Under the pieces are notes generated by a model. It did not search any database and had not been told where the DNA came from. It saw only the letters and a list, made by a program, of their open reading frames with translations. A stretch of DNA of 64,000 bases from a virus. The stretch is taken from positions 31,662 to 95,661 of the IMG/VR virus record IMGVR_UViG_3300045988_122545; one strand, written 5' to 3'. The position numbers and the translations under genes were made by a program. This document shows positions 1 to 64,000 of this stretch, piece after piece; position 1 is the stretch's first letter, and the number at the start of each line of letters is the position of its first letter.

Positions 1-702
1 TTTATCGCTAATAACAAATGCAACTTCACCGAAATTACCAATGGTTGCACAAACTACTCCGTTATTATTAAGTGCTTTCTTTTTTACTATAATAGTATAA
101 TCGGATAAAGAAGGGGCACTACGATTAACACCATAATCATCAACTCCGTCAAATACAAGAGCATCTGGATAATTGGGTATCATTTCTAATACAATATTAC
201 AAGGGGCATCAGTAGTATCAGTTCCTGCTGAACGCATGCTTATTCCCACAGAAGTAGTTGATGTTGTGGGGTCTATATCATAGAACCCATCTTCCTTGAT
301 TTCTATGTATTGCTTTATACCCCCATCTTTTCTATGGTATCTAATTTGAACATAATTACCTGTTTTTGTGTAAAAGTCAGTTATCCCAGATATATTAAAG
401 GTCAAATTACCATTTATTGGAGTCGTATTAAAAAAATAGACTTCATAAGCATTCATTGTTCTTAATTCCCATTTGCCTTTCCCATAATTATATCCACCAT
501 ATCCGCTCATTTCTGAAAAAGAAAAACCATTAAGTGTTATATCATGTCCATTACCAGTCAAATCTTTAAGTATTGCTTTATCTTTATCATCATTAGTCTT
601 GCCTTTTGCTGACCAAGCGGCAATAAGCCCTGGGTAATTTATATTTCCGTCACTCCTTTTTAGAGCATTGGCTATCATAAGCCTTCGTCTGTACATACTC
701 AT
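1..702 (-). CDS. Tail fibre/receptor-binding protein, first 233 codons (C-terminus lies beyond the window edge); LamG/ConA-like lectin signature
   Basis: ATG at 700-702, 1 nt after the TGA (704-706) of the upstream gene. The frame stays open to position 1 with no TAA/TGA/TAG. Motif DLTGNGHDITLNGFSF resembles LamG-type fibre domains. Absent from the ORF track because it runs off the edge. Confidence 0.6.
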   Translation of the reverse strand, partial: MSMYRRRLMIANALKRSDGNINYPGLIAAWSAKGKTNDDKDKAILKDLTGNGHDITLNGFSFSEMSGYGGYNYGKGKWELRTMNAYEVYFFNTTPINGNLTFNISGITDFYTKTGNYVQIRYHRKDGGIKQYIEIKEDGFYDIDPTTSTTSVGISMRSAGTDTTDAPCNIVLEMIPNYPDALVFDGVDDYGVNRSAPSLSDYTIIVKKKALNNNGVVCATIGNFGEVAFVISDK

Positions 703-703
703 A

Positions 704-1153
704 TCAAGCCCCTCCCAATACAGCTATATTGTTTACGATAGATACTTGATAGGTCTTGCTTGCTTCAATGGTATTGCTACCTATCCACTTTACGCTTTCA
801 GGTAGTGTCAAAGTAGTAGGAGTTGTTCCAGAAGTAAATTCAAACATATATTCATACAATTTATTTTCTTCTCCTGCTGCTAAAGTCAAAGTGAGTGTTT
901 CCATCTCACCGAAGATGTAATATTCATTCGGTTGTAATTCCTTTGTATTCTCTGATACATTTTCTACAGATACTTTATCAGCTTTTGAAGATAATTCTGT
1001 TTTAGTTGCTAACTATCCTACATCGGGAATATTATCTGCATTTGTGTTAACCCCATCGACTAGTTCGTCAATCTTCTGACTTATCTGATTCATTTCAGTA
1101 GCTTGTAATACTTGTTCTGAAATGAAAGTTTTATTTAATTTATTTATTGCCAT
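704..1153 (-). CDS. Tail-fibre-module protein (149 codons, 1 in-frame TAG)
   Basis: ORF 704..904 extends upstream in frame through TAG 1013..1015 to ATG 1151-1153 (MAINKLNKTFISEQ...). Ends on TGA. Confidence 0.55.
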
Positions 1154-1154
1154 A

Positions 1155-1532
1155 TTATCTTATTTTATCAATGTTTAGTTTACCTATATCTAATTTTAAA
1201 TACTATTCGATTGGAGAAGTTTCAAATAATATTGTAACTTTATCTCCTGACTGATTTAATTCAAATGTATCAGGATTAATATTATTGTCTGAATTTAGAT
1301 AAAATTCTCCTAATACACAGTTACCATCTATAGAATACAAATCAAGATGTAATATATAATCATTACTAGTTTTTAATAATTTACCTTCTATTCTACCAGT
1401 AGTATTAACTTTAAAACTATATGAATCTTCAGTAAAATCAAATGGTGTAGCCATTTGTATATATGATAATTCAGGTATAGTTAAGTATGCTTGTGGATTT
1501 ACGAATAAAGGTCTTGTAAATATTGATTTCAT
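1155..1532 (-). CDS. Hypothetical tail-module protein
   Basis: ORF 1203..1532 ends on TAG (1203..1205). Read-through adds 15 codons and stops at TAA 1155-1157, 1 nt before the next ATG (1153). Its ATG overlaps the TGA of the fibre gene (ATGA). Confidence 0.5.
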
Positions 1533-4396
1533 TTCTATATTAATTTTTCAAGTTCTACAATTCGATTCTATAGTTCTGCTATTTTTGCACATATTGCTTC
1601 ATTGTAATTAAGCATTTTGTGCTATCCATTATCAGATACCATTTCAGGATATATCTATTCCACTTCTTGTGCAATAAAACCATAAGAATGTCTTCCTGTA
1701 TTTTTCCAATCAAATTCTACTAACCTTAATTCTCCTTTTGGTTTTAAATCAATTATATTATCTTTTAAATTAATATCAGATGAATTTTGTACCCCATCTC
1801 TAGTTACTACAAACGCATTGCTTCTTGAAGTATGACTTGTTCCATTACCAACAACAAACAAATTATTAGTATCCGATGAATAATCATTAAATGAACCTAC
1901 TACAAATTCCTAATCATTTTTAGCAACGTTACCTTGTCCATTAGACATGCTCTATAAACCTAAAGCAAGGTTGTTTTTACCAGTTACCATAGATTGTTTT
2001 GCAAAAGCAACATGTATTGAATCGTTCTACTAATTATAAGTAGATTCATATAATTGTAATAATGATTTGGAACTATTAGGATAATCTATACTTAAAATTA
2101 TTCCGCCGCCACCAAATGCTACTGTAGCATTACCGTAAGATGTACAATTATAGCCTACTGCAATAGATTGACTTTCGTGTATAGTATTATATAAACCAAC
2201 ACAAATTGAATTATTACTATAATTTTCATTTAGATTGTTATAGTCACCAACGGTTATAGAATTTTTACCAGAAACATTATTGAATTCACCAATAATTAAA
2301 TAATTAACTGTTCCAGATTGATGGTTATTAGTAATTTTATTATGACCACGAGAAGTAATAATTAATCCTTCGGACGCATTATCTATACTATTTGTAGTAT
2401 AAATACCAATAGTAATATTATTACCCGATATTAACTTATCAGAAACTGTAATACTATATGTCTTAATATGATTAGCGGTTGTTACTCCATCATTGCTCAC
2501 TGATAAAGCATTCATTCTTCCTTTATACCAATCACTACCGTAACCTATTTGAAATAAAGCATCTTCTTCATATAAATTATATTTTCCAAATACTGTTTGC
2601 CCATCACCAGCAATTAGATTTTCTCCGTGAACAAACGAATTATTACCTGTAGCCTAACATCCATTACCACCTGTATGAGAATTCACACCATAAGCACAGT
2701 TATTTGTACCTTCGTGATGAGATGCAATACCAATAGCTGCTCCAAGTTTTGTTACAGGTTCTATTGTTATTTCTGTTGGAGTGATATGACTATCAGATAT
2801 TTCTATATTATCTGCAATATTTGGAGAAGTAGAAAAAAGTCTATCAACATGATCTACCTTTGTTACTTTGTATATAACGTCGTTACATTTAAATAACTCT
2901 CCTGCTGATAATACAAATTGAGATTCCGTAGAATCAAATATATATTGAACACAATAACTATTATAACTACATATTTTTAACTTGCGAGTTCTTAAAAAAA
3001 ATGGAGCTTCTACTTTTAAATCAACTTTACCTTCTGCGTGTGAACATTCACCTATTGCTTGGGTCAAATAACCTTCTACGTGTGATCTAGCCCCACTTGC
3101 TACCGTACTATCACCTTCTGCGTGAGATTTATTACCTGATGCAGAAGTATGATAATTTTCAGCATGTGAATAGATTCCTGTAGCATAATTGTTATCATAA
3201 TTATTAAATATTTCTCCTGTTCCGTTAGAATTTGGGTCTACTTCACCAACATTACTACTACCAGATATGGTTAAATCTCCTTCACCTAAAATCGACTAAC
3301 CATTTATGGTCTTAATATTAGTACCACTTACAAGTGTATTTTGTTTATTATCTAAAGCAATTTGTACCACATTAGATATTGGTTTATTGATATCTGATGT
3401 ATTATCAACATTTTCTAAACCTATCTAAGCTTTAGTTACATTATGTGGATTTAAAGTATTTCCAATATGAGAATCAGTTTTATTTTCCAAAGCTTTACCT
3501 CTAGCACCATCAAAGGCAGTACCTGTTACTTCTCCAATAACTGTAGGAGCTCCTACAACAGTAAATTGTGTACCAGTCCATCTAAATTGATACGCACTAT
3601 CACTACCAGTAATATCAACATAAATCTTTCCAGATTCTCCAGTTATCGCATTTTGATGTTCCGCATCAGAATATAATTTGATATTAGATAAAGTACCATC
3701 TTCTTCTTTAGAATACGTAGCATAACAATCTATTACATCATCTACATACGATGGTAATTGATTAGAAGGTATTAATCCTTGTTCATTCAGCGTGGCTATA
3801 CCGTTTGCAGTACCCATTTCTGAACGTTTTACTTGAGCGTCATTTGTTACATTAGAAAGACCTACTTGTTGTTTTGTAACATTATGAGGATTGTTTTTAT
3901 TATTTATATGCGATGTTAAATTACTTTCTATTTCAGTTATATTCTAACTTATCTTATTTTTTAAATCAGATAGAATAGATTGTAATGTATCAGTATCCTC
4001 ATAACCAGTTAAGAAATTTAAAATTTCATTATATTTGTCAATAAATTCTGAAGCACTTTCACCAAGTAATGTCTCTAGACTAGCATTAATATTTTCTATC
4101 TATTCGTTTATTGTATTTAAACTAGAATTTGTTTCATTCTTGTATTCTTCAAAATCTTCTTTATGTTGTAATAAATCATTTTCACATTCTTGTATTTCTA
4201 TAAGTAGTTCATCTAACTTATGCTTAAAACTAATGATTTCGTCATAAGTACGCTAATCGATTCTTTCCCATTCAACGCCATTATAGCATTTTATTACACA
4301 ACCGTATCTGTCTTCACTTAAATCAATCCAATATTCTATTTCTTCTGGTTTTGGAGCGATTGTTGAAGCTAAAAATCTAATTCTACCTATTACCAT
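1529..4396 (-). CDS. Long tail fibre with C-terminal peptidase-S74-type intramolecular chaperone domain (955 codons, 14 in-frame TAG)
   Basis: ORF fragments 1655..1861, 2030..2515, 2654..3067 and 3425..3817 share one frame and are separated only by TAG. ATG 4394-4396 lies 4 nt after the upstream TAA. Stop is TGA 1529-1531. In-frame TAG codons start at 4253, 4100, 3944, 3425, 3296, 2654, 2030, 2027, 1952, 1910, 1655, 1622, 1568 and 1535. Motifs: NPHNVTK.QVGL.NV fibre repeats, GNGTS...RSNAF, GFIAQEVE..YPE...LNYN (S74 chaperone). Confidence 0.8.
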
Positions 4397-4400
4397 ATTA

Positions 4401-4859
4401 TTAACCGTTAAATTCTACTAATTTTGTTTTATTATCCGTAGTATAAGCATCAACGTGAACCCAAGTTACATCTCGTTCCAATCTTATCGGATATTCAAAT
4501 TTATCAATATTAGAACGTATAAGATTTTTCACTTCTTCTGCAGACATATCATTAACAGTAAAGTCAATAGCTTTTCCTAATGAGTGCGAGCTTACATATA
4601 CCTTATTAGAATTAGTTTTATCTTTGCATAACTAACATATATTACATCTTAATCCTCTTTGTGTTAGATTATTATCATAAGAATTAATAATCATTGGTTT
4701 TTTGATTATTTGAGTACGTAATGTATAAATAATGCTCAGTAGTTCAGTTGAAATGAACTACCAAGCATTATCTCCAAAAGTATTAACACAATGAGGACAA
4801 ACTAATTCTTTCAACTAAAAATACTTTTTAACTTCTTTAATTAATTCGTCTCTTTCCAT
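4401..4859 (-). CDS. Zn-dependent cell-wall peptidase, M15 (VanY / L-Ala-D-Glu peptidase-like) family; 3 in-frame TAG
   Basis: ATG 4857-4859 to TAA 4401-4403 with TAG at 4815, 4758 and 4632. Motifs SSHSLGKAIDF (H..G.A.D) and WVHVD. No ORF-track entry because it is split into pieces shorter than 60 aa. Confidence 0.7.
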
Positions 4860-4863
4860 AATA

Positions 4864-5148
4864 TTATTCTTTTATTTCTTCTGCTGTTGGTTTATTTTCA
4901 TTAACAGTATCTTCAAATGCCTTTTGAACAAATGCTTTAAAACCTTTCTTAAGAATATCTTTTATTCTTTCAATCTGTTCATCTGTTAATTCAACTTCAC
5001 CGTTTTTATAAATATCTTGAGCTAAAATTAAATCTTCAAGATTTTGTGTTTCGCTATAAATAAAATTAGCTACTTGCTTAGAACAATCTAAAGGTAATTT
5101 ATTACCTTCAAGATCTGTCATCATTAACTGTTTAAAATTTATTTTCAT
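4864..5148 (-). CDS. Hypothetical protein (94 aa)
   Basis: Intact ATG..TAA ORF, tightly packed between neighbours. No TAG. Confidence 0.6.
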   Translation of the reverse strand: MKINFKQLMMTDLEGNKLPLDCSKQVANFIYSETQNLEDLILAQDIYKNGEVELTDEQIERIKDILKKGFKAFVQKAFEDTVNENKPTAEEIKE

Positions 5149-5161
5149 CGTTTCTTAATTT

Positions 5162-7282
5162 TTAACCAAAGTAATTAAAATACCATATTCCTTTTTTACC
5201 AGAACCTTGCGTTAATACTTCACTATAAACAAAAAATCCAGCCTCTCTACCACCAAATTGTACCTATGTAGCAAAATCACCGTCGCTAGCTCCTTCATTA
5301 ATACATATTGTAGTATTTCCTTTTGCTCTGACATATATCACACCGTGATAATTACCTTTTCTCACAATATACATTTGTCCTTCTTGAGGATTAGTTGGAA
5401 GATTTACACCAGTTATTGAATTACTTGTTACGTATACAAAAGTATCAGCATCGGTCATATTATAATATCCTTCACTATCTTTTTCACCACTTTGTAAATT
5501 ATATGTTGTCTTTACGTTAAATCGTAATCCTCGTATAAAACCAGATTCTATGTTTATAGCTATATTACCACTATAAGCAACATTGCTATATTTACGTCCT
5601 CCATTACAAGATATAAACAATCCAACGTTTTCATTCCAAGTAGCTGAAGAGTTAGATATATTTCTATATATACCTATAGGCATAGACATTCCTAAACTAC
5701 CTGGTAATACTCCTGAGCCGTCTGCTCCAAAACTAGCACGTATATCTCTATTACCTATATTTGATCTAAAATATAAACTGGATGATGATAATCGCATATA
5801 ATTACCAGATCCATTTGAACCAGAACTTAAACTACCAGATATATTAAACGCTCCTATATTACCAGAATTAATTGTTACATTATAAAATGTACCAGATGTT
5901 GCATTAACAACTCCTGTTATATTTGCATTCTTTGCAGTCATTGTTCCATCTGAAGTTACTGTAAAATTGTTACCCACCTATATCTGATTTGTCCATATAC
6001 CAATATCAGCTATAACTTTATCTACGTCAATCAGATTAGTTTTTATTTTACCACCTTCTATCAAAGTAACATCACCATCATCTGATTCTACTATAAGTTT
6101 AGCTTTTACTGTTAATAATCCTTTACCGCCATCTTCAGTAGGATCATATTTTACATATGATGTTGATTTATCTTTAGTACCTACATACATTCTACCATAC
6201 ACATTCATATATGCTTGTTGCTATGATTGAGTAGTATCGTAAGCCATTTCTATAATTGCTTTTCCGTCGGTACTATAATTATTTATTCCTTGATACATTT
6301 GTATTGCAGGAGCATTATCAGCGTAAGTAGTTAAAGATATAATATTCTATCTTTTTACATCATTCTTATTACCATACTATATTAATGTATCTCCCTCTAC
6401 AGGTTGTGTATTTGTACTAGGATCTACATCAGTTTTTGATAAATCTATATAATCTTCTCCAACGCCTAATACTTTACCCCAATAATATCTATTTTTAGCC
6501 CCTTCGTTTACTCCTTCAGCAACATTGAATTGTTGTATTTTAGCTAAGTCTCCAGCTTGAAAATCAGTTTTAATCTATTCTGTATTACCACCATCTTTTT
6601 CATCTTTATTTTTAAAATAACAACGATATACAGATTGATATTCATCTTCATATAACTGTGTAGTCTCTTCTACACGAATTATGTTATTACTTGCTGGGGA
6701 GATAACTAAATTTCCACCAATAGATGTAATTTTTTTGATTTCTAGAGTATTAAACATGGCTGCACCTCTAACAGCCAAATCATCCACCTCTATGTAAGAT
6801 TTACCGCTAGATTTTATTTTACATATAAAACCGCTACCTAAATCAGTACCTTCAGATGCATTTCTAGATTGAATATTATCGATGTATATAGTTTTCCCTT
6901 TATTGAATGTCAAACTTCCTTCAACAACATCATCATTTTTGGATGATACCCAATCTTCAATTGTTCTAGCTGCAGAATATACATTTTCATTAGTAGGACT
7001 AGTATCGTCGCCTATACCTATCACATATACATTAGATTCACCGCCTTCACCTGGCTAAAGTCCAATTTCATCATATTGGGCATTTTTCCATTTACCTGTT
7101 TTATCATAAACTAGTACGTCGTTTTCGGCAGGATACTATACACTAACATCTAATAAACGTGTAAGATATTTTGTGTTTTCAACTTTTGTATCTACACGAG
7201 CAATAGAGTCGGCAAGAGTATCCGTTTTTTCAGTAAGTTGCTAAACGGTATTTACTAAATCATTATATTCATCTTGTGTCAT
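5162..7282 (-). CDS. Tail spike/fibre-like structural protein (706 codons, 9 in-frame TAG)
   Basis: ORFs 5264..5977, 5978..6208 and 6575..7024 are in one frame and joined by TAG (7241, 7136, 7055, 6575, 6377, 6347, 6221, 5978, 5264). ATG 7280-7282 overlaps the upstream TGA (ATGA). True stop is TAA 5162-5164. Gly/Asn/Ser-rich beta-type sequence. Confidence 0.7.
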
Positions 7283-7512
7283 TTGTTTATATTTTTTATA
7301 AGTTTTTGAACTATATGCTGTTGTTCTTTAGTAAGTGATGCGTATTCCATAAACCACTGACAAAACGATGTACAGACATAATTTAAAATCTCTTCCGAAT
7401 TATAATTAATATTGTATTTTACAATTTGATTTAATTTCTTACCATAATTGTATAATTGCTCATCTTTTGTTGTATACACATGTCCCATTTTTGCAAGTAT
7501 TACATTCAACAT
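7279..7512 (-). CDS. Hypothetical protein (77 aa)
   Basis: ATG..TGA ORF. An in-frame TAA lies 9 nt upstream of the ATG. Stop overlaps the next start. Confidence 0.45.
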   Translation of the reverse strand: MLNVILAKMGHVYTTKDEQLYNYGKKLNQIVKYNINYNSEEILNYVCTSFCQWFMEYASLTKEQQHIVQKLIKNINK

Positions 7513-7984
7513 TTTGATTGTTTATATGACACGGACCATCCAATAATCTCATCAAATCTACATAACTACTTACTATTTCTTCTATACTATTATAGAACGA
7601 TAAAGCGTTATAAAATAAACTTAATCTAAATGAACACATCATAATTCGTTCTTTCTGAAGTTTATCTAAACATGTATTACAATAAAATTTTAATAATTTA
7701 TAAACATCTTCATCTAATTTTTTAGAATCATATGCGAAATGATGATTATTGTTTTCAGTAAAAATTATAGCACTTATCTCTAAATCAGATATATCTATAC
7801 TATATCCGTATTCTTCCTTCTAAAAGTCTTCGAATGTTATTACTTTAGTATGATTGGATGCTTCTTCAGAATGTACATTATCGATATTGCATACTTTATC
7901 TAAGAACATTGTCTATGCAATTTCTTCACTAGAAGTAATTATAATCAACTTTTGATTTTCTATATAAATATATTTAATTTCCAT
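7460..7984 (-). CDS. Hypothetical Cys-rich protein (174 codons, 2 in-frame TAG)
   Basis: ATG 7982-7984 reads through TAG 7913 and 7820 into ORF 7460..7642. CxxC-type pairs (CNTC...CHIN...CNTCKNGTC). Confidence 0.5.
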
Positions 7985-7995
7985 AATTAATAAAT

Positions 7996-8033
7996 TAAAA
8001 AAGGCGAAGCCGAGGATTACCCTCAACCTCGCC
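7996..8033 (-). terminator. Rho-independent terminator after the 8058..9044 gene
   Basis: Minus-strand RNA GGCGAGG-UUGAGGGUAAUCCUCGG-CUUCGCC (7-bp outer stem including one G-U, plus an inner GAGG/CCUC stem) followed by U6. Confidence 0.7.
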
Positions 8034-8057
8034 AGAGTTATAAAGAAACTTTGAAAA

Positions 8058-9044
8058 TTATTTTTCTGCAGTACCTGAAATAAAGCTCTTTAAGTTCTTA
8101 TAGAATCGTGAACTTGACAAAGAACCTGATTTAACGTATACTTCAGTAGTAAGAGGAGTAGACTTAACATACTGATTATCACAGCTCAAGTAAGCATTAT
8201 CATTTTCAATAGTAAGATAATCATATGTAGTACCTTCCTGTACATTACGTTTCTGTTCAATTACTGGATAAGCATCAGTAAATACATGACCTTTATAACC
8301 CATGCAACGCATTTCACGGTCACGCACTTGCTTCCAATAACCTTTACCAGGATTACCATCAGTCTTAGTCATCGTCATACCAGGAACAGTTGCAGGAACG
8401 TTAGATAACAATGCACCAGGAATAGTTACATAGATAGAAGCTTCCATGCATACTACTGTATATTCATTAATAGAATATAATCCTTCATTATCATCTTTTT
8501 CCAAAGCTGTCAAAGTTAATTTCTTACTTAAACTAGTAACAGATACACGACGATTCTTATGAGCATTGATCTGTTTAGCAAAAGCATCACACAAATCCTG
8601 AGGAGTTTCTGTCTGAGCAATTACTTCATAAGTATGAGTAAACTGACCCGGAGCTTCATACAAATCTTTATAAACAATGCGTAATACATATCTATGACCA
8701 ATAACAATTTCTGCACTAGCCATATTGAACTCAATCTTTTCCTGAACAGGAGCAGAATAAGCCTGCATTACACTATTCAAATTTTTACCTTTTTGGATTT
8801 CATTAGAAAATTCGATTTCTTTCTTATCTTCCAATGCACCAGTTTGAGGGTTAACTACTTTCATAGTACCTTTGCAAACACCTACATAAACAGAGTTTGC
8901 AGCTGCTGATTTTGCACCATCAGTAAGGATATTTTTATTTTCATCAAACAATGCTACTTCACCTACATTCAAAGCATCTGCTGTAGAATAACTAGCTGGG
9001 CAAGCAGCATTTGCGATCATTACACTATCAACTCTTGTAATCAT
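8058..9044 (-). CDS. Probably abundant virion structural protein (328 aa), function unknown
   Basis: Intact ATG..TAA ORF with no TAG. GC-richer, biased codon usage. Followed by a strong terminator. Confidence 0.6.
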   Translation of the reverse strand: MITRVDSVMIANAACPASYSTADALNVGEVALFDENKNILTDGAKSAAANSVYVGVCKGTMKVVNPQTGALEDKKEIEFSNEIQKGKNLNSVMQAYSAPVQEKIEFNMASAEIVIGHRYVLRIVYKDLYEAPGQFTHTYEVIAQTETPQDLCDAFAKQINAHKNRRVSVTSLSKKLTLTALEKDDNEGLYSINEYTVVCMEASIYVTIPGALLSNVPATVPGMTMTKTDGNPGKGYWKQVRDREMRCMGYKGHVFTDAYPVIEQKRNVQEGTTYDYLTIENDNAYLSCDNQYVKSTPLTTEVYVKSGSLSSSRFYKNLKSFISGTAEK

Positions 9045-9152
9045 TTTTTAATTTATTAATTTGTTAGACTTCGCGCCAGTCTTCGCTCTATTCTTCTACT
9101 TTCCTATTTACTAAGTAAATTAATTTCCACGTCGAATAAGCGCATTAATTTA

Positions 9153-9881
9153 TTATTCCATTACTTGCGTTTCCTAAGCAAGTAAATTATAATTCTGTGT
9201 TGGTTTATTTGCCGCATATAATCTGACTGCTAATTTAACAATCTCCATATGCGTATGTGATGGCAATTCTGTATATTCCTAAGATAAATCATCATTAGTA
9301 AATATACCTTTAGGTTTGCTTAAATATACTAAATTATATTCTGCAACTTTATAATTACCATCTGTATATAAAACAATGTTGTTACCTTGAATCAATTTTA
9401 AAGGTCTTGCATAACAATGTTTTAATTTGTGTTCAGATAAAGAATTAGATAATTGTCTATCTATGGTTTCAATAGTTGATTCTAAAGTATCTACATTTTT
9501 CACTATATAATTGTTGTCAGAATCTTTCTTCCAGCAATCATTAATAATACCATCTGCAGGACTTATTCCAGCTGTATCTCCAAGTAAAAGAGTGTAATCT
9601 TCTGGAAGTTCTACAATATATTTAGGATTATTATTAATTATTTCTGTAGTATACTTTTTATTTCTAACTAAAGTACGTAAATCATCTATTCTCTTCTGTG
9701 ATTGTTCAAATCCTTCTTGTTTAGTATTTAAACCAGAATATCTTGTTTTCCAAAAAAGATCAATAGCTTCATTTAATATAGAAAACAACTAATCAGATGT
9801 TAACTTATTTTCAGCTACTAATTTAGCGTCATTCAATTGGAGTCTACGTTCCAATTCAATCTACATTTCACGTTTTGTCAT
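9153..9881 (-). CDS. Structural protein, connector-like paralog A (242 codons, 4 in-frame TAG)
   Basis: ATG 9879-9881 lies just after the upstream TGA (9883-9885). TAG at 9861, 9789, 9279 and 9174. Stop is TAA 9153-9155. The post-TAG tail ELPSHTHMEIVKLAVRLY is homologous to the C-terminus of the neighbouring gene. Confidence 0.6.
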
Positions 9882-9882
9882 A

Positions 9883-10590
9883 TCATTCCTCCATTTGAAT
9901 TAATTGACTCTTTGTTGAAAATCTTTGTGATTCTATATTTTCTAAAGCTAATTGTACTGCTCTATTAACAACTTCGTACCATGTTTGATCTGGTAATTCA
10001 CTTAAACCTAAATCAGATGGTAGATTGTTAATCAAACACGGATGTTTAACGTACGTTAAATCTAATCGATATTCATCCGCATTCATTGATATCGGATCAT
10101 AATATATTTTTAAAGTATTATTTTCAATAACACCAACTGGATTATCTATCCAAGGGATATTATTATTGGTCTTTATAAAATTCTTTATCTATGTATGATC
10201 CAATAATTTTACAGTAGCACAATTATCTTTTCCATCTTTAATCCAGTGAAATACAGAAGATACATAAAACATTCTTCCTCTATTGTTAGTCTATCTGTTT
10301 AAAAGATTTACTAATGACGCACAGTTCGTATTTTCACTAGCATTTAGTTTTAAAGACTCATCTGTTCTAATAAGTCTATCAAAATCAGAGATACGTTTTA
10401 CATCACCTTCAAATTTTACTTCGTTTTCAGTACCACCTGTAAACTTTGTCATAAGTAATGCATAGTATCCTTTATTTATCCAATAATCTATTTCAGCGTC
10501 AATAAATGCAGGTACACCACCGTATGCTACACTATTAGAATTTTTGTCTAATTCTACTTTAAAGGCTATATGTAATTCGTCTCTATTCAT
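9883..10590 (-). CDS. Structural protein, connector-like paralog B (235 codons, 2 in-frame TAG)
   Basis: ORFs 10291..10590 and 9883..10086 are in frame and joined through TAG 10291 and 10189. C-terminus is LSELPDQTWYEVVNRAVQLALEN. Confidence 0.6.
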
Positions 10591-10592
10591 TA

Positions 10593-11345
10593 TTACTTAG
10601 ATTTAATTTCTTTAAGTATCGCTAAATAAATATCTTGGTTCTTCTTATCTTTAAGATAAGCAATAACGTCATCAACACCATTACCGATAACATCTGTACC
10701 AAAATAATAAGTAGCTCTATTCTTTCTAATAATATTTTTACTCAAAGCTTCTTCAATTACAAAACTGTATTCTTTATCAGGATTTTCAATCCAAATACTG
10801 ATAAATTTGGCAGGATTCTTTTCTACGTTTTCTGTAAGTTTAGCTTCTACTACTTCATTAGACAAAGTATCTGATTTAACACCGAACAGACGTAAACATT
10901 TACGCATATCATCCAATGTCATCTTATCCAAAGCACGATAAGCTTCACGTTTAGTTTTATTATATTTATTCTGTTCTGTAGCTTCAAGATCTTTATCTAC
11001 GATTACATAATCTGTTTTAGGACTAATCTTACTTACTCCATCTGCAACGTGTTTATGATTCTTTAGAAACAAATATTGTAATTCACCTTCAGGAGTATCG
11101 GTGTTTATAATAAGTTCTTTTCTACCAATTTTAACAGCAAAAGTATCCCAGAAAGAACTATCTGGATCTAAATGACCCAACGGTAATCTCATTTTTTCTT
11201 CTAATTCTCTTGCTTTCTACGTAGTTAAACCTGTATATCTACTACCTGATCTAGTCCAATATGAACTAATAAAATCGAAGCATTTATCCCATTTAATCAA
11301 TCCTGTCCAAGGATTTGTTTTTGTCATTCTAACGATTACTTCCAT
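10593..11345 (-). CDS. Hypothetical structural-module protein (250 codons, 1 in-frame TAG)
   Basis: ORF 10593..11192 extends through TAG 11217..11219 to ATG 11343-11345. Ends on TAA. Confidence 0.55.
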
Positions 11346-11370
11346 AATTATATTTAATTAGATTATCTAG

Positions 11371-12453
11371 TTAGTTATTAATAATTTCTTTTACCCAGTA
11401 ACCAGTAGGCATTTCTCCGCCTAAGTATTTTTTAATGGTTCTGAAGTCAGATCTTAAATATTTTTCTAAAGCCCTAATACCTTCTATTCTGATAGGAGTA
11501 TCAGAAAGTGTAGTATTGTGAACTTCAAATATTCTGATTCTTTTTGTTGCAATAATATCTCTTAATTCTTTATAGTCTATTACTTTTCTATCTTCTTCTT
11601 TACCGTACTTCCAATTAAATCTTCTACGGATTGCCGGAACTTTATTTATATACTCTGGGTCATTAATATATTTTCGTATAGTACAACCAGAAATACCTGA
11701 TGCTTTGGATGCGTCTGAAATACTACCATATTTTGCAATTAAATTACCTTTTAAATCATATTGTTCTACGGGAGTAGATAAACCATTCATGTCACCATTT
11801 TCGACTATTCTTAAAGCTCGTTTGCGTTTGAATTCTTCAGATTGTTTGGGAACATAATTTAAATTCATGTAATAGTCTTTTATATTTATTTGTAATTTGA
11901 TATCTTCTCTGTTATCTGGAGATAATATCCAAACATAAGGATTCTTTTTAGATGGTTTCATCGCTTGTTTACGAAGTATTCTGTAAATAGACGTTTTAGA
12001 TATGCCAGTATCTTCGGATGCTGCTTCTATACTAGGATATTCTTTAACAAATATACCATTTACGTCATATTGAAGTATAGGCTTTCTGTTTTCTGAAATT
12101 TTTCCTCTATGAAGAATACCTATTTTTTCTTTAGTTTCATCTGATTGAAATCTAACTCCTCCGCCTAGCTTGTTGTTATATCCTATTTCAGGATTGGTTG
12201 CACCAAGTAAAACTATCCAATAATTCTCACGCTCGTTCATATGAGCTAAATCTTTGCATAGTTCAATAGTTTCTATTTTAAAATTATTTTCGCCATACTC
12301 TCGTATTGCATTGCAGATAGCCGTTGTGCCACCACCATTTGCTTTAATTACGTGTCTTCTAAATCTGTATGACGCGCCTTCAGTAGTGGCACCAACGTAT
12401 ATCTTGTTATTAACCAAATTAGTCAATTTATAAATTTCGTAGATCTTTTCCAT
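11371..12453 (-). CDS. Free-standing GIY-YIG homing endonuclease with repeated HTH (NUMOD/IENR-like) DNA-binding modules
   Basis: IYKLTN..KIYVG...YRF..H...NYW motifs. Two repeats, S(I/E)xAS..TGIS..(S/T)I.R. 360 aa without any TAG. Confidence 0.8.
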   Translation of the reverse strand: MEKIYEIYKLTNLVNNKIYVGATTEGASYRFRRHVIKANGGGTTAICNAIREYGENNFKIETIELCKDLAHMNERENYWIVLLGATNPEIGYNNKLGGGVRFQSDETKEKIGILHRGKISENRKPILQYDVNGIFVKEYPSIEAASEDTGISKTSIYRILRKQAMKPSKKNPYVWILSPDNREDIKLQINIKDYYMNLNYVPKQSEEFKRKRALRIVENGDMNGLSTPVEQYDLKGNLIAKYGSISDASKASGISGCTIRKYINDPEYINKVPAIRRRFNWKYGKEEDRKVIDYKELRDIIATKRIRIFEVHNTTLSDTPIRIEGIRALEKYLRSDFRTIKKYLGGEMPTGYWVKEIINN

Positions 12454-12524
12454 AATTAATATTTTAGTTATACTTTATATAACGTCAAAATATTAATTAT
12501 GTTGATATTTTACCTAGAAAAAAT

Positions 12525-13991
12525 TTACTCGCTTAGCATGATAAGTTCTCCGCAAGCTCTAGGATCTCTAAGCATTATACCCATTTCACCTAAGAAATGA
12601 ACAGAATAGCCATCCTTAGCATTACTACGAACTTCAGTATTAGAATGAGCGTAACCTGCAGGAGTTACAGAACCAGCCGTACACCAGTTAACGAATTCAC
12701 GGTCTTTACGAACAACCTTAACAATGTTAGCTTCACCATCACGACGACCAAGGTCAAGGAATGTCATACGATATGATTCCAACGGTTTCAAAGTAATCGG
12801 ATGCAACTGACGGTTGTAAGTAGTATTGTCATACAACGGGAAATACTTCAAAGTAAGTTCAATACCGTTAGACATCTTATAAGTCTTGAACTGACCACCA
12901 AATGTCAAATTGTCACCAGAACCAGTTACGAATACAGTATCGATAAGATTCATGTTAGCCATCTTTTCTTTCAATACTCTATCGAACTCACGCATACCCA
13001 TTTCACCAGTCAATGCAACAAACTTACGTTCGTTAGTACCAAGTACATTGTATGACAAGTCTGACAAGAAATCTTCGAGCAATTCAGCAGTCAAACGAGT
13101 ATAGAAACGTCTGTTAGACGGAGCAATCTGTTCGAGCAAACCAGCACCGATAAATACCGGACGACCGTTAGCACCTTTCAGATTACAAGAACCATCACGG
13201 TTAACATTACTTACATTATAAACTAAAGCACGTTCAATACGCTTATACCATTCACGCATAGCAACCCATTCCTGGAATGTAGACCACAAATAAGAAGTCT
13301 TACCTGATTTAGGATCTTTCAAAGCAACTGCCATTACAGTAGAATAAGCTGAACCAGTAATATCATAAGAAAGACGTACTGTCGTAAGATAGTTACGCAT
13401 CTTGAAATGAGTATTATAGTTCAGGATATCAGCCTGTTCACTATATTCTTCGTATGCAGAAGCAAGACGAGATACCTGACAACCTGGTTTTAAAACAGAC
13501 GGATCAATATAAGATGCAGGATTACCATTAGAAACAAATACAGTATAAACATACAAGCTACCATCCTGATACGGAGCATCTGATACACGTACCTGGCTCT
13601 TGTCATCAAGTTCCAAAGTAGCACCCGGACCAAACCAGTTATCTTCCAACCACAACTGAATCGGAGTGTTGTTCAAACCAGCAGTAGTAGTATCTGAAAT
13701 GGTTGCGCCATTCCATTTTGCATCACGGATTGTAACTGCACGATCCTGATCAATCATTACACCCCATTCGAAAGAAGGCTGATCGATAACCATTACGTTA
13801 CCAAGACCACCAGTAAGCATATCCAAAGATGTTGTGTAACCATTATCTTTTGTACCAAATACGTATGATAAAATAGTTGATACTTCATACGGTCTCTACT
13901 GTGAAGCGATTGAAATTTTATTAGTATCAATCAAATCACTAAACCATTTTCCTTTATAGAGGACTAAATTATTTAGAATATTGTTATCCAT
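12525..13991 (-). CDS. Major capsid protein (HK97-fold type, 488 codons, 1 in-frame TAG)
   Basis: ORF 12525..13826 begins at an internal TTG. The frame continues through TAG 13896..13898 to ATG 13989-13991. Size, strong codon bias and position (scaffold-like gene upstream) fit a crAss-type MCP. Ends on TAA. Confidence 0.7.
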
Positions 13992-14036
13992 AATATTTTA
14001 TTAATATTTCAATATTGAATTTTTAATTATTTTAAA

Positions 14037-15194
14037 TTAAGATATACGCAATCTTCTTGTAAAACTATCCCATATAGTATCACTATTTGAATCTCTTCCG
14101 GAGGTGTTTCTAGATTTTGAATTAACCGTAGTATTTTTTAAGCTATCTTTAAACTTATTAATTGCGGTATTATTTCCTTCTCTTTTAGCAGCATTTATTA
14201 ATTTATCAGCATTCATTGTGAAATATGCAGATTCGATTAAGTTCTTTACGCCACCTTTAGCATAATCCTTCTGATATTTTGTTTTACCATCAGAATCAGG
14301 TTTAAGGATATAATCCATCAAAACCTTCTTATCCTTTTCTGGGATTGCGATTCCGCGTATATTTTTTAAGTTCTTTATTTCCGTGACAACGTTATCACAG
14401 AAATCCTGTTGTCTTTGACGATACTGCTCATAAGCTCTTTTCTGTTCTGCCAATAGCTGTTCTTTCTTCTGTTCTTTAATCTCTTTTAAATCTTCTATGG
14501 CATCTTGGGCTTCATCTTCGAGAAGTCCGGCGTCGATATACTTAGATATCTTCTTGTCGATTTGTTTTTCATTAAAACCTTTTTCTCTAAGTAATGACTT
14601 AACTACAAGCTTCTGGTTAGTTTCATCGTCTAAATCTATTTCATCTAAATCTAATTCTGCATCAATCTGTAAATATTTAGCTAAATCTCCACCCTGTTTA
14701 ACATAATTATCAAGAGCTTCAATTTCTTCACTAGCGTACTGAGGTTTACTGTCTTCTTCGATTACTTTACTAAAATAGTTAATCAGATCTTCTACATTCT
14801 TTGGCTTTTCTTCATCAGTTACATCTGCCCATTCTAACTTTTCAGCAATAGCATCGAAGAAGTTAGTCACCATCTCTGTTTCGTTGCTATCAAAATTGAT
14901 TTGATTTTTAGGTTCATCAACATCTTTATCTGGTTCATCTTGCTTCGGATCAACAACATTATCATTGTCATCATCCTTATCAGGATCTTGTTCTTCAGAA
15001 GTTGTTTTGATTTTACCTTCTTTCTTCATCTTAGCGACAATAGGATCTTCTACTTTCTTGTTTTCGTCATCATCGTCGTCATCATTAACTTTATTTTCAA
15101 AGTTCTCTAACTCAAGTTCTTGTTCTGTTTTAGGGATAAAGCTATCAATAATTGTTTCAAATCCACCTAAAACATTTGTTTCTTTTTTTTCCAT
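14037..15194 (-). CDS. Acidic coiled-coil protein, possible scaffolding protein
   Basis: ATG 15192-15194 (MEKKETNV...) sits 10 nt after the upstream TAA. Poly-D/E N-terminal half and K/E/Q coiled-coil C-terminal half. Lies between portal-side genes and the MCP. No TAG. Confidence 0.5.
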   Translation of the reverse strand: MEKKETNVLGGFETIIDSFIPKTEQELELENFENKVNDDDDDDENKKVEDPIVAKMKKEGKIKTTSEEQDPDKDDDNDNVVDPKQDEPDKDVDEPKNQINFDSNETEMVTNFFDAIAEKLEWADVTDEEKPKNVEDLINYFSKVIEEDSKPQYASEEIEALDNYVKQGGDLAKYLQIDAELDLDEIDLDDETNQKLVVKSLLREKGFNEKQIDKKISKYIDAGLLEDEAQDAIEDLKEIKEQKKEQLLAEQKRAYEQYRQRQQDFCDNVVTEIKNLKNIRGIAIPEKDKKVLMDYILKPDSDGKTKYQKDYAKGGVKNLIESAYFTMNADKLINAAKREGNNTAINKFKDSLKNTTVNSKSRNTSGRDSNSDTIWDSFTRRLRIS

Positions 15195-15204
15195 AATTAA
15201 CATA

Positions 15205-16665
15205 TTAATTAGATTCGTTATTATTCTCAAAATACATTGCAGCTCCAGGTATACTCAACAAAGGTATCTTATTAAACCATTTGGTGTATTCTCCAGGACT
15301 ATTAAATTGTAAGTATGCTGCTCGAACAGCATTCATTTCTGACGGTAAAGAGTTTATTGCTCTTTTAATAGTTTTAGTTGTTACTTTCTATCCTGGTCTA
15401 TCCATTAATCCTATTGACTACACATAACTACGTAATGTATTCATATAAGATTTCTATTCAGTTCCTTGTCTAAAGTAATCTGTTTTATCAGGATATAAAG
15501 GATTACTATCTGTAGATAAATCTCTACGTAATGCACTAAACATATTATTGTTATAATCAGCATTAGCGTTTTGAGACAGATTAAAATCTACATAATGACC
15601 TAATTCATGCTATGCAGTAGGTCTATCAATCCTATCCAAATGAGGAGATATATTATACTCAAAATCAGTATATCCTGCAGGTATCTTATTCATTCTAAAT
15701 CTTTCCATAGCATCTTTTCTAGCTGCCATTTCAGCTTTAGCATCACCAAAGAACTATTTAGCTTTCGGTTCAGGTAAACCTGTATATTTATTTTCATAAG
15801 TATCCAGAACGCCTTTATATATTTTAGTGTAATCGTCTCCGTATTGTTCATTTATTGCTCTAGCACGATCCCAATAATCCTGATCAGTATATAAATCTTC
15901 TATTACTCTATTTCTCTGATTTATTGCATCAGTATAAACATCTCTGCTTAACCCATTTGGTCTTACTTCTCTTCCTAATACTTTATTTATTTTATCACTA
16001 AAATATTTAGGATTAACAGAAGGTATTTCCCTAACAATCTTTTTTAATGGCTTCGATATTGCACCAGGTAATAATGCTGCTGCACCAATCAAACCAGCTG
16101 TAATATAATCTCCTTGACTAGCACTCTGATATACATCATTTGCTGTTATAGCATTTCCAACAGGAGTAAGATTAGCAGCATCTTGAATAGATACTACTGG
16201 TTTTAAGAATCCTGCTCCAGGATTATATCCGTAATTCCATTTACCATTTGAATATGTTACTGGTATTTCTGATGTATTTGATTGAATACCGTCTGTACCA
16301 TTTGCGTATCCACTTATATCTCCAGTAGGACTATATGTTTTAGTATAAGTTACCCCATTCTTTTCATACGGAAAATATCCTGCAGCTGCATCATTCTATA
16401 TAGCTTTATTATAAGTAGAATGAGATTTCGGTTTTAGAATTTCACCTGTATATGGGTTTCTGCTACCTAAATGATAATATCCATCTTCATTCAATTCTGG
16501 TTTCAATCCTCCAGTATAAGCTCCAAAATTATTGTATTGCCAATCTGGAGTATGAGCTAAATTATCTGGAAGAGAATTCTTCCATTCCCAGTAACTCAGC
16601 TAGGGATTAGATTCCCTAGCTTGTTTGAACTGGTCCATTCTCTATCTAAATTCACTTCTTTCCAT
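15205..16665 (-). CDS. Virion-module protein with HExxH (HELGH) zincin motif (about 486 codons, 8 in-frame TAG)
   Basis: ORF 15754..16092 extends both ways through TAG (16642, 16600, 16396, 15754, 15610, 15454, 15418, 15388) to TAA 15205-15207. Start is ATG 16663-16665 or 16636-16638. HELGHY lies just after TAG 15610. Confidence 0.55.
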
Positions 16666-16828
16666 AACCACCATTTAATAATCTATCTGCTAAAATATTT
16701 GCGACAATGTTCATAGTAAAATCATTAGCGTTTTCTTCTGGTGAATTTAAACGTCTTGATATTTGAGTAAGAATTATATATATTTGTTCTAATAATTCTC
16801 TATCACTTAATTGGCTTAGGTTTACCAT
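16652..16828 (-). CDS. Hypothetical small protein (58 aa)
   Basis: ATG 16826-16828 (MVNLSQLSD...) lies within ORF 16652..16837. Ends on TGA. Confidence 0.4.
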   Translation of the reverse strand: MVNLSQLSDRELLEQIYIILTQISRRLNSPEENANDFTMNIVANILADRLLNGGYGKK

Positions 16829-17153
16829 AACTTCCAATCTTTATATATTTTAGCCATGAATAATGCTTTCGTTCTTTGATATAGTTTAGATTGTCATCAT
16901 TATCGTAAGCTTCACGTTCAAATGATATATTACGATAAGCATTACCTTTCATAAATAATCTTATGACCCATTCTATTATATACCATATATAAAATAATAT
17001 ATAAAGCATTTCTTTCATCTATGCGGTATGAATAGATTCATGATTAATTGTTTTATCATCTATTTTACTACCTTTTCTAGCAAACAATACACCAAATAGA
17101 TTTATTGCTTTAAAACCTGGGAATGGTATTATACTGTTAAATATTACTTTCAT
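16803..17153 (-). CDS. Small HExxH zincin-like protein (116 codons, 1 in-frame TAG)
   Basis: ORFs 17019..17240 and 16803..17018 abut in frame across TAG 17019..17021. ATG 17151-17153 is preceded by AGGAGG at an 8-nt spacing. Motif NHESIHTA*M. Confidence 0.55.
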
Positions 17154-17229
17154 ATTATTTACCTCCTTTACCTTTTCCGCCTTTTCCTTTTTTAGAACCA
17201 CCTTTACATGCCATATTATTACACCTCCT

Positions 17230-19725
17230 TTACTTCTCACCTGCGACCTTATTCTTGATTGCGGTACGAGCTTTTAATTTTTCACGTTCCATTGCAGCAT
17301 CATTATTCATCTTTTGAAGTTGAGTTTCATGCTTCATACGGTCACGTTCCAACTACATCTTTTTATTTTCAATTTGTTTCTTATTCTCTGAATCTCTTAA
17401 TTTAGCATTAAGCTCCATTTGTTTTGCAGATTCGTCTGCAATTTGTTTTCTTTCAGCCAATGCTTGTTGTGCAATTTCCATTACATCAGGAATACCATTA
17501 TCATTCTGATCTAAGTCTTGTAAACCTTTATATGCATTTAATTGTGCAACAGTAATCTTAGTTTGAGAATCTGTATCAATCTTATACTTTTCTAATTCGA
17601 GTTCTGCTTCTTTAAGCATAAGTTCTTCTTCTTTAACTCTATTCTGTTCAGCAATCAATTGTTGTTGAGCTTCCTGCTCAGCTTGTTGTTGCTGTTGCAT
17701 TTGTTCCATACGTTTCTGTTCAATATCTTCAAGTCTATCTTTAATCATATTAATGTTATCCATTGTAATAATTTCTGCGATATCTAACAGGCTTGCTCCA
17801 TTTTGCATAGCAGGTTGTAACAACTGTTTTAACTGATCTAAGTCTTGTCTATTCTTTGTACTATCTTCTACAAACACATCCATATCTGAATAGAAGAAAT
17901 CATCTGATAAAGTAATGAAAGCTCTAGTAGCATCATCTAAGATATAGTTAAGACATGTTTTATTATCTTTCCATGCTACCTTAGCGGTATCCAATAACAT
18001 TGTTAAAACTTCTTTTTTGACCTGATTGTGTGTCCAAAACCACGGTTCGGTAATATGATACGACTGAGTAATAGCTTGTGTGGTATTACCTACCAATTCG
18101 CTTGCCGCAATGGATCCTTGTCTCTGTGGAGTAATACCAGTCAATTTGGCTACCATATCTTCAATCTTAGCCATAAGATTAACATACTGATCAATTATAT
18201 TAGCCATACTTAAATCCCATGACTGGAACTGATTAAATGCTGCTGGTCTACCACCTTCTCTACCCGGAACATCCCATCCTTCTTCATAAGGATTGATAAA
18301 TGCTACACCTAATGCTCCTAAGTAATGCATCCATTTGTTTACATCAATACCCATAGATTTCGGTATCTGAGTAACATCTACTACAGGTACTTTACCTTTA
18401 TCTCTGGACATAGCCAATTCTAATCGATACCAAACTACAATATACATATACTGTAACGGTTTCATCATACTGACCAAAGATCTAGGTTTACTATTAGTAT
18501 TATTATAAAGTACACCAGTATACGGTAATTTTGATGAATTAGGATTATCTGCAGATATGTGTTGATATTCCAAAGGTTGAATTCCGATATATAAATCATC
18601 ACCAATTCTATAACCTTCCCATACTTCTATAATCCATTTCCAATCAACAGATTCTTCTTCACCAGTTACTTTGTAATCTTCATCTACTTGATATTCTTCT
18701 ACTTCTCCAGTTTCTTCATTTATCAAAGTAACAAATCCAATCTTCTTAAAAGATTTCCAACAACAATGATAAACTGTAATTTGATCGGTATCAAATGGAT
18801 TATCAGTAAAACTATTCAATTTATGAAGTTTTACGTGATTATAATCCAATTCGGATTTACCTACTTGAGGAGTCATACCTGAACCTGGTTTTTCATCGAT
18901 TAATTCAAGTAACTCGTTTAATTGTTTTTCTGACATCTTATCATAGAAGCGATCATATATTTCTGTTGCAGACATAATCATCTTTCTACAACACCATGCT
19001 GCATCGTGAATATATTCCAAATCTACAGATTTTTCATAGTCGAAATACATCGGATTAACTCTTTCTACATAAGGTTGTCCGTTACGAATACCAACATAAT
19101 ATATTTCCTCGCCACCGATTAAAGCATCTTTCCATCCTTTATAAAATTCGTGAGGAAGATTCAATTTACGTTTCAAATACTATAATGTATGATAAGCTGT
19201 TCGTTCTGCGATATCTTTGTAATCTTTAGTTAAATACTTCTGTATTGCTTCTGGTTGCATTACTTCACCAGTTTGTAAAGCGTCTTGATATCTTTGAGCA
19301 TTCTCTGGACTCAATTTAGCCATTATACTAGACTGTATATAGTCCATTAACATTTGTTTAGCTTTCTCTTGCAATTCACTAGTAGCTTCATCACTAGTTC
19401 TACATACTTGAAAATTAAATGAACGTTTTGTTTCTTCACCTAATAATTGGTCGATATAAGGTTTAATTATATTATAATCTTGAGCTGTTGCTGGAAATCC
19501 ATCTTGTTGTTTAAACGGATTAGTAACATATTTCAAATCTCTTTCATCATATATACTATTATAAAGATCATAATATGTTTGCATTTCCGAAGCTCTCTCG
19601 CTATTAAAACCACTATGACCAGTATTACCAGATCCTGCTATATAATCAACACAAGCTTCTTTCCAATCCTAATTCTTCTTAGACATTGGTAATTTTTGTG
19701 GTGGAAATGATTTTAAATCTTTCAT
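17230..19725 (-). CDS. Portal protein (831 codons, 3 in-frame TAG)
   Basis: ATG 19723-19725 lies 2 nt after the terL TAA. ORFs 19180..19584 and 17353..19176 are joined through TAG 19669, 19180 and 17353. True stop is TAA 17230-17232. Size, position after terL and a Q/E-rich C-terminal coiled coil fit a portal. Confidence 0.7.
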
Positions 19726-19727
19726 AA

Positions 19728-22700
19728 TTAATTAGTAAATGTATATACATTATCATCGTCAAACTTTACTGGACTTTCGTCATCAAACCAATTTTGCGCA
19801 AATATTGGTCCATCAAAAAGTAAACGACTCTTATTTTCTTTTTCTTTTTCTTTTACTACTACATTAAATAATTGTTCACGATAAATCATTACCTACATCA
19901 GAGCCATGACTCTATCGGTATTTATTATATCGTTGTATGCAATTAATTCCTCTAGTAATGGTTCAGATAATATGTTGTATAAGTTCTTTTTGCCATCAGC
20001 ATTTATATCATTCAACCAGTCTTTTATTAATCCTTCACCCCAAGCTTTAATTGATTTATTCATATGGCAACCTTTCTTTCTCTGTACTTTAGAATTACCA
20101 ACAATATCATTGATTATATCTGGTTGATCTGCTAGTAAATAATCACAATGTTTGTTAGCAAAGTAAACGAATAAGCCTTTATTCTGATTTTCATACATTG
20201 CTCTGGCATTATAGTATATCAACAACTTACGAACATTTTCGTAGAAATCATCTGCTGCTTGAGGTCTACCAGTATATTCTGCAACAATTATATCTGAATA
20301 AGATTCTATATTCTATATTCTTTTATATATGATACACGAACCTAATGAATTTGTTCCTGACTAATCATGGTCATATGGGTCAATTCCTGCAATATATAAA
20401 CCAAATGGTGCATCTTTCATAGGATGTTCCCATATAACTATAGAACCAGTAGGATCATCATCTTTATTTAGAGGATAATGTGTAATATCTCCTGTCTTTT
20501 TAATTACCCAACTAATATTTCCATCAGGTGTTTGTACTAAATCACCTATTTGTTTATGATTCTATAGCTGTTTATTTGTACGTATTCTAGCCAACTATTC
20601 CTATAGCTCTTTCTTAGGAAATATGTTTCCTCCAAATTCCAAACAAGCTTCTGCTGGAGTAATACATCTTTCACAAACATACCTATCTACTGCTACTGAA
20701 TTAGTAGCATTTTGTATCATTTCTTTACGTTGCTCCAATATAAAATCTAGAGAAGGTTTACGTAATGTATTACCATCATTATCCATATAAATACGATTAC
20801 ATTTATCATCTCTAATATCCATATTAGCGTACTATGGTATAAAGAATCCACACGTACTAGTTACTGCATTTTCATCCCATATATTCTATAATTCTACACA
20901 GTTATATCCTTTTGGTTTATAGAACATATCTTTCAATGTAGCAAAGTTTGATTCTTCATCTCCACCAGTATTATGTGTTACAATACCATTTACAATATAA
21001 TTATGCTGTTCTTTAGCAGTAATGTTATATATATCTTGTATACCGATATCTGTTATATTTGTGATTTTATCTGCAACTATTCCACAAAGATATTTATTAT
21101 ATTTTGGTAACTCGGACTGAATAAATAAATAAATTAAATCCAGTGCTGCTGATTTTCTAGAAACTGTTAATTTTATATGTTGAGAAAATCTACCTAGACT
21201 TACCACATCAGCAATTTCTAATCGATATTCGCCGTTTTTATCAGAAATAAAATGATCCTTGTATTTCCTAATTCTATTAGTAGGTTTAATATAACGAATA
21301 ATCCCATGTATACCAAAATGCAACAACGCTTCTTGTACCTAAAGTAATATGTCTTTCTAACACTACGTTAATACTATTCTGGCTCGTTTTTTACTAAAGT
21401 GTATGTACCCATCAGTATCGTATAATCCGCCAATTAATTCACTTATTGTATATTCATCATAACTATTGAAATCTATAGGCAGACGTTTATTACCTTTAGT
21501 TTGTCCATATATACCTAATTTTCTTAGCTATTTGCATATTCCTTTTATACGGATTTCTTGATAATTCTTATTATCTTTAGTAGTATATTGTTTTTCAATA
21601 ACTGTATCGAAATGAGAATGAACATAATCTAATATTTCCTATTCGCAATTACTTAGTATGGGCGTTTTATTATTTCCATAGCTTCCGTCGCCTATTAACC
21701 ATCCTATAAATCTAGGTTCCCACATTACGTTTTTGCCAAATATAGGGATCTAATCTATCAAACCTACTTGGTCTCCTATTTTACATTTTTGTGCTTCGTG
21801 CCATAACCAAGACTTCATACGTTCGTTTTCAAATCTTTTTCCAGAAACACGTTTTGTCCTACCAGGAGTAGACCATAATAAAGGATGGTCTTTACTACAT
21901 CTTATTGTTCTACCCGATTGTAATTCTATTTGAACACATTCTTTCTATGATATCGGATTAATGTTTTCTATGTTTTGTATAGACGCCTGATAGGTATCCC
22001 ATCCAATTATACCATCTTCTTGTTTTAAATTCTCTATATTAATACAATTACCGTCTGATGTCCATACTCTAGATCCTTTGCACACACATCCAAATGCTAT
22101 CATGGTACCAAATGCTACACCATCAACTTCAACAGACGGTCTAGCAATTTGCCATGCTGCACCTAATTCTTTAAATGAACCAGCTTCTTCGAATAAGATT
22201 AGTTTTGCTTTCTTACCACGGACTATATCAGGATTATCCTTAAGAGTAACACCAATTATTTCTGATTTATAACCTAATTCTACTTCATTACCAAATTCAT
22301 CTTTAGTAAAGAATCCAGCTCTTTTACGCATTGCTGTATTAACAGATCTTTTCTTACCCCATGCAGTATTCTTATCGATAAAGTCCATGTAATCCCACGC
22401 TTTAGTAAGAATACCATCATCTGTTAAGTATTGTTTATTTGAAGCATATACATAGGATTTAGAATTAGGAATAAGGTAGTAATTACGACATAACATAGAA
22501 CCACCTTTATAACTATTATGAGTGGGTATAAAATCTTTTGTTATATATAAATGATTTTCGTTATCGATGCATAAGCATCGTTGTTTTTCAAATTTGCCAG
22601 TTCTACGAATTGCTTTTATTCCGATACCATTATAATTATACTTTCTATCTTTACGAATTTTCTCCAATTTTCTAGGAAGTTTAAAGATATCTTCTTGTGT

Positions 22701-23948
22701 AGTAATACACAATTCCCAATGAGGTAAAGTATTAGATTTGCAACCGTTATTAAATTCTACTCCAAATCTACCTTCTATTTCTTTAGATTTGTGACATCTT
22801 ATACCGAGACTTCTTAATACAAATTGTAAATCATCAATTAATTGTTCTGAAGTTGATACGAACGTAGAAGCGCCATTTGTAATGCTACCGTCAGTATCCA
22901 TTAAACCTCGTACCAATTCAAATCGATTTTCAACAGAAGTGTATTTGTAATTTTCAGGAATAAATTTTTTATTTGCTTTTACTTTTATTCCTAATTTTTT
23001 TAATTCTCTATTTAAATTATTATGTTTTTTATCTTTTGATATTATTACGTAAGCATATTTATCGGATTCTATTTTTTTAATAATATAATCTGGTAATCTA
23101 CGTGATAACTCTTCTACGATAAATTGATCGGCTGTAGAAAATCTAACTTGTGATCCACATATGTATCCATCTCCTAGTAATACACCTAATACATAAGGAT
23201 CAATGTGTATTGGTTTTTCATCAAATCGTAAAGGATTTATAGCAGGTACTTTATAAGGATAATGCTCTTTTCCTTTTGAACCTTGTGTTAATTTGCGTTT
23301 AGCATATTCTTTAGTAGGCATTATATAAAATTTCTTACCGTTTCTGCACGTAGCCCATAAATGATTAGCTCCGCATCTAACAACACGACCATCTTGAAAT
23401 TCAACTTCGTATACTTCTTGAATACCTTGTTCTACAATATCTCCAATTTTAACAGGACTACCGTTAGGATTCATTACCATATCACCAACTTTTAAAGATC
23501 CCATTTGAACAAAACCGTTCGGCGTTAATACTTCTTCAGAATAAGGTTGTTCATATCCTTTACGTCTACTTTTAAGTACGCATAAATGCTTACCTGATTC
23601 CTCAGCATCCTAGATGGTTTGAAAATAAAAATAGTCGTAATCCCAGAAATCAGGGAATGCGACTTCCTAGACAGTCACGATTTTATCTTTACCATGTCTG
23701 TCTTTTATCTTCTTATTTACAGATCTATTAATAGGACAAAAGTTTAAATAGAAATAATTATAACCACTAATCCAATCTCCATCTTCTGCTGTATATCCTT
23801 CCAAACATCTACGTTTCTATTCATCCCAGTAAGAGAAATATTCTGAAGTATTAGATGCATAATTACAGTATTTACCTGTCTATTCAAACGTAATAGCTGG
23901 TTCTCTGAATTTATTACTATTTGCTATTTTTTTATTAAAGTCTACCAT
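19728..23948 (-). CDS. terL: Terminase large subunit interrupted by two inteins (1406 codons; about 690 extein codons; 19 in-frame TAG)
   Basis: ATG 23946-23948 to TAA 19728-19730. One frame links ORFs 21945..23504, 20886..21326, 20601..20822 and 19893..20225 with only TAG between them. Extein motifs: VLKSRRKG (P-loop region), LILFEEAGSF (Walker-B-like), and MIAFG/TGGDEE restored on removing intein 2. Confidence 0.8.
20970..22088 (-). mobile_element. terL intein 2 (373 codons), class-1 with LAGLIDADG endonuclease; contains 7 in-frame TAG
   Basis: Starts at Cys (CVCKGSRVWTSDG) right after MIAFG and ends ...GIVTHN followed by T(GGDEE). LAGLIDADG motifs FIGWLIGDGSY and LIGGLYDTDGYI. TAG at 21945, 21750, 21639, 21528, 21363, 21357 and 21339. 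Confidence 0.75.
22515..23552 (-). mobile_element. terL intein 1 (about 346 codons) with LAGLIDADG endonuclease; class-3-like; no TAG
   Basis: Ends ...DFIPTHN followed by S(YKGGSM). N-terminal block EQPYSEEVLTPNG aligns with the canonical C.SYETEILT..G block but lacks Cys1, so the boundary is uncertain by a few codons. LAGLIDADG motifs VLGVLLGDGYI and LVRGLMDTDGSI. Confidence 0.65.
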
Positions 23949-23963
23949 TACTGCGCGCTTATT

Positions 23964-23998
23964 AAAAAACTCCCTACCGATAAAGGAAGGGAGTTTTT
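23964..23998 (-). terminator. Bidirectional rho-independent terminator between the tRNA genes and terL
   Basis: 8-bp stem AACTCCCT/AGGGAGTT (23968..23995), flanked by an A-run (a U6 tail on the minus-strand RNA) and by T5 on the plus strand. Confidence 0.65.
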
Positions 23999-24077
23999 GT
24001 GAGTATTTATTTTCTTATCTAAAAATTTACACTATGAAAGTTTTGATAACTTTTTAAATTTTTCATTTAACTTGTAG

Positions 24078-24145
24078 TTCCACAGGTTGGGCTTGAACCA
24101 ACATCACCGTTCCCTATGGACGTGACTTACTTAGTCGACTGTGGA
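24078..24145 (-). ncRNA. tRNA-like gene (68 nt) with an aberrant anticodon arm
   Basis: Perfect 7-bp acceptor stem (TCCACAG/CTGTGGA) and T arm GTTGG-TTCAAGC-CCAAC. Short D arm GACT-AAGTA-AGTC. The anticodon region CGTCC-ATAG-GGAACG cannot form a 5-bp stem with a 7-nt loop. Confidence 0.4.
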
Positions 24146-24215
24146 TAATAGAATATGTTGATTAATTTTTATTTTTTATGACAAAAACTTTTTTCAAAAA
24201 ATTTTATATTTTTTG

Positions 24216-24303
24216 TCGCGGTGGTAGGAGTCAAACCCACCCGGTCGGCTTCAGAAGCCACACTGTTTTAGAGACAGTCCATGCAATCGTACATCACACC
24301 GCG
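24216..24303 (-). tRNA. Amber suppressor tRNA, anticodon CUA, 88 nt with long (about 21 nt) variable arm
   Basis: Acceptor CGCGGTG/CACCGCG. Anticodon arm ACTGT-CTCTAAA-ACAGT (U33, CTA at 34-36 = plus-strand 24269..24271, A37). Variable arm GGCTT-CTG-AAGCC. T arm GTGGG-TTTGACT-CCTAC. Discriminator A. No encoded CCA. Confidence 0.8.
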
Positions 24304-24429
24304 TAACCGGAGTTCTTTAAAGTCTACTCCGAAAAGACTATTTTAACCCATAACCAAAAAATACCTAGTTTATGAAAACTATTTCATTTATAACGTTAAA
24401 AAAGTGTATCGACAATCGTCGAAAATTAA

Positions 24430-24576
24430 TTAAAGACCTAACATGCGTTTAAACCAGTTCTTCTTAGGTAAACCAAGTTGTTTACGCGCATTCAAATCTG
24501 CTTCAATAGCAGCATTAATTTCCCAAACTGTAACGCAATTTGTCAAATCCAAAATATAAGTATCATTCTTTTTCAT
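24430..24576 (-). CDS. Hypothetical small protein (48 aa)
   Basis: ATG 24574-24576 to TAA 24430-24432 (MKKNDTYILDLTNC...). Below the track cutoff. Last gene of the middle block. Confidence 0.4.
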   Translation of the reverse strand: MKKNDTYILDLTNCVTVWEINAAIEADLNARKQLGLPKKNWFKRMLGL

Positions 24577-24638
24577 AGTTTCTTTATTATTTTTTATTTT
24601 AAAAACGTTTTGTTAAAAGTATGTTTCAGTATGTTGTA

Positions 24639-25166
24639 TTATCTATCCAACTCGTATGCATTTATCTGAGCATTACCTCTAACTTTAGTATTCTCTAACT
24701 CTTCAGCTTTAACAGCTTTCTCAAGAAAATCTACTGTTTGAAATACAGCTTTAACCTTTTCCATACCAGCTAGCAATACTTGAATCTTCTTTTCATCCAA
24801 CTCTTCACTAAGAGATTCTTCATAATATGTACTGATTGTATCAATCTTATTACGCATTGCTTCCAGCATCTTCAAATTACGAGTATTAGATAATTCTTTA
24901 TATTCGTCTCTACAAGCTTGTTCTTCTGGAGTAAGAGTATAATTAGAATCACCAAATATCTTAATCTTTAAAGTGTTCTCTCTTATTTCTTTAACCATAC
25001 TTTTAACATATGGACTATTCCAGTAATCACAAAGTATAATAAAAGAAAGTACGTTATTCGCATGATTTTTATCTTTAGTAGATTCCCAATATTTTTTAAA
25101 AGGAGGTAAAGCAAGCATATCTGCATGTATAGTTACTTTACCACCAAGTATATCAAACAGCTTCAT
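24639..25166 (-). CDS. Hypothetical protein (175 aa)
   Basis: Intact ATG..TAA ORF. Start abuts the stop of the upstream gene. Confidence 0.6.
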   Translation of the reverse strand: MKLFDILGGKVTIHADMLALPPFKKYWESTKDKNHANNVLSFIILCDYWNSPYVKSMVKEIRENTLKIKIFGDSNYTLTPEEQACRDEYKELSNTRNLKMLEAMRNKIDTISTYYEESLSEELDEKKIQVLLAGMEKVKAVFQTVDFLEKAVKAEELENTKVRGNAQINAYELDR

Positions 25167-25513
25167 TATTTACAAGCTTTTATACATGAATCTGAACAGC
25201 AGTTACAATCACAACATTTTTCATGCTTTTCTTTTTCCTTATCAATGTTTTCTTTTAGAGCTTTATAGTAATTCTTCAATTGTTCATCTTTAATTACCAG
25301 TATTTCTCTATTGCTAATATCACCATTATTACCATACATTCTGATGATGATATCTCCAGCATTAACATGAATGTCATTCAACGTACCTTCTTCATCAGCT
25401 ATCCACATATAGTCAATGTTAGTACCAAAGTTATCTAACATTTTAATTTCATCATTTTCTTTATCAAACTTAATAAGATTGTATCCAGTTTTTGCATCAA
25501 TATATGTTATCAT
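25166..25513 (-). CDS. Hypothetical protein with Cys-rich C-terminus (115 aa)
   Basis: Intact ORF. C-terminal CCDCNCCSDSCIKACK. Confidence 0.55.
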   Translation of the reverse strand: MITYIDAKTGYNLIKFDKENDEIKMLDNFGTNIDYMWIADEEGTLNDIHVNAGDIIIRMYGNNGDISNREILVIKDEQLKNYYKALKENIDKEKEKHEKCCDCNCCSDSCIKACK

Positions 25514-25520
25514 AGTTTCT

Positions 25521-25691
25521 TTATTTTAATGTTTCACAATACTTTTCATTATAATATTTCAATCTTTCTTCAGCTTCTTCCCAACTAACTTCTTGATCTC
25601 TGTAATTAGGATACTGTCTATAATTGTATAAAATCCCTTGATAATATTTTATCAATTCGATTAGTTCTTGCTTATAATCTTCATTTGTCAT
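25521..25691 (-). CDS. Hypothetical small protein (56 aa)
   Basis: ATG 25689-25691 overlaps the end of the upstream gene. Ends on TAA 25521-25523. Fills an otherwise empty gap. Confidence 0.4.
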   Translation of the reverse strand: MTNEDYKQELIELIKYYQGILYNYRQYPNYRDQEVSWEEAEERLKYYNEKYCETLK

Positions 25692-26007
25692 TGTCTATAT
25701 CTTTTTCTTCTATAGTAACACCTTTACCGTTATGGTAACCCCAACTTAAAAACATCGCATTACACAATACGTGATCGATATGTGGAAGACCAGATTCTGG
25801 ATCATTCATTTCACCTTTACTTATTGCTGTTAAATGTCTCAATAATGCCCCTTTATAACGATTCCAGAAATTAGGTAACTCTTGCCAACTGTTATCAGAA
25901 TATTTTTTTGCTCCAAAAGTAAGAATTTTAGCAACTGATTCAATGGTTGACATCGGTACCAATTCCATTCTAACTTTATCATTATCGTATTTCTTTGCTT
26001 CGTTCAT
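25681..26007 (-). CDS. dATP/dGTP diphosphohydrolase-like protein (DUF5664-type N-terminal domain)
   Basis: KYDNDKVRMELVP....A.ILTFGAKKY..NSW......RY.GALLRHL.A...GE..DPESGLPHIDHV..N..FL matches my memory of that family's signature. Confidence 0.55.
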   Translation of the reverse strand: MNEAKKYDNDKVRMELVPMSTIESVAKILTFGAKKYSDNSWQELPNFWNRYKGALLRHLTAISKGEMNDPESGLPHIDHVLCNAMFLSWGYHNGKGVTIEEKDIDNDK

Positions 26008-26266
26008 CTTTAATCTTTTTAAAATGTTCTAATACTGTAGAATACATGTCCTGTATTTGCTGTTTACGTTCATCGATATCATCTGTTTCAGACATATTAT
26101 ACATCTGCTCCATAATTATATCGATGAAGTCTTGATATAATATCGTATCAGAGTTAATTAGTTCATCTACTAATTTAAACAATTCTTCAGCTACTTCTGT
26201 TTTAGCTACTTTATCAAAACCGTCTTTCTCTAATTTCCATAGTGTTTTAGATTCTTCGTATGTCAT
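25982..26266 (-). CDS. Hypothetical acidic protein (94 aa)
   Basis: ATG 26264-26266 (MTYEESK...) lies within ORF 25982..26287, directly after the TGA of the upstream small ORF. Confidence 0.5.
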   Translation of the reverse strand: MTYEESKTLWKLEKDGFDKVAKTEVAEELFKLVDELINSDTILYQDFIDIIMEQMYNMSETDDIDERKQQIQDMYSTVLEHFKKIKDERSKEIR

Positions 26267-26267
26267 A

Positions 26268-26399
26268 TCAAAATAATCTTTTATCAAAGTAAGCTACCGT
26301 GAACATTATATTCTGTTGTAATTGAAAATCGATTGGTATCGTCTTTAACCATTGAAACTGATATAAAGGCGCTAAACATTCTTCTATAAACTGTTGCAT
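26268..26399 (-). CDS. Hypothetical small protein (43 aa)
   Basis: ATG 26397-26399, 1 nt after the thyX TAA, to TGA 26268-26270 (MQQFIEECLAPLYQFQW...). Confidence 0.35.
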   Translation of the reverse strand: MQQFIEECLAPLYQFQWLKTIPIDFQLQQNIMFTVAYFDKRLF

Positions 26400-26400
26400 A

Positions 26401-28302
26401 TTATTTTATTTTATCTTTAATTTTATCATATAATTTATCAGCTAAGTAAGCAGCATCAGGATGTACTCCAGTGGCACCATATTTAGGACTACGTAACTTA
26501 AAGAATCCTTTCCAATCTGATTCAAATCCTGTCATTACTAATTCCGTTTTTAAAGCATTTGGTAATACTTGTCTAGCTTGTTGAGGCTTCCAACTTTCAC
26601 TAAGTAATGTAAAATACATAGATTCAGCAAATTCTAAAGATTGTTTGAAATAGTAGAAACACTCATTATCATCGGCTACTATTTCTCCAAACTTATTTAC
26701 TTCTGCCCAACTTGGTATAATAAATGTAATTTCATTATTAAACTTACTCTTACTATAATTACAGTATCTAGTAGATTCCATAGCAAAACTAAATACACGA
26801 TGTCTTACAAATTCATGTGATACACCTCTATCGCAAGTCCATTTAACGGTAATACGTTTTTCATGATATTCAGTTGGTTCACAGATATATTGTAAATCAT
26901 CTAACCAATTGTTTTCAACAAGTACACGTAGATTGGTTGTTACATAGTTATGAAACATTCCGTTTTCTTCAATCACTGCTAGTCTCGAATACTTATTCAT
27001 AGCATAGTCTTCTACAGCACAAAAATCTCTAGCGGAATTTGGTAAATCCAAGTAAACAGTACCATGTTCAAGCATAGCTCCATGACCAGATTTAATCATT
27101 CTATCAACAAATGCCTTAGCACTATCTTCAGTAATCTTATCTTCGGATTTATAACAATTACCAATCCAGCATGTCTTGCCGTTAAACCGTATACATATTA
27201 TACCATTATTTGTTTGTGTGCAATAAACGGTTGTAACAAGATGTGTTGTGCGAATATGTTTTCTAGAATCTATTATCCAAGAATCTCGCATATGTTCTTG
27301 TATATAACATTTTTGTGATATTTCTGGATCATAACTTATTGTCGCATTTCTTCCTTTTAAGATGAATAGTTCCTGTATTTCGTTTAGTAAACGTATACTT
27401 ACAGATAAATATCTATTAATTCTAGTTTTATTATGAGATCCATCACCTAAATATAGTATACGCAGAAAATGATCGATTTGTCTAACAGATAAATTTCGAA
27501 ACCATTCTGGTAAATGTTTGTTCTGTGAATATCTTCCACACATTTCTTCGAACCATTCTACATAACATTGATTTCCAAACTTTATCCATTTTATATTTGG
27601 TTTCCGTCTATCGAAATCAATATAATAATGTATATGTTCGTTTTTCAATGCGTTTATTACTAATTCGTATAACTCATTATTTTCATCTTGAGTTATACAT
27701 ATATAACTACCGGAATTATATTTTTCTCCATGAAATGTATGTCCTTCAGTTATATAAGCCGCAAGTATAGTTAATATATCGTCGTTTACATTAAAACTTT
27801 CTGTGGTATTATATTCTCTATTTCCACCATTCATTTTCTTAGTATACACGATATGTTCTTCAAAATCATTAATTTTGTATACTGCTCCATTAAAATATTT
27901 AGGTATTCTAAATCTATTTCTTTTTCCTGGATTATGTCCATATACTAATTGTTTAGCGTTTAGAAAAGTATATTGTCTTGCATTAACTGGAGATTGATAA
28001 ATACGATGATCTTCTGTTACAAGAAAATTTATATTTGCGTGAGTACATTCTACTCCGTCATTATCATAAGGTTTACTAAATATATTTGGTGCTTCATATT
28101 CCAATATATTTTTATCAGGATTATAAGTTAATACTCTATCTTTATTATTATCTATTTCATCAATATATATAAAACCTCTATCAGTTAATACTTCAGTATC
28201 TTCTGTAAAGCATGTTCGACCAGCTAATTCTATTTGTTTATACATACCTTCTAATCCAGGTTGCTGTTCAATTATTTCTACGTTTGGTTTTATCAATTTC
28301 AT
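26401..28302 (-). CDS. thyX: FAD-dependent thymidylate synthase ThyX (or a ThyX-family pyrimidine-modifying enzyme) interrupted by an intein
   Basis: Exteins give ...IELAGRT/CYKSEDK...GHGAMLEH...HEFVRHRVFSFAMESTRY (the ThyX RHR..S....S.RY motif). Confidence 0.8.
   Translation of the reverse strand: MKLIKPNVEIIEQQPGLEGMYKQIELAGRTCFTEDTEVLTDRGFIYIDEIDNNKDRVLTYNPDKNILEYEAPNIFSKPYDNDGVECTHANINFLVTEDHRIYQSPVNARQYTFLNAKQLVYGHNPGKRNRFRIPKYFNGAVYKINDFEEHIVYTKKMNGGNREYNTTESFNVNDDILTILAAYITEGHTFHGEKYNSGSYICITQDENNELYELVINALKNEHIHYYIDFDRRKPNIKWIKFGNQCYVEWFEEMCGRYSQNKHLPEWFRNLSVRQIDHFLRILYLGDGSHNKTRINRYLSVSIRLLNEIQELFILKGRNATISYDPEISQKCYIQEHMRDSWIIDSRKHIRTTHLVTTVYCTQTNNGIICIRFNGKTCWIGNCYKSEDKITEDSAKAFVDRMIKSGHGAMLEHGTVYLDLPNSARDFCAVEDYAMNKYSRLAVIEENGMFHNYVTTNLRVLVENNWLDDLQYICEPTEYHEKRITVKWTCDRGVSHEFVRHRVFSFAMESTRYCNYSKSKFNNEITFIIPSWAEVNKFGEIVADDNECFYYFKQSLEFAESMYFTLLSESWKPQQARQVLPNALKTELVMTGFESDWKGFFKLRSPKYGATGVHPDAAYLADKLYDKIKDKIK
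27157..28212 (-). mobile_element. thyX intein (352 codons) with LAGLIDADG-type endonuclease
   Basis: Starts CFTEDTEVLTDRGF after AGRT and ends ...TCWIGN followed by C(YKS). Motifs LAAYITEGH and ILYLGDGSH. Penultimate residue is Gly, not His. No TAG. Confidence 0.75.
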
Positions 28303-28303
28303 C

Positions 28304-28585
28304 TTAATTATTTTTAATTTTGTTAGTTTTATCTTTTTCTAATTTTAAGTGTTCTATAAAATCTGAAATTACATTTTCCAAACGTTGTAATTTATCTATA
28401 AAATCTTCTATTGTATCGTAATTTGCGATATGCAATTTTACTGTCTTACTACAATCACTTATTTTTAAAAACGTACTTCGATAAGTATCACCTACAATAT
28501 AATCTTTAACCATTCCATCAAATGCTACAACATTACTAGTAGATGGATTATTTTCTTTATTTAACCATATTTGTTTTTTATACAT
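28304..28585 (-). CDS. Hypothetical protein (93 aa)
   Basis: Intact ATG..TAA ORF packed against thyX. Confidence 0.55.
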   Translation of the reverse strand: MYKKQIWLNKENNPSTSNVVAFDGMVKDYIVGDTYRSTFLKISDCSKTVKLHIANYDTIEDFIDKLQRLENVISDFIEHLKLEKDKTNKIKNN

Positions 28586-28596
28586 AATAATATAAT

Positions 28597-28977
28597 TTAA
28601 TTATTGTTTTCAACACCATCAGGTTGAGGCATTTCTTGAATTCTTATTGCTTTTATTGTACTTTTACCATAAACTAAAGCTTTTACTATTCTATGCCAAC
28701 CATCTGCAATATAACCGTGATCATCTAGTATAACAGGATAATCCAAATTAGCTGATTGTACTCTTTTAAAATGATTAGCTATCTGTTTTACGTTACTCAA
28801 GCTAGTCCATGGAGAATAACTTAAATCTATACCAGCTAAAGGTAAATCGAATGTAGGATATTCTTTTTCTTTACACCATTGAATCAGATTAGATGCTGAC
28901 CATATATTATTATCAGAGCGATATGTATTTTCAGCAAGACCCTGTGTCTGTAGTTCTACTATCGGTGGATTGTTCAT
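28597..28977 (-). CDS. ParB-like nuclease-domain protein
   Basis: PVILDDHGYIADGWHRIVKA matches the ParB/Srx DGhHR core. Adjacent to a methyltransferase. Confidence 0.6.
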   Translation of the reverse strand: MNNPPIVELQTQGLAENTYRSDNNIWSASNLIQWCKEKEYPTFDLPLAGIDLSYSPWTSLSNVKQIANHFKRVQSANLDYPVILDDHGYIADGWHRIVKALVYGKSTIKAIRIQEMPQPDGVENNN

Positions 28978-29416
28978 TTTCTTCTTTATTGTTTTTAAAG
29001 ATTACTATCATACTTGGAAAAGGAGCTGGATAAAAAGCTTCACCATTTAAAGAAAATTTTAGTCTTCCTTTTATAAATCTTATTTCAGCTTTACCGTATA
29101 TAAATTTATGAAAATATCTTGTATCGGTTCTAGCCGGAATTAACATTACTACAGTAGCTCCGTTTTTTGCTTCATTACTGCATTTTTCAACCCATTGACT
29201 TATTTCCTTACCATAAGGAGGATTACAAAATACTATTTCATTTTCCCACGACTTACTTAAACCGTCATCTTCTTTAGTATAGAATTTTTCACATTTTGCA
29301 GTCTCTTTGGTACAGCATGGATCTAAAGTAAAATGAAATTCTGCATTTAATTTATCAAATAGTTTTTGTGGAGTTTCCCACTCCATCTTTTGCGATGATA
29401 GAAGAGCTTTGTTCAT
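28931..29416 (-). CDS. dam: Phage-type DNA N6-adenine methyltransferase (Dam family)
   Basis: FTLDPC...(catalytic) FCNPPYG...VVMLIPARTDT. Confidence 0.75.
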   Translation of the reverse strand: MNKALLSSQKMEWETPQKLFDKLNAEFHFTLDPCCTKETAKCEKFYTKEDDGLSKSWENEIVFCNPPYGKEISQWVEKCSNEAKNGATVVMLIPARTDTRYFHKFIYGKAEIRFIKGRLKFSLNGEAFYPAPFPSMIVIFKNNKEENEQSTDSRTTDTGSC

Positions 29417-29603
29417 ACTTTTTCTTTAATTTAAACTTAAATAAGTAAGCAAACATGATAGATTTCATATTATCATCGTCTGCTATTTTTTCTTTTGCAA
29501 ATTTAAATGGACTATTACAAATAACCTCTATTACTGGTATTGGTAAATTATATTTCTTAGCAAGAACTGAATATATGTTATTTTGCTTTTGTAACATCGT
29601 CAC
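29355..29603 (-). CDS. Hypothetical protein (82 aa)
   Basis: Intact ORF, overlapping its neighbours as in the rest of the operon. Confidence 0.45.
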   Translation of the reverse strand: MTMLQKQNNIYSVLAKKYNLPIPVIEVICNSPFKFAKEKIADDDNMKSIMFAYLFKFKLKKKYEQSSSIIAKDGVGNSTKTI

Positions 29604-30006
29604 TTATATTTATATCTTGAAAAGGTTCTTGTTCTAAATATACTTTCTTATAATTAGTATTATTTCTAAGATTATCTAGATTTGTAGCATCTACTGAATC
29701 AGGTCTAACAATATTAATTGCTATTAGATAATCTTCTATACTTTCACAAGACTTTATCAAGCTTCTTAATAATACTATTTCTTTTCTAGTATAAGGTTTG
29801 ATAGGTATGAATAAATGATAATCATATTTGAACTTATTCATTTTAGTTATTCCTATGCAACTCTCCTTAGTAAGGATAAATAAGGAATTATAAGGTTTCC
29901 TCCCTTTCTTAAATAACCATAAGAATCTTTTCCACAAACTGTATTTCTTTACTACAATCAAAGATCCTGCTGGGTATTTTTTATATGATTTTAAATATCT
30001 TCCCAT
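29578..30006 (-). CDS. Hypothetical protein (142 aa)
   Basis: Intact ATG..TAA ORF. Confidence 0.55.
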   Translation of the reverse strand: MGRYLKSYKKYPAGSLIVVKKYSLWKRFLWLFKKGRKPYNSLFILTKESCIGITKMNKFKYDYHLFIPIKPYTRKEIVLLRSLIKSCESIEDYLIAINIVRPDSVDATNLDNLRNNTNYKKVYLEQEPFQDINISDDVTKAK

Positions 30007-30368
30007 TATATCTTGAATATTAAAGTAAGTTGTACTCTATCTTTTATTATCTCTGGTATCAAAGCTTTATTTACAAAAAGCTCATCATCTGCTTTTCCTT
30101 TTACTAAGATACCTTTTTCTTTAAATTTTGTTATATATCGGCTTAAATTATCAGGTGTTATACCTAATTCTTGCTTGATAATCTTTCTATTCTTAGTAGA
30201 ACATACATTCTTACTTTCTCCGGAAGTTGGATCATATTTCATATCCAACTCCACTAGTTTAGAAAGTAATTCTAGTTCTCTATCTGTTATATCAAGTATG
30301 CCGTTTAGAGATTTTAAAAATTCATAGATTAAAGTATCTTTAGTAACAGTCTTTACTAATTTATTCAT
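30006..30368 (-). CDS. Winged-helix/HTH DNA-binding protein (MarR-like)
   Basis: NRKIIKQELGITPDNLSRYITKFKEKGILV is an HTH-like segment. Confidence 0.5.
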   Translation of the reverse strand: MNKLVKTVTKDTLIYEFLKSLNGILDITDRELELLSKLVELDMKYDPTSGESKNVCSTKNRKIIKQELGITPDNLSRYITKFKEKGILVKGKADDELFVNKALIPEIIKDRVQLTLIFKI

Positions 30369-30768
30369 TAATCTTGTTTTTAATACTGTTTAAAACTTTA
30401 ATCATGTTATAGTATACTGTTTCAGCTTCAACTTTTACACATGGCTGTACATCACCATTATGGAAGCTTTCAATCATATCTCTATAACTATTTTCGTATG
30501 TATCAATCAGTTCATCTACGTAATCTGCGATATCGTTTACCTTCTGTTCATAGATATCAGATGCTTCTTCTTCAACTTCTATCATGAATTCTTTTTCTAC
30601 GAATTCGTCAATTACGTCTTGTGACATTTCCATTTGTACTTTTGATATTGATGCACCATTCTTGTGTTCATCAGTACGATCCATAGAGTATATACCATCT
30701 TCGTTTAATTCAAAGATATCACCCTTTTTTGCTATACCAAATGATTTAATTACTTTATAAGTTCTCAT
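30361..30768 (-). CDS. Hypothetical acidic protein (135 aa)
   Basis: Intact ORF. First gene after a terminator and intergenic gap. Confidence 0.55.
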   Translation of the reverse strand: MRTYKVIKSFGIAKKGDIFELNEDGIYSMDRTDEHKNGASISKVQMEMSQDVIDEFVEKEFMIEVEEEASDIYEQKVNDIADYVDELIDTYENSYRDMIESFHNGDVQPCVKVEAETVYYNMIKVLNSIKNKINE

Positions 30769-30931
30769 CTTTATATCTATTTTTAAAATTGTTTTTCTTT
30801 TTATTATTACCGTAATTATTGCATTTATATGCTATATATAAAACAATAAACGCTATTATTAACATTTCCATGTATAATAAAACGCATATTTTGCGTGTTG
30901 TTAATATTTTTAACACTTTTTAATATCTAAT

Positions 30932-30956
30932 AAAAAAGCCCCGCTAAAAGCGAGGC
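30932..30956 (-). terminator. Rho-independent terminator after the GroES-like gene
   Basis: Minus-strand RNA GCCUCGC-UUUUA-GCGGGGC followed by U6. Confidence 0.65.
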
Positions 30957-30984
30957 TCAATTATATTGTAATATGATTATTAAA

Positions 30985-31338
30985 TTATTTCTTTTCGATA
31001 GCAACGATATCGTATGACTTTACTAATTTCGAGTCTTTGAACAAGTCAAATTCTTTCGCAAACTTTTTAGGGTACACCACGGTATCACCACAAGTAATGC
31101 TACCATCATATACAGTAGGAATAGCAATAACAATACCCTTTTCAAAATCGGATTCTTCTTCCTTAACAACTTCTTTTGTATCGTATAGATTATTTCCTTC
31201 TTCATCTTTCTTACCATTAGGTATTTGTTCAGTATACTTTCTCTTAATCATTGTAGGTTCTAATGGCTTAACTAAGAAGTCTTTCTCAAAAGTAAACTTG
31301 ACACTACTTACTACTGTTTCTAATACTTTATCTTCCAT
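30985..31338 (-). CDS. GroES/Hsp10-like co-chaperonin
   Basis: N-terminal VKPL....I...., central mobile-loop-like K/E segment, then GIVIAIP.....I..GD.V.Y.K......F......LV...DIVAI, as in GroES/gp31-type proteins. Confidence 0.45.
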   Translation of the reverse strand: MEDKVLETVVSSVKFTFEKDFLVKPLEPTMIKRKYTEQIPNGKKDEEGNNLYDTKEVVKEEESDFEKGIVIAIPTVYDGSITCGDTVVYPKKFAKEFDLFKDSKLVKSYDIVAIEKK

Positions 31339-31346
31339 ATTCTAAA

Positions 31347-31541
31347 TTATTTTTCGTGAGGGAAACGACGCATGAATATTTTATGTTCTTTTGTACAAAT
31401 TTGGGTTTTTCCTAAAGCTGCACAATCCATTCTATCATAGAATGCACATCCTTGACAACCGCCTCTATTTATTTCATCTTCTAAAGTATATTCTTTACCG
31501 TGAAATTTATATATCTTCTTACCATTTTCATTCTTATTCAT
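31347..31541 (-). CDS. Hypothetical Cys-rich small protein (64 aa)
   Basis: Intact ORF. CQGCAFY...C...C pattern. Confidence 0.5.
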   Translation of the reverse strand: MNKNENGKKIYKFHGKEYTLEDEINRGGCQGCAFYDRMDCAALGKTQICTKEHKIFMRRFPHEK

Positions 31542-31709
31542 AATTATAAAATTTTGAGGGTTAACAATATTGTTAATAACTACTTTTTATAATACCCCCA
31601 GAAGTAGTTGAAACTGTGCTAGCCTACGATCTAGACCATCATTAGCTGTATTAATCAGTACATATCGTATCTTAAAAGATCTCAGTTTGTATTTTATCTG
31701 ATTAGTGAC

Positions 31710-31934
31710 TTAGGCGTCTTCGTTCCGCGGATCCTTACGGCTTGTATCTCCATTAATATTTTTATTTGCGTCATTGTATCCTCGTTTGTATCCAACGTAT
31801 CCAACAAGTAAACCAGTAACTATGAATAATAATACATACAATTTTTCAGTTGTGCTCATGTTATCAAACATTAAGCCGTATATAAATCCTAATAGTAGGA
31901 TTATTCTACAAACCCAGTCAATTATTTTTTCCAT
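31710..31934 (-). CDS. Small membrane protein (74 aa, 2 predicted TM segments)
   Basis: Two hydrophobic stretches followed by a basic/acidic tail. Confidence 0.5.
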   Translation of the reverse strand: MEKIIDWVCRIILLLGFIYGLMFDNMSTTEKLYVLLFIVTGLLVGYVGYKRGYNDANKNINGDTSRKDPRNEDA

Positions 31935-32167
31935 AACTCTTCTTGTCTATACTTAAGTAAGTCATCATATAGTTGTAAATATAATTCATCAGATAATCTG
32001 TATTCTATTTCATCTCTTACTATTACTCTGGAATTACAATCATCTAAGATTATTTTACTATTTCTATCAGGTCCTTTTTCAAAGAAGTCTTTTTCGTATT
32101 GTTTAGCTATCCATAAACAATTACCATATTGTTGATCTTCTTTGCTTTTTATTTTATAATAATTCAT
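31922..32167 (-). CDS. Hypothetical protein (81 aa); first gene of the minus-strand middle block
   Basis: Intact ATG..TAA ORF adjacent to the divergent intergenic region. Confidence 0.55.
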   Translation of the reverse strand: MNYYKIKSKEDQQYGNCLWIAKQYEKDFFEKGPDRNSKIILDDCNSRVIVRDEIEYRLSDELYLQLYDDLLKYRQEELWKK

Positions 32168-32535
32168 ATTATTGCTTTTTAATAAATTCTGTTATCTTAA
32201 GTATAGCCATCTACATAGCAATTAATATAATTATTATTAATAGTAATTCTTTCATAGTATTTATTATTGTATTAGTATCAATACTAACGTATAATAGTAT
32301 TATTTTGTTTCTATCTATGTTAATTATTTAACAAATATTAGTATAGTTTATTTTTATTTATATTGCGGTTTTTAACAAAAATTATATAAAAATTTTTAAT
32401 GAGAAAATTTTTGTGAACGTGAACTAGCAACAATTCATACCCCTAGATTTATTATCGGCAGGAAATACCCCCGTATGGGGTTGTGGACTGTTCGGTAAAA
32501 ATTCTCAAACTCTTAATTCTCAAAAATTCAAAGTT
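32168..32535. promoter_or_regulatory. Divergent intergenic control region between the minus-strand middle block and the plus-strand early/replication block
   Basis: 368 nt with no ORF and very AT-rich. Contains tandem GTGAAC-GTGAAC (32413..32424), hairpin ACCCC-CGTA-TGGGG(T) and two AATTCTCAAA repeats just before the first plus-strand ATG. Confidence 0.5.
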
Positions 32536-33117
32536 ATGATTTGTACAATTACAGAAGTTAACACGTATGAACGCGAAAATGAAGTTGGTTACGTGGTTAT
32601 TAAAGCCAGAGGACAGCAAGGAGATGAAAACGCAAATGTTTTAGACGAAAATGGGTTTATTAATCCGCTTGCGTGCATGAGTCGAGTATACAACTTTACT
32701 AAGACGTTATTCCCGTCTACGCAAGCGCAATTTAAAGCAATGTCTGAAAATGTAGTAGAGGGTGTTAATATTCGTCTTGAATTGATTCGCAAAGCGTCTC
32801 CTAAACCGTTTCATATTGTGAAGGACTTAAATGCAGACGCGGTGGAAGATAGATACTACTGTGAGGAAGTTTTTGAAAATGCCGTAAATGATACGAAGAA
32901 AAATCTTGTCATTGACGGCAAGGTTATCAAACCAAATGAAGTTTATCCGGCAAAAGTATTTAAACCGCGTGTTTTCAATGAAATTACCCTAACTGTTTTC
33001 ACCAAATTAGATGAAAATGGAAAAGAAGTATGTGCGGAAGGTGACGAACAAACACTACTGGAGAACGCTTGGCAAAGAGGCGTCACAAATGGTGTGTATG
33101 AAATTGTTAGTGAATGA
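32536..33117 (+). CDS. Hypothetical early protein (193 aa)
   Basis: Intact ATG..TGA ORF with GC-richer codon usage, followed by a hairpin. Confidence 0.6.
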   Translation: MICTITEVNTYERENEVGYVVIKARGQQGDENANVLDENGFINPLACMSRVYNFTKTLFPSTQAQFKAMSENVVEGVNIRLELIRKASPKPFHIVKDLNADAVEDRYYCEEVFENAVNDTKKNLVIDGKVIKPNEVYPAKVFKPRVFNEITLTVFTKLDENGKEVCAEGDEQTLLENAWQRGVTNGVYEIVSE

Positions 33118-33140
33118 GGTGTGTAAACACCTCATTTGTT
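33116..33140 (+). terminator. Probable terminator hairpin
   Basis: GAGGTGT-GTAA-ACACCTC followed by ATTTGTT. Confidence 0.5.
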
Positions 33141-33466
33141 AGCTAACCGTAATTAAGAGTTTCAAATAGCAGAAAATAAACAACATAAAGTATCCAATAT
33201 GCATTAATGGTTTAAGGAAAGTATAAAAAATCGACCTACAAACGCTATTAAATGTTCAAACTCGTTAGATTGAGTGTTGGTATGAGTGATAGATTTTAGC
33301 CACGGAGGCTATATTTTATGTTGTTTAAAATCTTTAATATATAATATATAGCGTAACTTTAAAAATTAAACAATTATGCTTATTTATAATGGTAACAAAC
33401 TAAAATTTACATCCTATTCCAAAATAGAAAATTCTAATCCTGAATGGATTGGACAAACAGTAATGG

Positions 33467-33682
33467 ATGAGTTTAGTAAGAGAGACATTAAATCTTGGCG
33501 TACAAGAAGCTAAAGATTTAGTAGATTCTTATCCAGTAAAAATTGATTTATCAGAATATTCAAATTCAATTAAACCTGAAGAATATAAAAACTTTGCAAA
33601 GATGCTAGAAGAAAAAGGAGCAATCGTAACTCTAGAACAAAAAAGAGCAATAAATAGAAGACCGTTATCAATACGTCGTTAA
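33467..33682 (+). CDS. Ribosomal protein bL12 (L7/L12) C-terminal-domain-like protein (71 aa)
   Basis: VRETLNLGVQEAKDLVDSYP......(E)EYKNFAKMLEEKGAIVTLE parallels the bL12 CTD consensus (V)RE.TGLGLKEAKDLVE.AP......EEAE..KKKLEEAGA.V.L. Confidence 0.55.
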   Translation: MSLVRETLNLGVQEAKDLVDSYPVKIDLSEYSNSIKPEEYKNFAKMLEEKGAIVTLEQKRAINRRPLSIRR

Positions 33683-34370
33683 ATTGGTTGCTCAATTAAA
33701 AAACTAATAATTTTCCAAGTTGTTGAGGACACCAGTTTCTTATATTTTTAATTCCCCTTAAATTCTGTTTATAAATATAATCATAACCATAACAGCCATG
33801 AATACAGATAATAAGGTCGCAATAGCGTAATTAGAAATTAAAACTCAATATAAGTTTTAGGTGTAAAACATGTGTTTAAAAAATAACCACAACCTAAAGA
33901 TGATCACTTTACTGGTGAAAAGCTTGAGAATATATGGATTACATTTGGATGCCAAATATATTCAACATAGTATAATAAGCCTAATCAGCTTTGCGGTTAT
34001 TATTACTTTTTATTTTTCTATTTTATAAATCTTTACTTAAAGTAAACGTACAGTCGCACGTTAGTGGATTACAGTTCGTATTCTTATCAAGAATATTGTA
34101 TTACCGAAAACTGGGGTTATGTGATAAATGCGTAGGTTCCGTACACATAGAAAAGCAACTAATCGAAAGTAAGCATAGAGAATTTATACAATAGTAACAT
34201 TATTTAAATTAATAATGATTACTACCACATGAGTTTGTGGTGCTTAACAGTATAACACTAACTGAACAATAAGTGTTAAAACTTTTAAACAAAAATCAAG
34301 AGAAGCATTAATAGCATAACCAAGAATATATTATACTAAAGTATAGACATATAAATGCGCTTGATTTTAT

Positions 34371-34456
34371 GCTCGAATGGCGAAATAGGTAGACGCGTCA
34401 GACTTAAAATCTGATGAGCAGTAATGTTCGTGCGGGTTCAACTCCCGCTTCGAGTA
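34371..34456 (+). tRNA. tRNA-Leu (anticodon UAA), type II
   Basis: Acceptor GCTCGAA/TTCGAGT. D arm GCG-AAATAGGTAGA-CGC. Anticodon arm TCAGA-CTTAAAA-TCTGA. Long variable arm. T arm GCGGG-TTCAACT-CCCGC. Discriminator A. Confidence 0.85.
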
Positions 34457-34551
34457 CAATTCTAAATCCATACTTATAGCAAATAACACCATCTGTGAAG
34501 ACCGTGTTATTCATTCAAAAATATCTACACTGTGTGAATCAGTGTCAACTT

Positions 34552-34681
34552 TGTGGGGCTTATATCTAAAGAGCGCACTTAAATAGAGCTATTATCAATA
34601 GAAGGAGCGTTAGTTGCAAATAACAAACCGGAAATTCTTTTTAGTTAAGTTTAAGCTTTAGTATTAGTGCAGAGTAATATC
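34552..34681 (+). ncRNA. Candidate structured RNA module, copy 1 (TGTGGGG ... TAGTGCAGAGTAATATC)
   Basis: Shares 5' and 3' boxes with copies at 34826 and 36693. The closing stem 34562-71/34656-64 covaries with copy 2. Confidence 0.4.
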
Positions 34682-34825
34682 AAAGACAGAGTATATACCT
34701 GTAGTTATACTCAAGTAAACTACTAACTACAGAACTGGTCATCCTGGTACAGGGAAGGCAGACCAGAGAGAGGTTTCGGAAGTAGTACCTCTCTCGCTCT
34801 TTATGGTGAGAATCCATAACAAGCA

Positions 34826-34917
34826 TGTGGGGCTTATGTCTAATCAGATCAGAGGGCATTATTAATGTCGTTTAATGGTAGGTGGAGGAGATTAGCATTA
34901 GTGCAGACGTTAAAATC
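34826..34917 (+). ncRNA. Candidate structured RNA module, copy 2
   Basis: TGTGGGGCTT... stem 34836-45/34890-98 ...TAGTGCAGACGTTAAAATC. Confidence 0.4.
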
Positions 34918-35118
34918 ATGCAAAAAGATAGTGTTATGTTCAGTCTTATTCTACAATCTTTTAGTAAATCGGTACTATCTTTTTATTTTACCCAAGCGTG
35001 GGTCGTCCTTATTCATTGACCCTTGAATAGATGAAAATTCTGAACATCTGTAAAGTATAATGGCTTGTGAAAGTCGTTATACTTTTTTAATTAGAATAAT
35101 CAAAGCGTTGATTAGACG

Positions 35119-35179
35119 CTCTTATACTATATAAATGATTTTTCGTATGAATCTATTCTGATTTATACAAAATTAACCT
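35119..35179 (+). repeat. Conserved ~60-nt non-coding element, copy 1 (partner at 46037..46094)
   Basis: CTCT.AT....TATA.A.ATGATTTT..GTAT.AATCTAT..TG...A.A...TTAACCT is shared between two ORF-free tracts 11 kb apart. Confidence 0.5.
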
Positions 35180-35312
35180 CTTGCGTTGTGAAACGCCTTT
35201 CCACTTGACAAATAAATATAAGTATATAGTCTTGGTAGGTCCATGTAAATAGCACTTAACTGATGCAGTCTATATTACTTATTTAACTGATTATTCATTA
35301 AAAACAATATAT

Positions 35313-35450
35313 ATGGAAATATTTATGCAAGCAGTTGCCGCATTATTATTAATTATTGTAGTATTATTTGTCTTTGCAATGGTAGCAATATCAATAAAAA
35401 ACAATAAAAATAATAATAATGACGATAATGATTTTATGATGCAATGTTAA
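35313..35450 (+). CDS. Small membrane protein (45 aa)
   Basis: ATG..TAA. One hydrophobic helix (AVAALLLIIVVLFVFAMVAI), then an N/D-rich tail. Confidence 0.4.
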   Translation: MEIFMQAVAALLLIIVVLFVFAMVAISIKNNKNNNNDDNDFMMQC

Positions 35451-35646
35451 TTAGATTTATAACCTAGCCACAGACAGTTACAAGCCTGTAAATCGTTTTT
35501 GAATAGGGAGTAATAAATCTACGTAGAAACTCAAGGATAAGAGTATAAAAATATCCAAATTTTTAACAATAGTTTAAATCCTCACACAAGATTACAGCAT
35601 CAAAAGATGTAGCGTATGAGTGTGAGGATTTCAAAAAACATTTAAT

Positions 35647-35820
35647 ATGCTAAATATTATATTATTAATAAATTTAATATTATTGATATTTTCTTTAATA
35701 TTAAATATGATTACATCGTTTTACAATCATTACAAATTATCAATAATATCGGAATTATTAATAATGTTTAATATATTTATCGAAATAATTTCCGTTATAA
35801 TAATATTTATAATTCTGTAA
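35647..35820 (+). CDS. Small membrane protein (57 aa)
   Basis: ATG..TAA. Two hydrophobic stretches. Extremely AT-rich, so it may be spurious. Confidence 0.3.
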   Translation: MLNIILLINLILLIFSLILNMITSFYNHYKLSIISELLIMFNIFIEIISVIIIFIIL

Positions 35821-35873
35821 AAGCGATATAAACAAAAAATAAATTTAGTGTTTAACCATTAAAAAACAAAAAA

Positions 35874-36170
35874 GTGAAAATTTTTAAACTTATCACAAGC
35901 TACATTATTGGATTTGTAATCAGTGTATGGATTATTATCCTTTGGTTACTTTTAGTAAATCCATACTGTGATACTACAAATTTAGTTACTTCTGTCTTAC
36001 CAAAAAATGTAAAAGTTTTCTTAGAAACAGATACTGGATTTACAGTATTACAATTGCTATTTTTAGCAATGTTGTTTGTCATACTTATCCTATTTTATTT
36101 ACAAGGATATAAAGAAGGAAAAGAAAAGTATGATGTAACAAAAAATATTAACGAAAGTAATAACAATTAA
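35874..36170 (+). CDS. Membrane protein (98 aa, 2 TM)
   Basis: GTG start. Two clear hydrophobic helices. Confidence 0.5.
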   Translation: MKIFKLITSYIIGFVISVWIIILWLLLVNPYCDTTNLVTSVLPKNVKVFLETDTGFTVLQLLFLAMLFVILILFYLQGYKEGKEKYDVTKNINESNNN

Positions 36171-36186
36171 AAAACTTATCAAAAGT

Positions 36187-36612
36187 ATGAAACATTACAA
36201 TTTAACCATTTGTTTATTGATAATTTTACTCATGTGTGTAACAATGTGTTGTAATAGACACAATCCGCATGCACAACAGATTACTACCGAACAGGTAGAT
36301 TCAGTTGACACAATCAAAATGACTCCTATGGAGTCCGTAAACATGATGCTTGACATTCGTAAAGAGATGATCGAAAGTCATCATGTAGATTCAGTATACA
36401 TGACTATGCCGGAAGATATCATAACTCTAATTGTCTTTGACAATCCTGATTGTGATATTTCCTGGGTAGTAAAACATTATGAGGAAAACATTGATTATTA
36501 TACGGACGTGTTGAAACAAAAACAAAAGATAGAAAATTATAAAAAACAACAATCTGAACCTGACACACTTCCAAATAAACCACATCCTGACATTAGTATA
36601 CGAGAATTATAA
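36187..36612 (+). CDS. Secreted or lipoprotein-like protein (141 aa)
   Basis: N-terminal signal-like LTICLLIILLMCVTMCC. Confidence 0.55.
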   Translation: MKHYNLTICLLIILLMCVTMCCNRHNPHAQQITTEQVDSVDTIKMTPMESVNMMLDIRKEMIESHHVDSVYMTMPEDIITLIVFDNPDCDISWVVKHYEENIDYYTDVLKQKQKIENYKKQQSEPDTLPNKPHPDISIREL

Positions 36613-36628
36613 TCATATTTTAGTCATT

Positions 36629-36658
36629 ATTACACCGATTCGTGAGAGTCGGTGTAAT
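36629..36658 (+). terminator. 10-bp hairpin after 36187..36612 (terminator-like, no U-run)
   Basis: ATTACACCGA-TTCGTGAGAG-TCGGTGTAAT. Confidence 0.4.
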
Positions 36659-36692
36659 ATAAAATAAAAACGTCATCAGAAAATGACAAACA

Positions 36693-36796
36693 TGTGGGGT
36701 GTAAGTAATATTTTACATTTTATAAAGAAAAAGTGGATTGTAAAGCTTTATAAAATGCGTATCCATAAATATTATGATCATGCGGACGTTAAAATC
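36693..36796 (+). ncRNA. Candidate structured RNA module, copy 3
   Basis: TGTGGGGTGT... stem 36706-12/36768-74 ...ATGCGGACGTTAAAATC. Confidence 0.4.
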
Positions 36797-37003
36797 ATGT
36801 ACTCCAATAAGATTGGTTTGACAGCCTTTCTGCTTATGAGTTAAAACTATAGTGAGAGTCATAAAACCTAATCTAAAAAAGCAATAAAAATAAAGGTGTA
36901 GAAGTCTAACTAAAACAGTATGGTGTAACAAATAAACAAATCCCTGCCATACCAGGGTCGTCGTCAACCAATTTATTAACCAAAACTTTAAAATTATGTA
37001 AGA

Positions 37004-37252
37004 ATGAAACGATTACTTAGGTCAATTTGCTTTTGGATTTTAGATAAAACCAAGAGTAAAAAGAAGAATTCACCAATATCTCAGATATTGGCTGAACAAG
37101 AATGTGTAGCAAATGGACATATTTGGAAATCAAAACTTCATAGAAATGAAGGTCCATATGAAGTAAAAACAAAAGATCGTGTATATTGTGTACGTTGTGG
37201 ACAAAAATACCATGAACACGTATACGATAACTCAGTAAAAATAACCGATTAA
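37004..37252 (+). CDS. Small zinc-ribbon-like protein (82 aa)
   Basis: C..NGH ... CVRCG..YH pattern. Confidence 0.5.
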   Translation: MKRLLRSICFWILDKTKSKKKNSPISQILAEQECVANGHIWKSKLHRNEGPYEVKTKDRVYCVRCGQKYHEHVYDNSVKITD

Positions 37253-37275
37253 TAAACAATAAAATCATTATCAAA

Positions 37276-37677
37276 ATGGAAAAAATTATTATCTTCTCAG
37301 TACCATCTGATGCAGTAGATAACTGTACACTTGTCTCAAAACTCGATGAATTAATGAGTGAATTAGGTATTCATTCACACGTAATCATTTTAAATAAAGA
37401 AGATTTAGCATGTAATGCTAGACAAATTCATCCGACAATAGTAATATTAAAAGATATTATTAAAACCTGTGGAACAGGTAAAAATCGTATCAATTTCAAC
37501 GTAAATTTCTATCAAGCTCTTGCAAATGGATTTTATACATCTACTAAAGATGTAAAAATTATTCTCAATGAGATCATTAAAGGTAAAAATATTCCAGAAA
37601 TTATGGAATTTGCAAAAGCAAATGATATTTCATTTATTTTTAAACTCGCCGAAGAAGCACTTGGAATGATGCGATAA
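37276..37677 (+). CDS. Hypothetical protein (133 aa)
   Basis: Intact ATG..TAA ORF. Confidence 0.55.
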   Translation: MEKIIIFSVPSDAVDNCTLVSKLDELMSELGIHSHVIILNKEDLACNARQIHPTIVILKDIIKTCGTGKNRINFNVNFYQALANGFYTSTKDVKIILNEIIKGKNIPEIMEFAKANDISFIFKLAEEALGMMR

Positions 37678-37798
37678 CTATGGGAAAAACGTACAAAGAA
37701 ACTTCATGGAAGTCTAAAGACTTTGAAAAGAATCAAGCCATAAAAAAGAAACCGAAACATCGTAAGATGGATCCGTATAACAGAAAAAGAGTACAAAC

Positions 37799-38263
37799 AT
37801 GTTAAAAATCAATCAAAGAGTATTCTGTCCTTTACATGAAACAATTGGAACGGTTTCGTGGATAGGAGAAGAAAATGGTGAATACCATGGAGATGTCTGT
37901 ATCAAAACAGACAAAGGTTACAACGTATGGGTAGATACTGAAGGTAATATACCTCATACTAATGTATCTCTTGTAGAGAAATTACCTTTCGTATTGAATG
38001 AAAGAGTAATTGTAAGATTCAAAAACAAATCTCTACATTTTGGACAAGTAATAGATTTAATACCGAATAAAGAAGGCTTACGCTACAAAATCAAAGCTGA
38101 AAATGGTGATGTAATTGAAAAAATGCCTGAAGATATTCTGTCAATGGAATCTTTACTTGATATAGCAATAACAAAACATAAAATGAATTACAATGATGGT
38201 TTAACTGAAACTATTATTGAAATTAAAAGTTGTATTGCTAACGAAGAAGAAAACAAAGATTAA
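37799..38263 (+). CDS. Hypothetical protein (154 aa)
   Basis: Intact ATG..TAA ORF. Confidence 0.55.
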   Translation: MLKINQRVFCPLHETIGTVSWIGEENGEYHGDVCIKTDKGYNVWVDTEGNIPHTNVSLVEKLPFVLNERVIVRFKNKSLHFGQVIDLIPNKEGLRYKIKAENGDVIEKMPEDILSMESLLDIAITKHKMNYNDGLTETIIEIKSCIANEEENKD

Positions 38264-38346
38264 TTACTTGCCAGGTAATAAATAATGGTGGAACAAGCCT
38301 AAAGTAGGGAGTGAAATATCTCCCTACAAATTTAAAAAAAACAAAA

Positions 38347-38511
38347 ATGAAAAAGAAAGACATTAAAAAATTAGTAGGTATTTATCGGCAATGCGTCGAT
38401 GTACTAAAACTTGAAACAAGAACAAATCATTATTCTAACACAATTAAAAAGAAAATCAATAAATTGTGTAAAGATTATGAATTAACGCAACGTAGAGTTG
38501 CAATTGTGTAA
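38347..38511 (+). CDS. Hypothetical small basic protein (54 aa)
   Basis: ATG 38347 lies within ORF 38311..38511 (the track start is a GTG). Confidence 0.4.
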   Translation: MKKKDIKKLVGIYRQCVDVLKLETRTNHYSNTIKKKINKLCKDYELTQRRVAIV

Positions 38512-38566
38512 AAAACAATTTCGTGTTAAATATCAAATTTTATTAACTTTTTAAATTATCAAAATT

Positions 38567-39034
38567 ATGAAAAATTTTATGAACAACTTCGGAATGATTG
38601 TAGGAACAATGTGTATGATGGCAGCAGAAGATGATGCTTGTGCATCAGTAGACAGCTTCTCTCGTCCTAACAAGGAAATTATGGAACAGATTAAGAAAGA
38701 AGAAGAAGAACGTCTGTTCAACGAAAAGAAGAATGCTGCAAAGAATCAGATGGCAGAAGATGATTGCCGCCAGAAATACGAAGCAATTGATCTTCGTAAG
38801 AAACGTGCATATGCCAGAGCACAGGAAGATCGTCTGAAGAAACGTACCGAAGAAAACAGAAAATATCAGGAAGGTGAACTCGACACTGAAGTACATCGTC
38901 AGAATCTTGAAAAGATTCAGAATGAATACGAAGAAGCAATTCGTATTGCAGATCGTGAATTCAACAAAGCTTGTGACAATTTGGAAACAGCTGCCGGTCC
39001 TGCCATGTATCGTAAAGTTACCAGAGGTTGGTAA
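38567..39034 (+). CDS. Hypothetical coiled-coil protein (155 aa), probably highly expressed
   Basis: Intact ORF. Markedly GC-richer codon usage than its neighbours. N-terminal hydrophobic segment, then an E/K/R-rich helix. Confidence 0.6.
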   Translation: MKNFMNNFGMIVGTMCMMAAEDDACASVDSFSRPNKEIMEQIKKEEEERLFNEKKNAAKNQMAEDDCRQKYEAIDLRKKRAYARAQEDRLKKRTEENRKYQEGELDTEVHRQNLEKIQNEYEEAIRIADREFNKACDNLETAAGPAMYRKVTRGW

Positions 39035-39789
39035 TCTACGAACTATCCTAGAACAATGATTAATTCTACGTTCTAAAAGTAAGTGATTCTTATCATATGA
39101 GTGCGGTTTAGCGACCTAGAAAATATTCCGGAATCACTTATTTAAGATGAATTGACATCAACTATCCGTACTTTTATGTCAGTATAGTGGATAAAATTTA
39201 TGCCAGACCAATGCTTTAAAGGTCATGTTAGAGCATCTCGTATCTTTGTATCAATGATGTAAGGCGTTATAGAATGATTGCCTTTCTAACTAGTCTCGTA
39301 GACGAAAAACCTTTAAACAATCAATGTAATCAATGAATGCTTTATGCTTATAGTTCAATTGAGTCCCAATAATGGTGAGCACTTGCTATACATTGATAGT
39401 TATCAAGGCACTTCTTTTATAATTCTAAAGTAATGAAAGTGCTTTTATGCCAAATAATTAAAGTTTTAATAATAAAAGTGAACCGTAAATCGAATATTAT
39501 TTAAATATATCGTAAGACCGTTGTATCCAAAAAATATTATTATTATTTTAGTTATTGTAATATTATTATAAAACTTTATATAAAATTAAAGTTAGTTTAT
39601 ATACCGTAGGAATACGAATTGATAATATTATACATTACTTTAGAATTTCTATTTATTTAAATAGTTATGCCATGATTCGTTCTGGTAGATATAGATTAAT
39701 AAGGGATGTTGCTGAACGTAGTACCAACTAAACTTATCATAACTATTTTTAAGTATAGTATCTTTGATCGGATACTATACTACTATATG

Positions 39790-39844
39790 ACTGTTAGGTC
39801 ATTATACAGTTGTTAAGACGAGGGTTCGACTCCCTCTAGCTCCA
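39790..39844 (+). other. Orphan tRNA 3' module (anticodon-like arm + T arm + 3' acceptor strand) with no matching 5' acceptor strand
   Basis: ACTGT-(11-nt loop)-ACAGT, then GAGGG-TTCGACT-CCCTC-TAGCTCC-A. No GGAGCTA-type partner within about 800 nt upstream. Preceded by a 10-bp hairpin at 39753..39780. Confidence 0.35.
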
Positions 39845-40033
39845 CATTTTGATAACGTTATGCGGTAATTTACCTAAAAAGTAGCAAGCAAAAAACTAAT
39901 GGACCTGTATAAAAACGTTGCCACAATGCTAGTTTTTACAACTTATTTGGTTTTATCTTCAACGTGGATTCTGTATAACAGGTGCTAATACTCAAACTAT
40001 AGAGTAATACTTTGTGAGAGTATTAGCAGTAAT

Positions 40034-40159
40034 GGGATATTAGTTTAACGGTAGAACAAAGCGTTTCGAAAGAATCGATGATTATGAATAACATTAAATT
40101 CAGCAAGAACGAAGTTATTATAATCCGCTTGAGCATGGGTTCGATTCCCATATATTCCA
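40034..40159 (+). tRNA. tRNA-Arg(UCG)-like gene carrying a ~55-nt insertion in the anticodon arm
   Basis: Acceptor GGGATAT/ATATTCC. D arm GTTT-AACGGTA-GAAC. Anticodon stem AAGCG (40059-63) pairs with CGCTT (40126-30). TTTCGAA follows the 5' strand. 40071..40125 is extra and folds as a 12-13-bp helix. T arm ATGGG-TTCGATT-CCCAT. Confidence 0.5.
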
Positions 40160-40457
40160 CGTCCATAATACAATACAGTTGTTATGGTTTTGTAGTGATT
40201 TTAAAATGTTTCACGTTTGCACCATGTAAAAATAAACGTGACTATACTATCCGAACCGAAGGGGACAAAAAATCAGAGTAGTGGTGGAGATGGGCTACTC
40301 AATTGGGGCTATACGGTTTTGATTAGCAATAAGATGTAATGAATAGGTCATATAAATTGTCTAAATGGCAATAAATTTGTAACAGACTATACTCGTATCG
40401 CAGCGTGATATGGGTAAGTGAGGTGTTTCACTACCAAGAAACAGAAAAGTGACTTTG

Positions 40458-40525
40458 AGTAGAATCGACTAATGGATAAGTCGTCTCCAAAGGAGAAAAT
40501 GCGGGTTCGAATCCCGCTACTACTC
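40458..40525 (+). ncRNA. tRNA-like gene (68 nt) with a 13-nt anticodon arm
   Basis: Acceptor AGTAGAA/TACTACT (1 mismatch). D arm GACT-AATGGATA-AGTC with GG. T arm GCGGG-TTCGAAT-CCCGC. The anticodon region is TCTCC-AAA-GGAGA only. Confidence 0.4.
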
Positions 40526-40550
40526 CAAAATTAACTTAGTTATCATAATT

Positions 40551-40847
40551 ATGAATCGTGGAAGACATAAAATCAAAAAATATCCAAAAAAATGCTATGA
40601 TCTAGAATATTTTAATATATTCAAAAAAGTATTCACTCCAAAAGAAGCAGAACTATTAATCCAAAGAATAAAAGAATATTCTGAACAATACGGATGGTCT
40701 CATCAAAGAGGAATAGTAAATCTAAAAGCATGGGAAAGAGATCCAACATCTAACATTGCAACAATAGGATTTGATTGGGCTGCTTCAAAAGAAAGACATT
40801 CATATTGGGCTCAAAAAATATTTAAATTTATAGAATTAAAATCATGA
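40551..40847 (+). CDS. Hypothetical protein (98 aa)
   Basis: Intact ATG..TGA ORF. Confidence 0.55.
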   Translation: MNRGRHKIKKYPKKCYDLEYFNIFKKVFTPKEAELLIQRIKEYSEQYGWSHQRGIVNLKAWERDPTSNIATIGFDWAASKERHSYWAQKIFKFIELKS

Positions 40848-40850
40848 AAA

Positions 40851-41156
40851 ATGAACGGTCTTAGATTAGCAATCAAAAACAATCTTCCAGAATCATGGGA
40901 GAAAGTATTACGAAAGCATCATATGCTTCAGAAATTTGTTGAATACGCCTACCTTTCATTACCAGATTATATGAAAGGGTCTAGAAAACAGTATGCCACT
41001 GTTCGAAATTGGAAATTAGGACTAAATCGAATGCAACATTTATATAGAAATGCACCGATTTATAATTGTTTCCAAGGACAATATCTTAACATAGACGGTA
41101 TTGATTGGACGCAATTGTGGGAAGAAATCAAACAATACGAAGAAAACTGTAGATAA
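40851..41156 (+). CDS. Hypothetical protein (101 aa)
   Basis: Intact ATG..TAA ORF, 3 nt after the previous stop. Confidence 0.55.
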   Translation: MNGLRLAIKNNLPESWEKVLRKHHMLQKFVEYAYLSLPDYMKGSRKQYATVRNWKLGLNRMQHLYRNAPIYNCFQGQYLNIDGIDWTQLWEEIKQYEENCR

Positions 41157-41157
41157 T

Positions 41158-41346
41158 ATGGAAATAATTCAGTATGTAAAATGGACCAAATCTGGAGAAA
41201 AAGATGAATTTCTTAGATTAGCAAAACAATATCCTGACAACAATGAGTTTATTCCTATTGCTGCAGAACATTTTCAAGTAGACAAAATGGATATTCGTGT
41301 AGCTTTGCTACGATATAAAGAAGAAATCCAAAAAATTCGTAACTAA
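41158..41346 (+). CDS. Hypothetical small protein (62 aa)
   Basis: ATG 41158 (MEIIQYVKW...) is in frame within track ORF 41101..41346, 1 nt after the previous stop. Confidence 0.5.
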   Translation: MEIIQYVKWTKSGEKDEFLRLAKQYPDNNEFIPIAAEHFQVDKMDIRVALLRYKEEIQKIRN

Positions 41347-41359
41347 AAACTATCACAGT

Positions 41360-41830
41360 ATGCAAAAACAAAATTTAACAGCCGGAATGTTTATTGCACG
41401 AGGTCCGGAAGTAAACATCTTAATTCGATTAGTCGGTAAAGAACCAATGCTAGAAGTAAAAAGTGCAATTGATTTGAATAAATTCTATAACGAAGGAAAA
41501 GTTATAGAATTGAAAAGAGATTCAATTGAAATTATTGACATTATGTCATATCCTGAAAAGTACGATTTTGAATCGCCATCAACAACCGCAACAATCTTTA
41601 ACGAAAAAGGAATCGATTGCGATGTAGATCGTGATGAAGAATCTATTACTGAAGAATTTACTGATACTTGCGTAAACAAGTTAAAATCATTCATTAATCT
41701 TACAATGGATACCGAACAAGCCGAAAATAAATTGGTTATCTGGCTTAAGAGAGAACATGCTTATTCGATCACCCAAGGCAGAGCTATCTTGAAAAAAGTA
41801 AAAGAAAAAATGATGCCAAATATAAAGTAA
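41360..41830 (+). CDS. Hypothetical protein (156 aa)
   Basis: Intact ATG..TAA ORF. Confidence 0.55.
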   Translation: MQKQNLTAGMFIARGPEVNILIRLVGKEPMLEVKSAIDLNKFYNEGKVIELKRDSIEIIDIMSYPEKYDFESPSTTATIFNEKGIDCDVDRDEESITEEFTDTCVNKLKSFINLTMDTEQAENKLVIWLKREHAYSITQGRAILKKVKEKMMPNIK

Positions 41831-41833
41831 GAT

Positions 41834-42292
41834 ATGAACAGCTTAATTGATCTTGTTAATGAACTTAACAAACAATTACCAAAAGAATATCAATTTGTTT
41901 TAACCATGATTCATAGTACACCTCCAAAAGAAGATGGAACCTATATACTTGAATTCTTAGGATGGGCAAATGATATTCAGAAAGATTATAAAGTTTATCC
42001 TGTGAATTTATATCATTTGTATAATAGACATATACAAATGAGAAATGTATGTCGCTGGATAAATAATAAACTCTTCACATCAAGTTTAAATCAATTATTA
42101 AATGGCAGAAATCCGTTAAGAACAACAGAATTAGTCAGATTAAGAATTGCAACAAATTTAATCTTTAAACTTGATTTTTTAACAAAAGAAGAGAAAGAAG
42201 AATGGATGCAACATTTACACATTTTGTATTACAATCGTCACAAAGCAATTAGTGATTATTATTTACAACGTATTGCACAATTACCATTCTGA
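41834..42292 (+). CDS. Hypothetical protein (152 aa)
   Basis: Intact ATG..TGA ORF. Confidence 0.55.
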   Translation: MNSLIDLVNELNKQLPKEYQFVLTMIHSTPPKEDGTYILEFLGWANDIQKDYKVYPVNLYHLYNRHIQMRNVCRWINNKLFTSSLNQLLNGRNPLRTTELVRLRIATNLIFKLDFLTKEEKEEWMQHLHILYYNRHKAISDYYLQRIAQLPF

Positions 42293-42297
42293 TTAGG

Positions 42298-42323
42298 TCT
42301 ACGGTCATTGGGTTGACCGTAGA
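42298..42323 (+). promoter_or_regulatory. 9-bp hairpin with G-rich loop ATTGGGTT immediately upstream of the sigma-factor gene
   Basis: TCTACGGTC-ATTGGGTT-GACCGTAGA with no U-run. The loop resembles the GGTTGGGT loops at 48184..48263. Confidence 0.4.
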
Positions 42324-42341
42324 TCACTAAAATAAAAGCCT

Positions 42342-42893
42342 ATGGATGCAGCAATAATTAAATTAGTAGACCAGGCAAAAGAAGGCAATAACACAGCCTT
42401 CACTAAGCTTTATAACAAATATAAACAAAATATTTGGTATACGATATTAAATATCGTAAAAAATACCGATATTGCAGATGATTTATTATCTGTTGTATTT
42501 ACTAAAGCTTATGTTAAGTTGCAATCGTATATAAATCATATTTCATTTGAAATGTGGCTAAAAACCATAGCTGTTAATACAGCAATTGATTATATACGTA
42601 AATATAAAAATGAGCAATTAAATAATTATATGGATGATGAGGATTGCAAAATGCAACTAGAGGGGTTAGAAAAGAGTCCTGAAGAAAAAATGATATTACA
42701 GGAAAAGATTAAAATCGTAAACAAAGTAATCCCAACCCTCAAAAAGAAGTATAGAGATTTAATTGAAGCTCGTATTTCAGGCATGACTTATAAAGAAATG
42801 GCTGAAAAATTCAATCTTACGGAGTTATCTGTAAAAAGCCTTCTAAACAAGGCTCGCCAGAAGCTCAAAACAAAATTTAACAAAATTGTTTAA
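42342..42893 (+). CDS. ECF-type (group 4) sigma-70 family RNA polymerase sigma factor
   Basis: Region 2: DIADDLLSVVFTKAYVKL...SFEMWLKTIAVNTAIDYIRKYK. Region 4: RDLIEARISGMTYKEMAEKFNLTELSVKSLLNKARQKLK. Confidence 0.8.
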   Translation: MDAAIIKLVDQAKEGNNTAFTKLYNKYKQNIWYTILNIVKNTDIADDLLSVVFTKAYVKLQSYINHISFEMWLKTIAVNTAIDYIRKYKNEQLNNYMDDEDCKMQLEGLEKSPEEKMILQEKIKIVNKVIPTLKKKYRDLIEARISGMTYKEMAEKFNLTELSVKSLLNKARQKLKTKFNKIV

Positions 42894-42911
42894 CTTAAAA
42901 AACCAAAACTA

Positions 42912-43247
42912 ATGCAAAGTGCAATCTTAATTTCAATCGTAGCTGTGATTCTCTTTATTTACGCGCGCATTATGAGAGATCATAGAATCTACAACAGACT
43001 TATTGTCTGTGCAGCACTCGCATTTGTTGTAGGTTCTTGCATTAAGAGTAAATCTCTTCATGCAGAAGTTACTAAGTCTGAGGTAATTACTACTTCTAAT
43101 CCCACATTACACACAGATTCTACTGCATTTGTACCGCAGTCATGTAAGCCAGTAATGAGTCAGGAAAAGGAGAGTGACATAGTAATTCCGAAGACTGAAG
43201 GACTCAAGAACCTTCCAACAGACGTGGAGATTGAGGACGATAGTTGA
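42912..43247 (+). CDS. Membrane protein (111 aa, 2 TM) downstream of the sigma factor; possible anti-sigma or partner
   Basis: Two N-terminal hydrophobic helices. The function is suggested by position only. Confidence 0.5.
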   Translation: MQSAILISIVAVILFIYARIMRDHRIYNRLIVCAALAFVVGSCIKSKSLHAEVTKSEVITTSNPTLHTDSTAFVPQSCKPVMSQEKESDIVIPKTEGLKNLPTDVEIEDDS

Positions 43248-43327
43248 AGAGATTAATCTTTTGTTTATATCGCCCTTTATTTATTAACCAATTAACCAAG
43301 TAATTAACATTTAAAACCATTATCAAA

Positions 43328-44704
43328 ATGAGTAAGAAAACAAAAAGCGCAGCTACATTAGCTGACAAGAAAAAGAACAATAAAACAGTTAAAGAAACAA
43401 CAGCAACAACAGTAGAAAATCCAACTCCAGCTCCAGCTCAGGCTCCAGAACCAAAACCTGAAGAAAAACCAGCTAACAAACTTGCAGAAAAGCAGACTAA
43501 GAAGAAACCTGAAAAGGAATCTGAAAAGGAAGTAGAAACTATTATTCCAGAAGTAATTGCTCCAAAACCTTCTGAAAAGAAGAATTCAGCTACACAGCTT
43601 GCAAAAGCATTTAACGTAGCAGCAATGAATGCACTTGCAAACGGTGATCGTATCAGTGCTGATCAAGGTATCACATTGATGAATTTGATTCATCAGCGTT
43701 ATCTTAATAATCCTGATACACCAGCAGATGCTAAAGAATTTATGTCCAAACAGTTTAATGCAATGGCTCTTCGCAACATCATTCTCTGGAATGCTCAGAC
43801 AAAGGAAGAATTAGGCAATGCCGGTTTGAAAGTAAACGAAGAAATGTTCAATGCCATCAACGAAGGACTCGCTTTATACTATGGTATTGAAGCAAAAGCA
43901 CTTCCGTCACCAGATGGTGATGGTCAGCTTCAGTTACAGTTTGAAGCTCCGCAAGAAGTAGAAAAACAAGCAAAAGAAAGTAAAGAAGCTGAAAAGCAGG
44001 AAATCTCTATAGAATACAAAGAAGGAATGTCTGAAGAAGAAATCCAGAATGCATTGGCAAAGATTCTTAATCAATCCGGTGCAGGAATGGATAATAATTT
44101 AAAGAATGCAATTGCTTTTGCAAAGAAAGCATATTCTTTAACAACAGATGATCCGTCTGAAGTAGTTGCTGCGATTATTCAGAAATTGCCAAAAGGACAA
44201 CTTCTGTTGGAAGGATTTGGTCGTATGATTTACGGCTCATATACCACAAATGATGGTCCGTTTACAGCACATGCAATTCTTAAAAGTCGCTTGAAATCGC
44301 TAAATTATTCGGACAATCAGCTCGCGAAACTCGTGCAGTTATTCTTTGTACTTGGTGCAAGAGTAAACTACGAGAAAGTAAAATCTGAAACAGCATCGTT
44401 CGCAGATTATGTAGAACCTTGGAACTTGTTGACCAAAGCACTCAATGATCAGATCATCATTGATATCATTGGTACACAGAAGAATCCTACAAGTTTTGTA
44501 GAGGTTCCGAAGATTACCGGATTGTCTACTGGTAAATTCAACTGTCCAAAGATTTTGCATCAATTGAAAGATGCATATGGTACAAACCTCAATGATTCAC
44601 AACTGAAAAAACAGATGCAAATCATTCTATCTTTGTATCAGAAAGAAGAGATGAATCCGATGGCAGATTATATCGAAAAGTCAATCTATGCCACAAGTAA
44701 ATAA
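43328..44704 (+). CDS. Hypothetical abundant early protein (458 aa) with K/E/P-rich disordered N-terminus
   Basis: Intact ORF with GC-richer, biased codon usage. Confidence 0.6.
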   Translation: MSKKTKSAATLADKKKNNKTVKETTATTVENPTPAPAQAPEPKPEEKPANKLAEKQTKKKPEKESEKEVETIIPEVIAPKPSEKKNSATQLAKAFNVAAMNALANGDRISADQGITLMNLIHQRYLNNPDTPADAKEFMSKQFNAMALRNIILWNAQTKEELGNAGLKVNEEMFNAINEGLALYYGIEAKALPSPDGDGQLQLQFEAPQEVEKQAKESKEAEKQEISIEYKEGMSEEEIQNALAKILNQSGAGMDNNLKNAIAFAKKAYSLTTDDPSEVVAAIIQKLPKGQLLLEGFGRMIYGSYTTNDGPFTAHAILKSRLKSLNYSDNQLAKLVQLFFVLGARVNYEKVKSETASFADYVEPWNLLTKALNDQIIIDIIGTQKNPTSFVEVPKITGLSTGKFNCPKILHQLKDAYGTNLNDSQLKKQMQIILSLYQKEEMNPMADYIEKSIYATSK

Positions 44705-44729
44705 CTTTTAAAAAGGAGGAATTATAAAA

Positions 44730-45104
44730 ATGAAACGTATTAACGGAATCATCACGATTCTGACAATTGCAATCAGCGGCTATATTGGGTATTCTACAAA
44801 TTTTGTAAATACTGCAACAGCAACCGCAGTTCCGGTAGAAAGTAAGATTATCTTACCAGAACTACCGAAAACAGGCTTTAATTTGAATATTGATATGAAT
44901 ACTGGAAAAGTAGTTGCAAATGCTTCCCAAAATATTCGTGTAGATATTCAGAAAAAAGACTCTATCGTTACTCGATGGAAAACTAAAATCGTAGAAAAAC
45001 CAATTTATATTCGAGTAAGAGAACTTCCTCGGCTTAAAAGAGAAAGAACAATTGTAAGTTCTTTTGTAAACACCGAAGAACTTTATAACTTACATTGTAA
45101 GTAA
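44730..45104 (+). CDS. Signal-anchored protein (124 aa)
   Basis: AGGAGG lies 10 nt upstream of the ATG. N-terminal hydrophobic helix. Confidence 0.55.
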   Translation: MKRINGIITILTIAISGYIGYSTNFVNTATATAVPVESKIILPELPKTGFNLNIDMNTGKVVANASQNIRVDIQKKDSIVTRWKTKIVEKPIYIRVRELPRLKRERTIVSSFVNTEELYNLHCK

Positions 45105-47052
45105 GCAAAATAAAATTCGTGCTAGCGTATCTAGTAAACTCGCCAAGATATCTAAATCTTAATGAGTAGTGATTAAATGTAGGAGATTTATCACAAACAG
45201 TACAGGATATTGAGTAAATATAGTCGGTTTATCTGTCTAATAAATCGCATCGAGAAGTAATAACATCTCAATCTAATGGCTACCACCATTGGTTATATTG
45301 AAAAATATGATAACTCTATATGTCGAATTTACTGTTTAAGACTGAAAAGTTATAGAGAAAATGGGAGAGCGTTTCACAACCCATAAGTGAGAACCGAACT
45401 GGTGACTAAAAGACGCAATTAGAGAATCAGCAGATTCAATAATTAAACGATAGAAAAAATCCTGAAATGGCTAGGTATCGTAAACCTAACATCCGCGTAT
45501 CAATCAAGGTATGAATCAAGAAGGGATGTAAACACGAGTTGCAAACTCGAAAAAGGTTCGAGTATAAAGAACTATTAAGACTTCCAACCTCTTAATACTT
45601 TTATAGTAGGATTGATTAACATCCTAGGTGGGCTCCAAACCTTCCTTGCGGTTTGTAAACGCTAAAATAATACCAAACATAGTGTTCTATACGTCAACCT
45701 CTGGAAGTTGGCTCAGAAGAGTTTAAAAACGTATATATGAAGGTGTTTGTTTTATTTATATAGCATTATTGATTGCAGTGAGTTAGTAAATTACGTATTC
45801 ATGGAATTGTAGATAAAACGTTCGTTGTAAGAATGAAATATTAGCGTAATGTCATATTAACCAGTATATGACTAATCTGAACAAGTAAGTTGCAAGACTT
45901 AATCCTCCGTTGAAGGGAGATGTGTGAATTCAAGTATAAATAAAACGAAAGTGGTCGATGTCATTATATCACTATAATTTCTAACGTGCTTTGCACTAGA
46001 TTATGACAATGACTTTGCGGATGAAGAGCGCAATAACTCTATTTCGGTATATAGATGATTTTGGTATAAATCTATATTGTAAATAAGTTAACCTGGACTA
46101 GAACTGGATGACAAATTCTAGACAAGGTGGGACAGCAATCCTTATCGCTGTATCTGAAAACAATCGATACACATTCCAGTGTATACGAAAGGGCTTAGAT
46201 TAGTACCGGAGAACATTGTTCCTTATTTAGGTAGCATAAGTAATAGATGTTATTACTTTTGAAAGTAAATCCTAGATAACAGGTATAATTAATTATATGT
46301 TTAATCTTTTAAAAAATGTGGAAGTCCAATGGAATGTATTTAAGAAGTAAGCATTTAGCTAAAACTAATACTCTCCACCCACGACTGTATAAAATAATTT
46401 GCAGTAAAACGAAAGTCATGAGCAGCAACTCATGTTAGTAGGTTCGCTGATTCCTTCATTAAGGATGATAGGTGGAAATCCTAGGATTATATGCAGGATA
46501 AGAACAAAATCGTAAGTACACGTAGGATACACAAAGGACCCTTAAAGCAGAGTGGGTGTTTTGAAACATAAACAGCTCTTGCATAGTTTTTGGTAACGTT
46601 TTTCAACAAAAACGACCGGTGAAACTACGACATAGTCTAAAGCTGGTTAACAGCTATACCAACAACAAGCACGTCGAAATTTGATTCTGTTAGGCTTGTA
46701 AAATAATCAGAGTCCCGTACTCCTTACGTTAACAGGAAAATCGCTTTAATACATATTTCATTATGGGTATATATCTCCTACCGTTGGAGTCCCGTTATAT
46801 TATTTTAATAGTATAACTAATTTAATATGTTTAAAGTAAAACATATATTACCAGATAATATCATCAAAAATAACAGATTTATATATCAGTTTTTATATTG
46901 GTGAGAACTCAAAATGTTATTGAATTAACTAATCCTTTTTAAGTTTTTTAAAACGATAAGATATTAGACGCTTATGGATTACGAGAAAAAGAGTTCTCAA
47001 GAACTTTAGAGTTTATTAAAATCATTTTACTAATTTAAAAATCAAGAAAACT
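45105..47052 (+). ncRNA. 1.95-kb ORF-free, hairpin-dense tract: candidate large structured non-coding RNA(s); strand unknown
   Basis: Stops in all six frames (no ORF of 60 aa or more). Visibly GC-richer than flanking genes. Many 5-9-bp hairpins, several with GGG-containing loops. Confidence 0.35.
46037..46094 (+). repeat. Conserved ~60-nt non-coding element, copy 2 (partner at 35119..35179)
   Basis: See copy 1. This copy contains the hairpin TATAGAT-(13 nt)-ATCTATA. Confidence 0.5.
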
Positions 47053-47616
47053 ATGGATAAAAATAATTTTGGTTTGGCTAAATTTACCGAACAAGAAACA
47101 CGGAATTACGCACCTATGATGCGGGCATATAATGGAGTAATTGGTATGAAGATTTGTTGCATCAAATCTGACAATATCGATTTGAAATATAAAGAAAAGA
47201 AGAATGCAAATACTATTGCATCTTTGTGTACTAACATTCCAGTCAAAAAGTATTTCGTAGAATCATTTACTGTATTGAGTATTGCTCTCGATAAAGCAGC
47301 AAATGGTAGTCCGGTAATCAACTTCAATGGTCAATCCGAACTTACATTTCCACTGTCTCCAGATACAACAGACAGTCTTTTGAACGCAACTCGGGCTTCT
47401 ATTAATGATGCAATTACCGAGTTCGAAGCAACTGGTAAAGTTAAATTCTTTACTGATATCGCTCTGTGTACTCAGGTAGCACAGGAGTTGAACGACATGA
47501 ACGCCGATGCAATTGATAAGTTCGTAGAAAGTCTGATGAATCAGGCAAGCTCATTACGGACTCTTAACAAGACCATGGGCTCAGAATTAGATGAATATAC
47601 TAAGTCTCTTGAATAA
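47053..47616 (+). CDS. Hypothetical protein (187 aa), probably highly expressed
   Basis: Intact ORF with GC-richer codon usage. Confidence 0.6.
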   Translation: MDKNNFGLAKFTEQETRNYAPMMRAYNGVIGMKICCIKSDNIDLKYKEKKNANTIASLCTNIPVKKYFVESFTVLSIALDKAANGSPVINFNGQSELTFPLSPDTTDSLLNATRASINDAITEFEATGKVKFFTDIALCTQVAQELNDMNADAIDKFVESLMNQASSLRTLNKTMGSELDEYTKSLE

Positions 47617-47627
47617 TCTTTGTAATT

Positions 47628-48134
47628 ATGGACGCAATACATATTGAAAAACTGCGTCTTTTAATAAACGATCCTATCGTACGTGAACAGCTGACAGTGG
47701 ATGGAGTTACAGCTGGTAAAGTACGTATAGAAGAAAATGGAGATATCGTATTAGGAAGAAGTTCTAATGGTTGGGTGAACTTTCTTTTTAATTCGAATTA
47801 TCGAATCAGTTTCTTTGAATTGTCTATAAAGATTGCAAAGATTTATATTGGCACAATTAATAATGAGGGTTTGGTTGGGTTCCTTAAAGAATTGTGCGAA
47901 AATAAAATTAAAAGAGATAATCGAGAAGAAATCGTAGATTTACTTCTCATGTATGCAATGTTATTCGTCAAAAATAGTATTCTTAAATCACAATATATTA
48001 AGGATAATGATTTAGACGAATATCCAAAGGACCCACGCTTACGGCGTTTTAAATTAGGCGGTAAAGCAACCGCATTTGTAAAATTAGGAGGACAAGATTT
48101 TCCTATATCTTTTGATATTATAGAAGATGCTTAA
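47628..48134 (+). CDS. Hypothetical protein (168 aa)
   Basis: Intact ATG..TAA ORF. Its 3' half carries two GGTTGGGT octamers. Confidence 0.55.
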   Translation: MDAIHIEKLRLLINDPIVREQLTVDGVTAGKVRIEENGDIVLGRSSNGWVNFLFNSNYRISFFELSIKIAKIYIGTINNEGLVGFLKELCENKIKRDNREEIVDLLLMYAMLFVKNSILKSQYIKDNDLDEYPKDPRLRRFKLGGKATAFVKLGGQDFPISFDIIEDA

Positions 48135-48263
48135 AATATTGGTTGGGTAATTTTAAGTTATTCTAAATAAAAAGAACAAACACATCGGTCATTGGTTGGG
48201 TAGACCGATTTAACCTTTTAATTAGCACGTTGGTTGGGTTTGTGCAATGGTGCTTGGTTGGGT
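47769..48263 (+). repeat. Array of six same-strand GGTTGGGT octamers (47769, 47873, 48141, 48194, 48232, 48256)
   Basis: Four copies are the extended TTGGTTGGGT in the 300-nt intergenic gap. The last three sit in loops of short hairpins (ATCGGTC/GACCGAT, GCAC/GTGC, GTGC/GCAC). Confidence 0.6.
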
Positions 48264-48434
48264 ATGCACTATCTGCCTCTGATACGTATGCTGTAATTGG
48301 CATATAATAAATGAAATCCTATAGAAGAAGATTAGGATGCGTGTTTCGATACCGACAGAGGCACACAGGTAAATGATTTCATACATGGTTTTAAAGTAAA
48401 TTCATTTTATTAACATTTAAAATCAAAAGAAACA

Positions 48435-48935
48435 ATGAAATCAACAGCAAAAAATATTCTATCAAAACGTGATAACTTAAGTAATGAAATTTCTAAGTAT
48501 TGGAATATCATTTATGTAGAAAACGTAGTTAATCGTAATTATAAACGTAATTATGATTTAAAAGCGTTGTACGAAACTATTTTGGATTTAGCTGAACAAC
48601 GTAGTTTAACTAAATTCAAAGCTTTGTGTATCAATATGGGAATCTTTAAATTCTCAGAAGTACCTATGGATAATATCCAATTAGATATTTTCCGTCTAGC
48701 AGAAATGAAGGAAATTAAAGTAAAGCTAGGAAAGATTCGTACAATTAATCCTAAGTTAAAAGCTGCAAAAGGAAAGAAAGCTTTGAACAAAACAGAAGTT
48801 TTAACTTCTAATTGGATTAAAGCGCGTATTAAAGATATTGACTTAAAGATTACAGAAATTGAAAAGAAGATTTCTGACTTTAATGAATCGCATGAATTAG
48901 ATGAAGAAAAAGCACCAATGTCATTGGCTGCCTAA
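48435..48935 (+). CDS. Hypothetical protein (166 aa)
   Basis: Intact ATG..TAA ORF followed by a terminator. Confidence 0.55.
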   Translation: MKSTAKNILSKRDNLSNEISKYWNIIYVENVVNRNYKRNYDLKALYETILDLAEQRSLTKFKALCINMGIFKFSEVPMDNIQLDIFRLAEMKEIKVKLGKIRTINPKLKAAKGKKALNKTEVLTSNWIKARIKDIDLKITEIEKKISDFNESHELDEEKAPMSLAA

Positions 48936-48952
48936 TCGTGTGTCTATAAAAA

Positions 48953-48973
48953 AGGGGAGTATTCTCCCCTTTT
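48953..48973 (+). terminator. Rho-independent terminator
   Basis: AGGGGAG-TATT-CTCCCCT followed by TTTT. Confidence 0.65.
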
Positions 48974-49000
48974 AATGTTTAATCAATAAACTTTAATATT

Positions 49001-49576
49001 ATGTTTGGACATTATACTTATATCATTACTAAGAGAAATAATAAAATTGTATCTAGAAAAATTTGGTCTTACTCTTGGACAGTAAAAGCAAATTTAAAAC
49101 GTAAACGTTATCACGAAACTAAAAATGGTAAGTCTTATCTAAGATTACCTATCAAAAGTAAAGCGAAACCAAGTAAATTGGAATTGCTTAACGCACGTCC
49201 TTTTAGTGAATATCATTATAAGCTTATTGAACAAGCTTATTCACAAAAGAGTAAATCTATGCAAATTTTAAAAAATTATGCAGAGAACAATAAACATTTA
49301 GTAGACATAGAAAACATGTCTTATAAGCTAAAAGCTTATAAATCAAGCTTAAAGCTTAAAAATACTAAGAATATGTTGTATAGAATAGAAACTTATCATA
49401 CTGATGAAAAACAAAAAATAAAAACTACATCAGTTAAGTACGTTTCTAATTTACCAGAAGTTAATTATTTAGCTAGTCTAAATAGAACATTATCAAAAAA
49501 TTCTAATTATCATCACGTAAGTGTTAAGGATAAAAAAGATAATGTATTAATGATTATGGTAAATTGTGCAGCATAA
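49001..49576 (+). CDS. Hypothetical very basic protein (191 aa)
   Basis: Intact ORF, K/R/Y/N-rich. Confidence 0.5.
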   Translation: MFGHYTYIITKRNNKIVSRKIWSYSWTVKANLKRKRYHETKNGKSYLRLPIKSKAKPSKLELLNARPFSEYHYKLIEQAYSQKSKSMQILKNYAENNKHLVDIENMSYKLKAYKSSLKLKNTKNMLYRIETYHTDEKQKIKTTSVKYVSNLPEVNYLASLNRTLSKNSNYHHVSVKDKKDNVLMIMVNCAA

Positions 49577-49584
49577 ACTTATCG

Positions 49585-49655
49585 ACTTCTGTAGCTTAAC
49601 GGTAAAGCATTATTCTAACTAAATAAGATTATGGGTTCGAATCCCGTCAGAAGTC
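49585..49655 (+). tRNA. tRNA (71 nt) with atypical anticodon loop CTAACTA (nominal anticodon AAC, Val)
   Basis: Acceptor ACTTCTG/CAGAAGT. D arm GCTT-AACGGTA-AAGC. Anticodon arm TTATT-CTAACTA-AATAA. T arm ATGGG-TTCGAAT-CCCGT. U33 is present, but A34 and U37 are unusual. Confidence 0.6.
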
Positions 49656-49671
49656 CTAAATTAGGAATTAT

Positions 49672-51522
49672 ATGAAAATACGTAATAACACAGCATATGT
49701 ATACGATATAGAAGTATTTAAAAATGTATTTCATTGTACACTATTAAATACTGAAACAGAAGAATTAATAAAATTCGAATGCTCTATACGTAAAAATGAA
49801 ATAGAAGAAATGTGTAAATTCTTCTTACAACCAGATATATGTTTAGTTGGATATAATAATATACATTATGATAATCCAATAATAAATTACTGTATTGAAT
49901 ATTTTTCTAATTCTAAATATACATATGATAAAATTTGTATATCTATCTTTAATTTATCAACTATTATTACACAAGACAAAGAGAACATTGATAAATGGAA
50001 AAGATGGAAATATGCGAATAATTTTTATACATTAGATTTACTTACTATGTTATATAGTCAAGCATTAAGAGTATCTTTAAAAGAGATGCAAGTAACTATG
50101 ATGTATAAAAATGTTCAAGAATTCAATTGCAATTGGCAAATTCCTTTAGCAACAACAGAAATAGATTCTATGATAGATTATAATATCAATGATGTTATGT
50201 CTACTTATGAATTACTTAAACGCTGTGAAAAAGATATAAAACTTCGTTTAGATATTGAAGATCAATATAACATTAAATGTCTTAGTAAAGACGGTGTTAA
50301 TATTGGTATGCAAATATTAGCTGAAGAATATATGCGTAAAACAGGTATATCCTGGAATATATTAAAAGATTTACGTTCTCCAGCAGATACTATAAATCTA
50401 AACGAAATTATTCTTCCATTTATAAAGTATGATACAAAAATCCTTCAAGATTTACTTACTGAAATGAAATCATTAACTGTTTCTCCTGGAAGAAAAAGTT
50501 ATGAAAAGAAATTTCTATTAGGAGATAGAGTAATATCAGTAGGAGTAGGAGGAATTCATACTATAAATGAATCAGAAATAATTATTCCAAACGAAAATGA
50601 AATTCTTGTAGATTTAGATGTTGCATCACTATATCCAAGTATGTTACTTAATTTCGATTTTTATCCTAGACATTTAGGAAAAGAATTTAAAGAAGTATAT
50701 GCAGATATTCGAGAAAGACGAATAAAAGCAAAACATGCAAAAGATAAAGTTACAGACGCTACATTAAAATTAGCTTTAAACGGCTTATCGGGAAATTTAC
50801 AAAACGAATTCAGTTGGTGTTATGATCCAAAAGCAGTAATGGGAATTAGAATTAACGGTCAATTACTATTATTAATGTTAACAGAAAAACTGATGACATT
50901 AGGCGTTACACCAATTCAATTAAATACAGATGGTATATTTGTTAAAATGCCTAAATCTGTATATTCTAAAGCAATAAAAATTTGTAAAGAATGGGAAAAT
51001 TTAACTGGTTTAATATTAGAAGAAGATCGATTTAAAGCTTTTTATCAATTGGCTGTTAATGATTATTTTGGAGTATTTGAAAATAATTTAATAAAAGAAA
51101 AAGGATGTTTTATTACATCTGTAATTCAAGGCAAAGGTCTAACTCCAAAAATAATACCAAAAGCAGTTGAAAAATATTTTCTAGAAGGTATTAAACCTGA
51201 AGAATTTATTAAACAACATACAGATATAAAAGATTTTCTAATGTCTGAAAAGACTGGAAAACAATGGACCGTTGAATACAATGGTCAAACTCAACAAAGA
51301 ACAAATCGTTTTTATGCTTCAACCGATGGCTGTTTTCTATATAAATGGAAAATAGATAATGGAGTAAAGAAATATCAAAATATGCTTACAGCATCTGGTG
51401 TTACTTTACTTAATAATTTTGATAATTTAAAAGAAAATCCAAAAATAAATTATCAATATTATATCACTGAAGCAAACAAAATAATAAATCAATTGAAAAC
51501 TAAACAACTATCGTTGTTTTAA
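49672..51522 (+). CDS. polB: Family-B DNA polymerase (616 aa)
   Basis: Exo motifs YDIEVF, GYNNIHYDNPII and YNINDV. Polymerase motif A DVASLYPS, motif B-like KLALNGLSGNL, motif C LNTDGIFV. Confidence 0.8.
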   Translation: MKIRNNTAYVYDIEVFKNVFHCTLLNTETEELIKFECSIRKNEIEEMCKFFLQPDICLVGYNNIHYDNPIINYCIEYFSNSKYTYDKICISIFNLSTIITQDKENIDKWKRWKYANNFYTLDLLTMLYSQALRVSLKEMQVTMMYKNVQEFNCNWQIPLATTEIDSMIDYNINDVMSTYELLKRCEKDIKLRLDIEDQYNIKCLSKDGVNIGMQILAEEYMRKTGISWNILKDLRSPADTINLNEIILPFIKYDTKILQDLLTEMKSLTVSPGRKSYEKKFLLGDRVISVGVGGIHTINESEIIIPNENEILVDLDVASLYPSMLLNFDFYPRHLGKEFKEVYADIRERRIKAKHAKDKVTDATLKLALNGLSGNLQNEFSWCYDPKAVMGIRINGQLLLLMLTEKLMTLGVTPIQLNTDGIFVKMPKSVYSKAIKICKEWENLTGLILEEDRFKAFYQLAVNDYFGVFENNLIKEKGCFITSVIQGKGLTPKIIPKAVEKYFLEGIKPEEFIKQHTDIKDFLMSEKTGKQWTVEYNGQTQQRTNRFYASTDGCFLYKWKIDNGVKKYQNMLTASGVTLLNNFDNLKENPKINYQYYITEANKIINQLKTKQLSLF

Positions 51523-51574
51523 CAGAAAATATCAGTTGTATCATATTTTGATAGTTGTAAGTAAATTTATACTT

Positions 51575-52135
51575 ATGATATTAGAATTAGATACATCACT
51601 ATTCAATATAGGGGAAATATCAATTAATCAACTAGTATTTTTAACTTTGTGTTTGAACGAAAAGCATCAAGCGAATCATCAAGACGTTCACCAGTTTCTC
51701 AGCCGAATTAGTGAAACAGAAATACAAAGTTTAATCGACCAAAATCTTGTCTCTTATACTACTGAAGATGACAATAAAATTTATAAACCTACTGAAAAAC
51801 TATTATCTTTTACTAAAAATAAGAGTGATTGGTTTGATGAGTTTTATGAAGTATTTCCAGTGTATGTTACTAGACCAGACGGTACTAAAGGTTTTTTACG
51901 TTCAAATCTAAACAAATGTCGTAAAGAATACAATAGAATCATAGGAAAATCTAGAGCAATGCACGAACATCTTTTAAATTGTCTTAATTGGGAAATCAAT
52001 AATAAAATGATGACCGGTAAATTAGGATATATGAAAACGATGTGGAAATGGCTCACTCAACAAGAGTGGGAGAGCTTGGAAGAACAAATGCAATATGAAC
52101 AGGAAGGAGGATCTTATGGATACCAACTCCGTTAA
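51575..52135 (+). CDS. Hypothetical replication-module protein (186 aa)
   Basis: ATG 51575 is in frame within track ORF 51536..52135 (the track start is a TTG). Lies between polB and the helicase. Confidence 0.5.
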   Translation: MILELDTSLFNIGEISINQLVFLTLCLNEKHQANHQDVHQFLSRISETEIQSLIDQNLVSYTTEDDNKIYKPTEKLLSFTKNKSDWFDEFYEVFPVYVTRPDGTKGFLRSNLNKCRKEYNRIIGKSRAMHEHLLNCLNWEINNKMMTGKLGYMKTMWKWLTQQEWESLEEQMQYEQEGGSYGYQLR

Positions 52136-53075
52136 ACCAATTATTGGTAAATCTATTGCAGAAGTAAGCAAAGAAACTATATCATATATCAATGCAAGAA
52201 GAAAGCATGAAATTATTTCATTAAAAACAAGATGGAATAAATTTAATGATGTATGTTTTATTGAACCTAATATGATTTATACCATAGCAGGTACTTCTGG
52301 AACAGGTAAAAGTGCATTTGTAAATACGATAACAAATGATTTAATTGATCTTAATCCAACTCAGGAGATAGTTATTCTAAATTTATCTTTTGAAATGTTA
52401 AGCTATAGAAACGTTGGTAGATTACTTAGTAATAAACTAAGAATGACAACTAACGAACTATATAGTGCTAATAAAGATATTTCAGAAGAAGAATTTCAAC
52501 AGATAGAACAAACGGCAAAAGCTCTATCAAATAAAGAAATCTATTATGTAGATACTCCTTTAGATGTTGAAAAAATAGAAGAAACTATTAAGTATTATAA
52601 AGAACATATTGCTACTGGAAACAAATGGTTAATAGTTGTGCTAGATCATACTCTATTAGTCGAAGGAGATGGTAGTGAAAGATCAATATTAGTTGATTTA
52701 CAGAAAATGTTTATACGAATGAAAAAATTACATAAAACTAGTATAATACAAATTTCACAGATGAATCGTAATATTGAAACCCCTGAAAGAATTAATAACC
52801 CTGTAACTCACTTCCCAATGCGAAGTGATTTATCAGCTTCTGATGCAATATTTCAAGCAAGCGATTACGTAATGGCTCTACATAGACCAGAAATTTTAAA
52901 TTTGGCTTTCTATGGAGTAAATCGTTTACCTGTAAAAAACAAAGTCTATCTTCATCTCTTAAAAGTAAGAGAAGGAGAACCATGTATAATTCCATTTGAA
53001 AGTGAATTAAAATACGGTAACTTGATTGAAACTAGTTTAGAAGCAAACCAAACAAAAGTAGTATTTAACAAATAA
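52095..53075 (+). CDS. DnaB-like replicative helicase (RecA-type C-terminal domain)
   Basis: Walker A AGTSGTGKSAF. Walker B VVLDHTLL. SQMNR arginine-finger region. Confidence 0.7.
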   Translation: MNRKEDLMDTNSVKPIIGKSIAEVSKETISYINARRKHEIISLKTRWNKFNDVCFIEPNMIYTIAGTSGTGKSAFVNTITNDLIDLNPTQEIVILNLSFEMLSYRNVGRLLSNKLRMTTNELYSANKDISEEEFQQIEQTAKALSNKEIYYVDTPLDVEKIEETIKYYKEHIATGNKWLIVVLDHTLLVEGDGSERSILVDLQKMFIRMKKLHKTSIIQISQMNRNIETPERINNPVTHFPMRSDLSASDAIFQASDYVMALHRPEILNLAFYGVNRLPVKNKVYLHLLKVREGEPCIIPFESELKYGNLIETSLEANQTKVVFNK

Positions 53076-53090
53076 AAAAGGCTGAAAATT

Positions 53091-53654
53091 ATGAAACGTT
53101 TTACTATAGGACTCCCGAATTTTAGTATTGATAACAAAGGTACATTCAAAAGTAAGATTTTGAATAAAGTTGCAGAACAATTTCCATTCTTTAATTGGAA
53201 TAAGAACAATGATGAACCAGTATATAATATTGAACATGCTGGTCCGAGTGATCGTTTAGTATTCGAAATTGGAAACTTCGATGAAAAACCACAGTTCTAT
53301 GCATTTAACCGTCGATTCTGGAATCCGATTAAAACAAATCCGTTGTATTATAACGGTAAGAAGTTAACCGAAGTTGAACATTATTCTATTGCAGACTTGC
53401 ATCGTGCGATGTATAAGTTGCATAAATATGCAGAGGCATATAATGATTATCTGAAGGATCCTGGTTACGATTATGTAACAGAATACGGAGAACCTGTTCG
53501 TATTTATCAGAATTTCATTCAGATTGGGGATCATATTATTCCGTTTAAGGGATATAACACATATTTCCTAAATCCGACAAAAACCGTTAAGAAAGATATT
53601 AACATTATTATGAATATTGTTAACAATATTGAAATTAACAATATCGCAGCATAA
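53091..53654 (+). CDS. Hypothetical protein (187 aa)
   Basis: Intact ATG..TAA ORF. Confidence 0.55.
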   Translation: MKRFTIGLPNFSIDNKGTFKSKILNKVAEQFPFFNWNKNNDEPVYNIEHAGPSDRLVFEIGNFDEKPQFYAFNRRFWNPIKTNPLYYNGKKLTEVEHYSIADLHRAMYKLHKYAEAYNDYLKDPGYDYVTEYGEPVRIYQNFIQIGDHIIPFKGYNTYFLNPTKTVKKDINIIMNIVNNIEINNIAA

Positions 53655-53734
53655 ACGTTTAATTTTTCTTTACTAACAATACCAGAAAATATCAGAAAAT
53701 ATCAGACTTTAGTAAAGTATTAGAATTTTTTATT

Positions 53735-54478
53735 ATGATAATACTACCTAAAGAAAAAACAATTCCGGTAAAAAATTCCATGAGATTTGTAATCTTCTTT
53801 GGAAAACCGAAAGCAGGTAAATCAAGTGCTATGGCTGCACTCGAAAATAACCTTATCATCGATCTTGAAGATGGATATAAAGGATTATCTGCGTTAGTTG
53901 TTCAAGCAAGAAATATAAATGACTTTGGAGACATTTGTAGAGCGCTACAAGAAGAAATTAAAAACAATGATGGTAAATATCCTTATAAGTATATTACTAT
54001 TGATAATGCAACCAGATTGGAAGAAATGTGTATGGGATACGCAATTACCCTATACAGGCAGACTACAATGGGAAAAAATTATCAAGGTACAGACATCAGA
54101 ACCTTACCAAACGGTTCAGGATACTTATACATTCGTCAAGCAGTTAAAAAAGTAATTGATATGTTTAGAGGTCTATGTGAAACTTTAATATTAGTAGCAC
54201 ATACGAAAGATAAACAAATTAACTTTGAAGGTCAGGAAGTTAACGAAATGACTCTTGACCTAACTGGACGATTAGGTGATATACTTTGTGGAGAAGCTGA
54301 TGCAATTGGATATGTCTATCGTAAAAAGAATGAAACTATCATATCTTTTGAAGGTGGAGAAAATTCAGTTCGTGAAGCAAGACCAATACATTTACGTGGT
54401 CAAAAAATTGTAATTGCAGAAAGCGATGAAAATAACAATCTTACTTTTCATTGGAATAAAATATTTTTACCAGAATAA
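53735..54478 (+). CDS. Sak4-like / AAA_24-type RecA-fold ATPase (recombination mediator)
   Basis: Walker A FFGKPKAGKSS. ITIDNATRLEE. LILVAHTKD. Confidence 0.6.
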   Translation: MIILPKEKTIPVKNSMRFVIFFGKPKAGKSSAMAALENNLIIDLEDGYKGLSALVVQARNINDFGDICRALQEEIKNNDGKYPYKYITIDNATRLEEMCMGYAITLYRQTTMGKNYQGTDIRTLPNGSGYLYIRQAVKKVIDMFRGLCETLILVAHTKDKQINFEGQEVNEMTLDLTGRLGDILCGEADAIGYVYRKKNETIISFEGGENSVREARPIHLRGQKIVIAESDENNNLTFHWNKIFLPE

Positions 54479-54502
54479 TAACCTTAAACAAAATAAACAA
54501 TT

Positions 54503-55120
54503 ATGGGATACAGTAAAGAAAAAGCCGTTAAAATTGAAGATTTTAAGTCAGCATATATGCCTGCAGGTATTAATGAAAATTGCGTATTGAAAGAAGCAGT
54601 ATTGAAAGAATCACCTACAGGTAAACCTATTCTCGAAATTACTTTTGAAAACGAAGAAAGTCAAACAGTACATCATACTGAATGGGAACCTAAAATGGCA
54701 GTTTGGATGAAGTCTCAAGAAGATCTTGAAGATTCAATGAATAAGCAATATAAGCGTATGTTGCAAATCCTATTATGCTATTATAAGGATGAAGAAATCG
54801 ATTTTAATGGTGATAATTTCCGTGAATTTGCAAAATATATTGTAGATAAACTGGAAAATGCTGATAAAACATTGAAAGTACGTCTAAAAGTCGTATATAA
54901 CAAAGACGGATATACAACATTGCCAAATTCAGTAAGTCGTAAATTTATTGAGCCAATGTCTATATCTAAGGAAGATAGCGAAATTAAAATCGATCCTAAA
55001 TATGATATCATCATTAGACCTATTATTGCTAATAAAGAAACAGTAGTAAATAACCCTTTTAGTTCTGAAAACGTAACTACTACTCAGAACGTAAATCCTA
55101 GCGATGATTTACCATTTTAA
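54503..55120 (+). CDS. ssb: Single-stranded DNA-binding protein (T7 gp2.5-like class)
   Basis: Acidic C-terminal tip ...NPSDDLPF. Lies next to the Sak4-like ATPase. Confidence 0.5.
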   Translation: MGYSKEKAVKIEDFKSAYMPAGINENCVLKEAVLKESPTGKPILEITFENEESQTVHHTEWEPKMAVWMKSQEDLEDSMNKQYKRMLQILLCYYKDEEIDFNGDNFREFAKYIVDKLENADKTLKVRLKVVYNKDGYTTLPNSVSRKFIEPMSISKEDSEIKIDPKYDIIIRPIIANKETVVNNPFSSENVTTTQNVNPSDDLPF

Positions 55121-55168
55121 ACAGAACGTTAACTAAAAGCCTACATCAGGCGTAGTATGATGATACGA

Positions 55169-55206
55169 GGAGTATATCGATTATATTCGAATACTCCCCG
55201 TTTTTT
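55169..55206 (+). terminator. Rho-independent terminator
   Basis: GGAGTAT-(15 nt)-ATACTCC, then CCG and T6. Confidence 0.6.
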
Positions 55207-55214
55207 ATCTCATT

Positions 55215-55478
55215 ATGAAATCAGAATTTAATGTTGGAGATAAAGTAAAAGTAATAAAAAGTATTTGTGGTTATTGCAATTTTAAAGCTATAATAAAAAA
55301 AGTAGATAATCCTAATGGTTATCGACCATATTATTGTCATATATTAGATAATGAAAATAATGTAATAGATAATTTATGGCTTTCAAAAGAAGATTTAATA
55401 CCATTAAAAAATTCTGAAAAATATTTTACAATCTCCATAAGAAAACATAAACGAATTCATTTATCGTTTATAATATAA
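55215..55478 (+). CDS. Small protein, tandem paralog 1 (87 aa)
   Basis: Shares (F/K).(V/I)GD.V......(Y/C)..(Y/F)........V and the C-terminus EKYFTISIRKHKRIHLSF with the next gene. Confidence 0.55.
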   Translation: MKSEFNVGDKVKVIKSICGYCNFKAIIKKVDNPNGYRPYYCHILDNENNVIDNLWLSKEDLIPLKNSEKYFTISIRKHKRIHLSFII

Positions 55479-55496
55479 TTCATATTTTAATAAAAT

Positions 55497-55778
55497 ATGG
55501 AACCAAAATTTAAAATAGGAGATGAAGTAATATGCAAAAAGCATTATTTTGAATATTATAATAAGCATTTAAAAATAATAGATGTAGGACATTATTGGAA
55601 TTATAAAGGTGATCTTACATATTCTTATTGTTGTGAAGTATTAAAAAATTTAGATAATAAAAATACTATAATCTGGTTAAACGAATCAGAATTACAACCA
55701 ACTAAAAAATTGCAAAAAGAATATTTTACAATCTCCTTAAAAAAACACAAACGTATTAATTTAAAATTTACACTATGA
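55497..55778 (+). CDS. Small protein, tandem paralog 2 (93 aa)
   Basis: C-terminus KEYFTISLKKHKRINLKF. See the previous gene. Confidence 0.55.
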   Translation: MEPKFKIGDEVICKKHYFEYYNKHLKIIDVGHYWNYKGDLTYSYCCEVLKNLDNKNTIIWLNESELQPTKKLQKEYFTISLKKHKRINLKFTL

Positions 55779-56095
55779 AATTAAGTCGATTATTAGGATA
55801 TCTTAAAGGTAAACTTACAGAAATAATGATGACAACTCGTGAAAGAAAAATTAAAGCTGCATTGGAATCAGCTAAAGTAAACGCTGAAGAAGAAAAAGTA
55901 AATGCAGAATTAAAACTTGAAGAATTGTCTCAACAACTCGCAACAACTGATAATGTAACAGATATTATTGAACGGATGTCTAACGCATTTGATGATAAGA
56001 AAGACGCAGAGCTTAAATTAGAACGTATTGAACAAATCAAAAATTATCTTGAAGAAGAAGTAGAGATAGAAGAAGAAACTAAGGCTGCAACATAA
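55775..56095 (+). CDS. Hypothetical coiled-coil protein (106 aa)
   Basis: ATGA overlap with the previous gene. E/K-rich heptads. Confidence 0.5.
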   Translation: MKLSRLLGYLKGKLTEIMMTTRERKIKAALESAKVNAEEEKVNAELKLEELSQQLATTDNVTDIIERMSNAFDDKKDAELKLERIEQIKNYLEEEVEIEEETKAAT

Positions 56096-56193
56096 TACAG
56101 CCACATGGACTAATAAAGCGATATTGATAGAACTTGAAATATAGTGTGAGAGGGAGTCGCGTCCCTCTAGTCCACAAACCAAATTATTTAGTC

Positions 56194-57162
56194 ATGTACT
56201 CGCGAGAACAAACTAAACAACCAGAAATTACATTAGATTGGATACTATCTAAAGTAACAGAGTATGAAATATATGCTAAATATATTGGAGAATTCAAAGT
56301 TGGAATGATTTATAATAGTCCTTTTAGAAAAGATAAAAATCCATCATTCGGTATTTTTTATAGTAAAAGAACACATCAATTACTATTTAAAGACCATGGT
56401 ACAGGAGAATGTGGTAATATAATTAAATTTGTACAATTATATACTGGTAAAACAGAATATAAAGATATATTAAAAGATATAGTCAGCAGATTAAATATTA
56501 CAAATAACACAAAATTAGATCATTCTAAAGAATATAAACAACCAACAGAGACAATTATAGGTGTTGTAAGACAAGATTTTACAGAAGCCGATAAACAATA
56601 TTGGTCGCAATTTAATATTGACTTAGAAACACTTAAAAAGTACGACGTAAATAGTATTAAATACTATCTATGTAACGGTATTGTAAAAGGTATTTATAAA
56701 CCTGAAAATCCAATGTATGCATATAAAGTTTATAATAATTTTAAAATATATAGACCCTTAGCAGATAAGTATCATAAATGGAGAAATAATTTAACAGAAT
56801 ACGATATCCAAGGTTATAAACAATTACCAGAAAAAGGTGATGTCTTAATCATAACAAAATCTTTAAAAGATGTTATGTGTTTATATAAAATGGGTATACC
56901 TGCAATTTCTCCAGCATCAGAAAGTACATTTATTCCTAACATAGCTCTAGAAGAGCTTAAGAAGCGTTTTAAACGTATTATTATACTTTTTGATAGAGAT
57001 AAAGCTGGTTGTAAATATCTTCGTAAAATAAGCCAAGAAACAGGCTTAGAACCGATGTTAATCCATAAAAAATTTCAAGCAAAAGATATATCTGATGCTA
57101 TTAAATTAAATGGATTTGAAACAATAAAAAATTGGATTAAAAAAGAAATACAAAAAATATGA
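56194..57162 (+). CDS. DnaG-type primase (TOPRIM) with a degenerate zinc ribbon
   Basis: SPFRKDKNPSFGIF.......LFKDHGTGECGNIIKFV parallels CPFH.EKTPSF.V......F.CFGCG..GD.I.F. TOPRIM-like IITKSLKDV...ILFDRDKAG. ATG 56194 is in frame within track ORF 56134..57162. Confidence 0.65.
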   Translation: MYSREQTKQPEITLDWILSKVTEYEIYAKYIGEFKVGMIYNSPFRKDKNPSFGIFYSKRTHQLLFKDHGTGECGNIIKFVQLYTGKTEYKDILKDIVSRLNITNNTKLDHSKEYKQPTETIIGVVRQDFTEADKQYWSQFNIDLETLKKYDVNSIKYYLCNGIVKGIYKPENPMYAYKVYNNFKIYRPLADKYHKWRNNLTEYDIQGYKQLPEKGDVLIITKSLKDVMCLYKMGIPAISPASESTFIPNIALEELKKRFKRIIILFDRDKAGCKYLRKISQETGLEPMLIHKKFQAKDISDAIKLNGFETIKNWIKKEIQKI

Positions 57163-57524
57163 AAAAACTATTAGACTTAGGAAAATCCTTTTTAAAAGGA
57201 TTTATTTCAATACTTCGAATATTTATGTATTTGATAACTATTATTTTTCTATTACCAGCTACATTGATTACAACAATCGATAAAATATGTTCTGGAGAAT
57301 GGAATGAAGTAAAGTTAAGACATAAATTTTTAAAAGAAGCAGTAAAATTTATTTTTAATAATATTGATAATCCAATATTAATTACAAATATAACTGAATT
57401 AAAATCTACTAAAACAGTAGAAGGACAAACAGAAACAAATATACTAAGCTATGTTAAAATAGGACCATTCGGTAGCAAAAAAGAAACAACTCTTAACTAC
57501 GAAAACAAAATCGAAGAAGAGTAA
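57159..57524 (+). CDS. Membrane protein (121 aa)
   Basis: ATGA overlap with the primase stop. One long hydrophobic helix. Confidence 0.5.
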   Translation: MKKLLDLGKSFLKGFISILRIFMYLITIIFLLPATLITTIDKICSGEWNEVKLRHKFLKEAVKFIFNNIDNPILITNITELKSTKTVEGQTETNILSYVKIGPFGSKKETTLNYENKIEEE

Positions 57525-57882
57525 AGTTAAAAATGCTACTCCAAATATATACGACGGAATTAAATTTCGTAGTAAGCTAGAAACTTATACTTATAAAAAA
57601 CTAAAAGAAGCAAATATATTTGCTGAATATGAGTCAACTCATTTTGAGTTAATACCCAAATTTGAGTATCAAGGAGAAAAAGTAAGAGCAATGACATACT
57701 TACCAGACTTCGTAGGTAAAGACTTTATAATTGAATGTAAAGGACTCATGGGAGATTCCTTTCCTTTAAGATGGAAAATCTTTAAATATACTTTGATGAA
57801 AAATAATTCTAATTATAAGTTATATTTAGTAAGGAATCAAAAGCAAGTTGATGCTTTAATTCAACAATTAAAACAAAAATAA
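57451..57882 (+). CDS. PD-(D/E)xK nuclease-like protein (DUF1064 / resolvase-like); start unresolved
   Basis: The homology-like region (NIYDGIKFRSKLE...YLPDF....IIECKG) begins about 150 nt upstream of the only downstream ATG (57691). The only upstream in-frame ATG (57451) is followed by an in-frame TAG (57460..57462). Confidence 0.4.
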
Positions 57883-57883
57883 T

Positions 57884-58648
57884 ATGAGCCAATTTGTAAA
57901 AGTAGGAAATGCAATTGTACCAAAACCCAAAGGTTTTGATTATGATTTAGTACTTGGTAAAATATATGATTTAAGTGATTACTATGCACCACGATTAAAA
58001 GAGAATGGTGATTTTAATTTACCAGAAAAAATTTACGAATCGGAAAAAGATAAACGATTTAAAAATATTGTATTAAATCATTTTAAAAACACATCTCAAC
58101 AAACAACTGGCGTATTATTAGCAGGTGAAAAAGGTACAGGTAAATCAATTCAAGCAAAACTAATTGCAAAAGCATCAGGTTTACCAATTATTAATGTATC
58201 TCAAGAAATTCAACGTAATGCAATGATCGAATTCTTCAAAAATTTTGATGAACCAGTATGTCTAATTTTTGATGAATTTGATAAATATTTTAATTCAGAA
58301 GATTTGTTATGTTTATTAGATGGAATAGAAAAAACAACAAAAATGTTAATTATATTCACGTGTAATGATACAGACAAATTGTCTGAATATTTAAAAGATC
58401 GTTGTTCACGAATACGTTATATTCGTAAATTTACAAGTAAAGACAATGCTTCTTTTATTCCAGAACTTATTGATGAATTAGGTTTAGAGAATAAAGAAGA
58501 TTTAATTACTTTTTGTGAAAATTCCATTAAATATCCAACGGTAGATAACGTTAAAGCTTTCTTAACAGAATATAAATCTCTTAAAGAAGAAAAGAACGAT
58601 ATTACGCCTACTGAAGCAGTTGAATTTCTTAATATTACTTTAGTATGA
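57884..58648 (+). CDS. AAA+ ATPase
   Basis: Walker A LAGEKGTGKS. Walker B CLIFDEFD. Confidence 0.65.
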   Translation: MSQFVKVGNAIVPKPKGFDYDLVLGKIYDLSDYYAPRLKENGDFNLPEKIYESEKDKRFKNIVLNHFKNTSQQTTGVLLAGEKGTGKSIQAKLIAKASGLPIINVSQEIQRNAMIEFFKNFDEPVCLIFDEFDKYFNSEDLLCLLDGIEKTTKMLIIFTCNDTDKLSEYLKDRCSRIRYIRKFTSKDNASFIPELIDELGLENKEDLITFCENSIKYPTVDNVKAFLTEYKSLKEEKNDITPTEAVEFLNITLV

Positions 58649-59520
58649 AAATTTGTGGAATAAGTGATATTCATGGTAATTTATTAGAAAACGTCCCTGA
58701 ATGCGATGTATTATGCATCGCAGGGGACGTAATTACCTTAAACGCTCAAAGAAATTTTGATGCATCGGAATATTGGTGGAAAAACCGATTTATTCCATGG
58801 GTAATGCAATTACCATGTAAAAAAGTAATAATTGTTCCTGGAAATCATGATTTCTATCTTGAAAATCTATATACAACAAATAGATGGGAAGAATTTTGTG
58901 ATTACATGGCAATAAATACTGAAGGAAAATTATATTTCCTTATTGATCAATCATTTGAATACGAAGGAATAAAATTCTATGGTACTCCATGGATTAATCC
59001 TATCGATTTTCAAAGAAACAAATGGGCTTTCGAGAGTTATGAATGTAACGATGATAACCCATATTCAAAAATACCAGAATGCGATGTTCTTATTACTCAT
59101 GATTCTCCGATTGAAAATGAATTACTTAATATAGAAAGTTGGTATAAATGTAAATATCATTTCTATGGTCATTGGCATGATGGAGAAAGTAAACCAAGTG
59201 AAGGAAAATACAATTGTTCTAGGTTAAACGATTACTATAGTTTCAAAAAGAATTTTGAATTTCCTACAATAAACATTAATACAACTATGGAAAAAACCAA
59301 ATATGAATTATTACAAGAATATATAGAAACGCTCAAAAATAATCTAATTATTAGTAATGAAGCTGATAAACAGCGAGTTATTAGTCAAATAGATGAAACT
59401 TTTATTAAATTCTTGGATAATCCACAAGATAAAGAAGATGAAATTATTTGGACTGGATCTTCAATAATTACTGACATGGATGGAAATAATGAGGAGAGTA
59501 TAGAAGATGAATACAAATAA
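58645..59520 (+). CDS. Calcineurin-like metallophosphoesterase
   Basis: SDIHG, AGDV, PGNHD, THDSP and GHWH motifs in canonical order. Confidence 0.75.
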   Translation: MKICGISDIHGNLLENVPECDVLCIAGDVITLNAQRNFDASEYWWKNRFIPWVMQLPCKKVIIVPGNHDFYLENLYTTNRWEEFCDYMAINTEGKLYFLIDQSFEYEGIKFYGTPWINPIDFQRNKWAFESYECNDDNPYSKIPECDVLITHDSPIENELLNIESWYKCKYHFYGHWHDGESKPSEGKYNCSRLNDYYSFKKNFEFPTININTTMEKTKYELLQEYIETLKNNLIISNEADKQRVISQIDETFIKFLDNPQDKEDEIIWTGSSIITDMDGNNEESIEDEYK

Positions 59521-60517
59521 AATGGATATTTCAATTCCATATTACGAAGATAATTCGCGTATTTCTAACTCTGCCTTAGGTTGGTTTATTAAATATGGAC
59601 CACAATATCTTCGTAACATGTTAGATGGAAAAGAAGAAGGTTTAAAAGGTTCTTTCCTTGAAAAAGGTACCATGATTCATGAATATATTCTTCAACCAGA
59701 TGAATTCTGGAAAGATTATATAATTCTTGATTTTGAAGTACCTAAAGTAAAACAACAAAAAGATTTATGTGAATGTTATGCACATTTAATCGAAGTAGAA
59801 CCTTTAGAGTCTAAAGAAACTTTAGCTTTAAAAGCGTATCGTCAATCTTATTCTAATAATAAGAAAGATGATGTAGTAAAAGAAGAAGCTTTAAAAATAA
59901 TAGATACTTATTCTCAGTATATAGAATATTGTAAGAATAAGGATACTAAAAAAGTAATATCTTTTGCTGATTTGAATACACTTAAAAAAATTAAAGATAA
60001 CATCAAAGAACACAAAAAGGCAAATGAATTATTATTCAATCTACCTGACACATTTAAAGCATATAATGAATTCCATATAAATTGGGAAGTACCGAAATAC
60101 GATAACATAAAATGTAAATCTCTACTTGATAGAGTATGTTTTGACCACGTTAATAAGAAAATTATCTTAATTGACTTAAAAACAACACAAAATGTCTATA
60201 ATTTCGCACATTCTGTAGAAGAATATGATTATTTTAGACAAATTGCATTTTATGGACTTGCAATACAGTGGTATATGCAAGAGGTTTTAAATCTTAATTC
60301 TGAAGATTATGATTTTGAAGCCTATATTATTGCTATTGGAAAAAATAGTAATAATGAAATTAGAGTTTTTAATATGAACAAACAAGAGATATTGAGTCAA
60401 AAAGTAGACCAAATATCAGAAACTCTCAAAGAAATATCATATCATATCAATTCAGGAAATTGGACTCATACTCGTAATTATTATGAGAATGATGGAACTG
60501 AAGAATTATATAGCTAA
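59507..60517 (+). CDS. PD-(D/E)xK exonuclease (RecE/RecB-family, recombination)
   Basis: D(RV)...ILIDLKTT...Y..Q.A.Y arrangement. Lies in a module with the SSB and the Sak4-like ATPase. Confidence 0.55.
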   Translation: MNTNKMDISIPYYEDNSRISNSALGWFIKYGPQYLRNMLDGKEEGLKGSFLEKGTMIHEYILQPDEFWKDYIILDFEVPKVKQQKDLCECYAHLIEVEPLESKETLALKAYRQSYSNNKKDDVVKEEALKIIDTYSQYIEYCKNKDTKKVISFADLNTLKKIKDNIKEHKKANELLFNLPDTFKAYNEFHINWEVPKYDNIKCKSLLDRVCFDHVNKKIILIDLKTTQNVYNFAHSVEEYDYFRQIAFYGLAIQWYMQEVLNLNSEDYDFEAYIIAIGKNSNNEIRVFNMNKQEILSQKVDQISETLKEISYHINSGNWTHTRNYYENDGTEELYS

Positions 60518-60653
60518 AAAAGAAAACGATTTATTAATCGAACTTATGGTAAATAATTGTGTTATTGAAGAACCTATCGAAAGCCTTATGCTCGATAGAG
60601 CAGAAGAACAGGTAATTTGTACTGAAGATTTAGTACAAAATGTTGAGAATTGA
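60483..60653 (+). CDS. Hypothetical small protein (56 aa)
   Basis: ATG 60483 to TGA 60651-60653, overlapping the exonuclease 3' end. Last ORF before the terminator. Confidence 0.35.
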   Translation: MRMMELKNYIAKKENDLLIELMVNNCVIEEPIESLMLDRAEEQVICTEDLVQNVEN

Positions 60654-60661
60654 GAGAAGAA

Positions 60662-60690
60662 AAGGGTGGCTGATATATGCCACCCTTTTT
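60662..60690 (+). terminator. Rho-independent terminator closing the plus-strand block
   Basis: AAGGGTGGC-TGATATAT-GCCACCCTT followed by TTT. Confidence 0.7.
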
Positions 60691-61104
60691 AATTTACCTG
60701 TAAAACAAATAAATAACGATTCTAATTTTATTGATATTTATACATCTTTATCTGATAATATTTTTAATACATCATATAAAGGTATATATTTATTATATAA
60801 AAATTATAATAAAAACATAGAATATGTTTTTTTAAAAAATCGTTTTTATTTTGATAAAAAAACAATAATTTTAAATAATACTTTATATACTATTTATTTT
60901 TTTCGAATAATTAATAAATACGATTCGATAAATAAAATTAATATATCCGATTCTTTATTAGAACAATATTATATTTATAGTTTAAAATTTAATGTAAATA
61001 CAACTTTATTATATTATAAAAATAAAATAATTGAAAATTGTTGTAAAATAAATTACTATGATTATAATATTTTATTACAACAAGATGGATATGAGAATAT
61101 ATTA

Positions 61105-61138
61105 AAAATAAAGGGCTAGTTAAATCTAGCCCTTTTTT
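61105..61138. terminator. Bidirectional terminator at the convergent junction
   Basis: AAGGGCTAG-TTAAAT-CTAGCCCTT, with T6 on the plus side and an A-rich run on the other side. Lies 2 nt downstream of the TAA of the minus-strand giant gene. Confidence 0.7.
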
Positions 61139-61139
61139 A

Positions 61140-64000
61140 TTAATTATCTTCATTCATAATTTGTGTTTTATAATATCGTATCTTACTATCTATATCCATA
61201 TATTGCTCGTATGGATTTTTAAGAGGAGTAAGTTTAAATAAATTTCTCTAAGTTTTATTCCAATCTTTATATGCTCCTCTAGATACAACATTATCATCTT
61301 CTGATGTAGTCCAACCTAGAAAATCAAATAATTGTTTAGTTGATGATATTAAACTAGCTTTAAAATTATCAATTAAACCAAATAATGGTGTAGGATTTTT
61401 AATTGTATTTACAATATCTAACAAATTATATGGAGATTTAGATTCAAATTCTACTCTCATTGCAATATATGCTAAGAATTTTGCCCACCAACTATCATCA
61501 TTTTCGTCAGCATTTGCTAACATAAAAGATGTTATTTGTGGTAATACACCTAATAATAGAGTAAGTTCAGTAATTCCCTACTTTATACTTGCTCTTGTAG
61601 CATTATCTCTATTGAACTCTTTATAGTTTCTAATAGCAGAATTTAATAATCCGTAAATATTCCTGTCTTGATATACTTTTTGAATGTATCTCCAAATAGT
61701 AGATACCACTGCTTCACGATATCTATCTAAATTTGGATCGTATTGATAACTCATAAAATATCTTTCTGATAAAACGACAGGTATATATTGTCTATGCATC
61801 ATTGCTAATCCACCAAAAGCATTTTGAGTAAACTATGCTTTTTGTAATATGGTTAATTGACCATCGGCAGAAGCAGACAAAGCTCTAGCTGTATTATATA
61901 TTTTAAATTTAGCTTTTTTCCAAGACTCTTGTTTTGAAGGATCTTTTGTCTACAATTTACCATTTTTAAATTCTATGCAATCCATTGCAGATTCAAAGCT
62001 TCTCCATTTATGTCTAGTAGATTCAGTACTACCGTATTTGTCTAGATAATCTTCTTTACATATGAATTCACCATTTACATATTTAAAATTATACATTACC
62101 GCATCTAAAATCTATCCTTTTACACAGTAATCAACTACAGACATACCCCAAAATCCTAGTTTACGTAAAATAGTCATTAAAGGACCATAATGATTACTAT
62201 TTTGCCATCTGCTTCTTAGTTCCGAACCAATTTCTGCTTCATCCATTAAAGCCAGCTATTTACTTTTGTAGTTTCTATTACCTATATTTCTTATACCAGA
62301 CCAAAAAGAATCAGTAACAAAAAAAGTTAATGCTCTACGTGTATCATCCCAATCATAATATCTACCAACAATAGTCTGAACTAACATTTGATAAGCACCT
62401 GTAATACCACCGGTTGCAGCAACAGCCCAGTTTCCAGCTAAGTTTACATATGTACCAATCGTTCTAAAAGTATTTACTAATTTGGTAATATTGAATTCTT
62501 TACCAAAAAGCTCAACTTTTATAAGAGAATTCATTCTATCATATAATTGCATATCTGTAAAAGTATCAGCCATTTTATAAATTTGTGTTTGCACACCTTC
62601 AACCTCCTATTTCTTTTTACTGAATCTAGAAGTTTTTGTATAAGCTCTTCTACCTAATACAGATTTTATTGTTTCAACTTTTGCTTTAATTTTAGTTTTT
62701 TCATCAAAATTTACAGCAGCATCATAATATTCCATTATAATTCCTATGAGATCTGCACTTATTATAGAAGGATCTTCCAATCTTTTAGTGTAATATTGCG
62801 GAATTAGATTTAATTTCTATTTGTCAGGAGATTGAACTGCTTTTTCTTTCATCTAAGTATCTTCATTTGTTTTAACAAATCCAGATAAAATTTTAGATGC
62901 AAAACCTTTTAATAATCCTTTATACTTCATATATCGATATGTAGAACCTTCTATCTACGGCAACATATAATTATTATTAAATTTTCTATTATAATAATAA
63001 TCGTTTGCTTCTTTCATAGTAGAAACTAATTCATTATAAAAGTCTCTATTTTCTTTATTCTACATTACCTTTTTAAATTGCTAAGAATTATCATAAAGAA
63101 CATCTCCTTTTCTTATTTGTTTACCGTTTTCATCAATGAAATCTTCTGTTGCAAAAGCTTTCGGTTGATAGTATTCATTAGAAGTATGATCGAAGTTTTT
63201 ATTATAAAATTTTGATTCAGGTGATAGTACATTAAAATTATCATTTGGAACTCTTTCAATGTATTTATCATCAGCAGGAACTAATTTCAAATAATAAGAA
63301 TTTGGCTACCAGCCCGTATTTGTTCTATGAGACGTTTGCATATAGAAAATAGTTTCGAATATCATTTCATCAAATGATCCATTAATTACTGCTTCCTACA
63401 TAGCTTTATCACGTAAATCAAAATATTCCTAAGTTGGAACCATTTTAAATAAACCACTAGTATCTACTTTCTTACCTTTATATTTTTTACGTTCGTTAGA
63501 CATCAATCTTTCCAAACGGTCTAAGTAATATTTGGTATTTGCTGGTATCTTACTTGCTAAGATTTCATTTGTTCTAGAATCTCTATAAGGAGCTAATATT
63601 TCATTACGTATATTTTGTAATCTTATATATTCTTCTCCATATCTAGTTTTGTCTAATTTTTCTAATTCTTTTCTAAATTCTTCTGTGTATTGTAATTTAG
63701 TATTAGACTCATACCATTTATTATATTCTTCTTCTGTAAGTTCTTGTTGTTTTTGTTTTCTTATTTTTTCAAATCGTGCAGTATCTTTTACAGTAATATA
63801 ATCTTCACCTAATATTTTTGACACTCTTTGTAAATCTTCAGCTATTTGTAAATCAATACCTGTTTTAGGAGTACCATCAGTATAATATCTGCATTTTAAT
63901 AATTTTTTTTGAATTTCTAAAGTTTGAAGTTTATCTCTATCTTCATTATTCATTTTTGACTCATCGATATATCCAGAATTATCTCTGTATTTATCTTTTA
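61140..64000 (-). CDS. Very large virion-associated protein, C-terminal 953 codons (N-terminus lies beyond the window); 15 in-frame TAG
   Basis: ORFs 61248..61523, 61578..61802, 62256..62594, 63081..63290 and 63429..63953 all share one frame and are separated only by TAG (61248, 61578, 61833, 61950, 62112, 62256, 62607, 62817, 62853, 62955, 63060, 63081, 63306, 63396, 63429). The frame is still open at 64000. True stop is TAA 61140-61142. Confidence 0.7.

Follow-up and report, generated by a model that had tools for sequence, protein, structure and literature searches.

In the 64,000-nt stretch of phage DNA analysed here (the window), TAG is a sense codon in the late genes only. From the sequence it is highly probable that a crAss-like phage writes its late module in genetic code 15 (TAG = glutamine; TAA and TGA terminate), with a phage-encoded tRNA(CUA) enabling the late proteins. 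Judged by its hallmark genes, the source is a crAss-like gut phage of the Crassvirales, Suoliviridae, near Afonbuvirus: matches were obtained to Pfam Crass_capsid (E 1.8e-206), Pfam P22_portal and PHROG 6681, terminase large subunit (E 1.6e-151), and the window is syntenic with phage cr6_1. The GC content is low, about 30%. The full genome should measure roughly 98 kb, of which the window represents about two thirds. The features are listed in Table 1.

Table 1. Features of the window, in-frame amber codons and supporting matches.
Feature	Position	Strand	In-frame TAG	Remarks
Recoded late module (virion and lysis genes)	23948 to 704	minus		terL to tail fibres/lysin
Small late gene	704..1153	minus	1	
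Small late gene	1155..1532	minus	1	
Tail fibre	1529..4396	minus	14 (from ATG 4396)	C-terminal S74 chaperone domain
Endolysin, M15-type peptidase, 152 aa	4401..4859	minus	3	PHROG 894
Tail-fibre-like protein, 706 aa	5162..7282	minus	9	PHROG 38044, 17422, 496 (tail fiber)
Structural gene	8058..9044	minus	0	
Structural gene	9153..9881	minus	4	
Structural gene	9883..10590	minus	2	
Structural gene	10593..11345	minus	1	
GIY-YIG homing-endonuclease gene	11371..12453	minus	0	
Major capsid protein (MCP), 488 aa	12525..13991	minus	1 (residue 32)	
Virion protein, 489 aa	15205..16674	minus	8	Zincin-like HELGH motif
Portal protein, 831 aa	17230..19725	minus	3	Pfam P22_portal
terL, 1406 aa	19728..23948	minus	19	Two inteins
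terL intein 2	about 20970..22088	minus	7	
terL intein 1	about 22515..23552	minus	0	
Terminator-like hairpin, then T run	23970..23989	minus		Kept in L002 and L193
Decayed second tRNA	24078..24145	minus		Homologue of tRNA-Gln(CUG) in related contig L193
Amber-suppressor tRNA(CUA), 89 nt	24215..24303	minus		ARAGORN
Middle-gene block	24478..31338	minus	none	Upstream of suppressor tRNA, same strand
ThyX-domain protein	26401..28302	minus		In middle block
Early/replication block	32413..61143	plus	0 in 5596 codons	DnaB-like helicase, primase, AAA ATPases
Second recoded block, 937-aa gene	61140..63953	minus	15	

Amber codons as sense codons in the late genes

Genes between 704 and 23948 were called with stops limited to TAA and TGA, counting non-nested minus-strand genes. 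This gave 20 abutting genes, 14 of them with in-frame TAG; the TAGs number 71, or 69 if the tail fibre is taken to begin with ATG 4396, which comes just past two TAGs. A preliminary description of this DNA had put the figures at 21 genes, 14 of them TAG-containing, and 69 TAGs; the last two agree with ours, given the later fibre start, but its gene number is one higher. In the comparison that the description had proposed, re-calling with TAG as a sense codon raised the minus-strand coverage by open reading frames of at least 60 aa from 0.687 (standard code) to 0.987, while reassigning TGA (0.695) or TAA (0.739) gained little. For frames of at least 100 aa the TAG-sense coverage was 0.962, compared with a maximum of 0.063 in 200 shuffles. 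The gene junctions are as described before: ATGA occurs at 1529-1532 and at 7279-7282, where the ATG of the 706-aa tail-fibre-like gene overlaps the TGA of the upstream gene, and TAATTATG stands at 19723-19730, the portal ATG beginning 2 nt past the terL TAA.

Under the standard code (code 11) the same region yields 30 open reading frames with a minimum length of 60 aa, and 18 of these terminate at TAG. Its list contains all the same-frame fragments that had been pointed out, namely four of the tail fibre (1655-3817), four of terL (19893-23504) and two of the portal (17353-19584), and these might be taken for separate small genes, pseudogenes or assembly errors. Such a reading is wildly improbable, as the frames are broken by TAG alone: the late genes contain 84 in-frame TAGs but neither TAA nor TGA in 8477 codons. 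Reassignment of TAG alone brings coverage to 0.99, which the shuffles never approach, and the fragments are collinear with single proteins both in HMMs and in 81 relatives. Stop counts, coverage, PHROG profiles and tblastn thus refute the standard-code reading of the late fragments. All 19 late-gene terminators are TAA or TGA, in line with the earlier claim that the TAG-containing genes end on these codons.

The refuting outcomes named in the preliminary description were not borne out: Pfam and PHROG alignments do not stop at TAG but continue across it, and in relatives the fragments are not separate genes but continuous frames with CAA, CAG or TAG. Profile matches run across amber codons in the MCP, terL and the endolysin. 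The Crass_capsid match spans residues 3-485 of the MCP, including the TAG. The joined terL exteins, which hold 12 TAGs, match the terminase profile in a single stretch (14-659) spanning 11 of them, and the Pfam LAGLIDADG_3 and Intein_splicing matches likewise cross TAGs. In the endolysin, PHROG 894 covers residues 9-137 across all three TAGs (E 3e-19), and the match to Pfam Peptidase_M15_3 is weak. Pfam Peptidase_S74 was located at residues 892-939 of the tail fibre. The HELGH motif of the 489-aa virion protein immediately follows a TAG; neither this protein nor the 937-aa one matched a Pfam or PHROG family. The cr6_1 genes syntenic to 8058..12453 are annotated as read-through coding sequences.

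Early and middle genes are free of in-frame TAG over 7278 codons. In the early block TAG does not serve as a terminator either, with a single possible exception at 60640..61143, and in the TAG-sense test coverage there is about the same under both codes (0.786 versus 0.798). The preliminary description was right that TAG is sense and that 704-23948 is recoded, but it drew the range too narrowly, since the gene at 61140..63953 is recoded as well and the tRNA at 24215..24303 lies outside; it had missed the amino acid (Gln), the suppressor tRNA and the recoded block at 61-64 kb.

Residues aligned with the amber codons

The window was compared by tblastn with 81 related loci, and window-TAG columns were scored by their depth inside the HSP; 2042 of 2168 lay at least 10 residues inside. 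In-frame TAG was found within HSPs of every one of the 81 loci (3157 TAG versus 29 TAA and 6 TGA), and 68 of them carry a tRNA(CUA). By these alignments, the recoding is clade-wide among the related loci.

In 80 related contigs, the residues facing window TAGs were Q (577), TAG itself (519), E (150), D (147) and T (143). A likelihood test used the 33 TAG columns for which 10 or more relatives were informative; glutamine was the best amino acid, followed by serine at -23.9 nats. About 60% of the residues facing TAG are not Q; many TAGs occupy variable positions, with weak constraint on which residue is inserted. Portal residues 19, 182 and 791 are mostly Q in relatives, and MCP residue 32 is Q in 55 relatives and TAG in six. 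The close relative L002 (IMG/VR UViG_3300045988_097163), is 96-98% identical to the window over about 21 kb and shares 36 of 39 comparable window TAG positions; all eight differences between the two are exchanges of TAG with CAG or CAA. On this comparative evidence, glutamine is the evolutionary equivalent of TAG in the window. Code 15 in crAss-like late genes with suppressor tRNAs has been described previously (PMC7886860; bioRxiv 10.1101/2021.08.26.457843), and proteomics has proven TAG = Gln in two crAss-like phages (PMC9523058).

The suppressor tRNA and its probable function

The TAG-free middle block has the predicted 89-nt tRNA(CUA) at its 3' end, with terL directly downstream; a terminator-like hairpin separates the tRNA cassette from the terL ATG. 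The 89-nt tRNA has a 7/5 acceptor/T stack, C1-G72, A73, the anticodon loop CUCUAAA, a 5-bp D stem with the tetraloop CGAU and a 6-bp stem in the variable arm, and its CCA end is not encoded. The decayed second tRNA of the cassette retains intact acceptor, D and T arms with an altered anticodon loop, and was called neither by ARAGORN nor by Rfam in the window.

The family of the long tRNA occurs in three separate clades; of 15 metagenome contigs that have it, most belong to one clade whose portal is only about 67% identical to that of the window. Among the six distinct sequences covariation is seen in all seven acceptor pairs and in two anticodon-stem pairs; 97% of cells are paired, and the observed score was reached in none of 500 shuffles. 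The acceptor stem covaries freely and the core is invariant; the 5-bp D stem with its tetraloop (CGAU or CGGU), the 6-bp variable stem and A73 do not vary among the six. Covariation of this kind demonstrates, at the level of sequence, a structurally conserved tRNA(CUA).

The shape of this molecule raises the question of whether TAG, though sense, is now decoded as Ser, Tyr or Leu, or ambiguously, by a class-II suppressor that replaced a Gln-type one. The variable-arm stem and the sole Rfam match, to tRNA-Sec, speak for it, as does L002, in which a 73-nt Gln-like tRNA(CUA) occupies the place of the 89-nt tRNA and its decayed neighbour; since L002 is 97% identical to the window, the swap appears recent. 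As a rule, the class-II amber suppressors supD, supF and supP retain Ser, Tyr or Leu identity. We nevertheless consider such decoding unlikely. In the long-tRNA clade with about 67% portal identity, TAG still faces Gln codons (Q 42%, S 2.9%, Y 2.0%). Q is in the majority in 36 of 83 TAG columns of long-tRNA lineages and in 108 of 292 columns of short-tRNA lineages, which makes the two indistinguishable; judging from these residues, TAG has kept its Gln meaning in the lineages that carry the long tRNA. The conserved Gln at MCP residue 32 is TAG in the window and CAG in L002. Furthermore, the D loop of the 89-nt tRNA has no G18G19 pair, which LeuRS uses, and C1-G72 is atypical of bacterial tRNA-Tyr under E. 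coli identity rules. Finally, A73 is invariant in the family, whereas SerRS recognition depends on G73 or U73 together with the variable arm (PMC5389517).

ARAGORN labels the molecule tRNA-Pyl, and its match to tRNA-Sec (RF01852) could suggest a selenocysteine-like insertion. Both readings of TAG have a negligible probability in our view. ARAGORN gives the Pyl name to any CUA anticodon, and tRNA-Pyl has a short variable loop and a compact D loop and goes with pylS/pylBCD, whereas the window tRNA has a long variable arm. The Sec match reaches 33 bits, below the gathering score of 47, and tRNA-Sec differs in its 13-bp stack, UCA anticodon and G73 from the 12 bp (7/5), CUA and A73 found here. About one in a hundred late codons is TAG, the residue it aligns with is Gln rather than Lys or Cys, and no pyl or sel genes were detected among the window proteins scanned, the rest of the genome lying outside the window.

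With TAG read as glutamine, the infection could proceed as follows. Early and middle genes avoid TAG and would therefore be translatable by the unmodified host. The phage tRNA(CUA) would then accumulate, be charged, most probably by the host glutaminyl-tRNA synthetase (GlnRS), and compete with release factor 1, so that suppression would make full-length late proteins possible. The hairpin between the tRNA and terL counts against this account, as do the share of non-Q residues facing TAG and the shape of the tRNA. We infer the role in timing, the enzyme that charges the 89-nt tRNA and the amino acid that this tRNA inserts; for GlnRS the argument comes from comparative data and not from identity elements, because the shape of the tRNA is not Gln-like.

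Comparison with known tRNAs and recoded phages

Canonical tRNA-Gln is a class-I molecule of about 72-76 nt with a variable loop of 4-5 nt, and the window tRNA, given its length and variable stem, does not conform to it. E. coli tRNA-Gln and 66 short suppressors of relatives have a weak U1 pair, in contrast to C1-G72 in the window copy, though two of the six long-tRNA variants have U1-A72. With the allo-tRNAs and tRNA-Sec-like tRNAs, some of which were found in phages and some of which are nonsense suppressors (Mukai et al. 2017, PMC5389517), the window tRNA has in common that its variable arm is long and that a tetraloop closes its long D stem. Allo-tRNAs, however, have an 8/4 or 9/3 acceptor/T arrangement instead of 7/5 (or 6/6), since an eighth acceptor pair in the window tRNA would be U:C, and mostly carry G73 or U73 (Ser identity), while in the window family A73 is invariant and the CUA anticodon fixed.

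The same long-arm family includes the 91-nt tRNA of phage cr113_1 (NC_055896.1; Suoliviridae, Loutivirinae, Buchavirus coli), labelled tRNA-Gln in RefSeq, at 92% identity. It too is found upstream of terL, where one small ORF intervenes, but its acceptor stem differs and it belongs to another phage subfamily. We found no description in the literature of this family of 89-91-nt tRNA(CUA), or of the unusual architecture of its cr113_1 member. We tentatively suggest, as a possibility somewhat short of even, that the family is restricted to crAss-like phages, sits beside terL and specifies glutamine, and would thus be a class-II-shaped, Gln-accepting tRNA for which near-identical genomes swap in ordinary Gln-type suppressors, and the reverse, as a cassette. 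It seems less likely that the long tRNA delivers a different amino acid and that TAG is changing its meaning in the lineages concerned. The suppressor tRNA is the only part of the system that may hold a new lesson, having a class-II/Sec/allo-like body while apparently standing in for tRNA-Gln and being interchangeable with normal Gln-type suppressors. Should glutamine acceptance hold biochemically, it would bear on the permissiveness of GlnRS and on how phages build host-charged suppressors, and amber suppression in Bacteroidales might be engineered with the long tRNA as scaffold.

For annotation, the practical consequence is that standard-code calling shatters most late genes (terL, portal, fibres, endolysin), and code 15 restores them. 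The nearest annotated RefSeq genome is cr6_1 (NC_055894.1; Suoliviridae, Bearivirinae, Afonbuvirus faecalis), with 78% nucleotide identity over MCP, portal and terL. Its genes are arranged as in the window, in the order terL, portal, scaffold-like gene, MCP, GIY-YIG endonuclease, structural genes, fibres and endolysin. Its late coding sequences are annotated across in-frame TAGs (for example 14 in terL and 11 in portal), whose positions coincide only in part with those of the window. Upstream of terL, cr6_1 has a tRNA(CUA) annotated as tRNA-Gln, with a homing-endonuclease gene between; this suppressor is a 74-nt class-I molecule with U1, in contrast to the 89-nt long-arm tRNA of the window. 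Inteins are absent from the 686-aa terL of cr6_1, and the L002 terL has no intein 1.

In crAss-like and other gut phages with code 15, TAG specifies Gln and recoding is limited to structural and lysis genes (Yutin 2021, PMC7886860; Borges 2021, bioRxiv 10.1101/2021.08.26.457843; Peters 2022, PMC9523058); amber reassignment in crAss-like phages, which the preliminary description had mentioned, is borne out by these studies and by the cr6_1 annotation. Replication genes compatible with the standard code, a phage-encoded suppressor tRNA and low GC are features common to the published phages and the window. In kind, nothing sets the window apart from them. As its nearest RefSeq relative is already annotated with TAG read-through, the window is another genome of the same type, and adds one more to a well-documented phenomenon.

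Reading of TAG in the late genes

The window has a GC content of about 30%. Its GC skew reverses at about 32 kb and 61 kb, dividing it into a plus-strand block (32–61 kb) and a minus-strand block on either side (1–32 kb, and from 61 kb on). Pfam Crass_capsid matched the 488-aa major capsid protein (MCP) at full length (E 1.8e-206). The best annotated DNA match was crAssphage cr6_1 (NC_055894; Suoliviridae, Bearivirinae, Afonbuvirus), with 78% identity across MCP, portal and terL. The 98.8-kb IMG/VR genome UViG_3300045988_097163 (locus L002) was 96–98% identical in the 21 kb fetched. cr6_1 also carries a GIY-YIG homing-endonuclease gene at the position matching that of the window.

The same-frame fragments from which the preliminary description had proposed TAG as a sense codon in the late operon (704–23948) were present in the standard-code ORF list. 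With only TAA and TGA as stops, 20 abutting minus-strand genes were obtained in this range, 14 of them with in-frame TAGs (71 in total); starting the fibre at the ATG at 4396 gave 69, in agreement with the 14 genes and 69 TAGs counted before. The ATGA overlaps at 1529–1532 and 7279–7282 and the TAA-TT-ATG junction of terL and portal were also as described. Coverage of 704–23948 by ORFs of at least 60 aa rose from 0.687 under the standard code to 0.987 with TAG as sense, while almost nothing was gained by TGA-sense (0.695) or TAA-sense (0.739) codes. For ORFs of at least 100 aa, coverage was 0.962, and shuffled sequence never exceeded 0.063.

No profile was seen to halt at a TAG, the pattern that the preliminary description had set against its own reading; alignments ran across these codons. 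The Crass_capsid alignment covered MCP residues 3–485 and spanned the TAG at residue 32, several TAGs were spanned by LAGLIDADG_3 and Intein_splicing matches, and three by the PHROG 894 match of the endolysin (9–137). After removal of its two inteins, terL (687 aa, 12 TAGs) matched PHROG 6681 'terminase large subunit' unbroken from 14 to 659 (E 1.6e-151). When TAG-as-X proteins were compared with 81 related loci by tblastn, 2042 of 2168 window-TAG columns lay at least 10 residues inside an HSP. All 81 loci had in-frame TAGs of their own (3157 TAG vs 29 TAA and 6 TGA within HSPs). Both the earlier observation and its interpretation are correct.

The first terL intein is precisely missing from the 97%-identical L002 and is therefore a recent invasion. 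Its first residue by alignment is Glu, instead of Cys, Ser or Ala; at the C-terminal end it has the canonical HN, with Ser as the next residue.

Late-gene frames contained 84 TAG, no TAA and no TGA among 8477 codons, and TAG made up 23% of their TAG, CAG and CAA codons. In-frame TAG was absent from nine middle and 28 early genes (0 in 7278 codons), which terminate on TAA or TGA with one possible exception. The range 704–23948 proved too narrow, as a 937-aa gene in the second minus-strand block is also recoded, with 15 TAGs. The possible exception is the last early gene, in which a TAG, the window's only candidate TAG terminator, lies seven codons ahead of the TAA. This gene may use its TAG as terminator; late suppression would then append a 7-residue tail.

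In the first part of the plus-strand early block are three Hatchet ribozymes (RF02678; gathering score 51 bits), near a tRNA-Leu(UAA). Further along, a tRNA missed by ARAGORN has a 57-nt insertion in its anticodon loop, far below group I intron size, and its anticodon may be UCG. A tRNA-like element has normal acceptor, D and T arms (fold z-score -3.0); its anticodon arm consists of a perfect 5-bp stem and a 3-nt loop (AAA), and decoding is therefore impossible. Within the replication block, about 1.95 kb contained no ORF in any frame or code tried. Its GC is slightly higher, no Rfam family matched, and the sequence conserved with cr6_1 and cr115_1 was limited to short patches, in regions that have no annotation there. 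The stretch may represent an origin or a large non-coding RNA.

Positions of features in the window
Feature	Position	Strand	Remarks
GIY-YIG homing-endonuclease gene	11371–12453	-	360 aa, 0 TAG; free-standing, MCP gene to next structural gene
MCP gene	12525–13991		
terL intein 2	20970–22088	-	Cys start, 7 TAGs, also in L002
terL intein 1	22515–23552	-	346-aa LAGLIDADG, zero TAG codons
Terminator-like hairpin	23970–23989		
Second tRNA of cassette	24078–24145	-	anticodon loop CUCUGCA to CAUAGGG, one stem pair broken
tRNA(CUA)	24215–24303	-	89 nt
Inverted-repeat element	24305–24345	-	TAGACTTTA..GG..TAGTCT.TAAAGAAC; L002 6075–6111; L193 upstream of 1781
tRNA-Leu(UAA)	34371–34457		
Hatchet ribozyme	34523–34685	+	69 bits
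Hatchet ribozyme	34797–34921	+	94 bits
Hatchet ribozyme	36672–36800	+	91 bits
tRNA with insertion	40034–40159	+	Rfam 53 bits
tRNA-like element	40458–40525	+	Rfam 44 bits
Region without ORF	45104–47053		
Last early gene	60640–61143	+	
937-aa gene	61140–63953	-	

The amino acid at TAG

In the relatives, the residues opposite window TAGs were Q (577), TAG (519), E (150), D (147) and T (143), and some columns, such as terL 1039, 1212 and 1352, held solely Q or TAG. By likelihood, the residue profile opposite TAG was set against the corresponding profile of every one of the 20 amino acids, taken from the same proteins; over 33 columns Gln ranked top, with Ser next at -23.9 nats. The window and L002 had 36 TAGs in common, and all eight differences were TAG vs CAG or CAA. 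Polarising these with outgroups, of which the next relatives are about 80% identical, gave a readable direction only at MCP residue 32. These comparisons argue that TAG is Gln in the late genes of the window. No aminoacyl-tRNA synthetase or release factor was found in a scan of the larger early and middle proteins of the window, which comprises all but about 34 kb of the genome.

A long-arm tRNA(CUA) upstream of terL

ARAGORN detected a tRNA(CUA) 266 nt ahead of the terL ATG, preceded by same-strand TAG-free middle genes and separated from terL by a terminator-like hairpin. A tRNA(CUA) was present within the fetched locus in 68 of the 81 relatives, and it lies upstream of terL in cr6_1, L002 and two further loci, L084 and L193. 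In 66 of these 68 relatives it measures 73–78 nt and starts with U1. The tRNA of the window has C1-G72, A73, a 7/5 acceptor/T stack, a 5-bp D stem with tetraloop CGAU, a 6-bp variable-arm stem and the anticodon loop CUCUAAA. No match to the general Rfam tRNA model was reported for it. The sole Rfam match was tRNA-Sec, at 33 bits vs a gathering score of 47, and the scan around the tRNA otherwise gave sub-threshold noise only. On this score, the fold of the tRNA and the preference of the TAG columns for Gln, the Sec and Pyl readings were rejected.

Members of this long-tRNA family occurred in three IMG/VR contigs, in 15 metagenome contigs (many of them about 100 kb long) and in the RefSeq Buchavirus cr113_1, where the label is tRNA-Gln. 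The crAss-like contig L193, assigned to a 'Bacilli' MAG by binning, has a copy identical to that of the window. In the genome-contig scan the D-arm pattern, at 16 bases, was too short and yielded at least 120 chance matches and one real copy, L193. In every fetched locus that reaches terL the long tRNA lies upstream of it. Among six distinct family sequences, each of the seven acceptor pairs (C1-G72 or U1-A72) and two pairs of the anticodon stem had changed in a compensatory way, while the variable arm, T arm, A73 and CUA anticodon were essentially invariant, the variable-arm stem varying at one internal pair only. Invariance of the D arm reflects ascertainment, as the search pattern was drawn from it. 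In the family 97% of cells were paired, and the observed covariation was reached by 0 of 500 shuffles, which indicates that the 89-nt tRNA is a real, constrained tRNA.

On either side of the tRNA slot, whose limits are the hairpin preceding terL and a small ORF at 24478, the window is collinear with L002 at about 97% identity. L002 holds a 73-nt Gln-like tRNA(CUA) in this slot; the window holds the 89-nt tRNA and a decayed second tRNA, probably a pseudogene, whose intact counterpart in L193 (1557–1627) is a tRNA-Gln(CUG). A conserved inverted-repeat element, a candidate promoter or processing signal of the cassette, lies directly upstream of the suppressor in the window, L002 and L193; the tRNA body was therefore the part exchanged. 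The tRNA(CUA) genes of loci L002–L081 (77–85% portal identity) comprise six or more alleles (73–78 nt, 89 nt) that look unrelated, and the suppressor appears to have been replaced often in this slot. As judged from sequence, the suppressor adjoining terL is atypical in architecture and was recently swapped.

The long tRNA and the meaning of TAG

The metagenome contigs with the long tRNA have portals about 67% identical to that of the window. Opposite their TAGs, in 84 columns, short-tRNA relatives mainly have Gln. Q made up 42% of residues and was the majority in 36 of 83 columns (S 2.9%, Y 2.0%). The short-tRNA control gave the same picture, with a Q majority in 108 of 292 columns and a mean Q of 0.34. 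At MCP residue 32, a conserved Gln, the window has TAG and L002 has CAG. The comparative evidence says that the odd tRNA does not change the meaning of TAG.

By E. coli identity rules, the absence of G18G19 counts against LeuRS and C1-G72 against bacterial TyrRS. GlnRS recognises C34 and U35, which is why it glutaminylates many foreign tRNA bodies that carry a CUA anticodon. SerRS depends on the variable arm plus G73 or U73 (PMC5389517), and A73 in the 89-nt tRNA therefore counts against charging by this enzyme. From the comparative TAG columns and these recognition rules we infer that the 89-nt tRNA inserts Gln, which is the least secure step of the argument.

Our literature search found no description of a long-arm suppressor tRNA in phages. 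TAG recoding itself is already known: this code-15 pattern was reported in crAss-like phages (PMC7886860; bioRxiv 10.1101/2021.08.26.457843), proteomics of two such phages confirmed TAG as Gln (PMC9523058), and late CDSs of cr6_1, the closest RefSeq genome, are already annotated with TAG read-through.

Follow-up and report, generated by a model that had tools for sequence, protein, structure and literature searches.

Which amino acid is inserted at UAG when a phage's amber suppressor tRNA carries the long variable region otherwise associated with the leucine, serine and tyrosine tRNAs of bacteria? The question is raised by an 88-nt gene with the anticodon CUA (positions 24216–24303, minus strand, with C1 at 24303 and the discriminator A73, included in the 88 nt, at 24216), located in a 64-kb stretch of viral DNA that is referred to here as the window. 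This stretch represents 64 kb of a genome of roughly 98 kb, and the suppressor complement of the phage is known for those 64 kb. The original prediction left two explanations standing, namely that a Leu/Ser/Tyr-type tRNA had acquired a new anticodon, TAG then standing for a residue other than Gln, or that a glutaminyl-tRNA synthetase (GlnRS) accepts an unusual scaffold. The comparative analysis described below points to the second. The gene is probably a working, Gln-charged amber suppressor, a divergent Gln-type tRNA equipped with a variable-loop hairpin, a reduced D loop and a corresponding change in the T loop, for which we infer both expression and the charging enzyme.

Genomic setting and the code boundary

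The window belongs to a crAss-like phage of 30% G+C whose nearest GenBank relatives are members of the Suoliviridae (cr115_1, cr113_1 and others), the likeness residing in terL, which resembles the terminase genes of cr115_1 and cr113_1. Reading through TAG raises the ORF coverage of the window from 48.3 kb to 64.0 kb, and the effect is distributed unevenly around the suppressor. Same-strand ORFs upstream of it remain open throughout under the standard code, and their products include a dATP/dGTP diphosphohydrolase, an intein-bearing ThyX and a Dam methylase; terL and the genes beyond it contain as many as 19 TAG codons apiece. Heavy recoding of the late genes begins with terL itself (19728–23948, minus strand), which has 19 in-frame TAG codons and two intein-like inserts. 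The suppressor shares its strand with terL, precedes the ATG of that gene (23948) by 268 nt and is found where the original prediction had placed it, directly upstream of terL at the end of the middle transcription unit, and the position indeed coincides with the end of the standard-code unit and the beginning of recoded terL. The features by which a suppressor may be recognized are found together in the window, a CUA cloverleaf with U33 and a purine at position 37 alongside TAG-rich late ORFs and upstream ORFs that need no recoding. This arrangement fits a published model whereby late translation is licensed by expression of the suppressor; recoding of stop codons in gut phages is thought to time the late genes.

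The intergenic region is dense in structured elements. A terminator-like hairpin followed by a U run (23970–23989, minus strand) separates the tRNA(s) from the terL start codon, and a second terminator-like hairpin (24409–24422, minus strand) lies upstream of the suppressor; in total, four terminator-like sites occur within 900 nt, versus 0.3 expected. Situated 70 nt downstream of the suppressor is a degenerate second tRNA-like element (UCCACAG...CUGUGGA-A-C, 24077–24145, minus strand), in which acceptor, D and T arms are present with no proper anticodon arm. Neither ARAGORN nor Rfam calls this element in the window, and its homologue in the related locus L328 is identified by ARAGORN as a tRNA-Gln(CUG). 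Further degenerate tRNA-like elements are also seen in the window.

Structure of the suppressor gene

Of the three tRNAs that ARAGORN predicts in the window, the one at 24215–24303 on the minus strand has the anticodon cta and bears the label 'Pyl', which reflects the CUA anticodon alone. At the gathering score of the Rfam tRNA model the gene goes unreported; under relaxed thresholds its best family is tRNA-Sec, at 33 bits versus a cut-off of 47. The covariance model R1 scores the window tRNA at 115.9 bits. Read 5' to 3' along the minus strand, the gene opens with the acceptor strand CGCGGUG (24297–24303), whose partner CACCGCG lies at 24217–24223, followed by U8 and G9 and by a D arm (AUGU-ACGAUU-GCAU, 24281–24294) that is best read as a 4-bp stem including a U.G pair and a 6-nt loop devoid of GG. 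Two G residues (24279–24280) separate this arm from the anticodon arm (ACUGU-CUCUAAA-ACAGU, 24262–24278), in which CUA occupies 24271–24269 and is flanked by U33 and A37. The second half of the molecule begins with the 21-nt variable region (GU-GGCUU-CUG-AAGCC-GACCGG, 24241–24261), containing a hairpin at 24247–24259 and six unpaired bases 3' of it, and continues into the T arm (GUGGG-UUUGACU-CCUAC, 24224–24240), where U56 replaces C56 in the window and in all other variants, before closing with the 3' acceptor strand and A73. No CCA is encoded, the stem being followed by A-C-A-A. The same is true of the tRNA-Gln(CUG) of L247, a Bacteroidales sequence from an Odoribacteraceae metagenome-assembled genome (MAG) and the sole host tRNA-Gln used in the comparisons below, so that in both cases a host CCA-adding enzyme must finish the tRNA.

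On these elements the original prediction was accurate, since U33, CUA, A37, the 88-nt length and A73 are all present in the sequence, as are the D loop without GG and T56 in place of C56; the 21-nt variable region is likewise there, and its extra hairpin reappears in the cloverleaf recovered by RNAalifold. Its 5-bp variable helix holds for part of the family. The fourth pair of this helix is U-A in the window and in loci L117 and L328 and a C.A mismatch in the other five variants, so that the conserved extra helix amounts to 3–4 bp with a 7-nt loop. A second copy of the hairpin sequence was sought within the 64-kb window and none was found; the idea that the hairpin is a repeated mobile element was rejected on account of this single copy.

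Distribution and structural constraint

Related loci were gathered with a TerL fragment, and the tRNA itself was traced with probes for the T arm, the D arm and the anticodon/variable junction. In IMG/VR the same 18 contigs were matched by all three probes, and this search returned no homologues more distant than these 18. Metagenome and genome scans employed a loose 16-base D-arm pattern whose listed matches arose mostly by chance; among the matches listed, eight are real loci, placing the suppressor on at least seven metagenome contigs and at least one MAG contig. The latter, mis-binned as 'Bacilli', carries a tRNA 100% identical to that of the window within flanks that are only 74–80% identical, and in general the tRNA differs little or not at all between phages with flanks of only 66–82% identity. 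A blastn search of GenBank found the suppressor only in phage cr113_1, where it is annotated as tRNA-Gln and is the sole CUA tRNA of a complete 98.6-kb genome.

Alignment A1 of the suppressor contains seven distinct sequence variants with an almost invariant body and an invariant A73. The exception is the acceptor stem, which appears in five versions, all of them fully paired (CGCGGUG, CGGCGCG, CGGCGUA, UCCCCCG and UCCCCUC). Changes on both sides of a pair occur in A1 at all seven acceptor pairs and at one pair of the anticodon stem, 28–40, which alternates between U-A and G-C. With the cloverleaf imposed, 97.3% of the cells in A1 are paired, compared with 35–49% when the partners are slid, and none of 500 shuffles reached the covariation score of the alignment; RNAalifold, run on the variants, recovered the cloverleaf together with the extra hairpin independently. 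The D, T and variable helices contribute no covariation signal, as they never vary except for the fourth pair of the variable helix, and they are therefore, this pair apart, neither supported nor contradicted by covariation. The D arm in particular is invariant up to the last base of its loop, which is U, A or G. Folding energies relative to shuffled sequences (z from -1.0 to -1.9) are not significant, which is usual for tRNAs and uninformative. An alternative fold with a 6-bp acceptor stem and a 6-bp T stem, favored by minimum free energy prediction, was rejected because pair 7–66 covaries while pair 63–81 breaks in L174.

These patterns confirm the predicted suppressor tRNA as a real, constrained gene. 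It is improbable, then, that we are looking at a decaying or non-translational element, suppression being supplied by a host suppressor or by a phage tRNA encoded outside the window. Such a state might be read into the sub-threshold score against the Rfam tRNA model, the non-canonical D and T loops, the lack of an encoded CCA, the folding energy (z = -1.9) and the presence of other degenerate tRNA-like elements in the window. It is at odds, however, with an invariant body in which every acceptor pair has been kept by compensatory change, with the consistent location of the gene in the slot that relatives use for their suppressor, and with its status as the only CUA tRNA of the complete cr113_1 genome, and the L247 tRNA-Gln gene likewise dispenses with an encoded CCA.

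The residue encoded by TAG

Late ORFs of the window were translated with TAG as X and aligned to the related loci, and the codon opposite each TAG was read. Facing the TAG codons of the window are mostly TAG, CAA and CAG, then GAA, AAA and AAT, with codons for Leu and Tyr almost absent. Glutamine is the commonest non-TAG partner in each of the four carrier genomes examined (window, 12 of 41 sites; L067, 26 of 38; L080, 22 of 42; L001, 12 of 25). When candidate residues were ranked for these four genomes, Gln came first in all of them, both by mean BLOSUM62 score and by a likelihood based on substitution profiles drawn from the same alignments. Across the four genomes Glu trails by 9.6 to 60.9 log units, Ser by 35 to 86, Leu by 87 to 139 and Tyr by 112 to 151; the margin of Gln over Glu is smallest, at 9.6 log units, for the window. 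Between closely related carriers, CAA or CAG stands opposite TAG in 907 of 1087 codons, with CTA at 8, TAT and TAC together at 2, and TCG and TCA together at 10.

As judged from aligned codons, TAG is shown to behave as Gln in genomes carrying the putative long-armed suppressor. Alignments of this kind give the residues tolerated over evolutionary time, and many of the TAG sites were probably inherited from ancestors with a Gln-type suppressor. For two crAss-like phages other than the carriers identified here, metaproteomics has found that TAG is read as Gln (PMC9523058). For practical purposes, code 15 (TAG = Gln) stays the right translation table for these genomes.

The suppressor slot in sister phages

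A CUA tRNA precedes terL in nearly all TerL relatives, and the long-armed tRNA is always found in this slot. In most relatives its occupant is a class-I tRNA of 73–78 nt, and one common slot type (UGCCCUAUGGUGUAAUGGUUAGCAC...) has an acceptor and D arm almost identical to those of the L247 tRNA-Gln(CUG). Model R1 recovered two further CUA tRNA types, with odd D or T loops, that had been missed by ARAGORN. Two sister phages, L004 and L003, match the window at 96–98% identity along some 20 kb. The match breaks down only around the tRNA (window positions 23976–24476 for L004 and 24170–24429 for L003), and within this gap each sister phage carries a different class-I CUA tRNA of 73–75 nt, that of L003 having a Gln-like acceptor and D stem. 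The TAG codons of the window are nevertheless kept at 30 of 32 sites in L004 and at 14 of 14 in L003, the two exceptions to the total of 44 out of 46 being CAG, and opposite the private TAGs of the sister phages the window has a Gln codon nine times and a Glu codon once. Sharing of TAG sites on this scale implies that the long-armed tRNA and class-I CUA tRNAs of ordinary length, of which at least one is Gln-like, are functionally interchangeable. The suppressor slot thus turns over between near-identical phages with the meaning of the codon unchanged, and this turnover, together with the surrounding non-canonical suppressors, is arguably more interesting than the single gene from which the analysis set out.

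Charging and proposed mechanism

A sequence of events consistent with these data may be proposed as follows. Transcription of the long-armed tRNA would coincide with that of the standard-code middle genes or follow it closely; the tRNA would then receive its CCA from a host enzyme and be charged with Gln. Once charged, it would read the in-frame UAG codons of terL and the downstream virion genes, thus effecting the 'code 15' switch. A Pfam scan of protein-like non-structural ORFs between 24.6 and 61.1 kb identified no phage aminoacyl-tRNA synthetase, amidotransferase or tRNA enzyme, so that a host enzyme is the default. Charging would most likely be performed by host GlnRS through C34, U35 and A73, approaching from the face opposite the extra arm. 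The E. coli GlnRS binds the inner face of the tRNA L, away from the variable loop.

Known properties of GlnRS bear on this proposal in both directions. The enzyme reads U35 strongly and is attracted by CUA anticodons, and tRNA-Trp and tRNA-fMet, in their amber forms, accept Gln (PMC9976931). Once two of its acceptor pairs had been changed, a long-armed amber tRNA-Ser accepted Gln as well (PMC9976931), which shows that an extra arm does not block GlnRS. The E. coli enzyme also prefers a weak 1–72 pair and makes use of the 10–25 pair (PMC9976931), which in the window tRNA are C1-G72 and A10-U25, and the rules followed by Bacteroidales may differ. The acceptor stem, which in E. coli is partly the site of Gln identity, is here the most variable part of the suppressor. 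A GlnRS that would tolerate an unusual scaffold fits all the evidence assembled here.

Glutamine might also be attached indirectly, with host GluRS loading Glu onto the tRNA and a Glu-tRNA(Gln) amidotransferase converting it to Gln, a route that we regard as unlikely. The end product would be the same, Glu is the second-best fit in the window, and a 2026 preprint reports an amidotransferase-subunit gene in an amber-recoded crAss-like phage with no detectable suppressor. The requirements of this pathway are, however, poorly matched by the suppressor. Amidotransferases and the tRNA-Gln-specific GluRS need U1-A72, for which the window and most variants have C1-G72, while recognition by GluRS centers on a modified U34 at a position occupied here by C34 (both PMC9976931); it is this dependence on U1-A72 and U34 that makes the indirect route less likely. 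In addition, no GatB/amidotransferase domain was detected in those non-structural ORFs of the window that were scanned.

Nature and origin of the tRNA body

The class-II appearance of the suppressor extends to one part of the body. Its variable region, at 21 nt with a 3–5-bp hairpin, exceeds the 10 nt and has the stem-loop that define class-II tRNAs. The D arm is of another kind, with 4 bp and the loop ACGAUU in place of a 3-bp stem and a large loop containing G18G19, and the residue decoded, according to codon alignments and likelihoods, is none of Leu, Ser or Tyr. The tRNA-Leu of the window itself (34371–34456) provides a local illustration of the canonical form, its D arm consisting of GCG, an 11-nt loop with GG, and CGC. 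Class-II likeness is limited to the variable region, and the predicted body is not canonical class-II. Of the type-II body put forward in the original prediction, the variable region has stood, while the D arm of 4 bp and 6 nt and the failure of the Rfam tRNA model to report the gene are out of keeping with it.

It is correspondingly very unlikely that the tRNA has kept a class-II identity and inserts Leu, Tyr or Ser at UAG. Support for such an identity would come from the long variable region and its hairpin, from A73, which is the discriminator of bacterial tRNA-Leu and tRNA-Tyr, and from the fact that LeuRS and SerRS do not read the anticodon, together with an acceptor stem that varies as freely as would then be expected. 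Against it are the CAA and CAG codons opposite TAG and the rarity there of codons for Leu, Tyr and Ser, the likelihood deficits relative to Gln given above for each of the three residues, the 44 of 46 TAG sites shared with sister phages that use class-I CUA tRNAs, and a D arm of 4 bp and 6 nt without G18G19 as opposed to 3 bp and 11 nt; for Ser, A73 in addition excludes the canonical bacterial identity, which has G73. The first of the two original explanations, a converted Leu/Ser/Tyr-type tRNA with TAG not read as Gln, is contradicted by the alignments, the likelihoods, the sister phages and the D arm alike. A selenocysteine-like, pyrrolysine-like or 'allo-tRNA' adaptor inserting a non-standard residue, as might be imagined from the best Rfam match (tRNA-Sec), the ARAGORN label Pyl and the combination of a small D loop with a long extra arm, is hardly credible, given an acceptor/T geometry of 7/5 with a covarying seventh pair (not 8/5, 9/4, 8/4 or 9/3), a tRNA-Sec score of 33 bits versus a 47-bit cut-off (RF01852) with the anticodon CUA and not UCA, a 21-nt variable region, 5-bp anticodon stem and U8 G9 where tRNA-Pyl would have a 3-nt variable loop, a 6-bp anticodon stem and one acceptor–D base, and the alignment of TAG with Gln and not with Lys, Cys or Ser.

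Affinity to glutamine tRNAs is best appreciated by comparison with L247. Shared between the two are A73, G2-C71, C3-G70, U8 G9, C34 U35 and the absence of an encoded CCA, and the D stems (AUGU/GCAU in the suppressor, GUGU/GCAC in L247) and T stems (GUGGG/CCUAC and CUGGG/CCUAG, respectively) differ little. L247 departs from the suppressor in having U1-A72, G10-C25, a 7-nt D loop with GG, a 4-nt variable loop and the T loop UUCGAAU, whereas the suppressor has C1-G72, A10-U25, ACGAUU, the 21-nt variable region and UUUGACU. The set of A73, G2-C71 and C3-G70 that is found in tRNA-Gln is complete in the window variant and partly kept in the others; the weak U1-A72 pair occurs only in L086 and L174, with C1-G72 in five of the seven variants, including the window. 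The class-I body of tRNA-Gln, with its variable loop of 4–5 nt, G18G19 and C56, is absent from the suppressor. Closer at hand, the D-arm motif UGAUGUA(C/U)GAUUG...GCAU and the anticodon loop CUCUAAA are common to the suppressor and to a phage CUA type represented by L041 and L013. A crude similarity ranking of its D and T arms against 53 tRNAs of the collected loci put Gln-type tRNAs at the top, with one Leu and one Ser tRNA nearly equal, so that descent from tRNA-Gln is suggestive only. With that reservation, the suppressor may be described as a divergent phage Gln-type suppressor into whose variable loop a hairpin appears to have been inserted. We know of no glutamine tRNA in which an extra hairpin arm has been seen.

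The unusual loops may have a common explanation. If the 6-nt D loop is numbered A14-C15-G18-A19-U20-U21, an A19:U56 pair could take the place of G19:C56, joining the missing GG to the U56 substitution; as all bases concerned are invariant, this swap stays a proposal. More tentatively, the tRNA could be a natural Gln adaptor among several fast-evolving, non-canonical suppressors that crAss-like phages exchange at the one slot before terL, with its extra arm, its D/T elbow paired anew and its hypervariable acceptor stem as adaptations; these might serve escape from a host nuclease or another defence directed at phage or Gln tRNAs, or else the tuning of competition with release factor 1 or with GlnRS from different hosts, a notion that we consider doubtful.

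Relation to known suppressor systems

Several consequences follow for the study of recoded phages. For recoding surveys the locus supplies concrete cases, one scaffold that was missed by Rfam and, in relatives, two CUA tRNA types that were missed by ARAGORN. If charging is confirmed, the suppressor would represent a natural instance of Gln identity combined with a long arm and an acceptor stem that is almost unconstrained; it would also bear on substrate recognition by Bacteroidales GlnRS, and could supply a compact amber-suppressor scaffold for Bacteroides engineering.

Its closest functional counterparts are the 'code 15' suppressors of crAss-like phages (PMC7886860; Borges 2021 preprint; PMC9523058), with which it shares the CUA anticodon, placement before the recoded late genes, and TAG read as Gln. 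It differs from them in its 88-nt body, 21-nt variable region with a hairpin, 6-nt D loop, U56 and C1-G72, and the literature found on TAG-recoded crAss-like phages describes no long-armed suppressor scaffold, the words 'long variable' occurring zero times in those papers. The class-II tRNAs of bacteria (Leu, Ser and Tyr, including the suppressors supP, supD and supF) offer a parallel in the stem-loop of their long variable region and, for Leu and Tyr, in A73, but not in the D arm, in the six unpaired bases that follow the hairpin, or in the residue decoded, which here is Gln. The tRNA-Sec family (RF01852) and the allo-tRNAs (PMC5389517) similarly combine a long extra arm with a short D loop, from which the suppressor is set apart by its 7/5 geometry, CUA anticodon, A73 and sub-threshold score. 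Perhaps the most instructive precedent is that of the E. coli amber tRNA-Ser variants of Rogers and Soll (1988), in which a long-armed CUA tRNA is charged by GlnRS (summarised in PMC9976931). These were laboratory constructs in which pairs 1–72 and 3–70 had been changed, whereas the phage tRNA is natural, conserved, and, in one phage, the sole suppressor. Set beside these systems, the code of the window phage appears ordinary for crAss-like phages, and it is the predicted body of its adaptor alone that is unusual.

Divergence of the suppressor and of the site that it occupies

The 88-nt long-armed amber suppressor tRNA(CUA) (24216-24303, minus strand) lies in an intergenic slot ahead of the recoded terL gene that holds at least ten distinct CUA tRNA sequences among 80 TerL relatives. 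Two sister phages, L004 and L003, share about 96-98% identity with the window across about 20 kb, yet the three carry unrelated-looking CUA tRNAs in this common slot, and comparison of the slot regions (window 23976-24476, L004 7122-7375, L003 1083-1636) places the loss of homology exactly around the slot tRNA. Within the suppressor itself, an alignment of seven sequence variants (from the window, L117, L067, L080, L001, L086 and L174) identified the acceptor stem as the fastest-evolving part, with five versions, all fully paired, in which as many as four to six of the seven pairs differ. The other 73 positions are almost invariant, though the flanks in the carrier phages are only about 70% identical. 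Since tRNA identity is usually expected to be carried by the acceptor stem, this pattern is the opposite of the usual expectation.

Neighboring elements and other structured RNAs

The suppressor is followed, 70 nt downstream, by a second tRNA-like element (24077-24145, minus strand; UCCACAG...CUGUGGA, A73), whose acceptor, D and T arms are good and whose anticodon arm is scrambled; this element is common to the window and L003 and missing in L004. Its homologue in contig L328 (CALVLC010000113.1), called by ARAGORN as tRNA-Gln, has a CUG anticodon and an encoded CCA. L328 is a crAss-like phage fragment and, because it combines homology to the terL region with a suppressor identical to that of the window, its MAG label, 'uncultured Bacilli bacterium', almost certainly reflects mis-binning.

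In the read-through ORF of terL (19728-23948, minus strand), two inserts resembling inteins occupy approximately residues 170-500 and 645-1015. The ThyX (Thy1) gene (26401-28302, minus strand) also looks split by an intein, which matches LAGLIDADG weakly. The C-terminal domain of ribosomal protein L7/L12 recruits translation factors, and such a domain, matched by a 71-aa ORF (33467-33682, plus strand; Pfam, E = 1.7e-6), is found here in a phage with reprogrammed termination. Just after a tRNA-Leu(UAA) (34371-34457) begins a cluster of three Hatchet ribozymes (34523-34685, 34797-34921 and 36672-36800, plus strand; Rfam, 69-94 bits), and the cr113_1 locus (L341 3740-6308) also has a Hatchet ribozyme, together with RAGATH-9 and RAGATH-20 RNAs. 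Rfam further detected, on the plus strand, a tRNA with an intron-like 57-nt insertion in the anticodon loop (40034-40159) and a tRNA-like element with an anticodon loop of only 3 nt (40458-40525), neither of which was called by ARAGORN. A tRNA-Val(AAC) (49585-49656, plus strand), whose A34 is unusual, directly precedes a 616-aa ORF matching in position the DNA polymerase of cr113_1, where the place corresponding to the tRNA holds a 58-nt tRNA-like match (L341 17702-17759).

CUA tRNAs missed in related phages

Our covariance model of the suppressor detected extra CUA tRNAs for which ARAGORN made no call in relatives of the window, namely L009/L020/L045 (about 6.5-7.1 kb), L041/L013/L050 and L005/L035. 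One type combines the D loop AGCGACUCU with an irregular T arm, and a second has a 14-nt D loop and the T loop GGCCGAU. Scaffolds of this kind may be the reason why, among TAG-recoded phages, published surveys detected a suppressor in only about 40%.

What the first reader, a model, noticed from the sequence alone, without database searches (positions are those of the whole stretch)
24430..60653. TAG-free interior: about 36 kb of early/middle genes use TAG neither as sense nor as stop
I checked the stop of every credible gene in this interval. All end on TAA (the great majority) or TGA, none on TAG, and none needs TAG read-through. The one possible exception is at 57460. The only ORF-track entries in the window's plus-strand half that end on TAG are two that I reject as genes, 33991..34194 and 60640..61119 (the latter just past this interval). 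The early genome is therefore readable under both codes, while the late genome needs the suppressor. This is the partition expected if recoding acts as a translational timer for late and lytic functions.
Basis: seen in the sequence. Interest (0 to 1): 0.75.

Follow-up and report, generated by a model that had tools for sequence, protein, structure and literature searches.

The report
Dual-coded early block, amber-gated resolvase
This gut crAss-like phage reads TAG as an amino acid in its late genes but keeps about 36 kb of replication genes free of TAG, a published pattern; the one real exception is a DNA-junction-cutting nuclease that carries a single early TAG in every relative checked.

Summary
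The window is a crAss-like phage (Crassvirales, Suoliviridae). Its closest public record is cr6_1.

**Observation.** It largely holds. In 24430-60653 I count 58 genes. Their stops are TAA 46, TGA 12, TAG 0, and there is 1 in-frame TAG in 9375 codons. The flanking late genes have 86 in 8496 codons. TAG as a trinucleotide is not depleted: 520 on the + strand and 530 on the - strand.

**Two details are wrong.**
- The "possible exception" at 57460 is real. The T7-endonuclease-I-like Holliday-junction resolvase (57451-57882) needs TAG read-through.
Its TAG lies 8 codons before the true TAA.

**Interpretation.** It is consistent with everything I could test, but expression timing was not testable. 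It is also already published:
- TAG-poor and TAG-rich genome domains: Ivanova 2014, as cited in bioRxiv 2026.08.21.746148.
- Recoding confined to late genes: Yutin 2021.
- Timing of late and lysis genes: Borges 2021.
- A "dual-coded" early block, a "soft switch", and the suppressor tRNA at the head of the late strand: Pfennig 2022.

**What may be new.** All 74 complete resolvase genes in related loci carry one (rarely two) TAG near the 5' end, in at least 11 position classes. Their neighbours have none in more than 100,000 aligned codons.

**Also seen.** An unusual long-arm suppressor tRNA, three Hatchet ribozymes and a two-piece tmRNA.

The parts
1..23948 (-). Recoded late block. Every long ORF needs TAG read as sense. 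It includes the endolysin (4401-4859, 3 TAG), major capsid protein (12525-13991, 1 TAG), portal (17230-19725, 3 TAG) and TerL with two in-frame inteins (19728-23948, 19 TAG).
   Evidence: ORFs fragmented under code 11, fused with TAG as sense. (homology to cr6_1 gp04, gp17, gp21 and gp22). (86 TAG in 8496 codons for the late set, which also includes 61140-63953).
23970..23989 (-). Terminator-like hairpin followed by a T run, lying between the suppressor tRNA and the TerL start codon (23948).
   Evidence: 4 terminator-like sites found in 23500-25000 against 0.4 expected from shuffles. Sequence.
24215..24303 (-). Suppressor tRNA with anticodon CUA. It is 89 nt with a long variable arm (type II), U33 and A37, and discriminator A. 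It sits at the boundary between the TAG-free and the recoded - strand genes.
   Evidence: ARAGORN. (cloverleaf as the minimum-free-energy fold, -30.5 kcal/mol). (best Rfam match is tRNA-Sec at 33 bits, below threshold). (all 78 suppressors in relatives are 73-78 nt, and this sequence is absent from 242 loci). (a 27-mer from it has no exact match in IMG/VR).
24430..32167 (-). TAG-free - strand block of 20 genes. It includes intein-containing ThyX (26401-28302), a Dam methyltransferase (28931-29416), a DUF5664 protein and regulator-like proteins.
32536..60653 (+). TAG-free + strand block of 38 genes, with one exception (the resolvase, listed separately). It includes a sigma-like protein (42342-42893), DNA polymerase (49672-51522), helicase (52095-53075), Sak4 (53735-54478), primase (56134-57162), AAA ATPase, metallophosphoesterase and a PD-(D/E)XK nuclease (59507-60517).
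57451..57882 (+). T7-endonuclease-I-like (DUF1064) Holliday-junction resolvase with a genuine in-frame TAG at codon 4 (57460-57462). This is the only recoded gene inside the interval.
   Evidence: MLK-TAG in the window against MLKQ in cr6_1; no alternative start. (TAG present in all 74 complete homologues, in at least 11 position classes, all 5'-proximal). (family assignment).
60640..61143 (+). Last + strand gene (167 aa). It has an in-frame TAG at 61117-61119, 8 codons before the TAA.
   Evidence: a 37% identical homologue also has a TAG near its end. (7 protein clusters). (the tail after the TAG is conserved..LFY* and ..SS[FP]II*; two lineages lack the TAG).
61140..63953 (-). Recoded late gene for the giant RNA-polymerase-like virion protein (homologue of cr6_1 gp37). 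It has 15 in-frame TAG in 937 codons.
   Evidence: 979 TAG in 53014 aligned codons across relatives.
34371..34457 (+). tRNA-Leu(UAA) in the early block. It is followed by two Hatchet ribozymes (34523-34685 and 34797-34921). A third Hatchet lies at 36672-36800.
39787..40408 (+). Two-piece (permuted) tmRNA gene. The acceptor piece is about 39787-39845 and the coding piece about 40305-40408. The tag reading frame is 40367-40408 (GNKFVTDYTRIAA*). An Rfam tRNA match carrying a 57-nt insertion (40034-40159) lies between the pieces.

Best explanation
The window is about two thirds of a Suoliviridae (delta-group) crAss-like phage genome that reads TAG as a sense codon, glutamine at the family level, by means of its own suppressor tRNA(CUA).

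**Shown**
- Genes whose products are needed late carry TAG at about 10-18 per 1000 codons and cannot be made without suppression. These are the virion proteins, terminase, the virion-packaged RNA-polymerase-like protein and the endolysin.
- The roughly 36 kb between them holds replication, recombination and nucleotide-metabolism genes plus small unknown genes. This block is "dual-coded": TAG is avoided as a sense codon and also as a stop codon.

**Inferred**
- Sense TAG is avoided so that the block is translatable by the naive host, where RF1 terminates at TAG.
- Stop TAG is avoided so that the products do not change once the suppressor accumulates.
- The suppressor gene is the last element of the TAG-free - strand operon. 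It is followed by a terminator-like hairpin and then TerL. tRNA build-up is therefore coupled to early or middle transcription, and late proteins can appear only afterwards.

**The refinement found here**
One nuclease inside the replication operon, the Holliday-junction resolvase, is kept out of the dual-coded set by a single TAG near its 5' end. Full-length enzyme therefore needs the suppressor, although the gene sits among replication genes (co-transcription with them is assumed, not shown). My inference is that this delays an enzyme that cuts branched DNA until packaging time.
For: **The partition**
- Counts and statistics in the window.
- The same partition is visible in the RefSeq annotation of cr6_1.
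- It holds across 242 related loci.
- TAG aligns mainly with TAG or Gln, and CAG/CAA sites flip to TAG repeatedly.

**The suppressor**
- A suppressor tRNA sits at the same boundary in cr6_1, and 78 tRNA(CUA) genes were found in the related loci.
- Terminator-like hairpin between the tRNA and TerL.

**Avoidance of TAG stops**
- 0 of 58 in the window, against 13.4% in standard-code crAss001.
- In relatives, TAG is the first stop-like codon at only 38 of 893 interior gene ends. A TAA or TGA follows within 30 codons in all but two of the 38.

**The resolvase gate**
-.
- Taking one representative per TAG-position class, the N-terminal part has 13 TAG against 14 Gln codons. The C-terminal part has 0 TAG against 37 Gln codons. 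P = 4.7e-5 against the late-gene TAG share of 0.236.
- No homologue lacks a TAG. Four unique proteins have two by this count, and two of those depend on an uncertain upstream ATG.
- Standard-code Steigviridae homologues have no internal TAG.

**Literature**
- PMC7886860, bioRxiv 10.1101/2021.08.26.457843 and bioRxiv 10.1101/2022.06.29.495998 describe the block structure and the timer or soft-switch idea.
- T4 endonuclease VII acts mainly at packaging and can cleave stalled forks (PMC3016281).
Against: - No expression data exist for this phage. "Early", "middle" and "late" are inferred from gene function and position.
- The window covers about 64 kb of a genome of roughly 98 kb, so genes outside it were not checked.
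- In some relatives a few - strand "interior" genes carry mid-gene TAGs: homologues of 24639-25166, 30006-30368 and 29355-29603. The boundary is therefore not absolute in the family.
- For the resolvase, one TAG per gene of about 130 codons is close to the neutral density of late genes. Presence alone does not prove a selected gate. Only the 5' bias and the absence of a zero-TAG state do.
- Part of the 5' bias could reflect the low constraint of the Lys-rich N-terminal tail.
- The related sequences share ancestry. 34 of the 48 unique proteins form one TAG-position class.
- The amino acid inserted by this phage's unusual type II suppressor is unknown.
Confidence: 0.8

Rival explanations
1. Attack on the host rather than a timer. 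The suppressor exists mainly to corrupt host translation by reading through host TAG stops. The phage simply removes TAG stops everywhere, and it tolerates TAG sense codons only where they happen to drift in.
For: Yutin 2021 proposes this as an anti-defence strategy. TAG stops are absent from the whole window, late genes included. A phage-encoded two-piece tmRNA could deal with ribosomes that run through host stop codons. That link is my inference.
Against: It does not explain why sense TAG is excluded from about 9400 interior codons while reaching 24% of Gln-type codons in late genes of the same genome. It also does not explain why the suppressor sits exactly at the block boundary, or why a single gene inside the replication block carries a 5' TAG in every lineage. 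It is compatible with the timer as an additional effect.
Confidence: 0.1
2. Modular ancestry. The replication block is TAG-free because it was recently acquired by recombination from standard-code phages, not because selection keeps it dual-coded.
For: crAss-like phages exchange replication genes, for example DNA polymerase families (Yutin 2021 abstract). Code changes occur over short evolutionary distances.
Against: A block taken from a standard-code phage should have about 13% TAG stops, as crAss001 does. Here there are none in 58 genes. The TAG-free state persists in orthologues down to 25-50% protein identity across 242 loci, which is far too deep for recent import. The - strand part of the block is contiguous and co-oriented with the late genes.
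Confidence: 0.04
3. Composition or gene-calling artefact. TAG is rare because the genome is 30% G+C, and ORFs defined with the standard code cannot contain TAG by construction.
For: The genome is AT-rich.
Against: TAG occurs 520 and 530 times on the two strands of the interval, and 407 times out of frame inside interior genes, but once in frame. ORFs called with TAG as sense do not fuse or extend. Late genes of the same composition carry 86 in-frame TAGs. The absence of TAG stops has P between about 3e-4 and 6e-6.
Confidence: 0.01
4. For the resolvase only: it is simply a late gene that happens to lie in the replication block. It accumulates TAG neutrally like other late genes, and no gate has been selected.
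For: The mean of about 1.1 TAG per gene of about 130 codons is near the late-gene density of 10-18 per 1000 codons.
Against: The count is under-dispersed: 44 unique proteins with one TAG, 4 with two, none with zero or three. Every TAG lies in the first third of the alignment, apart from a terminal TAG-TAA in L082 and L083. None of the 37 Gln codons in the C-terminal two thirds is TAG, taking one representative per class (P = 4.7e-5). The position has turned over through at least 11 classes without a TAG-free state being sampled.
Confidence: 0.3

Closest known systems
Dual-coded early block and "soft switch" in crAss-like phages with codes 11 and 15 (Pfennig, Lomsadze and Borodovsky, Mgcod; bioRxiv 10.1101/2022.06.29.495998)
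   Same: One block translates to nearly the same proteins under either code and is enriched in replication and transcription genes. The other block needs code 15 and is enriched in virion genes. The suppressor tRNA lies at the 5' end of the late coding strand. The window shows all three.
   Different: That text does not mention a single recoded gene embedded in the dual-coded block: a search of it for "resolvase", "nuclease" and "isolated" gave no occurrences. Here the switch of code does not coincide with the strand switch at about 32.2-32.5 kb. It falls inside the - strand at the tRNA.
Recoding as regulator of late and lysis gene translation (Borges et al., bioRxiv 10.1101/2021.08.26.457843; later Nat Microbiol 2022, from memory)
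   Same: TAG-recoded crAss-like phages of about 105 kb have structural and lysis genes in the alternative code and DNA replication machinery in the standard code, with a suppressor tRNA. The early phase uses the host code. The endolysin homologue here carries 3 TAG.
   Different: Their preferentially recoded crAss families are an amidase, a spanin, a tail tube protein and one unknown. "Resolvase", "nuclease" and "recombination" do not occur in the preprint. Their closest analogue to the resolvase case is a TGA-rich intron endonuclease inside an early gene of Agate phages.
Delta-group (Suoliviridae) crAss-like genomes of Yutin et al. 2021, e.g. cr6_1, NC_055894.1 (PMC7886860)
   Same: Same gene order. 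Protein identity runs from about 30% to 90% for syntenic genes. DNA polymerase DNA is 76% identical. tRNA(CUA) lies between TerL and the small-gene block. TAG occurs in late genes only. TerL with two inteins carrying TAG is described for a delta genome.
   Different: cr6_1 has a 74-nt type I suppressor annotated tRNA-Gln, while the window has an 89-nt type II one. The resolvase TAG is at codon 33 in cr6_1 and codon 4 here.
Low-amber and high-amber genome domains of Ivanova et al. 2014 (Science 344:909), as cited
   Same: A bimodal distribution of TAG along a phage genome now recognised as a crAss-like phage.
   Different: The original explanation invoked phage-host antagonism through release factors. 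I did not read the paper itself.
Delayed action of phage T4 endonuclease VII (gene 49)
   Same: A junction-resolving nuclease whose main role is debranching DNA at packaging and which can cleave stalled forks (PMC3016281). From memory (Barth et al. 1988), translation of gene 49 from early transcripts is blocked by an mRNA hairpin and becomes efficient from late transcripts. That gives the same outcome as an amber gate.
   Different: This is an analogy of function only. Endonuclease VII is not homologous to the DUF1064/T7-endonuclease-I-like protein here, and the delaying device is RNA structure, not a recoded stop codon.

Membership tests
TAG-recoded (code 15) crAss-like phage with a dual-coded early block | In-frame TAG in conserved late genes (TerL, portal, major capsid protein, RNA-polymerase-like protein) | tested here: met
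   TAG counts are TerL 19, portal 3, major capsid protein 1 and the RNA-polymerase-like protein 15. Alignments to cr6_1 run through the TAGs.
TAG-recoded (code 15) crAss-like phage with a dual-coded early block | Phage-encoded suppressor tRNA with anticodon CUA | tested here: met
   24215-24303 (-) by ARAGORN, with a cloverleaf fold. It scores below the Rfam tRNA threshold, and its best match is tRNA-Sec at 33 bits.
TAG-recoded (code 15) crAss-like phage with a dual-coded early block | Replication/early block without in-frame TAG | tested here: met
   1 TAG in 9375 codons against 10.1 per 1000 in late genes. The one exception is the resolvase.
TAG-recoded (code 15) crAss-like phage with a dual-coded early block | Early block gives the same proteins under codes 11 and 15 (no TAG stops) | tested here: met
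   Stops are TAA 46, TGA 12, TAG 0. P is about 2e-4 to 3e-4 against the crAss001 baseline.
TAG-recoded (code 15) crAss-like phage with a dual-coded early block | TAG decoded as glutamine | tested here: inconclusive
   At the family level TAG aligns mostly with TAG or Gln, CAG/CAA sites flip to TAG repeatedly, and MLK-TAG aligns with MLKQ. This phage's own suppressor is a type II tRNA unlike the Gln-like ones of all relatives examined. Its charging cannot be predicted here.
TAG-recoded (code 15) crAss-like phage with a dual-coded early block | TAG-free genes expressed early and TAG-containing genes late | not testable with these tools
   Only gene function and position are available. There are no transcript or protein data.
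Crassvirales, family Suoliviridae (delta group) | Homology and synteny of core genes with classified members | tested here: met
   Protein identity to cr6_1 (Suoliviridae; Bearivirinae; Afonbuvirus) is major capsid protein 90%, portal 75%, TerL 62-78% and DNA polymerase 68%. Gene order is the same. Identities this low probably place the window in a different genus or species.
DUF1064 / T7-endonuclease-I-like Holliday-junction resolvase | Sequence match to the family profile | tested here: met
   Pfam DUF1064 scores 42.3 bits against a cut-off of 24.7, E 1.1e-10. PHROG 190 "Holliday junction resolvase" has E 2.4e-13.
DUF1064 / T7-endonuclease-I-like Holliday-junction resolvase | Catalytic E ... 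PD ... E-x-K motif of T7 endonuclease I | tested here: inconclusive
   FRSKLE, PDF and ECK are invariant in 9 diverse homologues. They align with T7 endonuclease I (1m0d), but only at E 0.24. Pfam Phage_endo_I scores 16 bits, below its cut-off of 29.
DUF1064 / T7-endonuclease-I-like Holliday-junction resolvase | Cleavage of four-way junctions | not testable with these tools
   This needs an enzyme assay.

The most novel reading that the evidence does not exclude
Recoded Suoliviridae phages use the code switch gene by gene as well as block by block.

- A single amber codon is kept by selection within the first third of the Holliday-junction resolvase gene. It has moved between at least 11 position classes but is never lost.
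- This junction-cutting nuclease, although it sits among replication genes, would then be made only once the suppressor tRNA has built up.
- A second gene (60640-61143) uses a TAG 8-14 codons before its end. That would give a short form early and a form with a hydrophobic tail late.
- In this particular phage the Gln-like suppressor has been replaced by a long-arm tRNA that may insert a different amino acid.
Probability: 0.4. Interest if true: 0.55.

Novelty: already known. Interest (0 to 1): 0.3.

Why it matters
The TAG-free interior itself adds nothing to what is published. It is one more clean example of the dual-coded early block of TAG-recoding crAss-like phages, and near-identical genomes are already in IMG/VR.

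Its practical value is for annotation. This window must be called with TAG as sense, otherwise TerL, portal, the RNA-polymerase-like protein and the resolvase are truncated.

The resolvase result would matter more if it holds. It would be natural evidence that a recoded stop codon is used as a per-gene translational switch, independent of transcription units. The target has an obvious reason to be delayed, because it cuts branched replication intermediates. That turns the timer hypothesis into a simple experiment: replace TAG with CAG in one small gene.

It also offers a design idea for amber-gated expression of toxic nucleases.

Tried and rejected
- **N-terminal extensions through TAG.** Five interior genes could extend upstream through a TAG (from 59480, and 25681-26082, 30361-30846, 41204, 32413). 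Homologues start at or after the standard-code start, so I rejected all five.
- **The 32413 extension.** It looked conserved, but in relatives the stretch contains TAA and TGA. It is a conserved non-coding element (about 32428-32475, single copy), not coding sequence.
- **Composition and strand-bias explanations.** Rejected by frame-specific counts and by the TAG-free - strand block.
- **Locus search with the 24639-25166 protein.** It gave only 4 loci, so I used 30006-30368 instead.
- **Locus search with the alignment of orf60640.** It found nothing new in IMG/VR. The large protein database did find homologues.
- **Baseline for stop-codon usage.** p-crAssphage accessions NC_024711 and JQ995537 are not in the phage collection. 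I used crAss001.
- **Resolvase gate in Steigviridae.** All 59 loci fetched with crAss001 gp72 use the standard code. They serve only as a negative control.
- **The type II suppressor elsewhere.** An exact 27-mer from it has no match in IMG/VR. I did not scan metagenome or bacterial genome collections.
- **The ORF-free region 45105-47052.** Rfam at a permissive threshold and a repeat search found nothing. No ORF appears there under any single stop reassignment.
- **Literature.** Searches for a recoded resolvase and for tmRNA in crAss-like phages returned nothing specific. This covers the held library only.

Full report
**What the window is**

The window is 30% G+C. GC skew shows three coding blocks: the - strand to about 32 kb, the + strand to about 61 kb, then the - strand again.

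Megablast of the polymerase region hits only uncultured crAss-like phages. The best is cr6_1 (NC_055894.1; Crassvirales, Suoliviridae, Bearivirinae, Afonbuvirus) at 76% over 2.4 kb. Gene order is the same as in cr6_1. Protein identities are major capsid protein 90%, portal 75% and DNA polymerase 68%.

IMG/VR holds near-identical contigs, for example UViG_3300045988_097163, with 96-100% identity in the segments compared.

**Checking the observation**

Under the standard code, the - strand from 1 to 23948 and from 61140 onward breaks into fragments that end on TAG. With TAG read as sense they fuse into long genes:

| Gene | Coordinates | Length | In-frame TAG |
|---|---|---|---|
| TerL | 19728-23948 | 1406 aa | 19 |
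| Portal | 17230-19725 | 831 aa | 3 |
| Unnamed late gene | 1529-4453 | 974 aa | 16 |
| RNA-polymerase-like protein | 61140-63953 | 937 aa | 15 |

Between them nothing changes when TAG is made sense.

My gene table for 24430-60653 has 58 genes. They cover 77% of the interval. Stops are TAA 46, TGA 12, TAG 0, and there is 1 in-frame TAG in 9375 codons.

The 19 late genes in the window have 86 TAG in 8496 codons. At that rate 95 would be expected in the interior, giving P of about 3e-40. In late genes TAG makes up 24% of Gln-type codons (86 TAG, 208 CAA, 70 CAG). In the interior the figures are 1 TAG, 229 CAA and 74 CAG.

The trinucleotide is not avoided as such. There are 520 TAG on the + strand and 530 on the - strand of the interval, and 407 in the two off-frames of interior genes.

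For stops, TAG is 19% of off-frame stop triplets and 13.4% (13 of 97) of annotated stops in the standard-code crAss-like phage crAss001. Zero TAG stops therefore has P between about 3e-4 and 6e-6.

The core observation is real and not due to chance or base composition.

**Two details that do not hold**

*The resolvase.* ORF 57451-57882 is the homologue of cr6_1 gp45, annotated as a Holliday junction resolvase. Identity is 61% over 117 residues.
- The conserved part starts at codon 25.
- The TAG is codon 4.
- The next ATG, GTG or TTG is codon 81.
- The N-terminus reads MLK-TAG-D where cr6_1 reads MLKQ.

The gene therefore needs read-through, and TAG aligns with Gln. Family assignment: Pfam DUF1064 (42 bits, cut-off 24.7), PHROG 190 "Holliday junction resolvase", and a weak match to T7 endonuclease I with the E / PD / ExK residues invariant.

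- It has 7 protein clusters in the large database, at 37-100% identity.
- It always sits after the PD-(D/E)XK (DUF3799) nuclease and a 52-56 aa ORF, and before the convergent giant gene.
- The residues after the TAG are conserved. The window ends ..KG-TAG-LNLALFY*. A 43% homologue ends ..SSLFY* without a TAG. Others end ..KG-TAG-FNTSLYYYSSSFII* and ..AGLYQPFLFYLSSPII*.

The TAG at 61117-61119 is therefore a sense codon, 8 codons before the TAA. It is present in three of five lineages.

*Other candidates.* The other ORFs that could extend upstream through a TAG are not supported by homologues. The apparent extension of 32536-33117 is a conserved non-coding element.

The ORF-poor gaps are not hidden recoded genes. 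They hold tRNAs, three Hatchet ribozymes, a two-piece tmRNA and conserved non-coding islands.

**The pattern in relatives**

The RefSeq annotation of cr6_1 shows the same partition. Late genes carry up to 57 in-frame TAG. Genes from 26035 to 63523 carry almost none. No CDS ends on TAG.

I fetched 242 related loci from IMG/VR around three interior markers and counted TAG inside tblastn alignments of unique sequences:

| Gene | In-frame TAG / aligned codons |
|---|---|
| DNA polymerase | 0 / 63552 |
| 43328-44704 homologue | 0 / 26987 |
| PD-(D/E)XK nuclease | 0 / 24622 |
| Primase | 1 / 23855 |
| Helicase | 0 / 22182 |
| Portal | 795 / 59175 |
| TerL | 1028 / 61349 |
| RNA-polymerase-like protein | 927 / 50316 |

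At interior gene ends in relatives, the first stop-like codon is TAA 695 times, TGA 160 and TAG 38 (4%). A TAA or TGA follows within 30 codons in all but two of the 38 TAG cases. This corresponds to the near-identical "isoforms" described by Pfennig et al.

In some lineages three small - strand genes near the tRNA do carry mid-gene TAGs. The boundary is therefore somewhat fuzzy in the family, though clean in this window.

**The resolvase in relatives**

All 74 complete resolvase ORFs (48 unique proteins) contain TAG. Forty-four unique proteins have one and four have two; two of the four depend on an uncertain upstream ATG. None has zero.

The TAG falls in 11 position classes in the alignment. 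Two more variants, at codons 6 and 7 (L007 and L008), were left out of that alignment. All lie in the first third of the gene, apart from a terminal TAG-TAA in L082 and L083. Examples:
- codon 2 (M-TAG-NQKIKNAT);
- codon 4 (MLK-TAG, MQK-TAG, MRK-TAG);
- codons 5, 6, 7, 12, 13 and 19;
- codon 31 or 33 (YTY-TAG-KLKEA), where other lineages have Lys or Gln.

Taking one representative per class, the N-terminal part has 13 TAG against 14 ordinary Gln codons. The C-terminal part has 0 against 37. P = 4.7e-5 compared with the late-gene share.

The genes on either side have no TAG at all. Standard-code Steigviridae homologues, including crAss001 gp72, have no internal TAG.

The firm conclusion is that the resolvase is not dual-coded. 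The further claim, that the single 5' TAG is a selected gate rather than neutral drift in a late-acting gene, is supported by three things: the position bias, the narrow count, and turnover without loss. It is not proven. Many of the sequences are related, and the N-terminal tail is weakly constrained.

**How it most likely works**

*Shown.* The codon partition, the suppressor tRNA, and their positions.

The tRNA(CUA) at 24215-24303 (-) follows the last TAG-free - strand gene (24430-24576). After it come a tRNA-like element and a terminator-like hairpin at 23989-23970. TerL then starts at 23948.

*Inferred.*
1. On entry the host terminates at TAG with RF1, so only TAG-free genes are made.
2. 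The suppressor is transcribed with the - strand early or middle operon and accumulates.
3. Once it competes with RF1, the late proteins, the endolysin (3 TAG) and the resolvase are translated in full.
4. Interior genes avoid TAG stops, so their products do not change after the switch.

This is the published model.

For the resolvase, the analogy with T4 endonuclease VII gives a reason to delay it. That enzyme acts mainly in debranching DNA at packaging and can cleave stalled forks (PMC3016281).

**Rivals**
- *Host sabotage by read-through.* It may coexist with the timer, but it does not explain the frame-specific and gene-specific distribution.
- *Recent import of the replication block from standard-code phages.* The absence of TAG stops and the depth of conservation argue against it.
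- *Composition or circular ORF calling.* The frame-specific counts exclude it.

**Comparison with what is known**

The finding matches the following published descriptions:
- the low-amber and high-amber genome domains of Ivanova 2014 (cited);
- the late and lysis timing model (Borges 2021);
- the "dual-coded" early block with a "soft switch" and the tRNA at the head of the late strand (Pfennig 2022).

TerL with two TAG-containing inteins is also described for a delta genome. The finding is therefore already known.

"Resolvase" does not occur in any of the four texts where I searched for it. "Nuclease" does not occur in the two where I searched for that word. A library search for stop-codon recoding together with Holliday junction found nothing. 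This is absence from the held library only, not proof of novelty.

**The suppressor**

All 78 tRNA(CUA) genes found in relatives are 73-78 nt type I tRNAs that start with U. Their sequences are diverse. The window's suppressor is 89 nt with a long variable arm, a small D-loop lacking GG, and a T-loop reading TTTGACT.

The flanks are 96-98% identical to relatives, while the roughly 500-bp intergenic cassette differs. The sequence is absent from the 242 loci, and a 27-mer from it has no exact match in IMG/VR.

Compared with the near-identical contigs, the relatives have TAG where the window has CAG (or once CAA, once GAA) at 7 sites, and the reverse is never seen. At most of these sites the more distant relatives have CAA or CAG. 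Which amino acid this tRNA inserts cannot be decided here.

**Verdict**

Interest is low to moderate. The moderate part comes from the conserved 5' amber codon in the resolvase gene and from the non-coding RNA content of the early region.

Noticed in passing
window 24215-24303 (-) and the intergenic cassette about 23976-24476: The suppressor tRNA is an 89-nt type II tRNA with a long variable arm. All 78 suppressors in related loci are 73-78 nt and Gln-like. The cassette between the conserved flanks (96-98% identical) has been swapped. The sequence is absent from the 242 loci, and a 27-mer from it has no exact match in IMG/VR.
   Followed up: partly
window about 24083-24152 (-): A tRNA-like element lies just downstream of the suppressor. 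It has a perfect T-arm (GTTGG TTCAAGC CCAAC), an acceptor stem (TCCACAG/CTGTGGA) and a D-arm, but a defective anticodon stem. The region is 93% identical in the related contig L164. ARAGORN and Rfam do not call it.
   Followed up: no
window 34523-34685, 34797-34921, 36672-36800 (+): Three Hatchet self-cleaving ribozymes (69-94 bits, threshold 51). Two of them directly follow tRNA-Leu(UAA). The seven relatives scanned carry 1-3 Hatchet copies each. Some also carry RAGATH-6, RAGATH-7, RAGATH-7-assoc or RAGATH-9 RNAs in the same early intergenic gaps.
   Followed up: partly
window about 39787-39845 and 40305-40408 (+); L136 7622-7856: A two-piece (permuted) tmRNA gene in the early block. Five of seven relatives tested pass the Rfam threshold (49-58 bits against 47). 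The tag peptide GNKFVTDYTRIAA* is identical in the window and L136, with synonymous codon differences and different stop codons. In the window the two pieces are about 460 nt apart, and the Rfam score there is only 22 bits. ARAGORN misses it.
   Followed up: partly
window 40034-40159 and 40458-40525 (+): Two tRNA matches that Rfam finds and ARAGORN misses. The first has a 57-nt insertion after an anticodon loop reading TTTCGAA, which suggests Arg(UCG). The second has a 3-nt anticodon loop and so is only tRNA-like.
   Followed up: no
window 45105-47052: A 2-kb stretch with no ORF over 130 codons under any single stop reassignment, no Rfam match and no notable repeats. It nevertheless has three islands conserved with distant relatives: 45285-45460, 45945-46060 and 46425-46600. 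cr6_1 has a matching gap at 45795-47876.
   Followed up: partly
window about 32428-32475 (+): A conserved non-coding element (..TTATCGGCAGGAAATACCCC..) upstream of the first + strand gene, in the divergent switch region. It is single-copy in the window. It is conserved in relatives whose downstream protein is only 30-40% identical. It may be a promoter or an origin element.
   Followed up: partly
window 19728-23948 (-) and 26401-28302 (-): TerL carries two in-frame insertions of about 340 aa, taken to be inteins. They correspond to TerL residues of about 132 and 304 in cr6_1. The first has no match in a contig that is 96-99% identical in the flanking TerL segments. ThyX also appears to carry an intein (LAGLIDADG-like match) and has no TAG.
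   Followed up: partly
window 11371-12453 (-), with 4864-5148, 8058-9044 and 14037-15230 (-): Some genes inside the recoded late block have no TAG, notably the GIY-YIG-type homing endonuclease next to the major capsid protein gene. In cr6_1, three of four homing or HNH endonucleases are also TAG-free.
   Followed up: no
L165/L164 against window: 14037-15230, portal 17230-19725, TerL 19728-23948: At 7 sites one or both of the near-identical relatives have TAG where the window has CAG (or once CAA, once GAA). There are no window-specific TAGs. The same Gln sites flip to TAG repeatedly in several lineages (portal codons 453, 513 and 534).
   Followed up: partly
related loci, homologues of window 24639-25166, 30006-30368 and 29355-29603: In some relatives these - strand interior genes carry mid-gene TAGs. 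For the 24639 homologue, 52% of unique sequences do, mostly at query positions 68 and 83. The code boundary therefore shifts between lineages. The window's copies have none.
   Followed up: partly
L082 and L083, resolvase gene end: These two resolvase genes have a TAG at codon 2 and end with the tandem TAG TAA. Several interior genes of relatives likewise end TAG followed by a few codons and then TAA or TGA. These would give short read-through isoforms.
   Followed up: partly

Follow-up and report, generated by a model that had tools for sequence, protein, structure and literature searches.

Three plus-strand modules in the window, the 64-kb stretch of DNA analysed here, are members of the hatchet ribozyme family (RF02678). 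The best explanation of the whole, which we hold with high confidence, is that they are self-cleaving ribozymes of a crAss-like (Crassvirales) phage that would cut the transcript of a non-coding RNA island. A Crassvirus major capsid protein (E = 1e-186) is encoded in the window, which is a Crassvirales genome. A search of the entire window, on both strands, with the Rfam covariance models of 4227 families returned a full-length RF02678 match (model positions 1–133) above the gathering score of 51 bits for each of the three modules, and no RF02678 match elsewhere in the window. Folding places a P0 hairpin 5′ of each copy.

34482..34511, plus strand: P0 hairpin of hatchet 1, 8-bp stem AAUAACAC/GUGUUAUU
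34523..34685, plus strand: hatchet ribozyme copy 1, positional type A (RF02678, 69.2 bits, E = 4.1e-12)
34766..34795, plus strand: P0 hairpin of hatchet 2, 9-bp stem GAGAGAGGU/ACCUCUCUC
34797..34921, plus strand: hatchet ribozyme copy 2, type B (RF02678, 93.6 bits, E = 1.9e-18)
36628..36659, plus strand: P0 hairpin of hatchet 3, 14-bp stem
36672..36800, plus strand: hatchet ribozyme copy 3, type C (RF02678, 91.0 bits, E = 9e-18)

These E-values, calculated over the whole window, place all three matches far beyond chance, and both the family identity and the conservation of the modules are direct observations. In the covariance-model alignment, helices P1 to P4 are formed in every copy. The 13 highly conserved hatchet nucleotides are C20–A22, U28–G31, G63–G66, and A73–A75 (numbering of PMC6561176); every copy keeps CAA, UGGG, and GC(A/G)G, and copies 2 and 3 also have an unbroken AAA. 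P1 is 6, 6, and 3 bp long in copies 1, 2, and 3, respectively. In the published set, 59% of hatchets have a P1 of 6 bp and 40% one of 3 bp, with almost no other length, and about 90% have a P0 on the 5′ side (PMC4604424). The region containing the P0 of hatchet 1 (34467–34526) folds at -9.3 kcal/mol (z = -3.2) and that containing the P0 of hatchet 3 (36616–36675) at -22.3 kcal/mol (z = -6.4), while the P0 stem of hatchet 2 (fold 34741–34800) ends 5 nt 5′ of the predicted cut. Minimum-free-energy folding of the copies themselves gives z = +0.16 and -1.6, values that are not diagnostic of the hatchet fold; the test that counts here is the covariance model. MAFFT misaligns the P4 loops, and the curated Rfam model is sufficient to settle the family.

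An initial annotation had described the modules as a three-copy RNA in which conserved 5′ and 3′ boxes flank a variable core closed by a covarying stem. Its box coordinates are exact: the 5′ boxes start at 34552 and 34826 (TGTGGGGC) and at 36693 (TGTGGGGT), and the 3′ boxes, read from the sequence, end at 34681, 34917, and 36796. The boxes were thus placed correctly, but the true elements are longer (34523–34685, 34797–34921, and 36672–36800); left out were P1, the cleavage site, the first three P2 bases, and the last four bases, so that some 29 nt upstream (P1 and the cleavage site) and the long-range P2 helix were overlooked. The stem is also as described, with 9 bp and one bulged U in copy 1 (AUA-U-CUAAAG / CUUUAGUAU) and copy 2 (AUG-U-CUAAUC / GAUUAGCAU), which differ by three double substitutions (A-U to G-C, A-U to U-A, and G-C to C-G), and with GUAAUAUUU / AAAUAUUAU at the equivalent site of copy 3. 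This “closing stem” is the base of P4, and the variable 50–90 nt are the dispensable P4 loop. Rather than flanking a core, the boxes are the catalytic core itself (J2/3–P3 and the L2 loop), the 5′ box corresponding to the P2 end, the UGG junction, and P3, and the 3′ box to the catalytic L2 loop. The 3′ box of copy 1, GCAGAGUAAUAUCA, falls 2 nt short of the consensus GCAGACGUUAAAAUCA. The central expectation of a functional structured RNA with covarying helices is borne out by the RF02678 matches and the compensatory changes. This shows that a reader with access to the sequence only can find a genuine ribozyme core, and covariation that is real, in one genome.

Copies 2 and 3 have cores near-identical to those of Ht-1 and Ht-2, two constructs validated biochemically, with no essential difference. 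Copy 2 (P1 UUAUGG/CCAUAA, 6 bp, loop UGAGAAU; P2 GCAUG/CAUGC) contains the full set of 13 conserved core nucleotides and shares 56 of 64 core positions with the validated Ht-1 (Ht-1 primers in PMC4604424). Seven of the eight differences fall in P1, P2, and P4-base pairs that are still standard; the eighth is U76/C76. Copy 3 (P1 UCA/UGA, 3 bp, loop GAAAA; P2 ACAUG/CAUGU) is identical at 51 of 57 core positions to an Ht-2-derived SHAPE construct (PMC6101554) and has all 13 conserved nucleotides except A65, which is G in its L2 loop, GCGGACGUUAAAAU; the active A65 variants reported, in vitro, are A65C and A65U only (PMC6561176). Across both comparisons nearly all differences are compensated pairs. 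More generally, the hatchets described here share with the published Ht-1, Ht-2, and env10 the P0–P4 architecture, a P1 of 3 or 6 bp, a cut predicted at the 5′ base of P1, and an origin in human-gut metagenomes; copies 2 and 3 also share the conserved nucleotides, apart from A65 in copy 3.

In the published construct GUGC(dC)|UCAGAAAAUGACAA (PMC6101554) and in Ht-1 (PMC4604424), the cut lies directly 5′ of the first P1 nucleotide. Since the sites here are taken from these construct sequences, the predicted cuts are 34526|34527 in copy 1, 34800|34801 in copy 2, and 36675|36676 in copy 3. A cut right behind the invariant C of model position 3 was rejected, as the construct sequences place it one position further on. 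The cleavage chemistry is likewise drawn from published work on near-identical sequences. Each RNA would fold into P1–P4, with the CAA linker, the UGGG junction, and the GCAG...AAA loop forming the active site, and the 2′-OH of the nucleotide just 5′ of P1 would attack its own phosphate. The upstream RNA would be left with a 2′,3′-cyclic phosphate just past the P0 hairpin, and the downstream RNA with a 5′-OH and the entire ribozyme as its 5′ leader. The P0 of hatchet 1 would in this way come to lie at the 3′ terminus of the upstream product.

Hatchets of all three positional types recur in the same non-coding RNA island of related Suoliviridae genomes. The references cr4_1, cr53_1, and cr115_1 and 11 IMG/VR loci harbor one to three hatchets each, mostly two or three; the matches in the three reference genomes overlap 0 annotated features and are thus unannotated in GenBank. 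Of 76 unique hatchets collected from the window and 57 related loci, 75 form every one of the three variable P2 pairs, and six paired sequence combinations occur among them; P1 is 6 bp long in 51 of the 76 and 3 bp long in 20. Hatchet 3 lies between orthologous genes in cr115_1. The proteins encoded on either side have only 26% and 40% identity to their cr115_1 orthologues, in contrast to the ribozyme core and the module 3′ of it, which retain about 93% DNA identity; the P4 loop has diverged. This pattern suggests that the hatchet 3 core and its 3′ module are under purifying selection. A megablast search of 33800–37300 against phage records returned only matches of about 95–165 nt, which correspond to the hatchets and the 3′ module.

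36801..36861, plus strand: invariant 61-nt module directly 3′ of hatchet 3

The 61-nt module is 93% identical to three Suoliviridae genomes of other genera and is found in at least 119 viral contigs, nearly always directly after a hatchet 3′ end. It has no match in Rfam. A proposed hairpin pairs ACUC with GAGU, AUA with UAU, and AGA with UCU around the loop UUUGACAG, in which UGAC could form a pseudoknot with GUCA at 36858–36861. This fold model leaves 96.5% of cells paired and shows compensatory changes at two pairs. A 15-codon ORF starting from an ATG in P2 was considered and rejected, as its frame is shifted by indels and cr4_1 lacks the ATG. A role of the TTGACA in the module as a promoter was judged unlikely, given that the compensatory changes fit an RNA helix and that the block occurs once in the window.

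The fusion of this module directly to hatchet 3′ ends in more than 100 contigs, its conservation beyond that of hatchet P4, and a hairpin/pseudoknot with some compensatory support could indicate that hatchets are conditional devices rather than constitutive cutters. Hatchet 3 and its 3′ module would then form a regulated leader in which, for example, the module or a bound factor switches cleavage or translation of the downstream genes. We consider this unlikely: covariation is confined to two pairs, copies 1 and 2 lack the module, a riboswitch match in Rfam is absent, and the analysis identified neither a ligand or protein nor an alternative pairing that involves the ribozyme core.

Some copies, above all copy 1, might instead be decayed relics that resemble the family and do not cleave. 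Copy 1 (P1 ACACUG/CAGUGU, 6 bp; P2 CUUUG/CAAAG) has the lowest score of the three and departs from the consensus three times, with an L2 3′ strand shortened by 2 nt, AAUA in place of the conserved AAA, and A at position +1; because of these departures it may be slow or inactive. It also differs from published hatchets in lacking the ACGU palindrome in its short L2 3′ strand and in having A-U rather than U-A as the first P1 pair. Decay is nonetheless quite improbable, as 14 unique sequences from different genera, including orthologues in cr4_1 and cr53_1, occupy the same genomic position and share the CUUUG/CAAAG P2, the +1 A, and the shortened L2. In addition, CAA, UGGG, and GCAG are intact in copy 1, and the missing ACGU palindrome can be replaced in L2 without loss of activity (PMC6561176). 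Judged by this conservation, copy 1 is a member of a conserved short-L2 subtype and a putative ribozyme, a form for which we found no published activity test in the literature.

The proposal in the initial annotation that the modules fit no known family and represent an undescribed one now has almost no probability left, contradicted as it is by the full-length RF02678 matches of all three copies above the curated threshold and by their near-identity to published hatchet constructs; the Rfam search that it had suggested settles their identity as hatchet ribozymes. Equally negligible is a reading of the boxes as a DNA-level promoter and terminator of ordinary mRNAs, which could draw on the TTGACA 3′ of hatchet 3 and on the P0-like hairpin 5′ of every copy: the boxes coincide with the hatchet catalytic core, P1, P2, and P4 vary by compensatory substitutions that only RNA pairing explains, and a scan for sigma-70-type sites found no enrichment (57 sites vs 43.8 ± 7.2 expected), so that the initial preference for an RNA over such a pair was well placed. 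The modules are thus a rediscovery of a ribozyme class that dates from 2015 (Weinberg et al.) and for which a crystal structure exists, rather than a new RNA family. Hatchets have already been recorded as largely restricted to Crassvirales (bioRxiv 10.64898/2026.03.07.710320).

Around the hatchets of the window lie further elements of the non-coding RNA island:

34094..34278, plus strand: divergent RAGATH-7-like RNA at the head of the island (RF03159, sub-threshold)
34371..34457, plus strand: tRNA-Leu(UAA) (ARAGORN; RF00005, 61 bits)
35133..35289, plus strand: RAGATH-6-like match between hatchets 2 and 3 (RF02686)
35456..35516, plus strand: candidate minimal type-P1 twister without P3, between two small ORFs (RF03160)

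RAGATH stands for RNAs Associated with Genes Associated with Twister and Hammerhead, the neighbourhood behind the discovery of hatchets. RAGATH-6, -7, -7-assoc, -9, and -14 surround the hatchets of related loci, as in twister and hammerhead neighbourhoods. In most of the reference genomes and IMG/VR loci, the hatchets form one same-strand series with RAGATH-14, -6, and -7, tRNA-Leu, and RAGATH-9, and a permuted tmRNA is often part of the series in related loci. The window differs in that its RAGATH-7 and RAGATH-6 are divergent and sub-threshold and its twister is minimal and sub-threshold. The RAGATH-7-like RNA scores 59.7 bits against a gathering score of 111.8 (E = 1.7e-10), with full-score RAGATH-7 at the same relative position in related loci; the RAGATH-6-like match, at 35.2 bits against a gathering score of 170, is only a hint. 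Small ORFs in and around the island have no informative matches in PHROGs or Pfam.

The twister candidate scores 28.9 bits, below the gathering score of 67.2 (E = 3.7e-4 in a 551-nt search), with P3 absent and a 9-nt insertion. It keeps the core UAA..GC..GU.ACAAGCC..AA..GAG, and its predicted cut is U35460|A35461. The T1 pseudoknot, a pairing of the P4 loop with the 3′ internal loop by the scheme of env22 (PMC6101554), covaries in three sequence lineages (UAC/GUA, GGC/GCC, and GAC/GUC vs the consensus CCC/GGG). At locus L053, a twister-like element (3058–3128) lies exactly between RAGATH-7 (2836–3057) and RAGATH-6 (3129–3279), and a hammerhead-like element adjoins RAGATH-14.

The tRNA-Leu(UAA) lies 69 nt upstream of the hatchet 1 cut site. 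A precedent for self-cleaving RNAs near phage tRNAs exists in the HDV-like theta ribozymes of gut phages (PMC10879173), which have been proposed to act in the processing of transcripts that contain tRNAs. Like hatchets, theta ribozymes are small, self-cleaving, and wholly downstream of their cut, and both are found in gut Caudoviricetes that use suppressor tRNAs. Theta ribozymes, however, have a nested double pseudoknot, a fold unlike that of hatchets, and no HDV-family model matches the window at E ≤ 1. They are also located directly at tRNA 3′ ends, whereas in the window tRNA-Leu, hatchet 1, and hatchet 2 follow one another in a different order than in the reference genomes, so that hatchet and tRNA are not coupled in a fixed way.

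The most likely role of the hatchets here is co-transcriptional cutting of a long transcript; we infer cleavage in vivo and this processing role, the latter from the genomic arrangement. Three hatchet cuts and the twister-like element would split one long rightward transcript of the island into pieces, of which the first would hold the RAGATH-7-like RNA and tRNA-Leu, the second hatchet 1, the third hatchet 2 with the RAGATH-6-like region and small ORFs, and the fourth hatchet 3 with its fused 61-nt module, ahead of the next small genes.

A broader extension of this processing model is put forward tentatively, as a possibility rather than an expectation. Suoliviridae-type hatchets could act as spacers that, together with sub-threshold minimal twisters and hammerheads, free RAGATH RNAs, tRNA-Leu, and short mRNAs. 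The hatchets at the three positions would be paralogues of ancient origin, each with an anatomy of its own: type A without the L2 palindrome, which drives dimerisation of hatchets in crystals, and type C fused to a 61-nt module outside Rfam. Module and retained ribozyme would together make up a composite 5′ leader, through which the downstream early genes would be controlled in their stability or translation. As a discovery the finding is modest, the hatchet class being already known. The fixed arrangement in three positions, the RAGATH RNAs with ribozymes at their flanks, and the hatchet 3 module nevertheless provide a concrete processing hypothesis, and the spacer and leader functions, if true, would be the first concrete biological role for the hatchet class.

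Searched with the Rfam 15 models at their curated cut-offs, the complete window gives three plus-strand hits to the hatchet ribozyme family RF02678 (gathering score 51 bits), each covering the full model; a permissive scan of the window found no additional hatchet copies. The three repeated modules are hatchet self-cleaving ribozymes, an already known kind of element. The initial annotation had described them correctly as repeated structures, and its interpretation of them is supported in part: they do have a functional RNA fold, but the family that it did not recognise is RF02678.

Hatchet ribozymes of the window and the folded hairpins upstream of them
34482-34511, plus strand: P0 hairpin upstream of hatchet 1
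34523-34685, plus strand: copy 1 (hatchet 1), RF02678, 69.2 bits, E = 4.1e-12
34766-34795, plus strand: P0 hairpin upstream of hatchet 2
34797-34921, plus strand: copy 2 (hatchet 2), RF02678, 93.6 bits, E = 1.9e-18
36628-36659, plus strand: P0 hairpin upstream of hatchet 3
36672-36800, plus strand: copy 3 (hatchet 3), RF02678, 91.0 bits, E = 9e-18

The conserved boxes lie exactly where they had been placed, with TGTGGGGC starting at 34552 and 34826, TGTGGGGT starting at 36693, and the 3′ box ending at 34681, 34917 and 36796. The proposed closing stem is likewise present, with nine pairs and a single bulged U in copy 1 (AUA-U-CUAAAG / CUUUAGUAU) and copy 2 (AUG-U-CUAAUC / GAUUAGCAU), three of which are doubly substituted between the two copies with pairing kept; copy 3 has an equivalent stem at the same place (GUAAUAUUU / AAAUAUUAU). 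The modules had, however, been drawn too short, by approximately 29 nt at the 5′ side that contain the P1 hairpin, the CAA linker, the first three P2 bases and the cleavage site. In the hatchet fold, the 5′ box runs from the last two nucleotides of the P2 5′ strand across the UGG junction into P3, and the 3′ box from the P3 3′ strand through the large L2 loop (GCAGACGUUAAAAU) into the P2 3′ strand. What had been called the “closing stem” corresponds to the L3/P4 base and the variable 50–90 nt to the P4 loop, which has been swapped for a tetraloop in a construct that is still active (PMC4604424).

Published hatchets have four helices, 13 highly conserved nucleotides, a P1 that is almost always 3 or 6 bp with the cut at its 5′ base, and in approximately 90% of cases an upstream P0 hairpin (PMC4604424, PMC6561176). 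P1 is 6, 6 and 3 bp long in copies 1, 2 and 3, respectively, and CAA, UGGG and GC(A/G)G are kept in all three. Copy 2 contains every conserved hatchet nucleotide and shares 56 of 64 core positions with Ht-1. Copy 3, identical to an Ht-2-derived SHAPE construct at 51 of 57 core positions, has G in place of A65, a position at which A65C and A65U hatchets cleave in vitro (PMC6561176). Outside base pairs, the differences from the constructs are A65G, the −1 base and one U/C in L2; the remainder fall in base pairs that are still standard, mostly with both strands changed.

The published constructs are cut directly 5′ of the first P1 nucleotide, for example GUGC(dC)|UCAGAAAAUGACAA (PMC6101554), and cleavage of copies 1, 2 and 3 is therefore predicted at 34526|34527, 34800|34801 and 36675|36676. 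At −1 the three copies have U, U and A, respectively, and C(-1)U and C(-1)A variants show wild-type-like cleavage (PMC6561176). Hatchet cleavage is a Mg2+-dependent internal transesterification, with G31 the likely general base, that leaves an upstream 2′,3′-cyclic phosphate and a downstream 5′-OH RNA retaining the whole ribozyme (PMC4604424, PMC6561176). This chemistry is established for RNAs nearly identical to copies 2 and 3 and would apply to the window hatchets by analogy.

Copy 1 departs from the consensus in L2, the 3′ strand of which (GCAGAGUAAUAUCA) is 2 nt below consensus length and lacks the ACGU palindrome; in addition, the conserved AAA is replaced by AAUA and the first P1 pair is A-U rather than U-A. 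Its orthologues carry GCAGAGAAAUCA in cr4_1 and GCAGAUGAAAUCA in cr53_1, two reference genomes of the Suoliviridae. In a census of 76 unique hatchets from the window and 57 related loci, P2 CUUUG/CAAAG, A at +1 and the short L2 are common to 14 unique sequences; such type A hatchets, with short L2 and this P2, include window 34523-34685 and, at related loci, L002 5000-5158 and L003 2414-2525. Replacing the palindrome with UUUU abolishes dimerisation and retains activity (PMC6561176). Because the form is shared by 14 sequences and the palindrome is replaceable without loss of activity, we treat copy 1 as a putative ribozyme of a conserved subtype rather than a relic or a private defect.

The window is a Crassvirales genome, with a Crassvirus major capsid protein (PF23898, E = 1e-186), a P22-like portal and ThyX on the minus strand, and a sigma factor, a DnaB-like helicase, a primase and nucleases on the plus strand; the hatchets are located near the beginning of this rightward module. 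The capsid ORF (12525-13826), taken from its first start codon, is matched by the capsid model only from position 54, and is closely followed downstream by a GIY-YIG/NUMOD1 homing-endonuclease ORF at 11371-12453 (minus strand). The 633-aa ORF at 26401-28302 (minus strand) has a ThyX domain only in approximately its last 150 residues and gives tblastn matches in two pieces; a LAGLIDADG ORF (21945-23504, minus strand) is found nearby. A tRNA with anticodon CUA at 24215-24303 (minus strand), labelled Pyl by ARAGORN, probably suppresses amber codons and suggests that TAG is reassigned in part of the phage genome.

DNA matches to known phages are all short, comprising the hatchets and the block after copy 3, and point to the Suoliviridae genomes cr115_1, cr4_1 and cr53_1. 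The hatchets are missing from the annotation of the three GenBank records, where no hatchet match overlaps any annotated feature. By Rfam, these genomes have two to three hatchets each and 11 IMG/VR loci have one to three, in three recurring positional types, A, B and C, represented by window copies 1, 2 and 3. Among the 76 unique hatchets, 51 have a P1 of 6 bp and 20 one of 3 bp, and in 75 every one of the three variable P2 pairs is formed, with six paired sequence combinations. Copy 3 lies between genes whose orthologues flank the cr115_1 copy, with protein identities of only 26% and 40%; the ribozyme core is nearly invariant among relatives and the P4 loop has diverged. A constant core amid diverged genes and P4 is the pattern expected under selection on a catalytic RNA.

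Hatchet 3 runs without a gap into an invariant 61-nt block (36801-36861), for which Rfam has no match. At least 119 viral contigs contain the block, which is approximately 93% identical between genera and in nearly all of these contigs starts right after a hatchet 3′ end. A model consisting of a hairpin with loop UUUGACAG and a possible pseudoknot (UGAC/GUCA) gives 96.5% pairing, and two of its pairs change on both sides, which is suggestive of this fold but not conclusive. Separately, hatchets 2 and 3 each have downstream of them a short G+C-rich hairpin with GTCGTC after it (34990-35010, CCCAAGCGTGGGTCGTCC, and 36943-36972, AAATCCCTGCCATACCAGGGTCGTCGTCAA, respectively); GGTCGTC has only these two occurrences on the window plus strand, and related loci show a similar hairpin-plus-GTC motif.

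The hatchets belong to a plus-strand island rich in non-coding RNAs.

Other RNA elements of the island
34094-34278, plus strand: RAGATH-7-like RNA, divergent, 59.7 bits, below the gathering score of 111.8
34371-34457, plus strand: tRNA-Leu, second element of the island
35133-35289, plus strand: RAGATH-6-like region, divergent, 35.2 bits, below the gathering score of 170
35456-35516, plus strand: candidate minimal type-P1 twister ribozyme without P3, 28.9 bits, below the gathering score of 67.2

The order in the window is RAGATH-7-like RNA, tRNA-Leu, hatchet 1, hatchet 2, RAGATH-6-like region, a 45-codon ORF, the twister-like element, three small ORFs and hatchet 3. Most related genomes and loci have a same-strand series of RAGATH-14, RAGATH-6, RAGATH-7 (with RAGATH-7-assoc), two hatchets, tRNA-Leu, small genes, a hatchet, small genes and RAGATH-9, with a permuted tmRNA in many. 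IMG/VR locus L027 (IMGVR_UViG_3300045988_097163, 98,829 bp) is nearly identical to the window over the island, sharing the three hatchets, tRNA-Leu, RAGATH-7-like RNA and twister-like element; the crAss-like genome of the window is probably approximately 99 kb. Also present are a terminator-like 15-bp hairpin and T run between hatchet 2 and the RAGATH-6-like region (35052-35085), a long perfect hairpin (35577-35633, AAATCCTCACAC...GTGTGAGGATTT) just before a 57-codon ORF, and, further downstream, a short match to a tmRNA 3′ end (39819-39836) and two tRNA matches missed by ARAGORN (40034-40159 and 40458-40525). The first of these tRNAs spans 126 nt, implying an insertion of approximately 55 nt, and may be intron-containing or otherwise unusual.

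The twister-like element retains the twister core. All three pairs of its T1 pseudoknot are kept through compensatory changes in three lineages (UAC/GUA, GGC/GCC and GAC/GUC versus consensus CCC/GGG), and homologues, all below the Rfam threshold, occur in L024, L027, L029, L036, L044, L049 and L053.

All 210 published hatchet representatives are metagenomic (PMC4604424), and a 2026 preprint reports the class to be largely confined to Crassvirales (10.64898/2026.03.07.710320); the window hatchets are a known class in the kind of sequence where hatchets were discovered. No description of the positional types or island arrangement was found in the literature searched, and these constitute context rather than a new kind of element. 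The tRNA-Leu precedes hatchets 1 and 2 in the window and follows them in the reference Suoliviridae genomes, so the hatchets have no fixed tRNA coupling of the kind seen in theta ribozymes (PMC10879173). In L053 (2836-3865, minus strand; RAGATH-14, hammerhead-like, RAGATH-6, twister-like, RAGATH-7), ribozyme-like elements are inserted directly between non-coding RNAs: the twister-like element (3058-3128) takes up precisely the space that separates RAGATH-7 (2836-3057) from RAGATH-6 (3129-3279), and RAGATH-14 has a hammerhead-like element (42.4 bits versus a gathering score of 48.5) next to it. This locus gives the best support for a processing role, in which the hatchets would cut a long island transcript co-transcriptionally.
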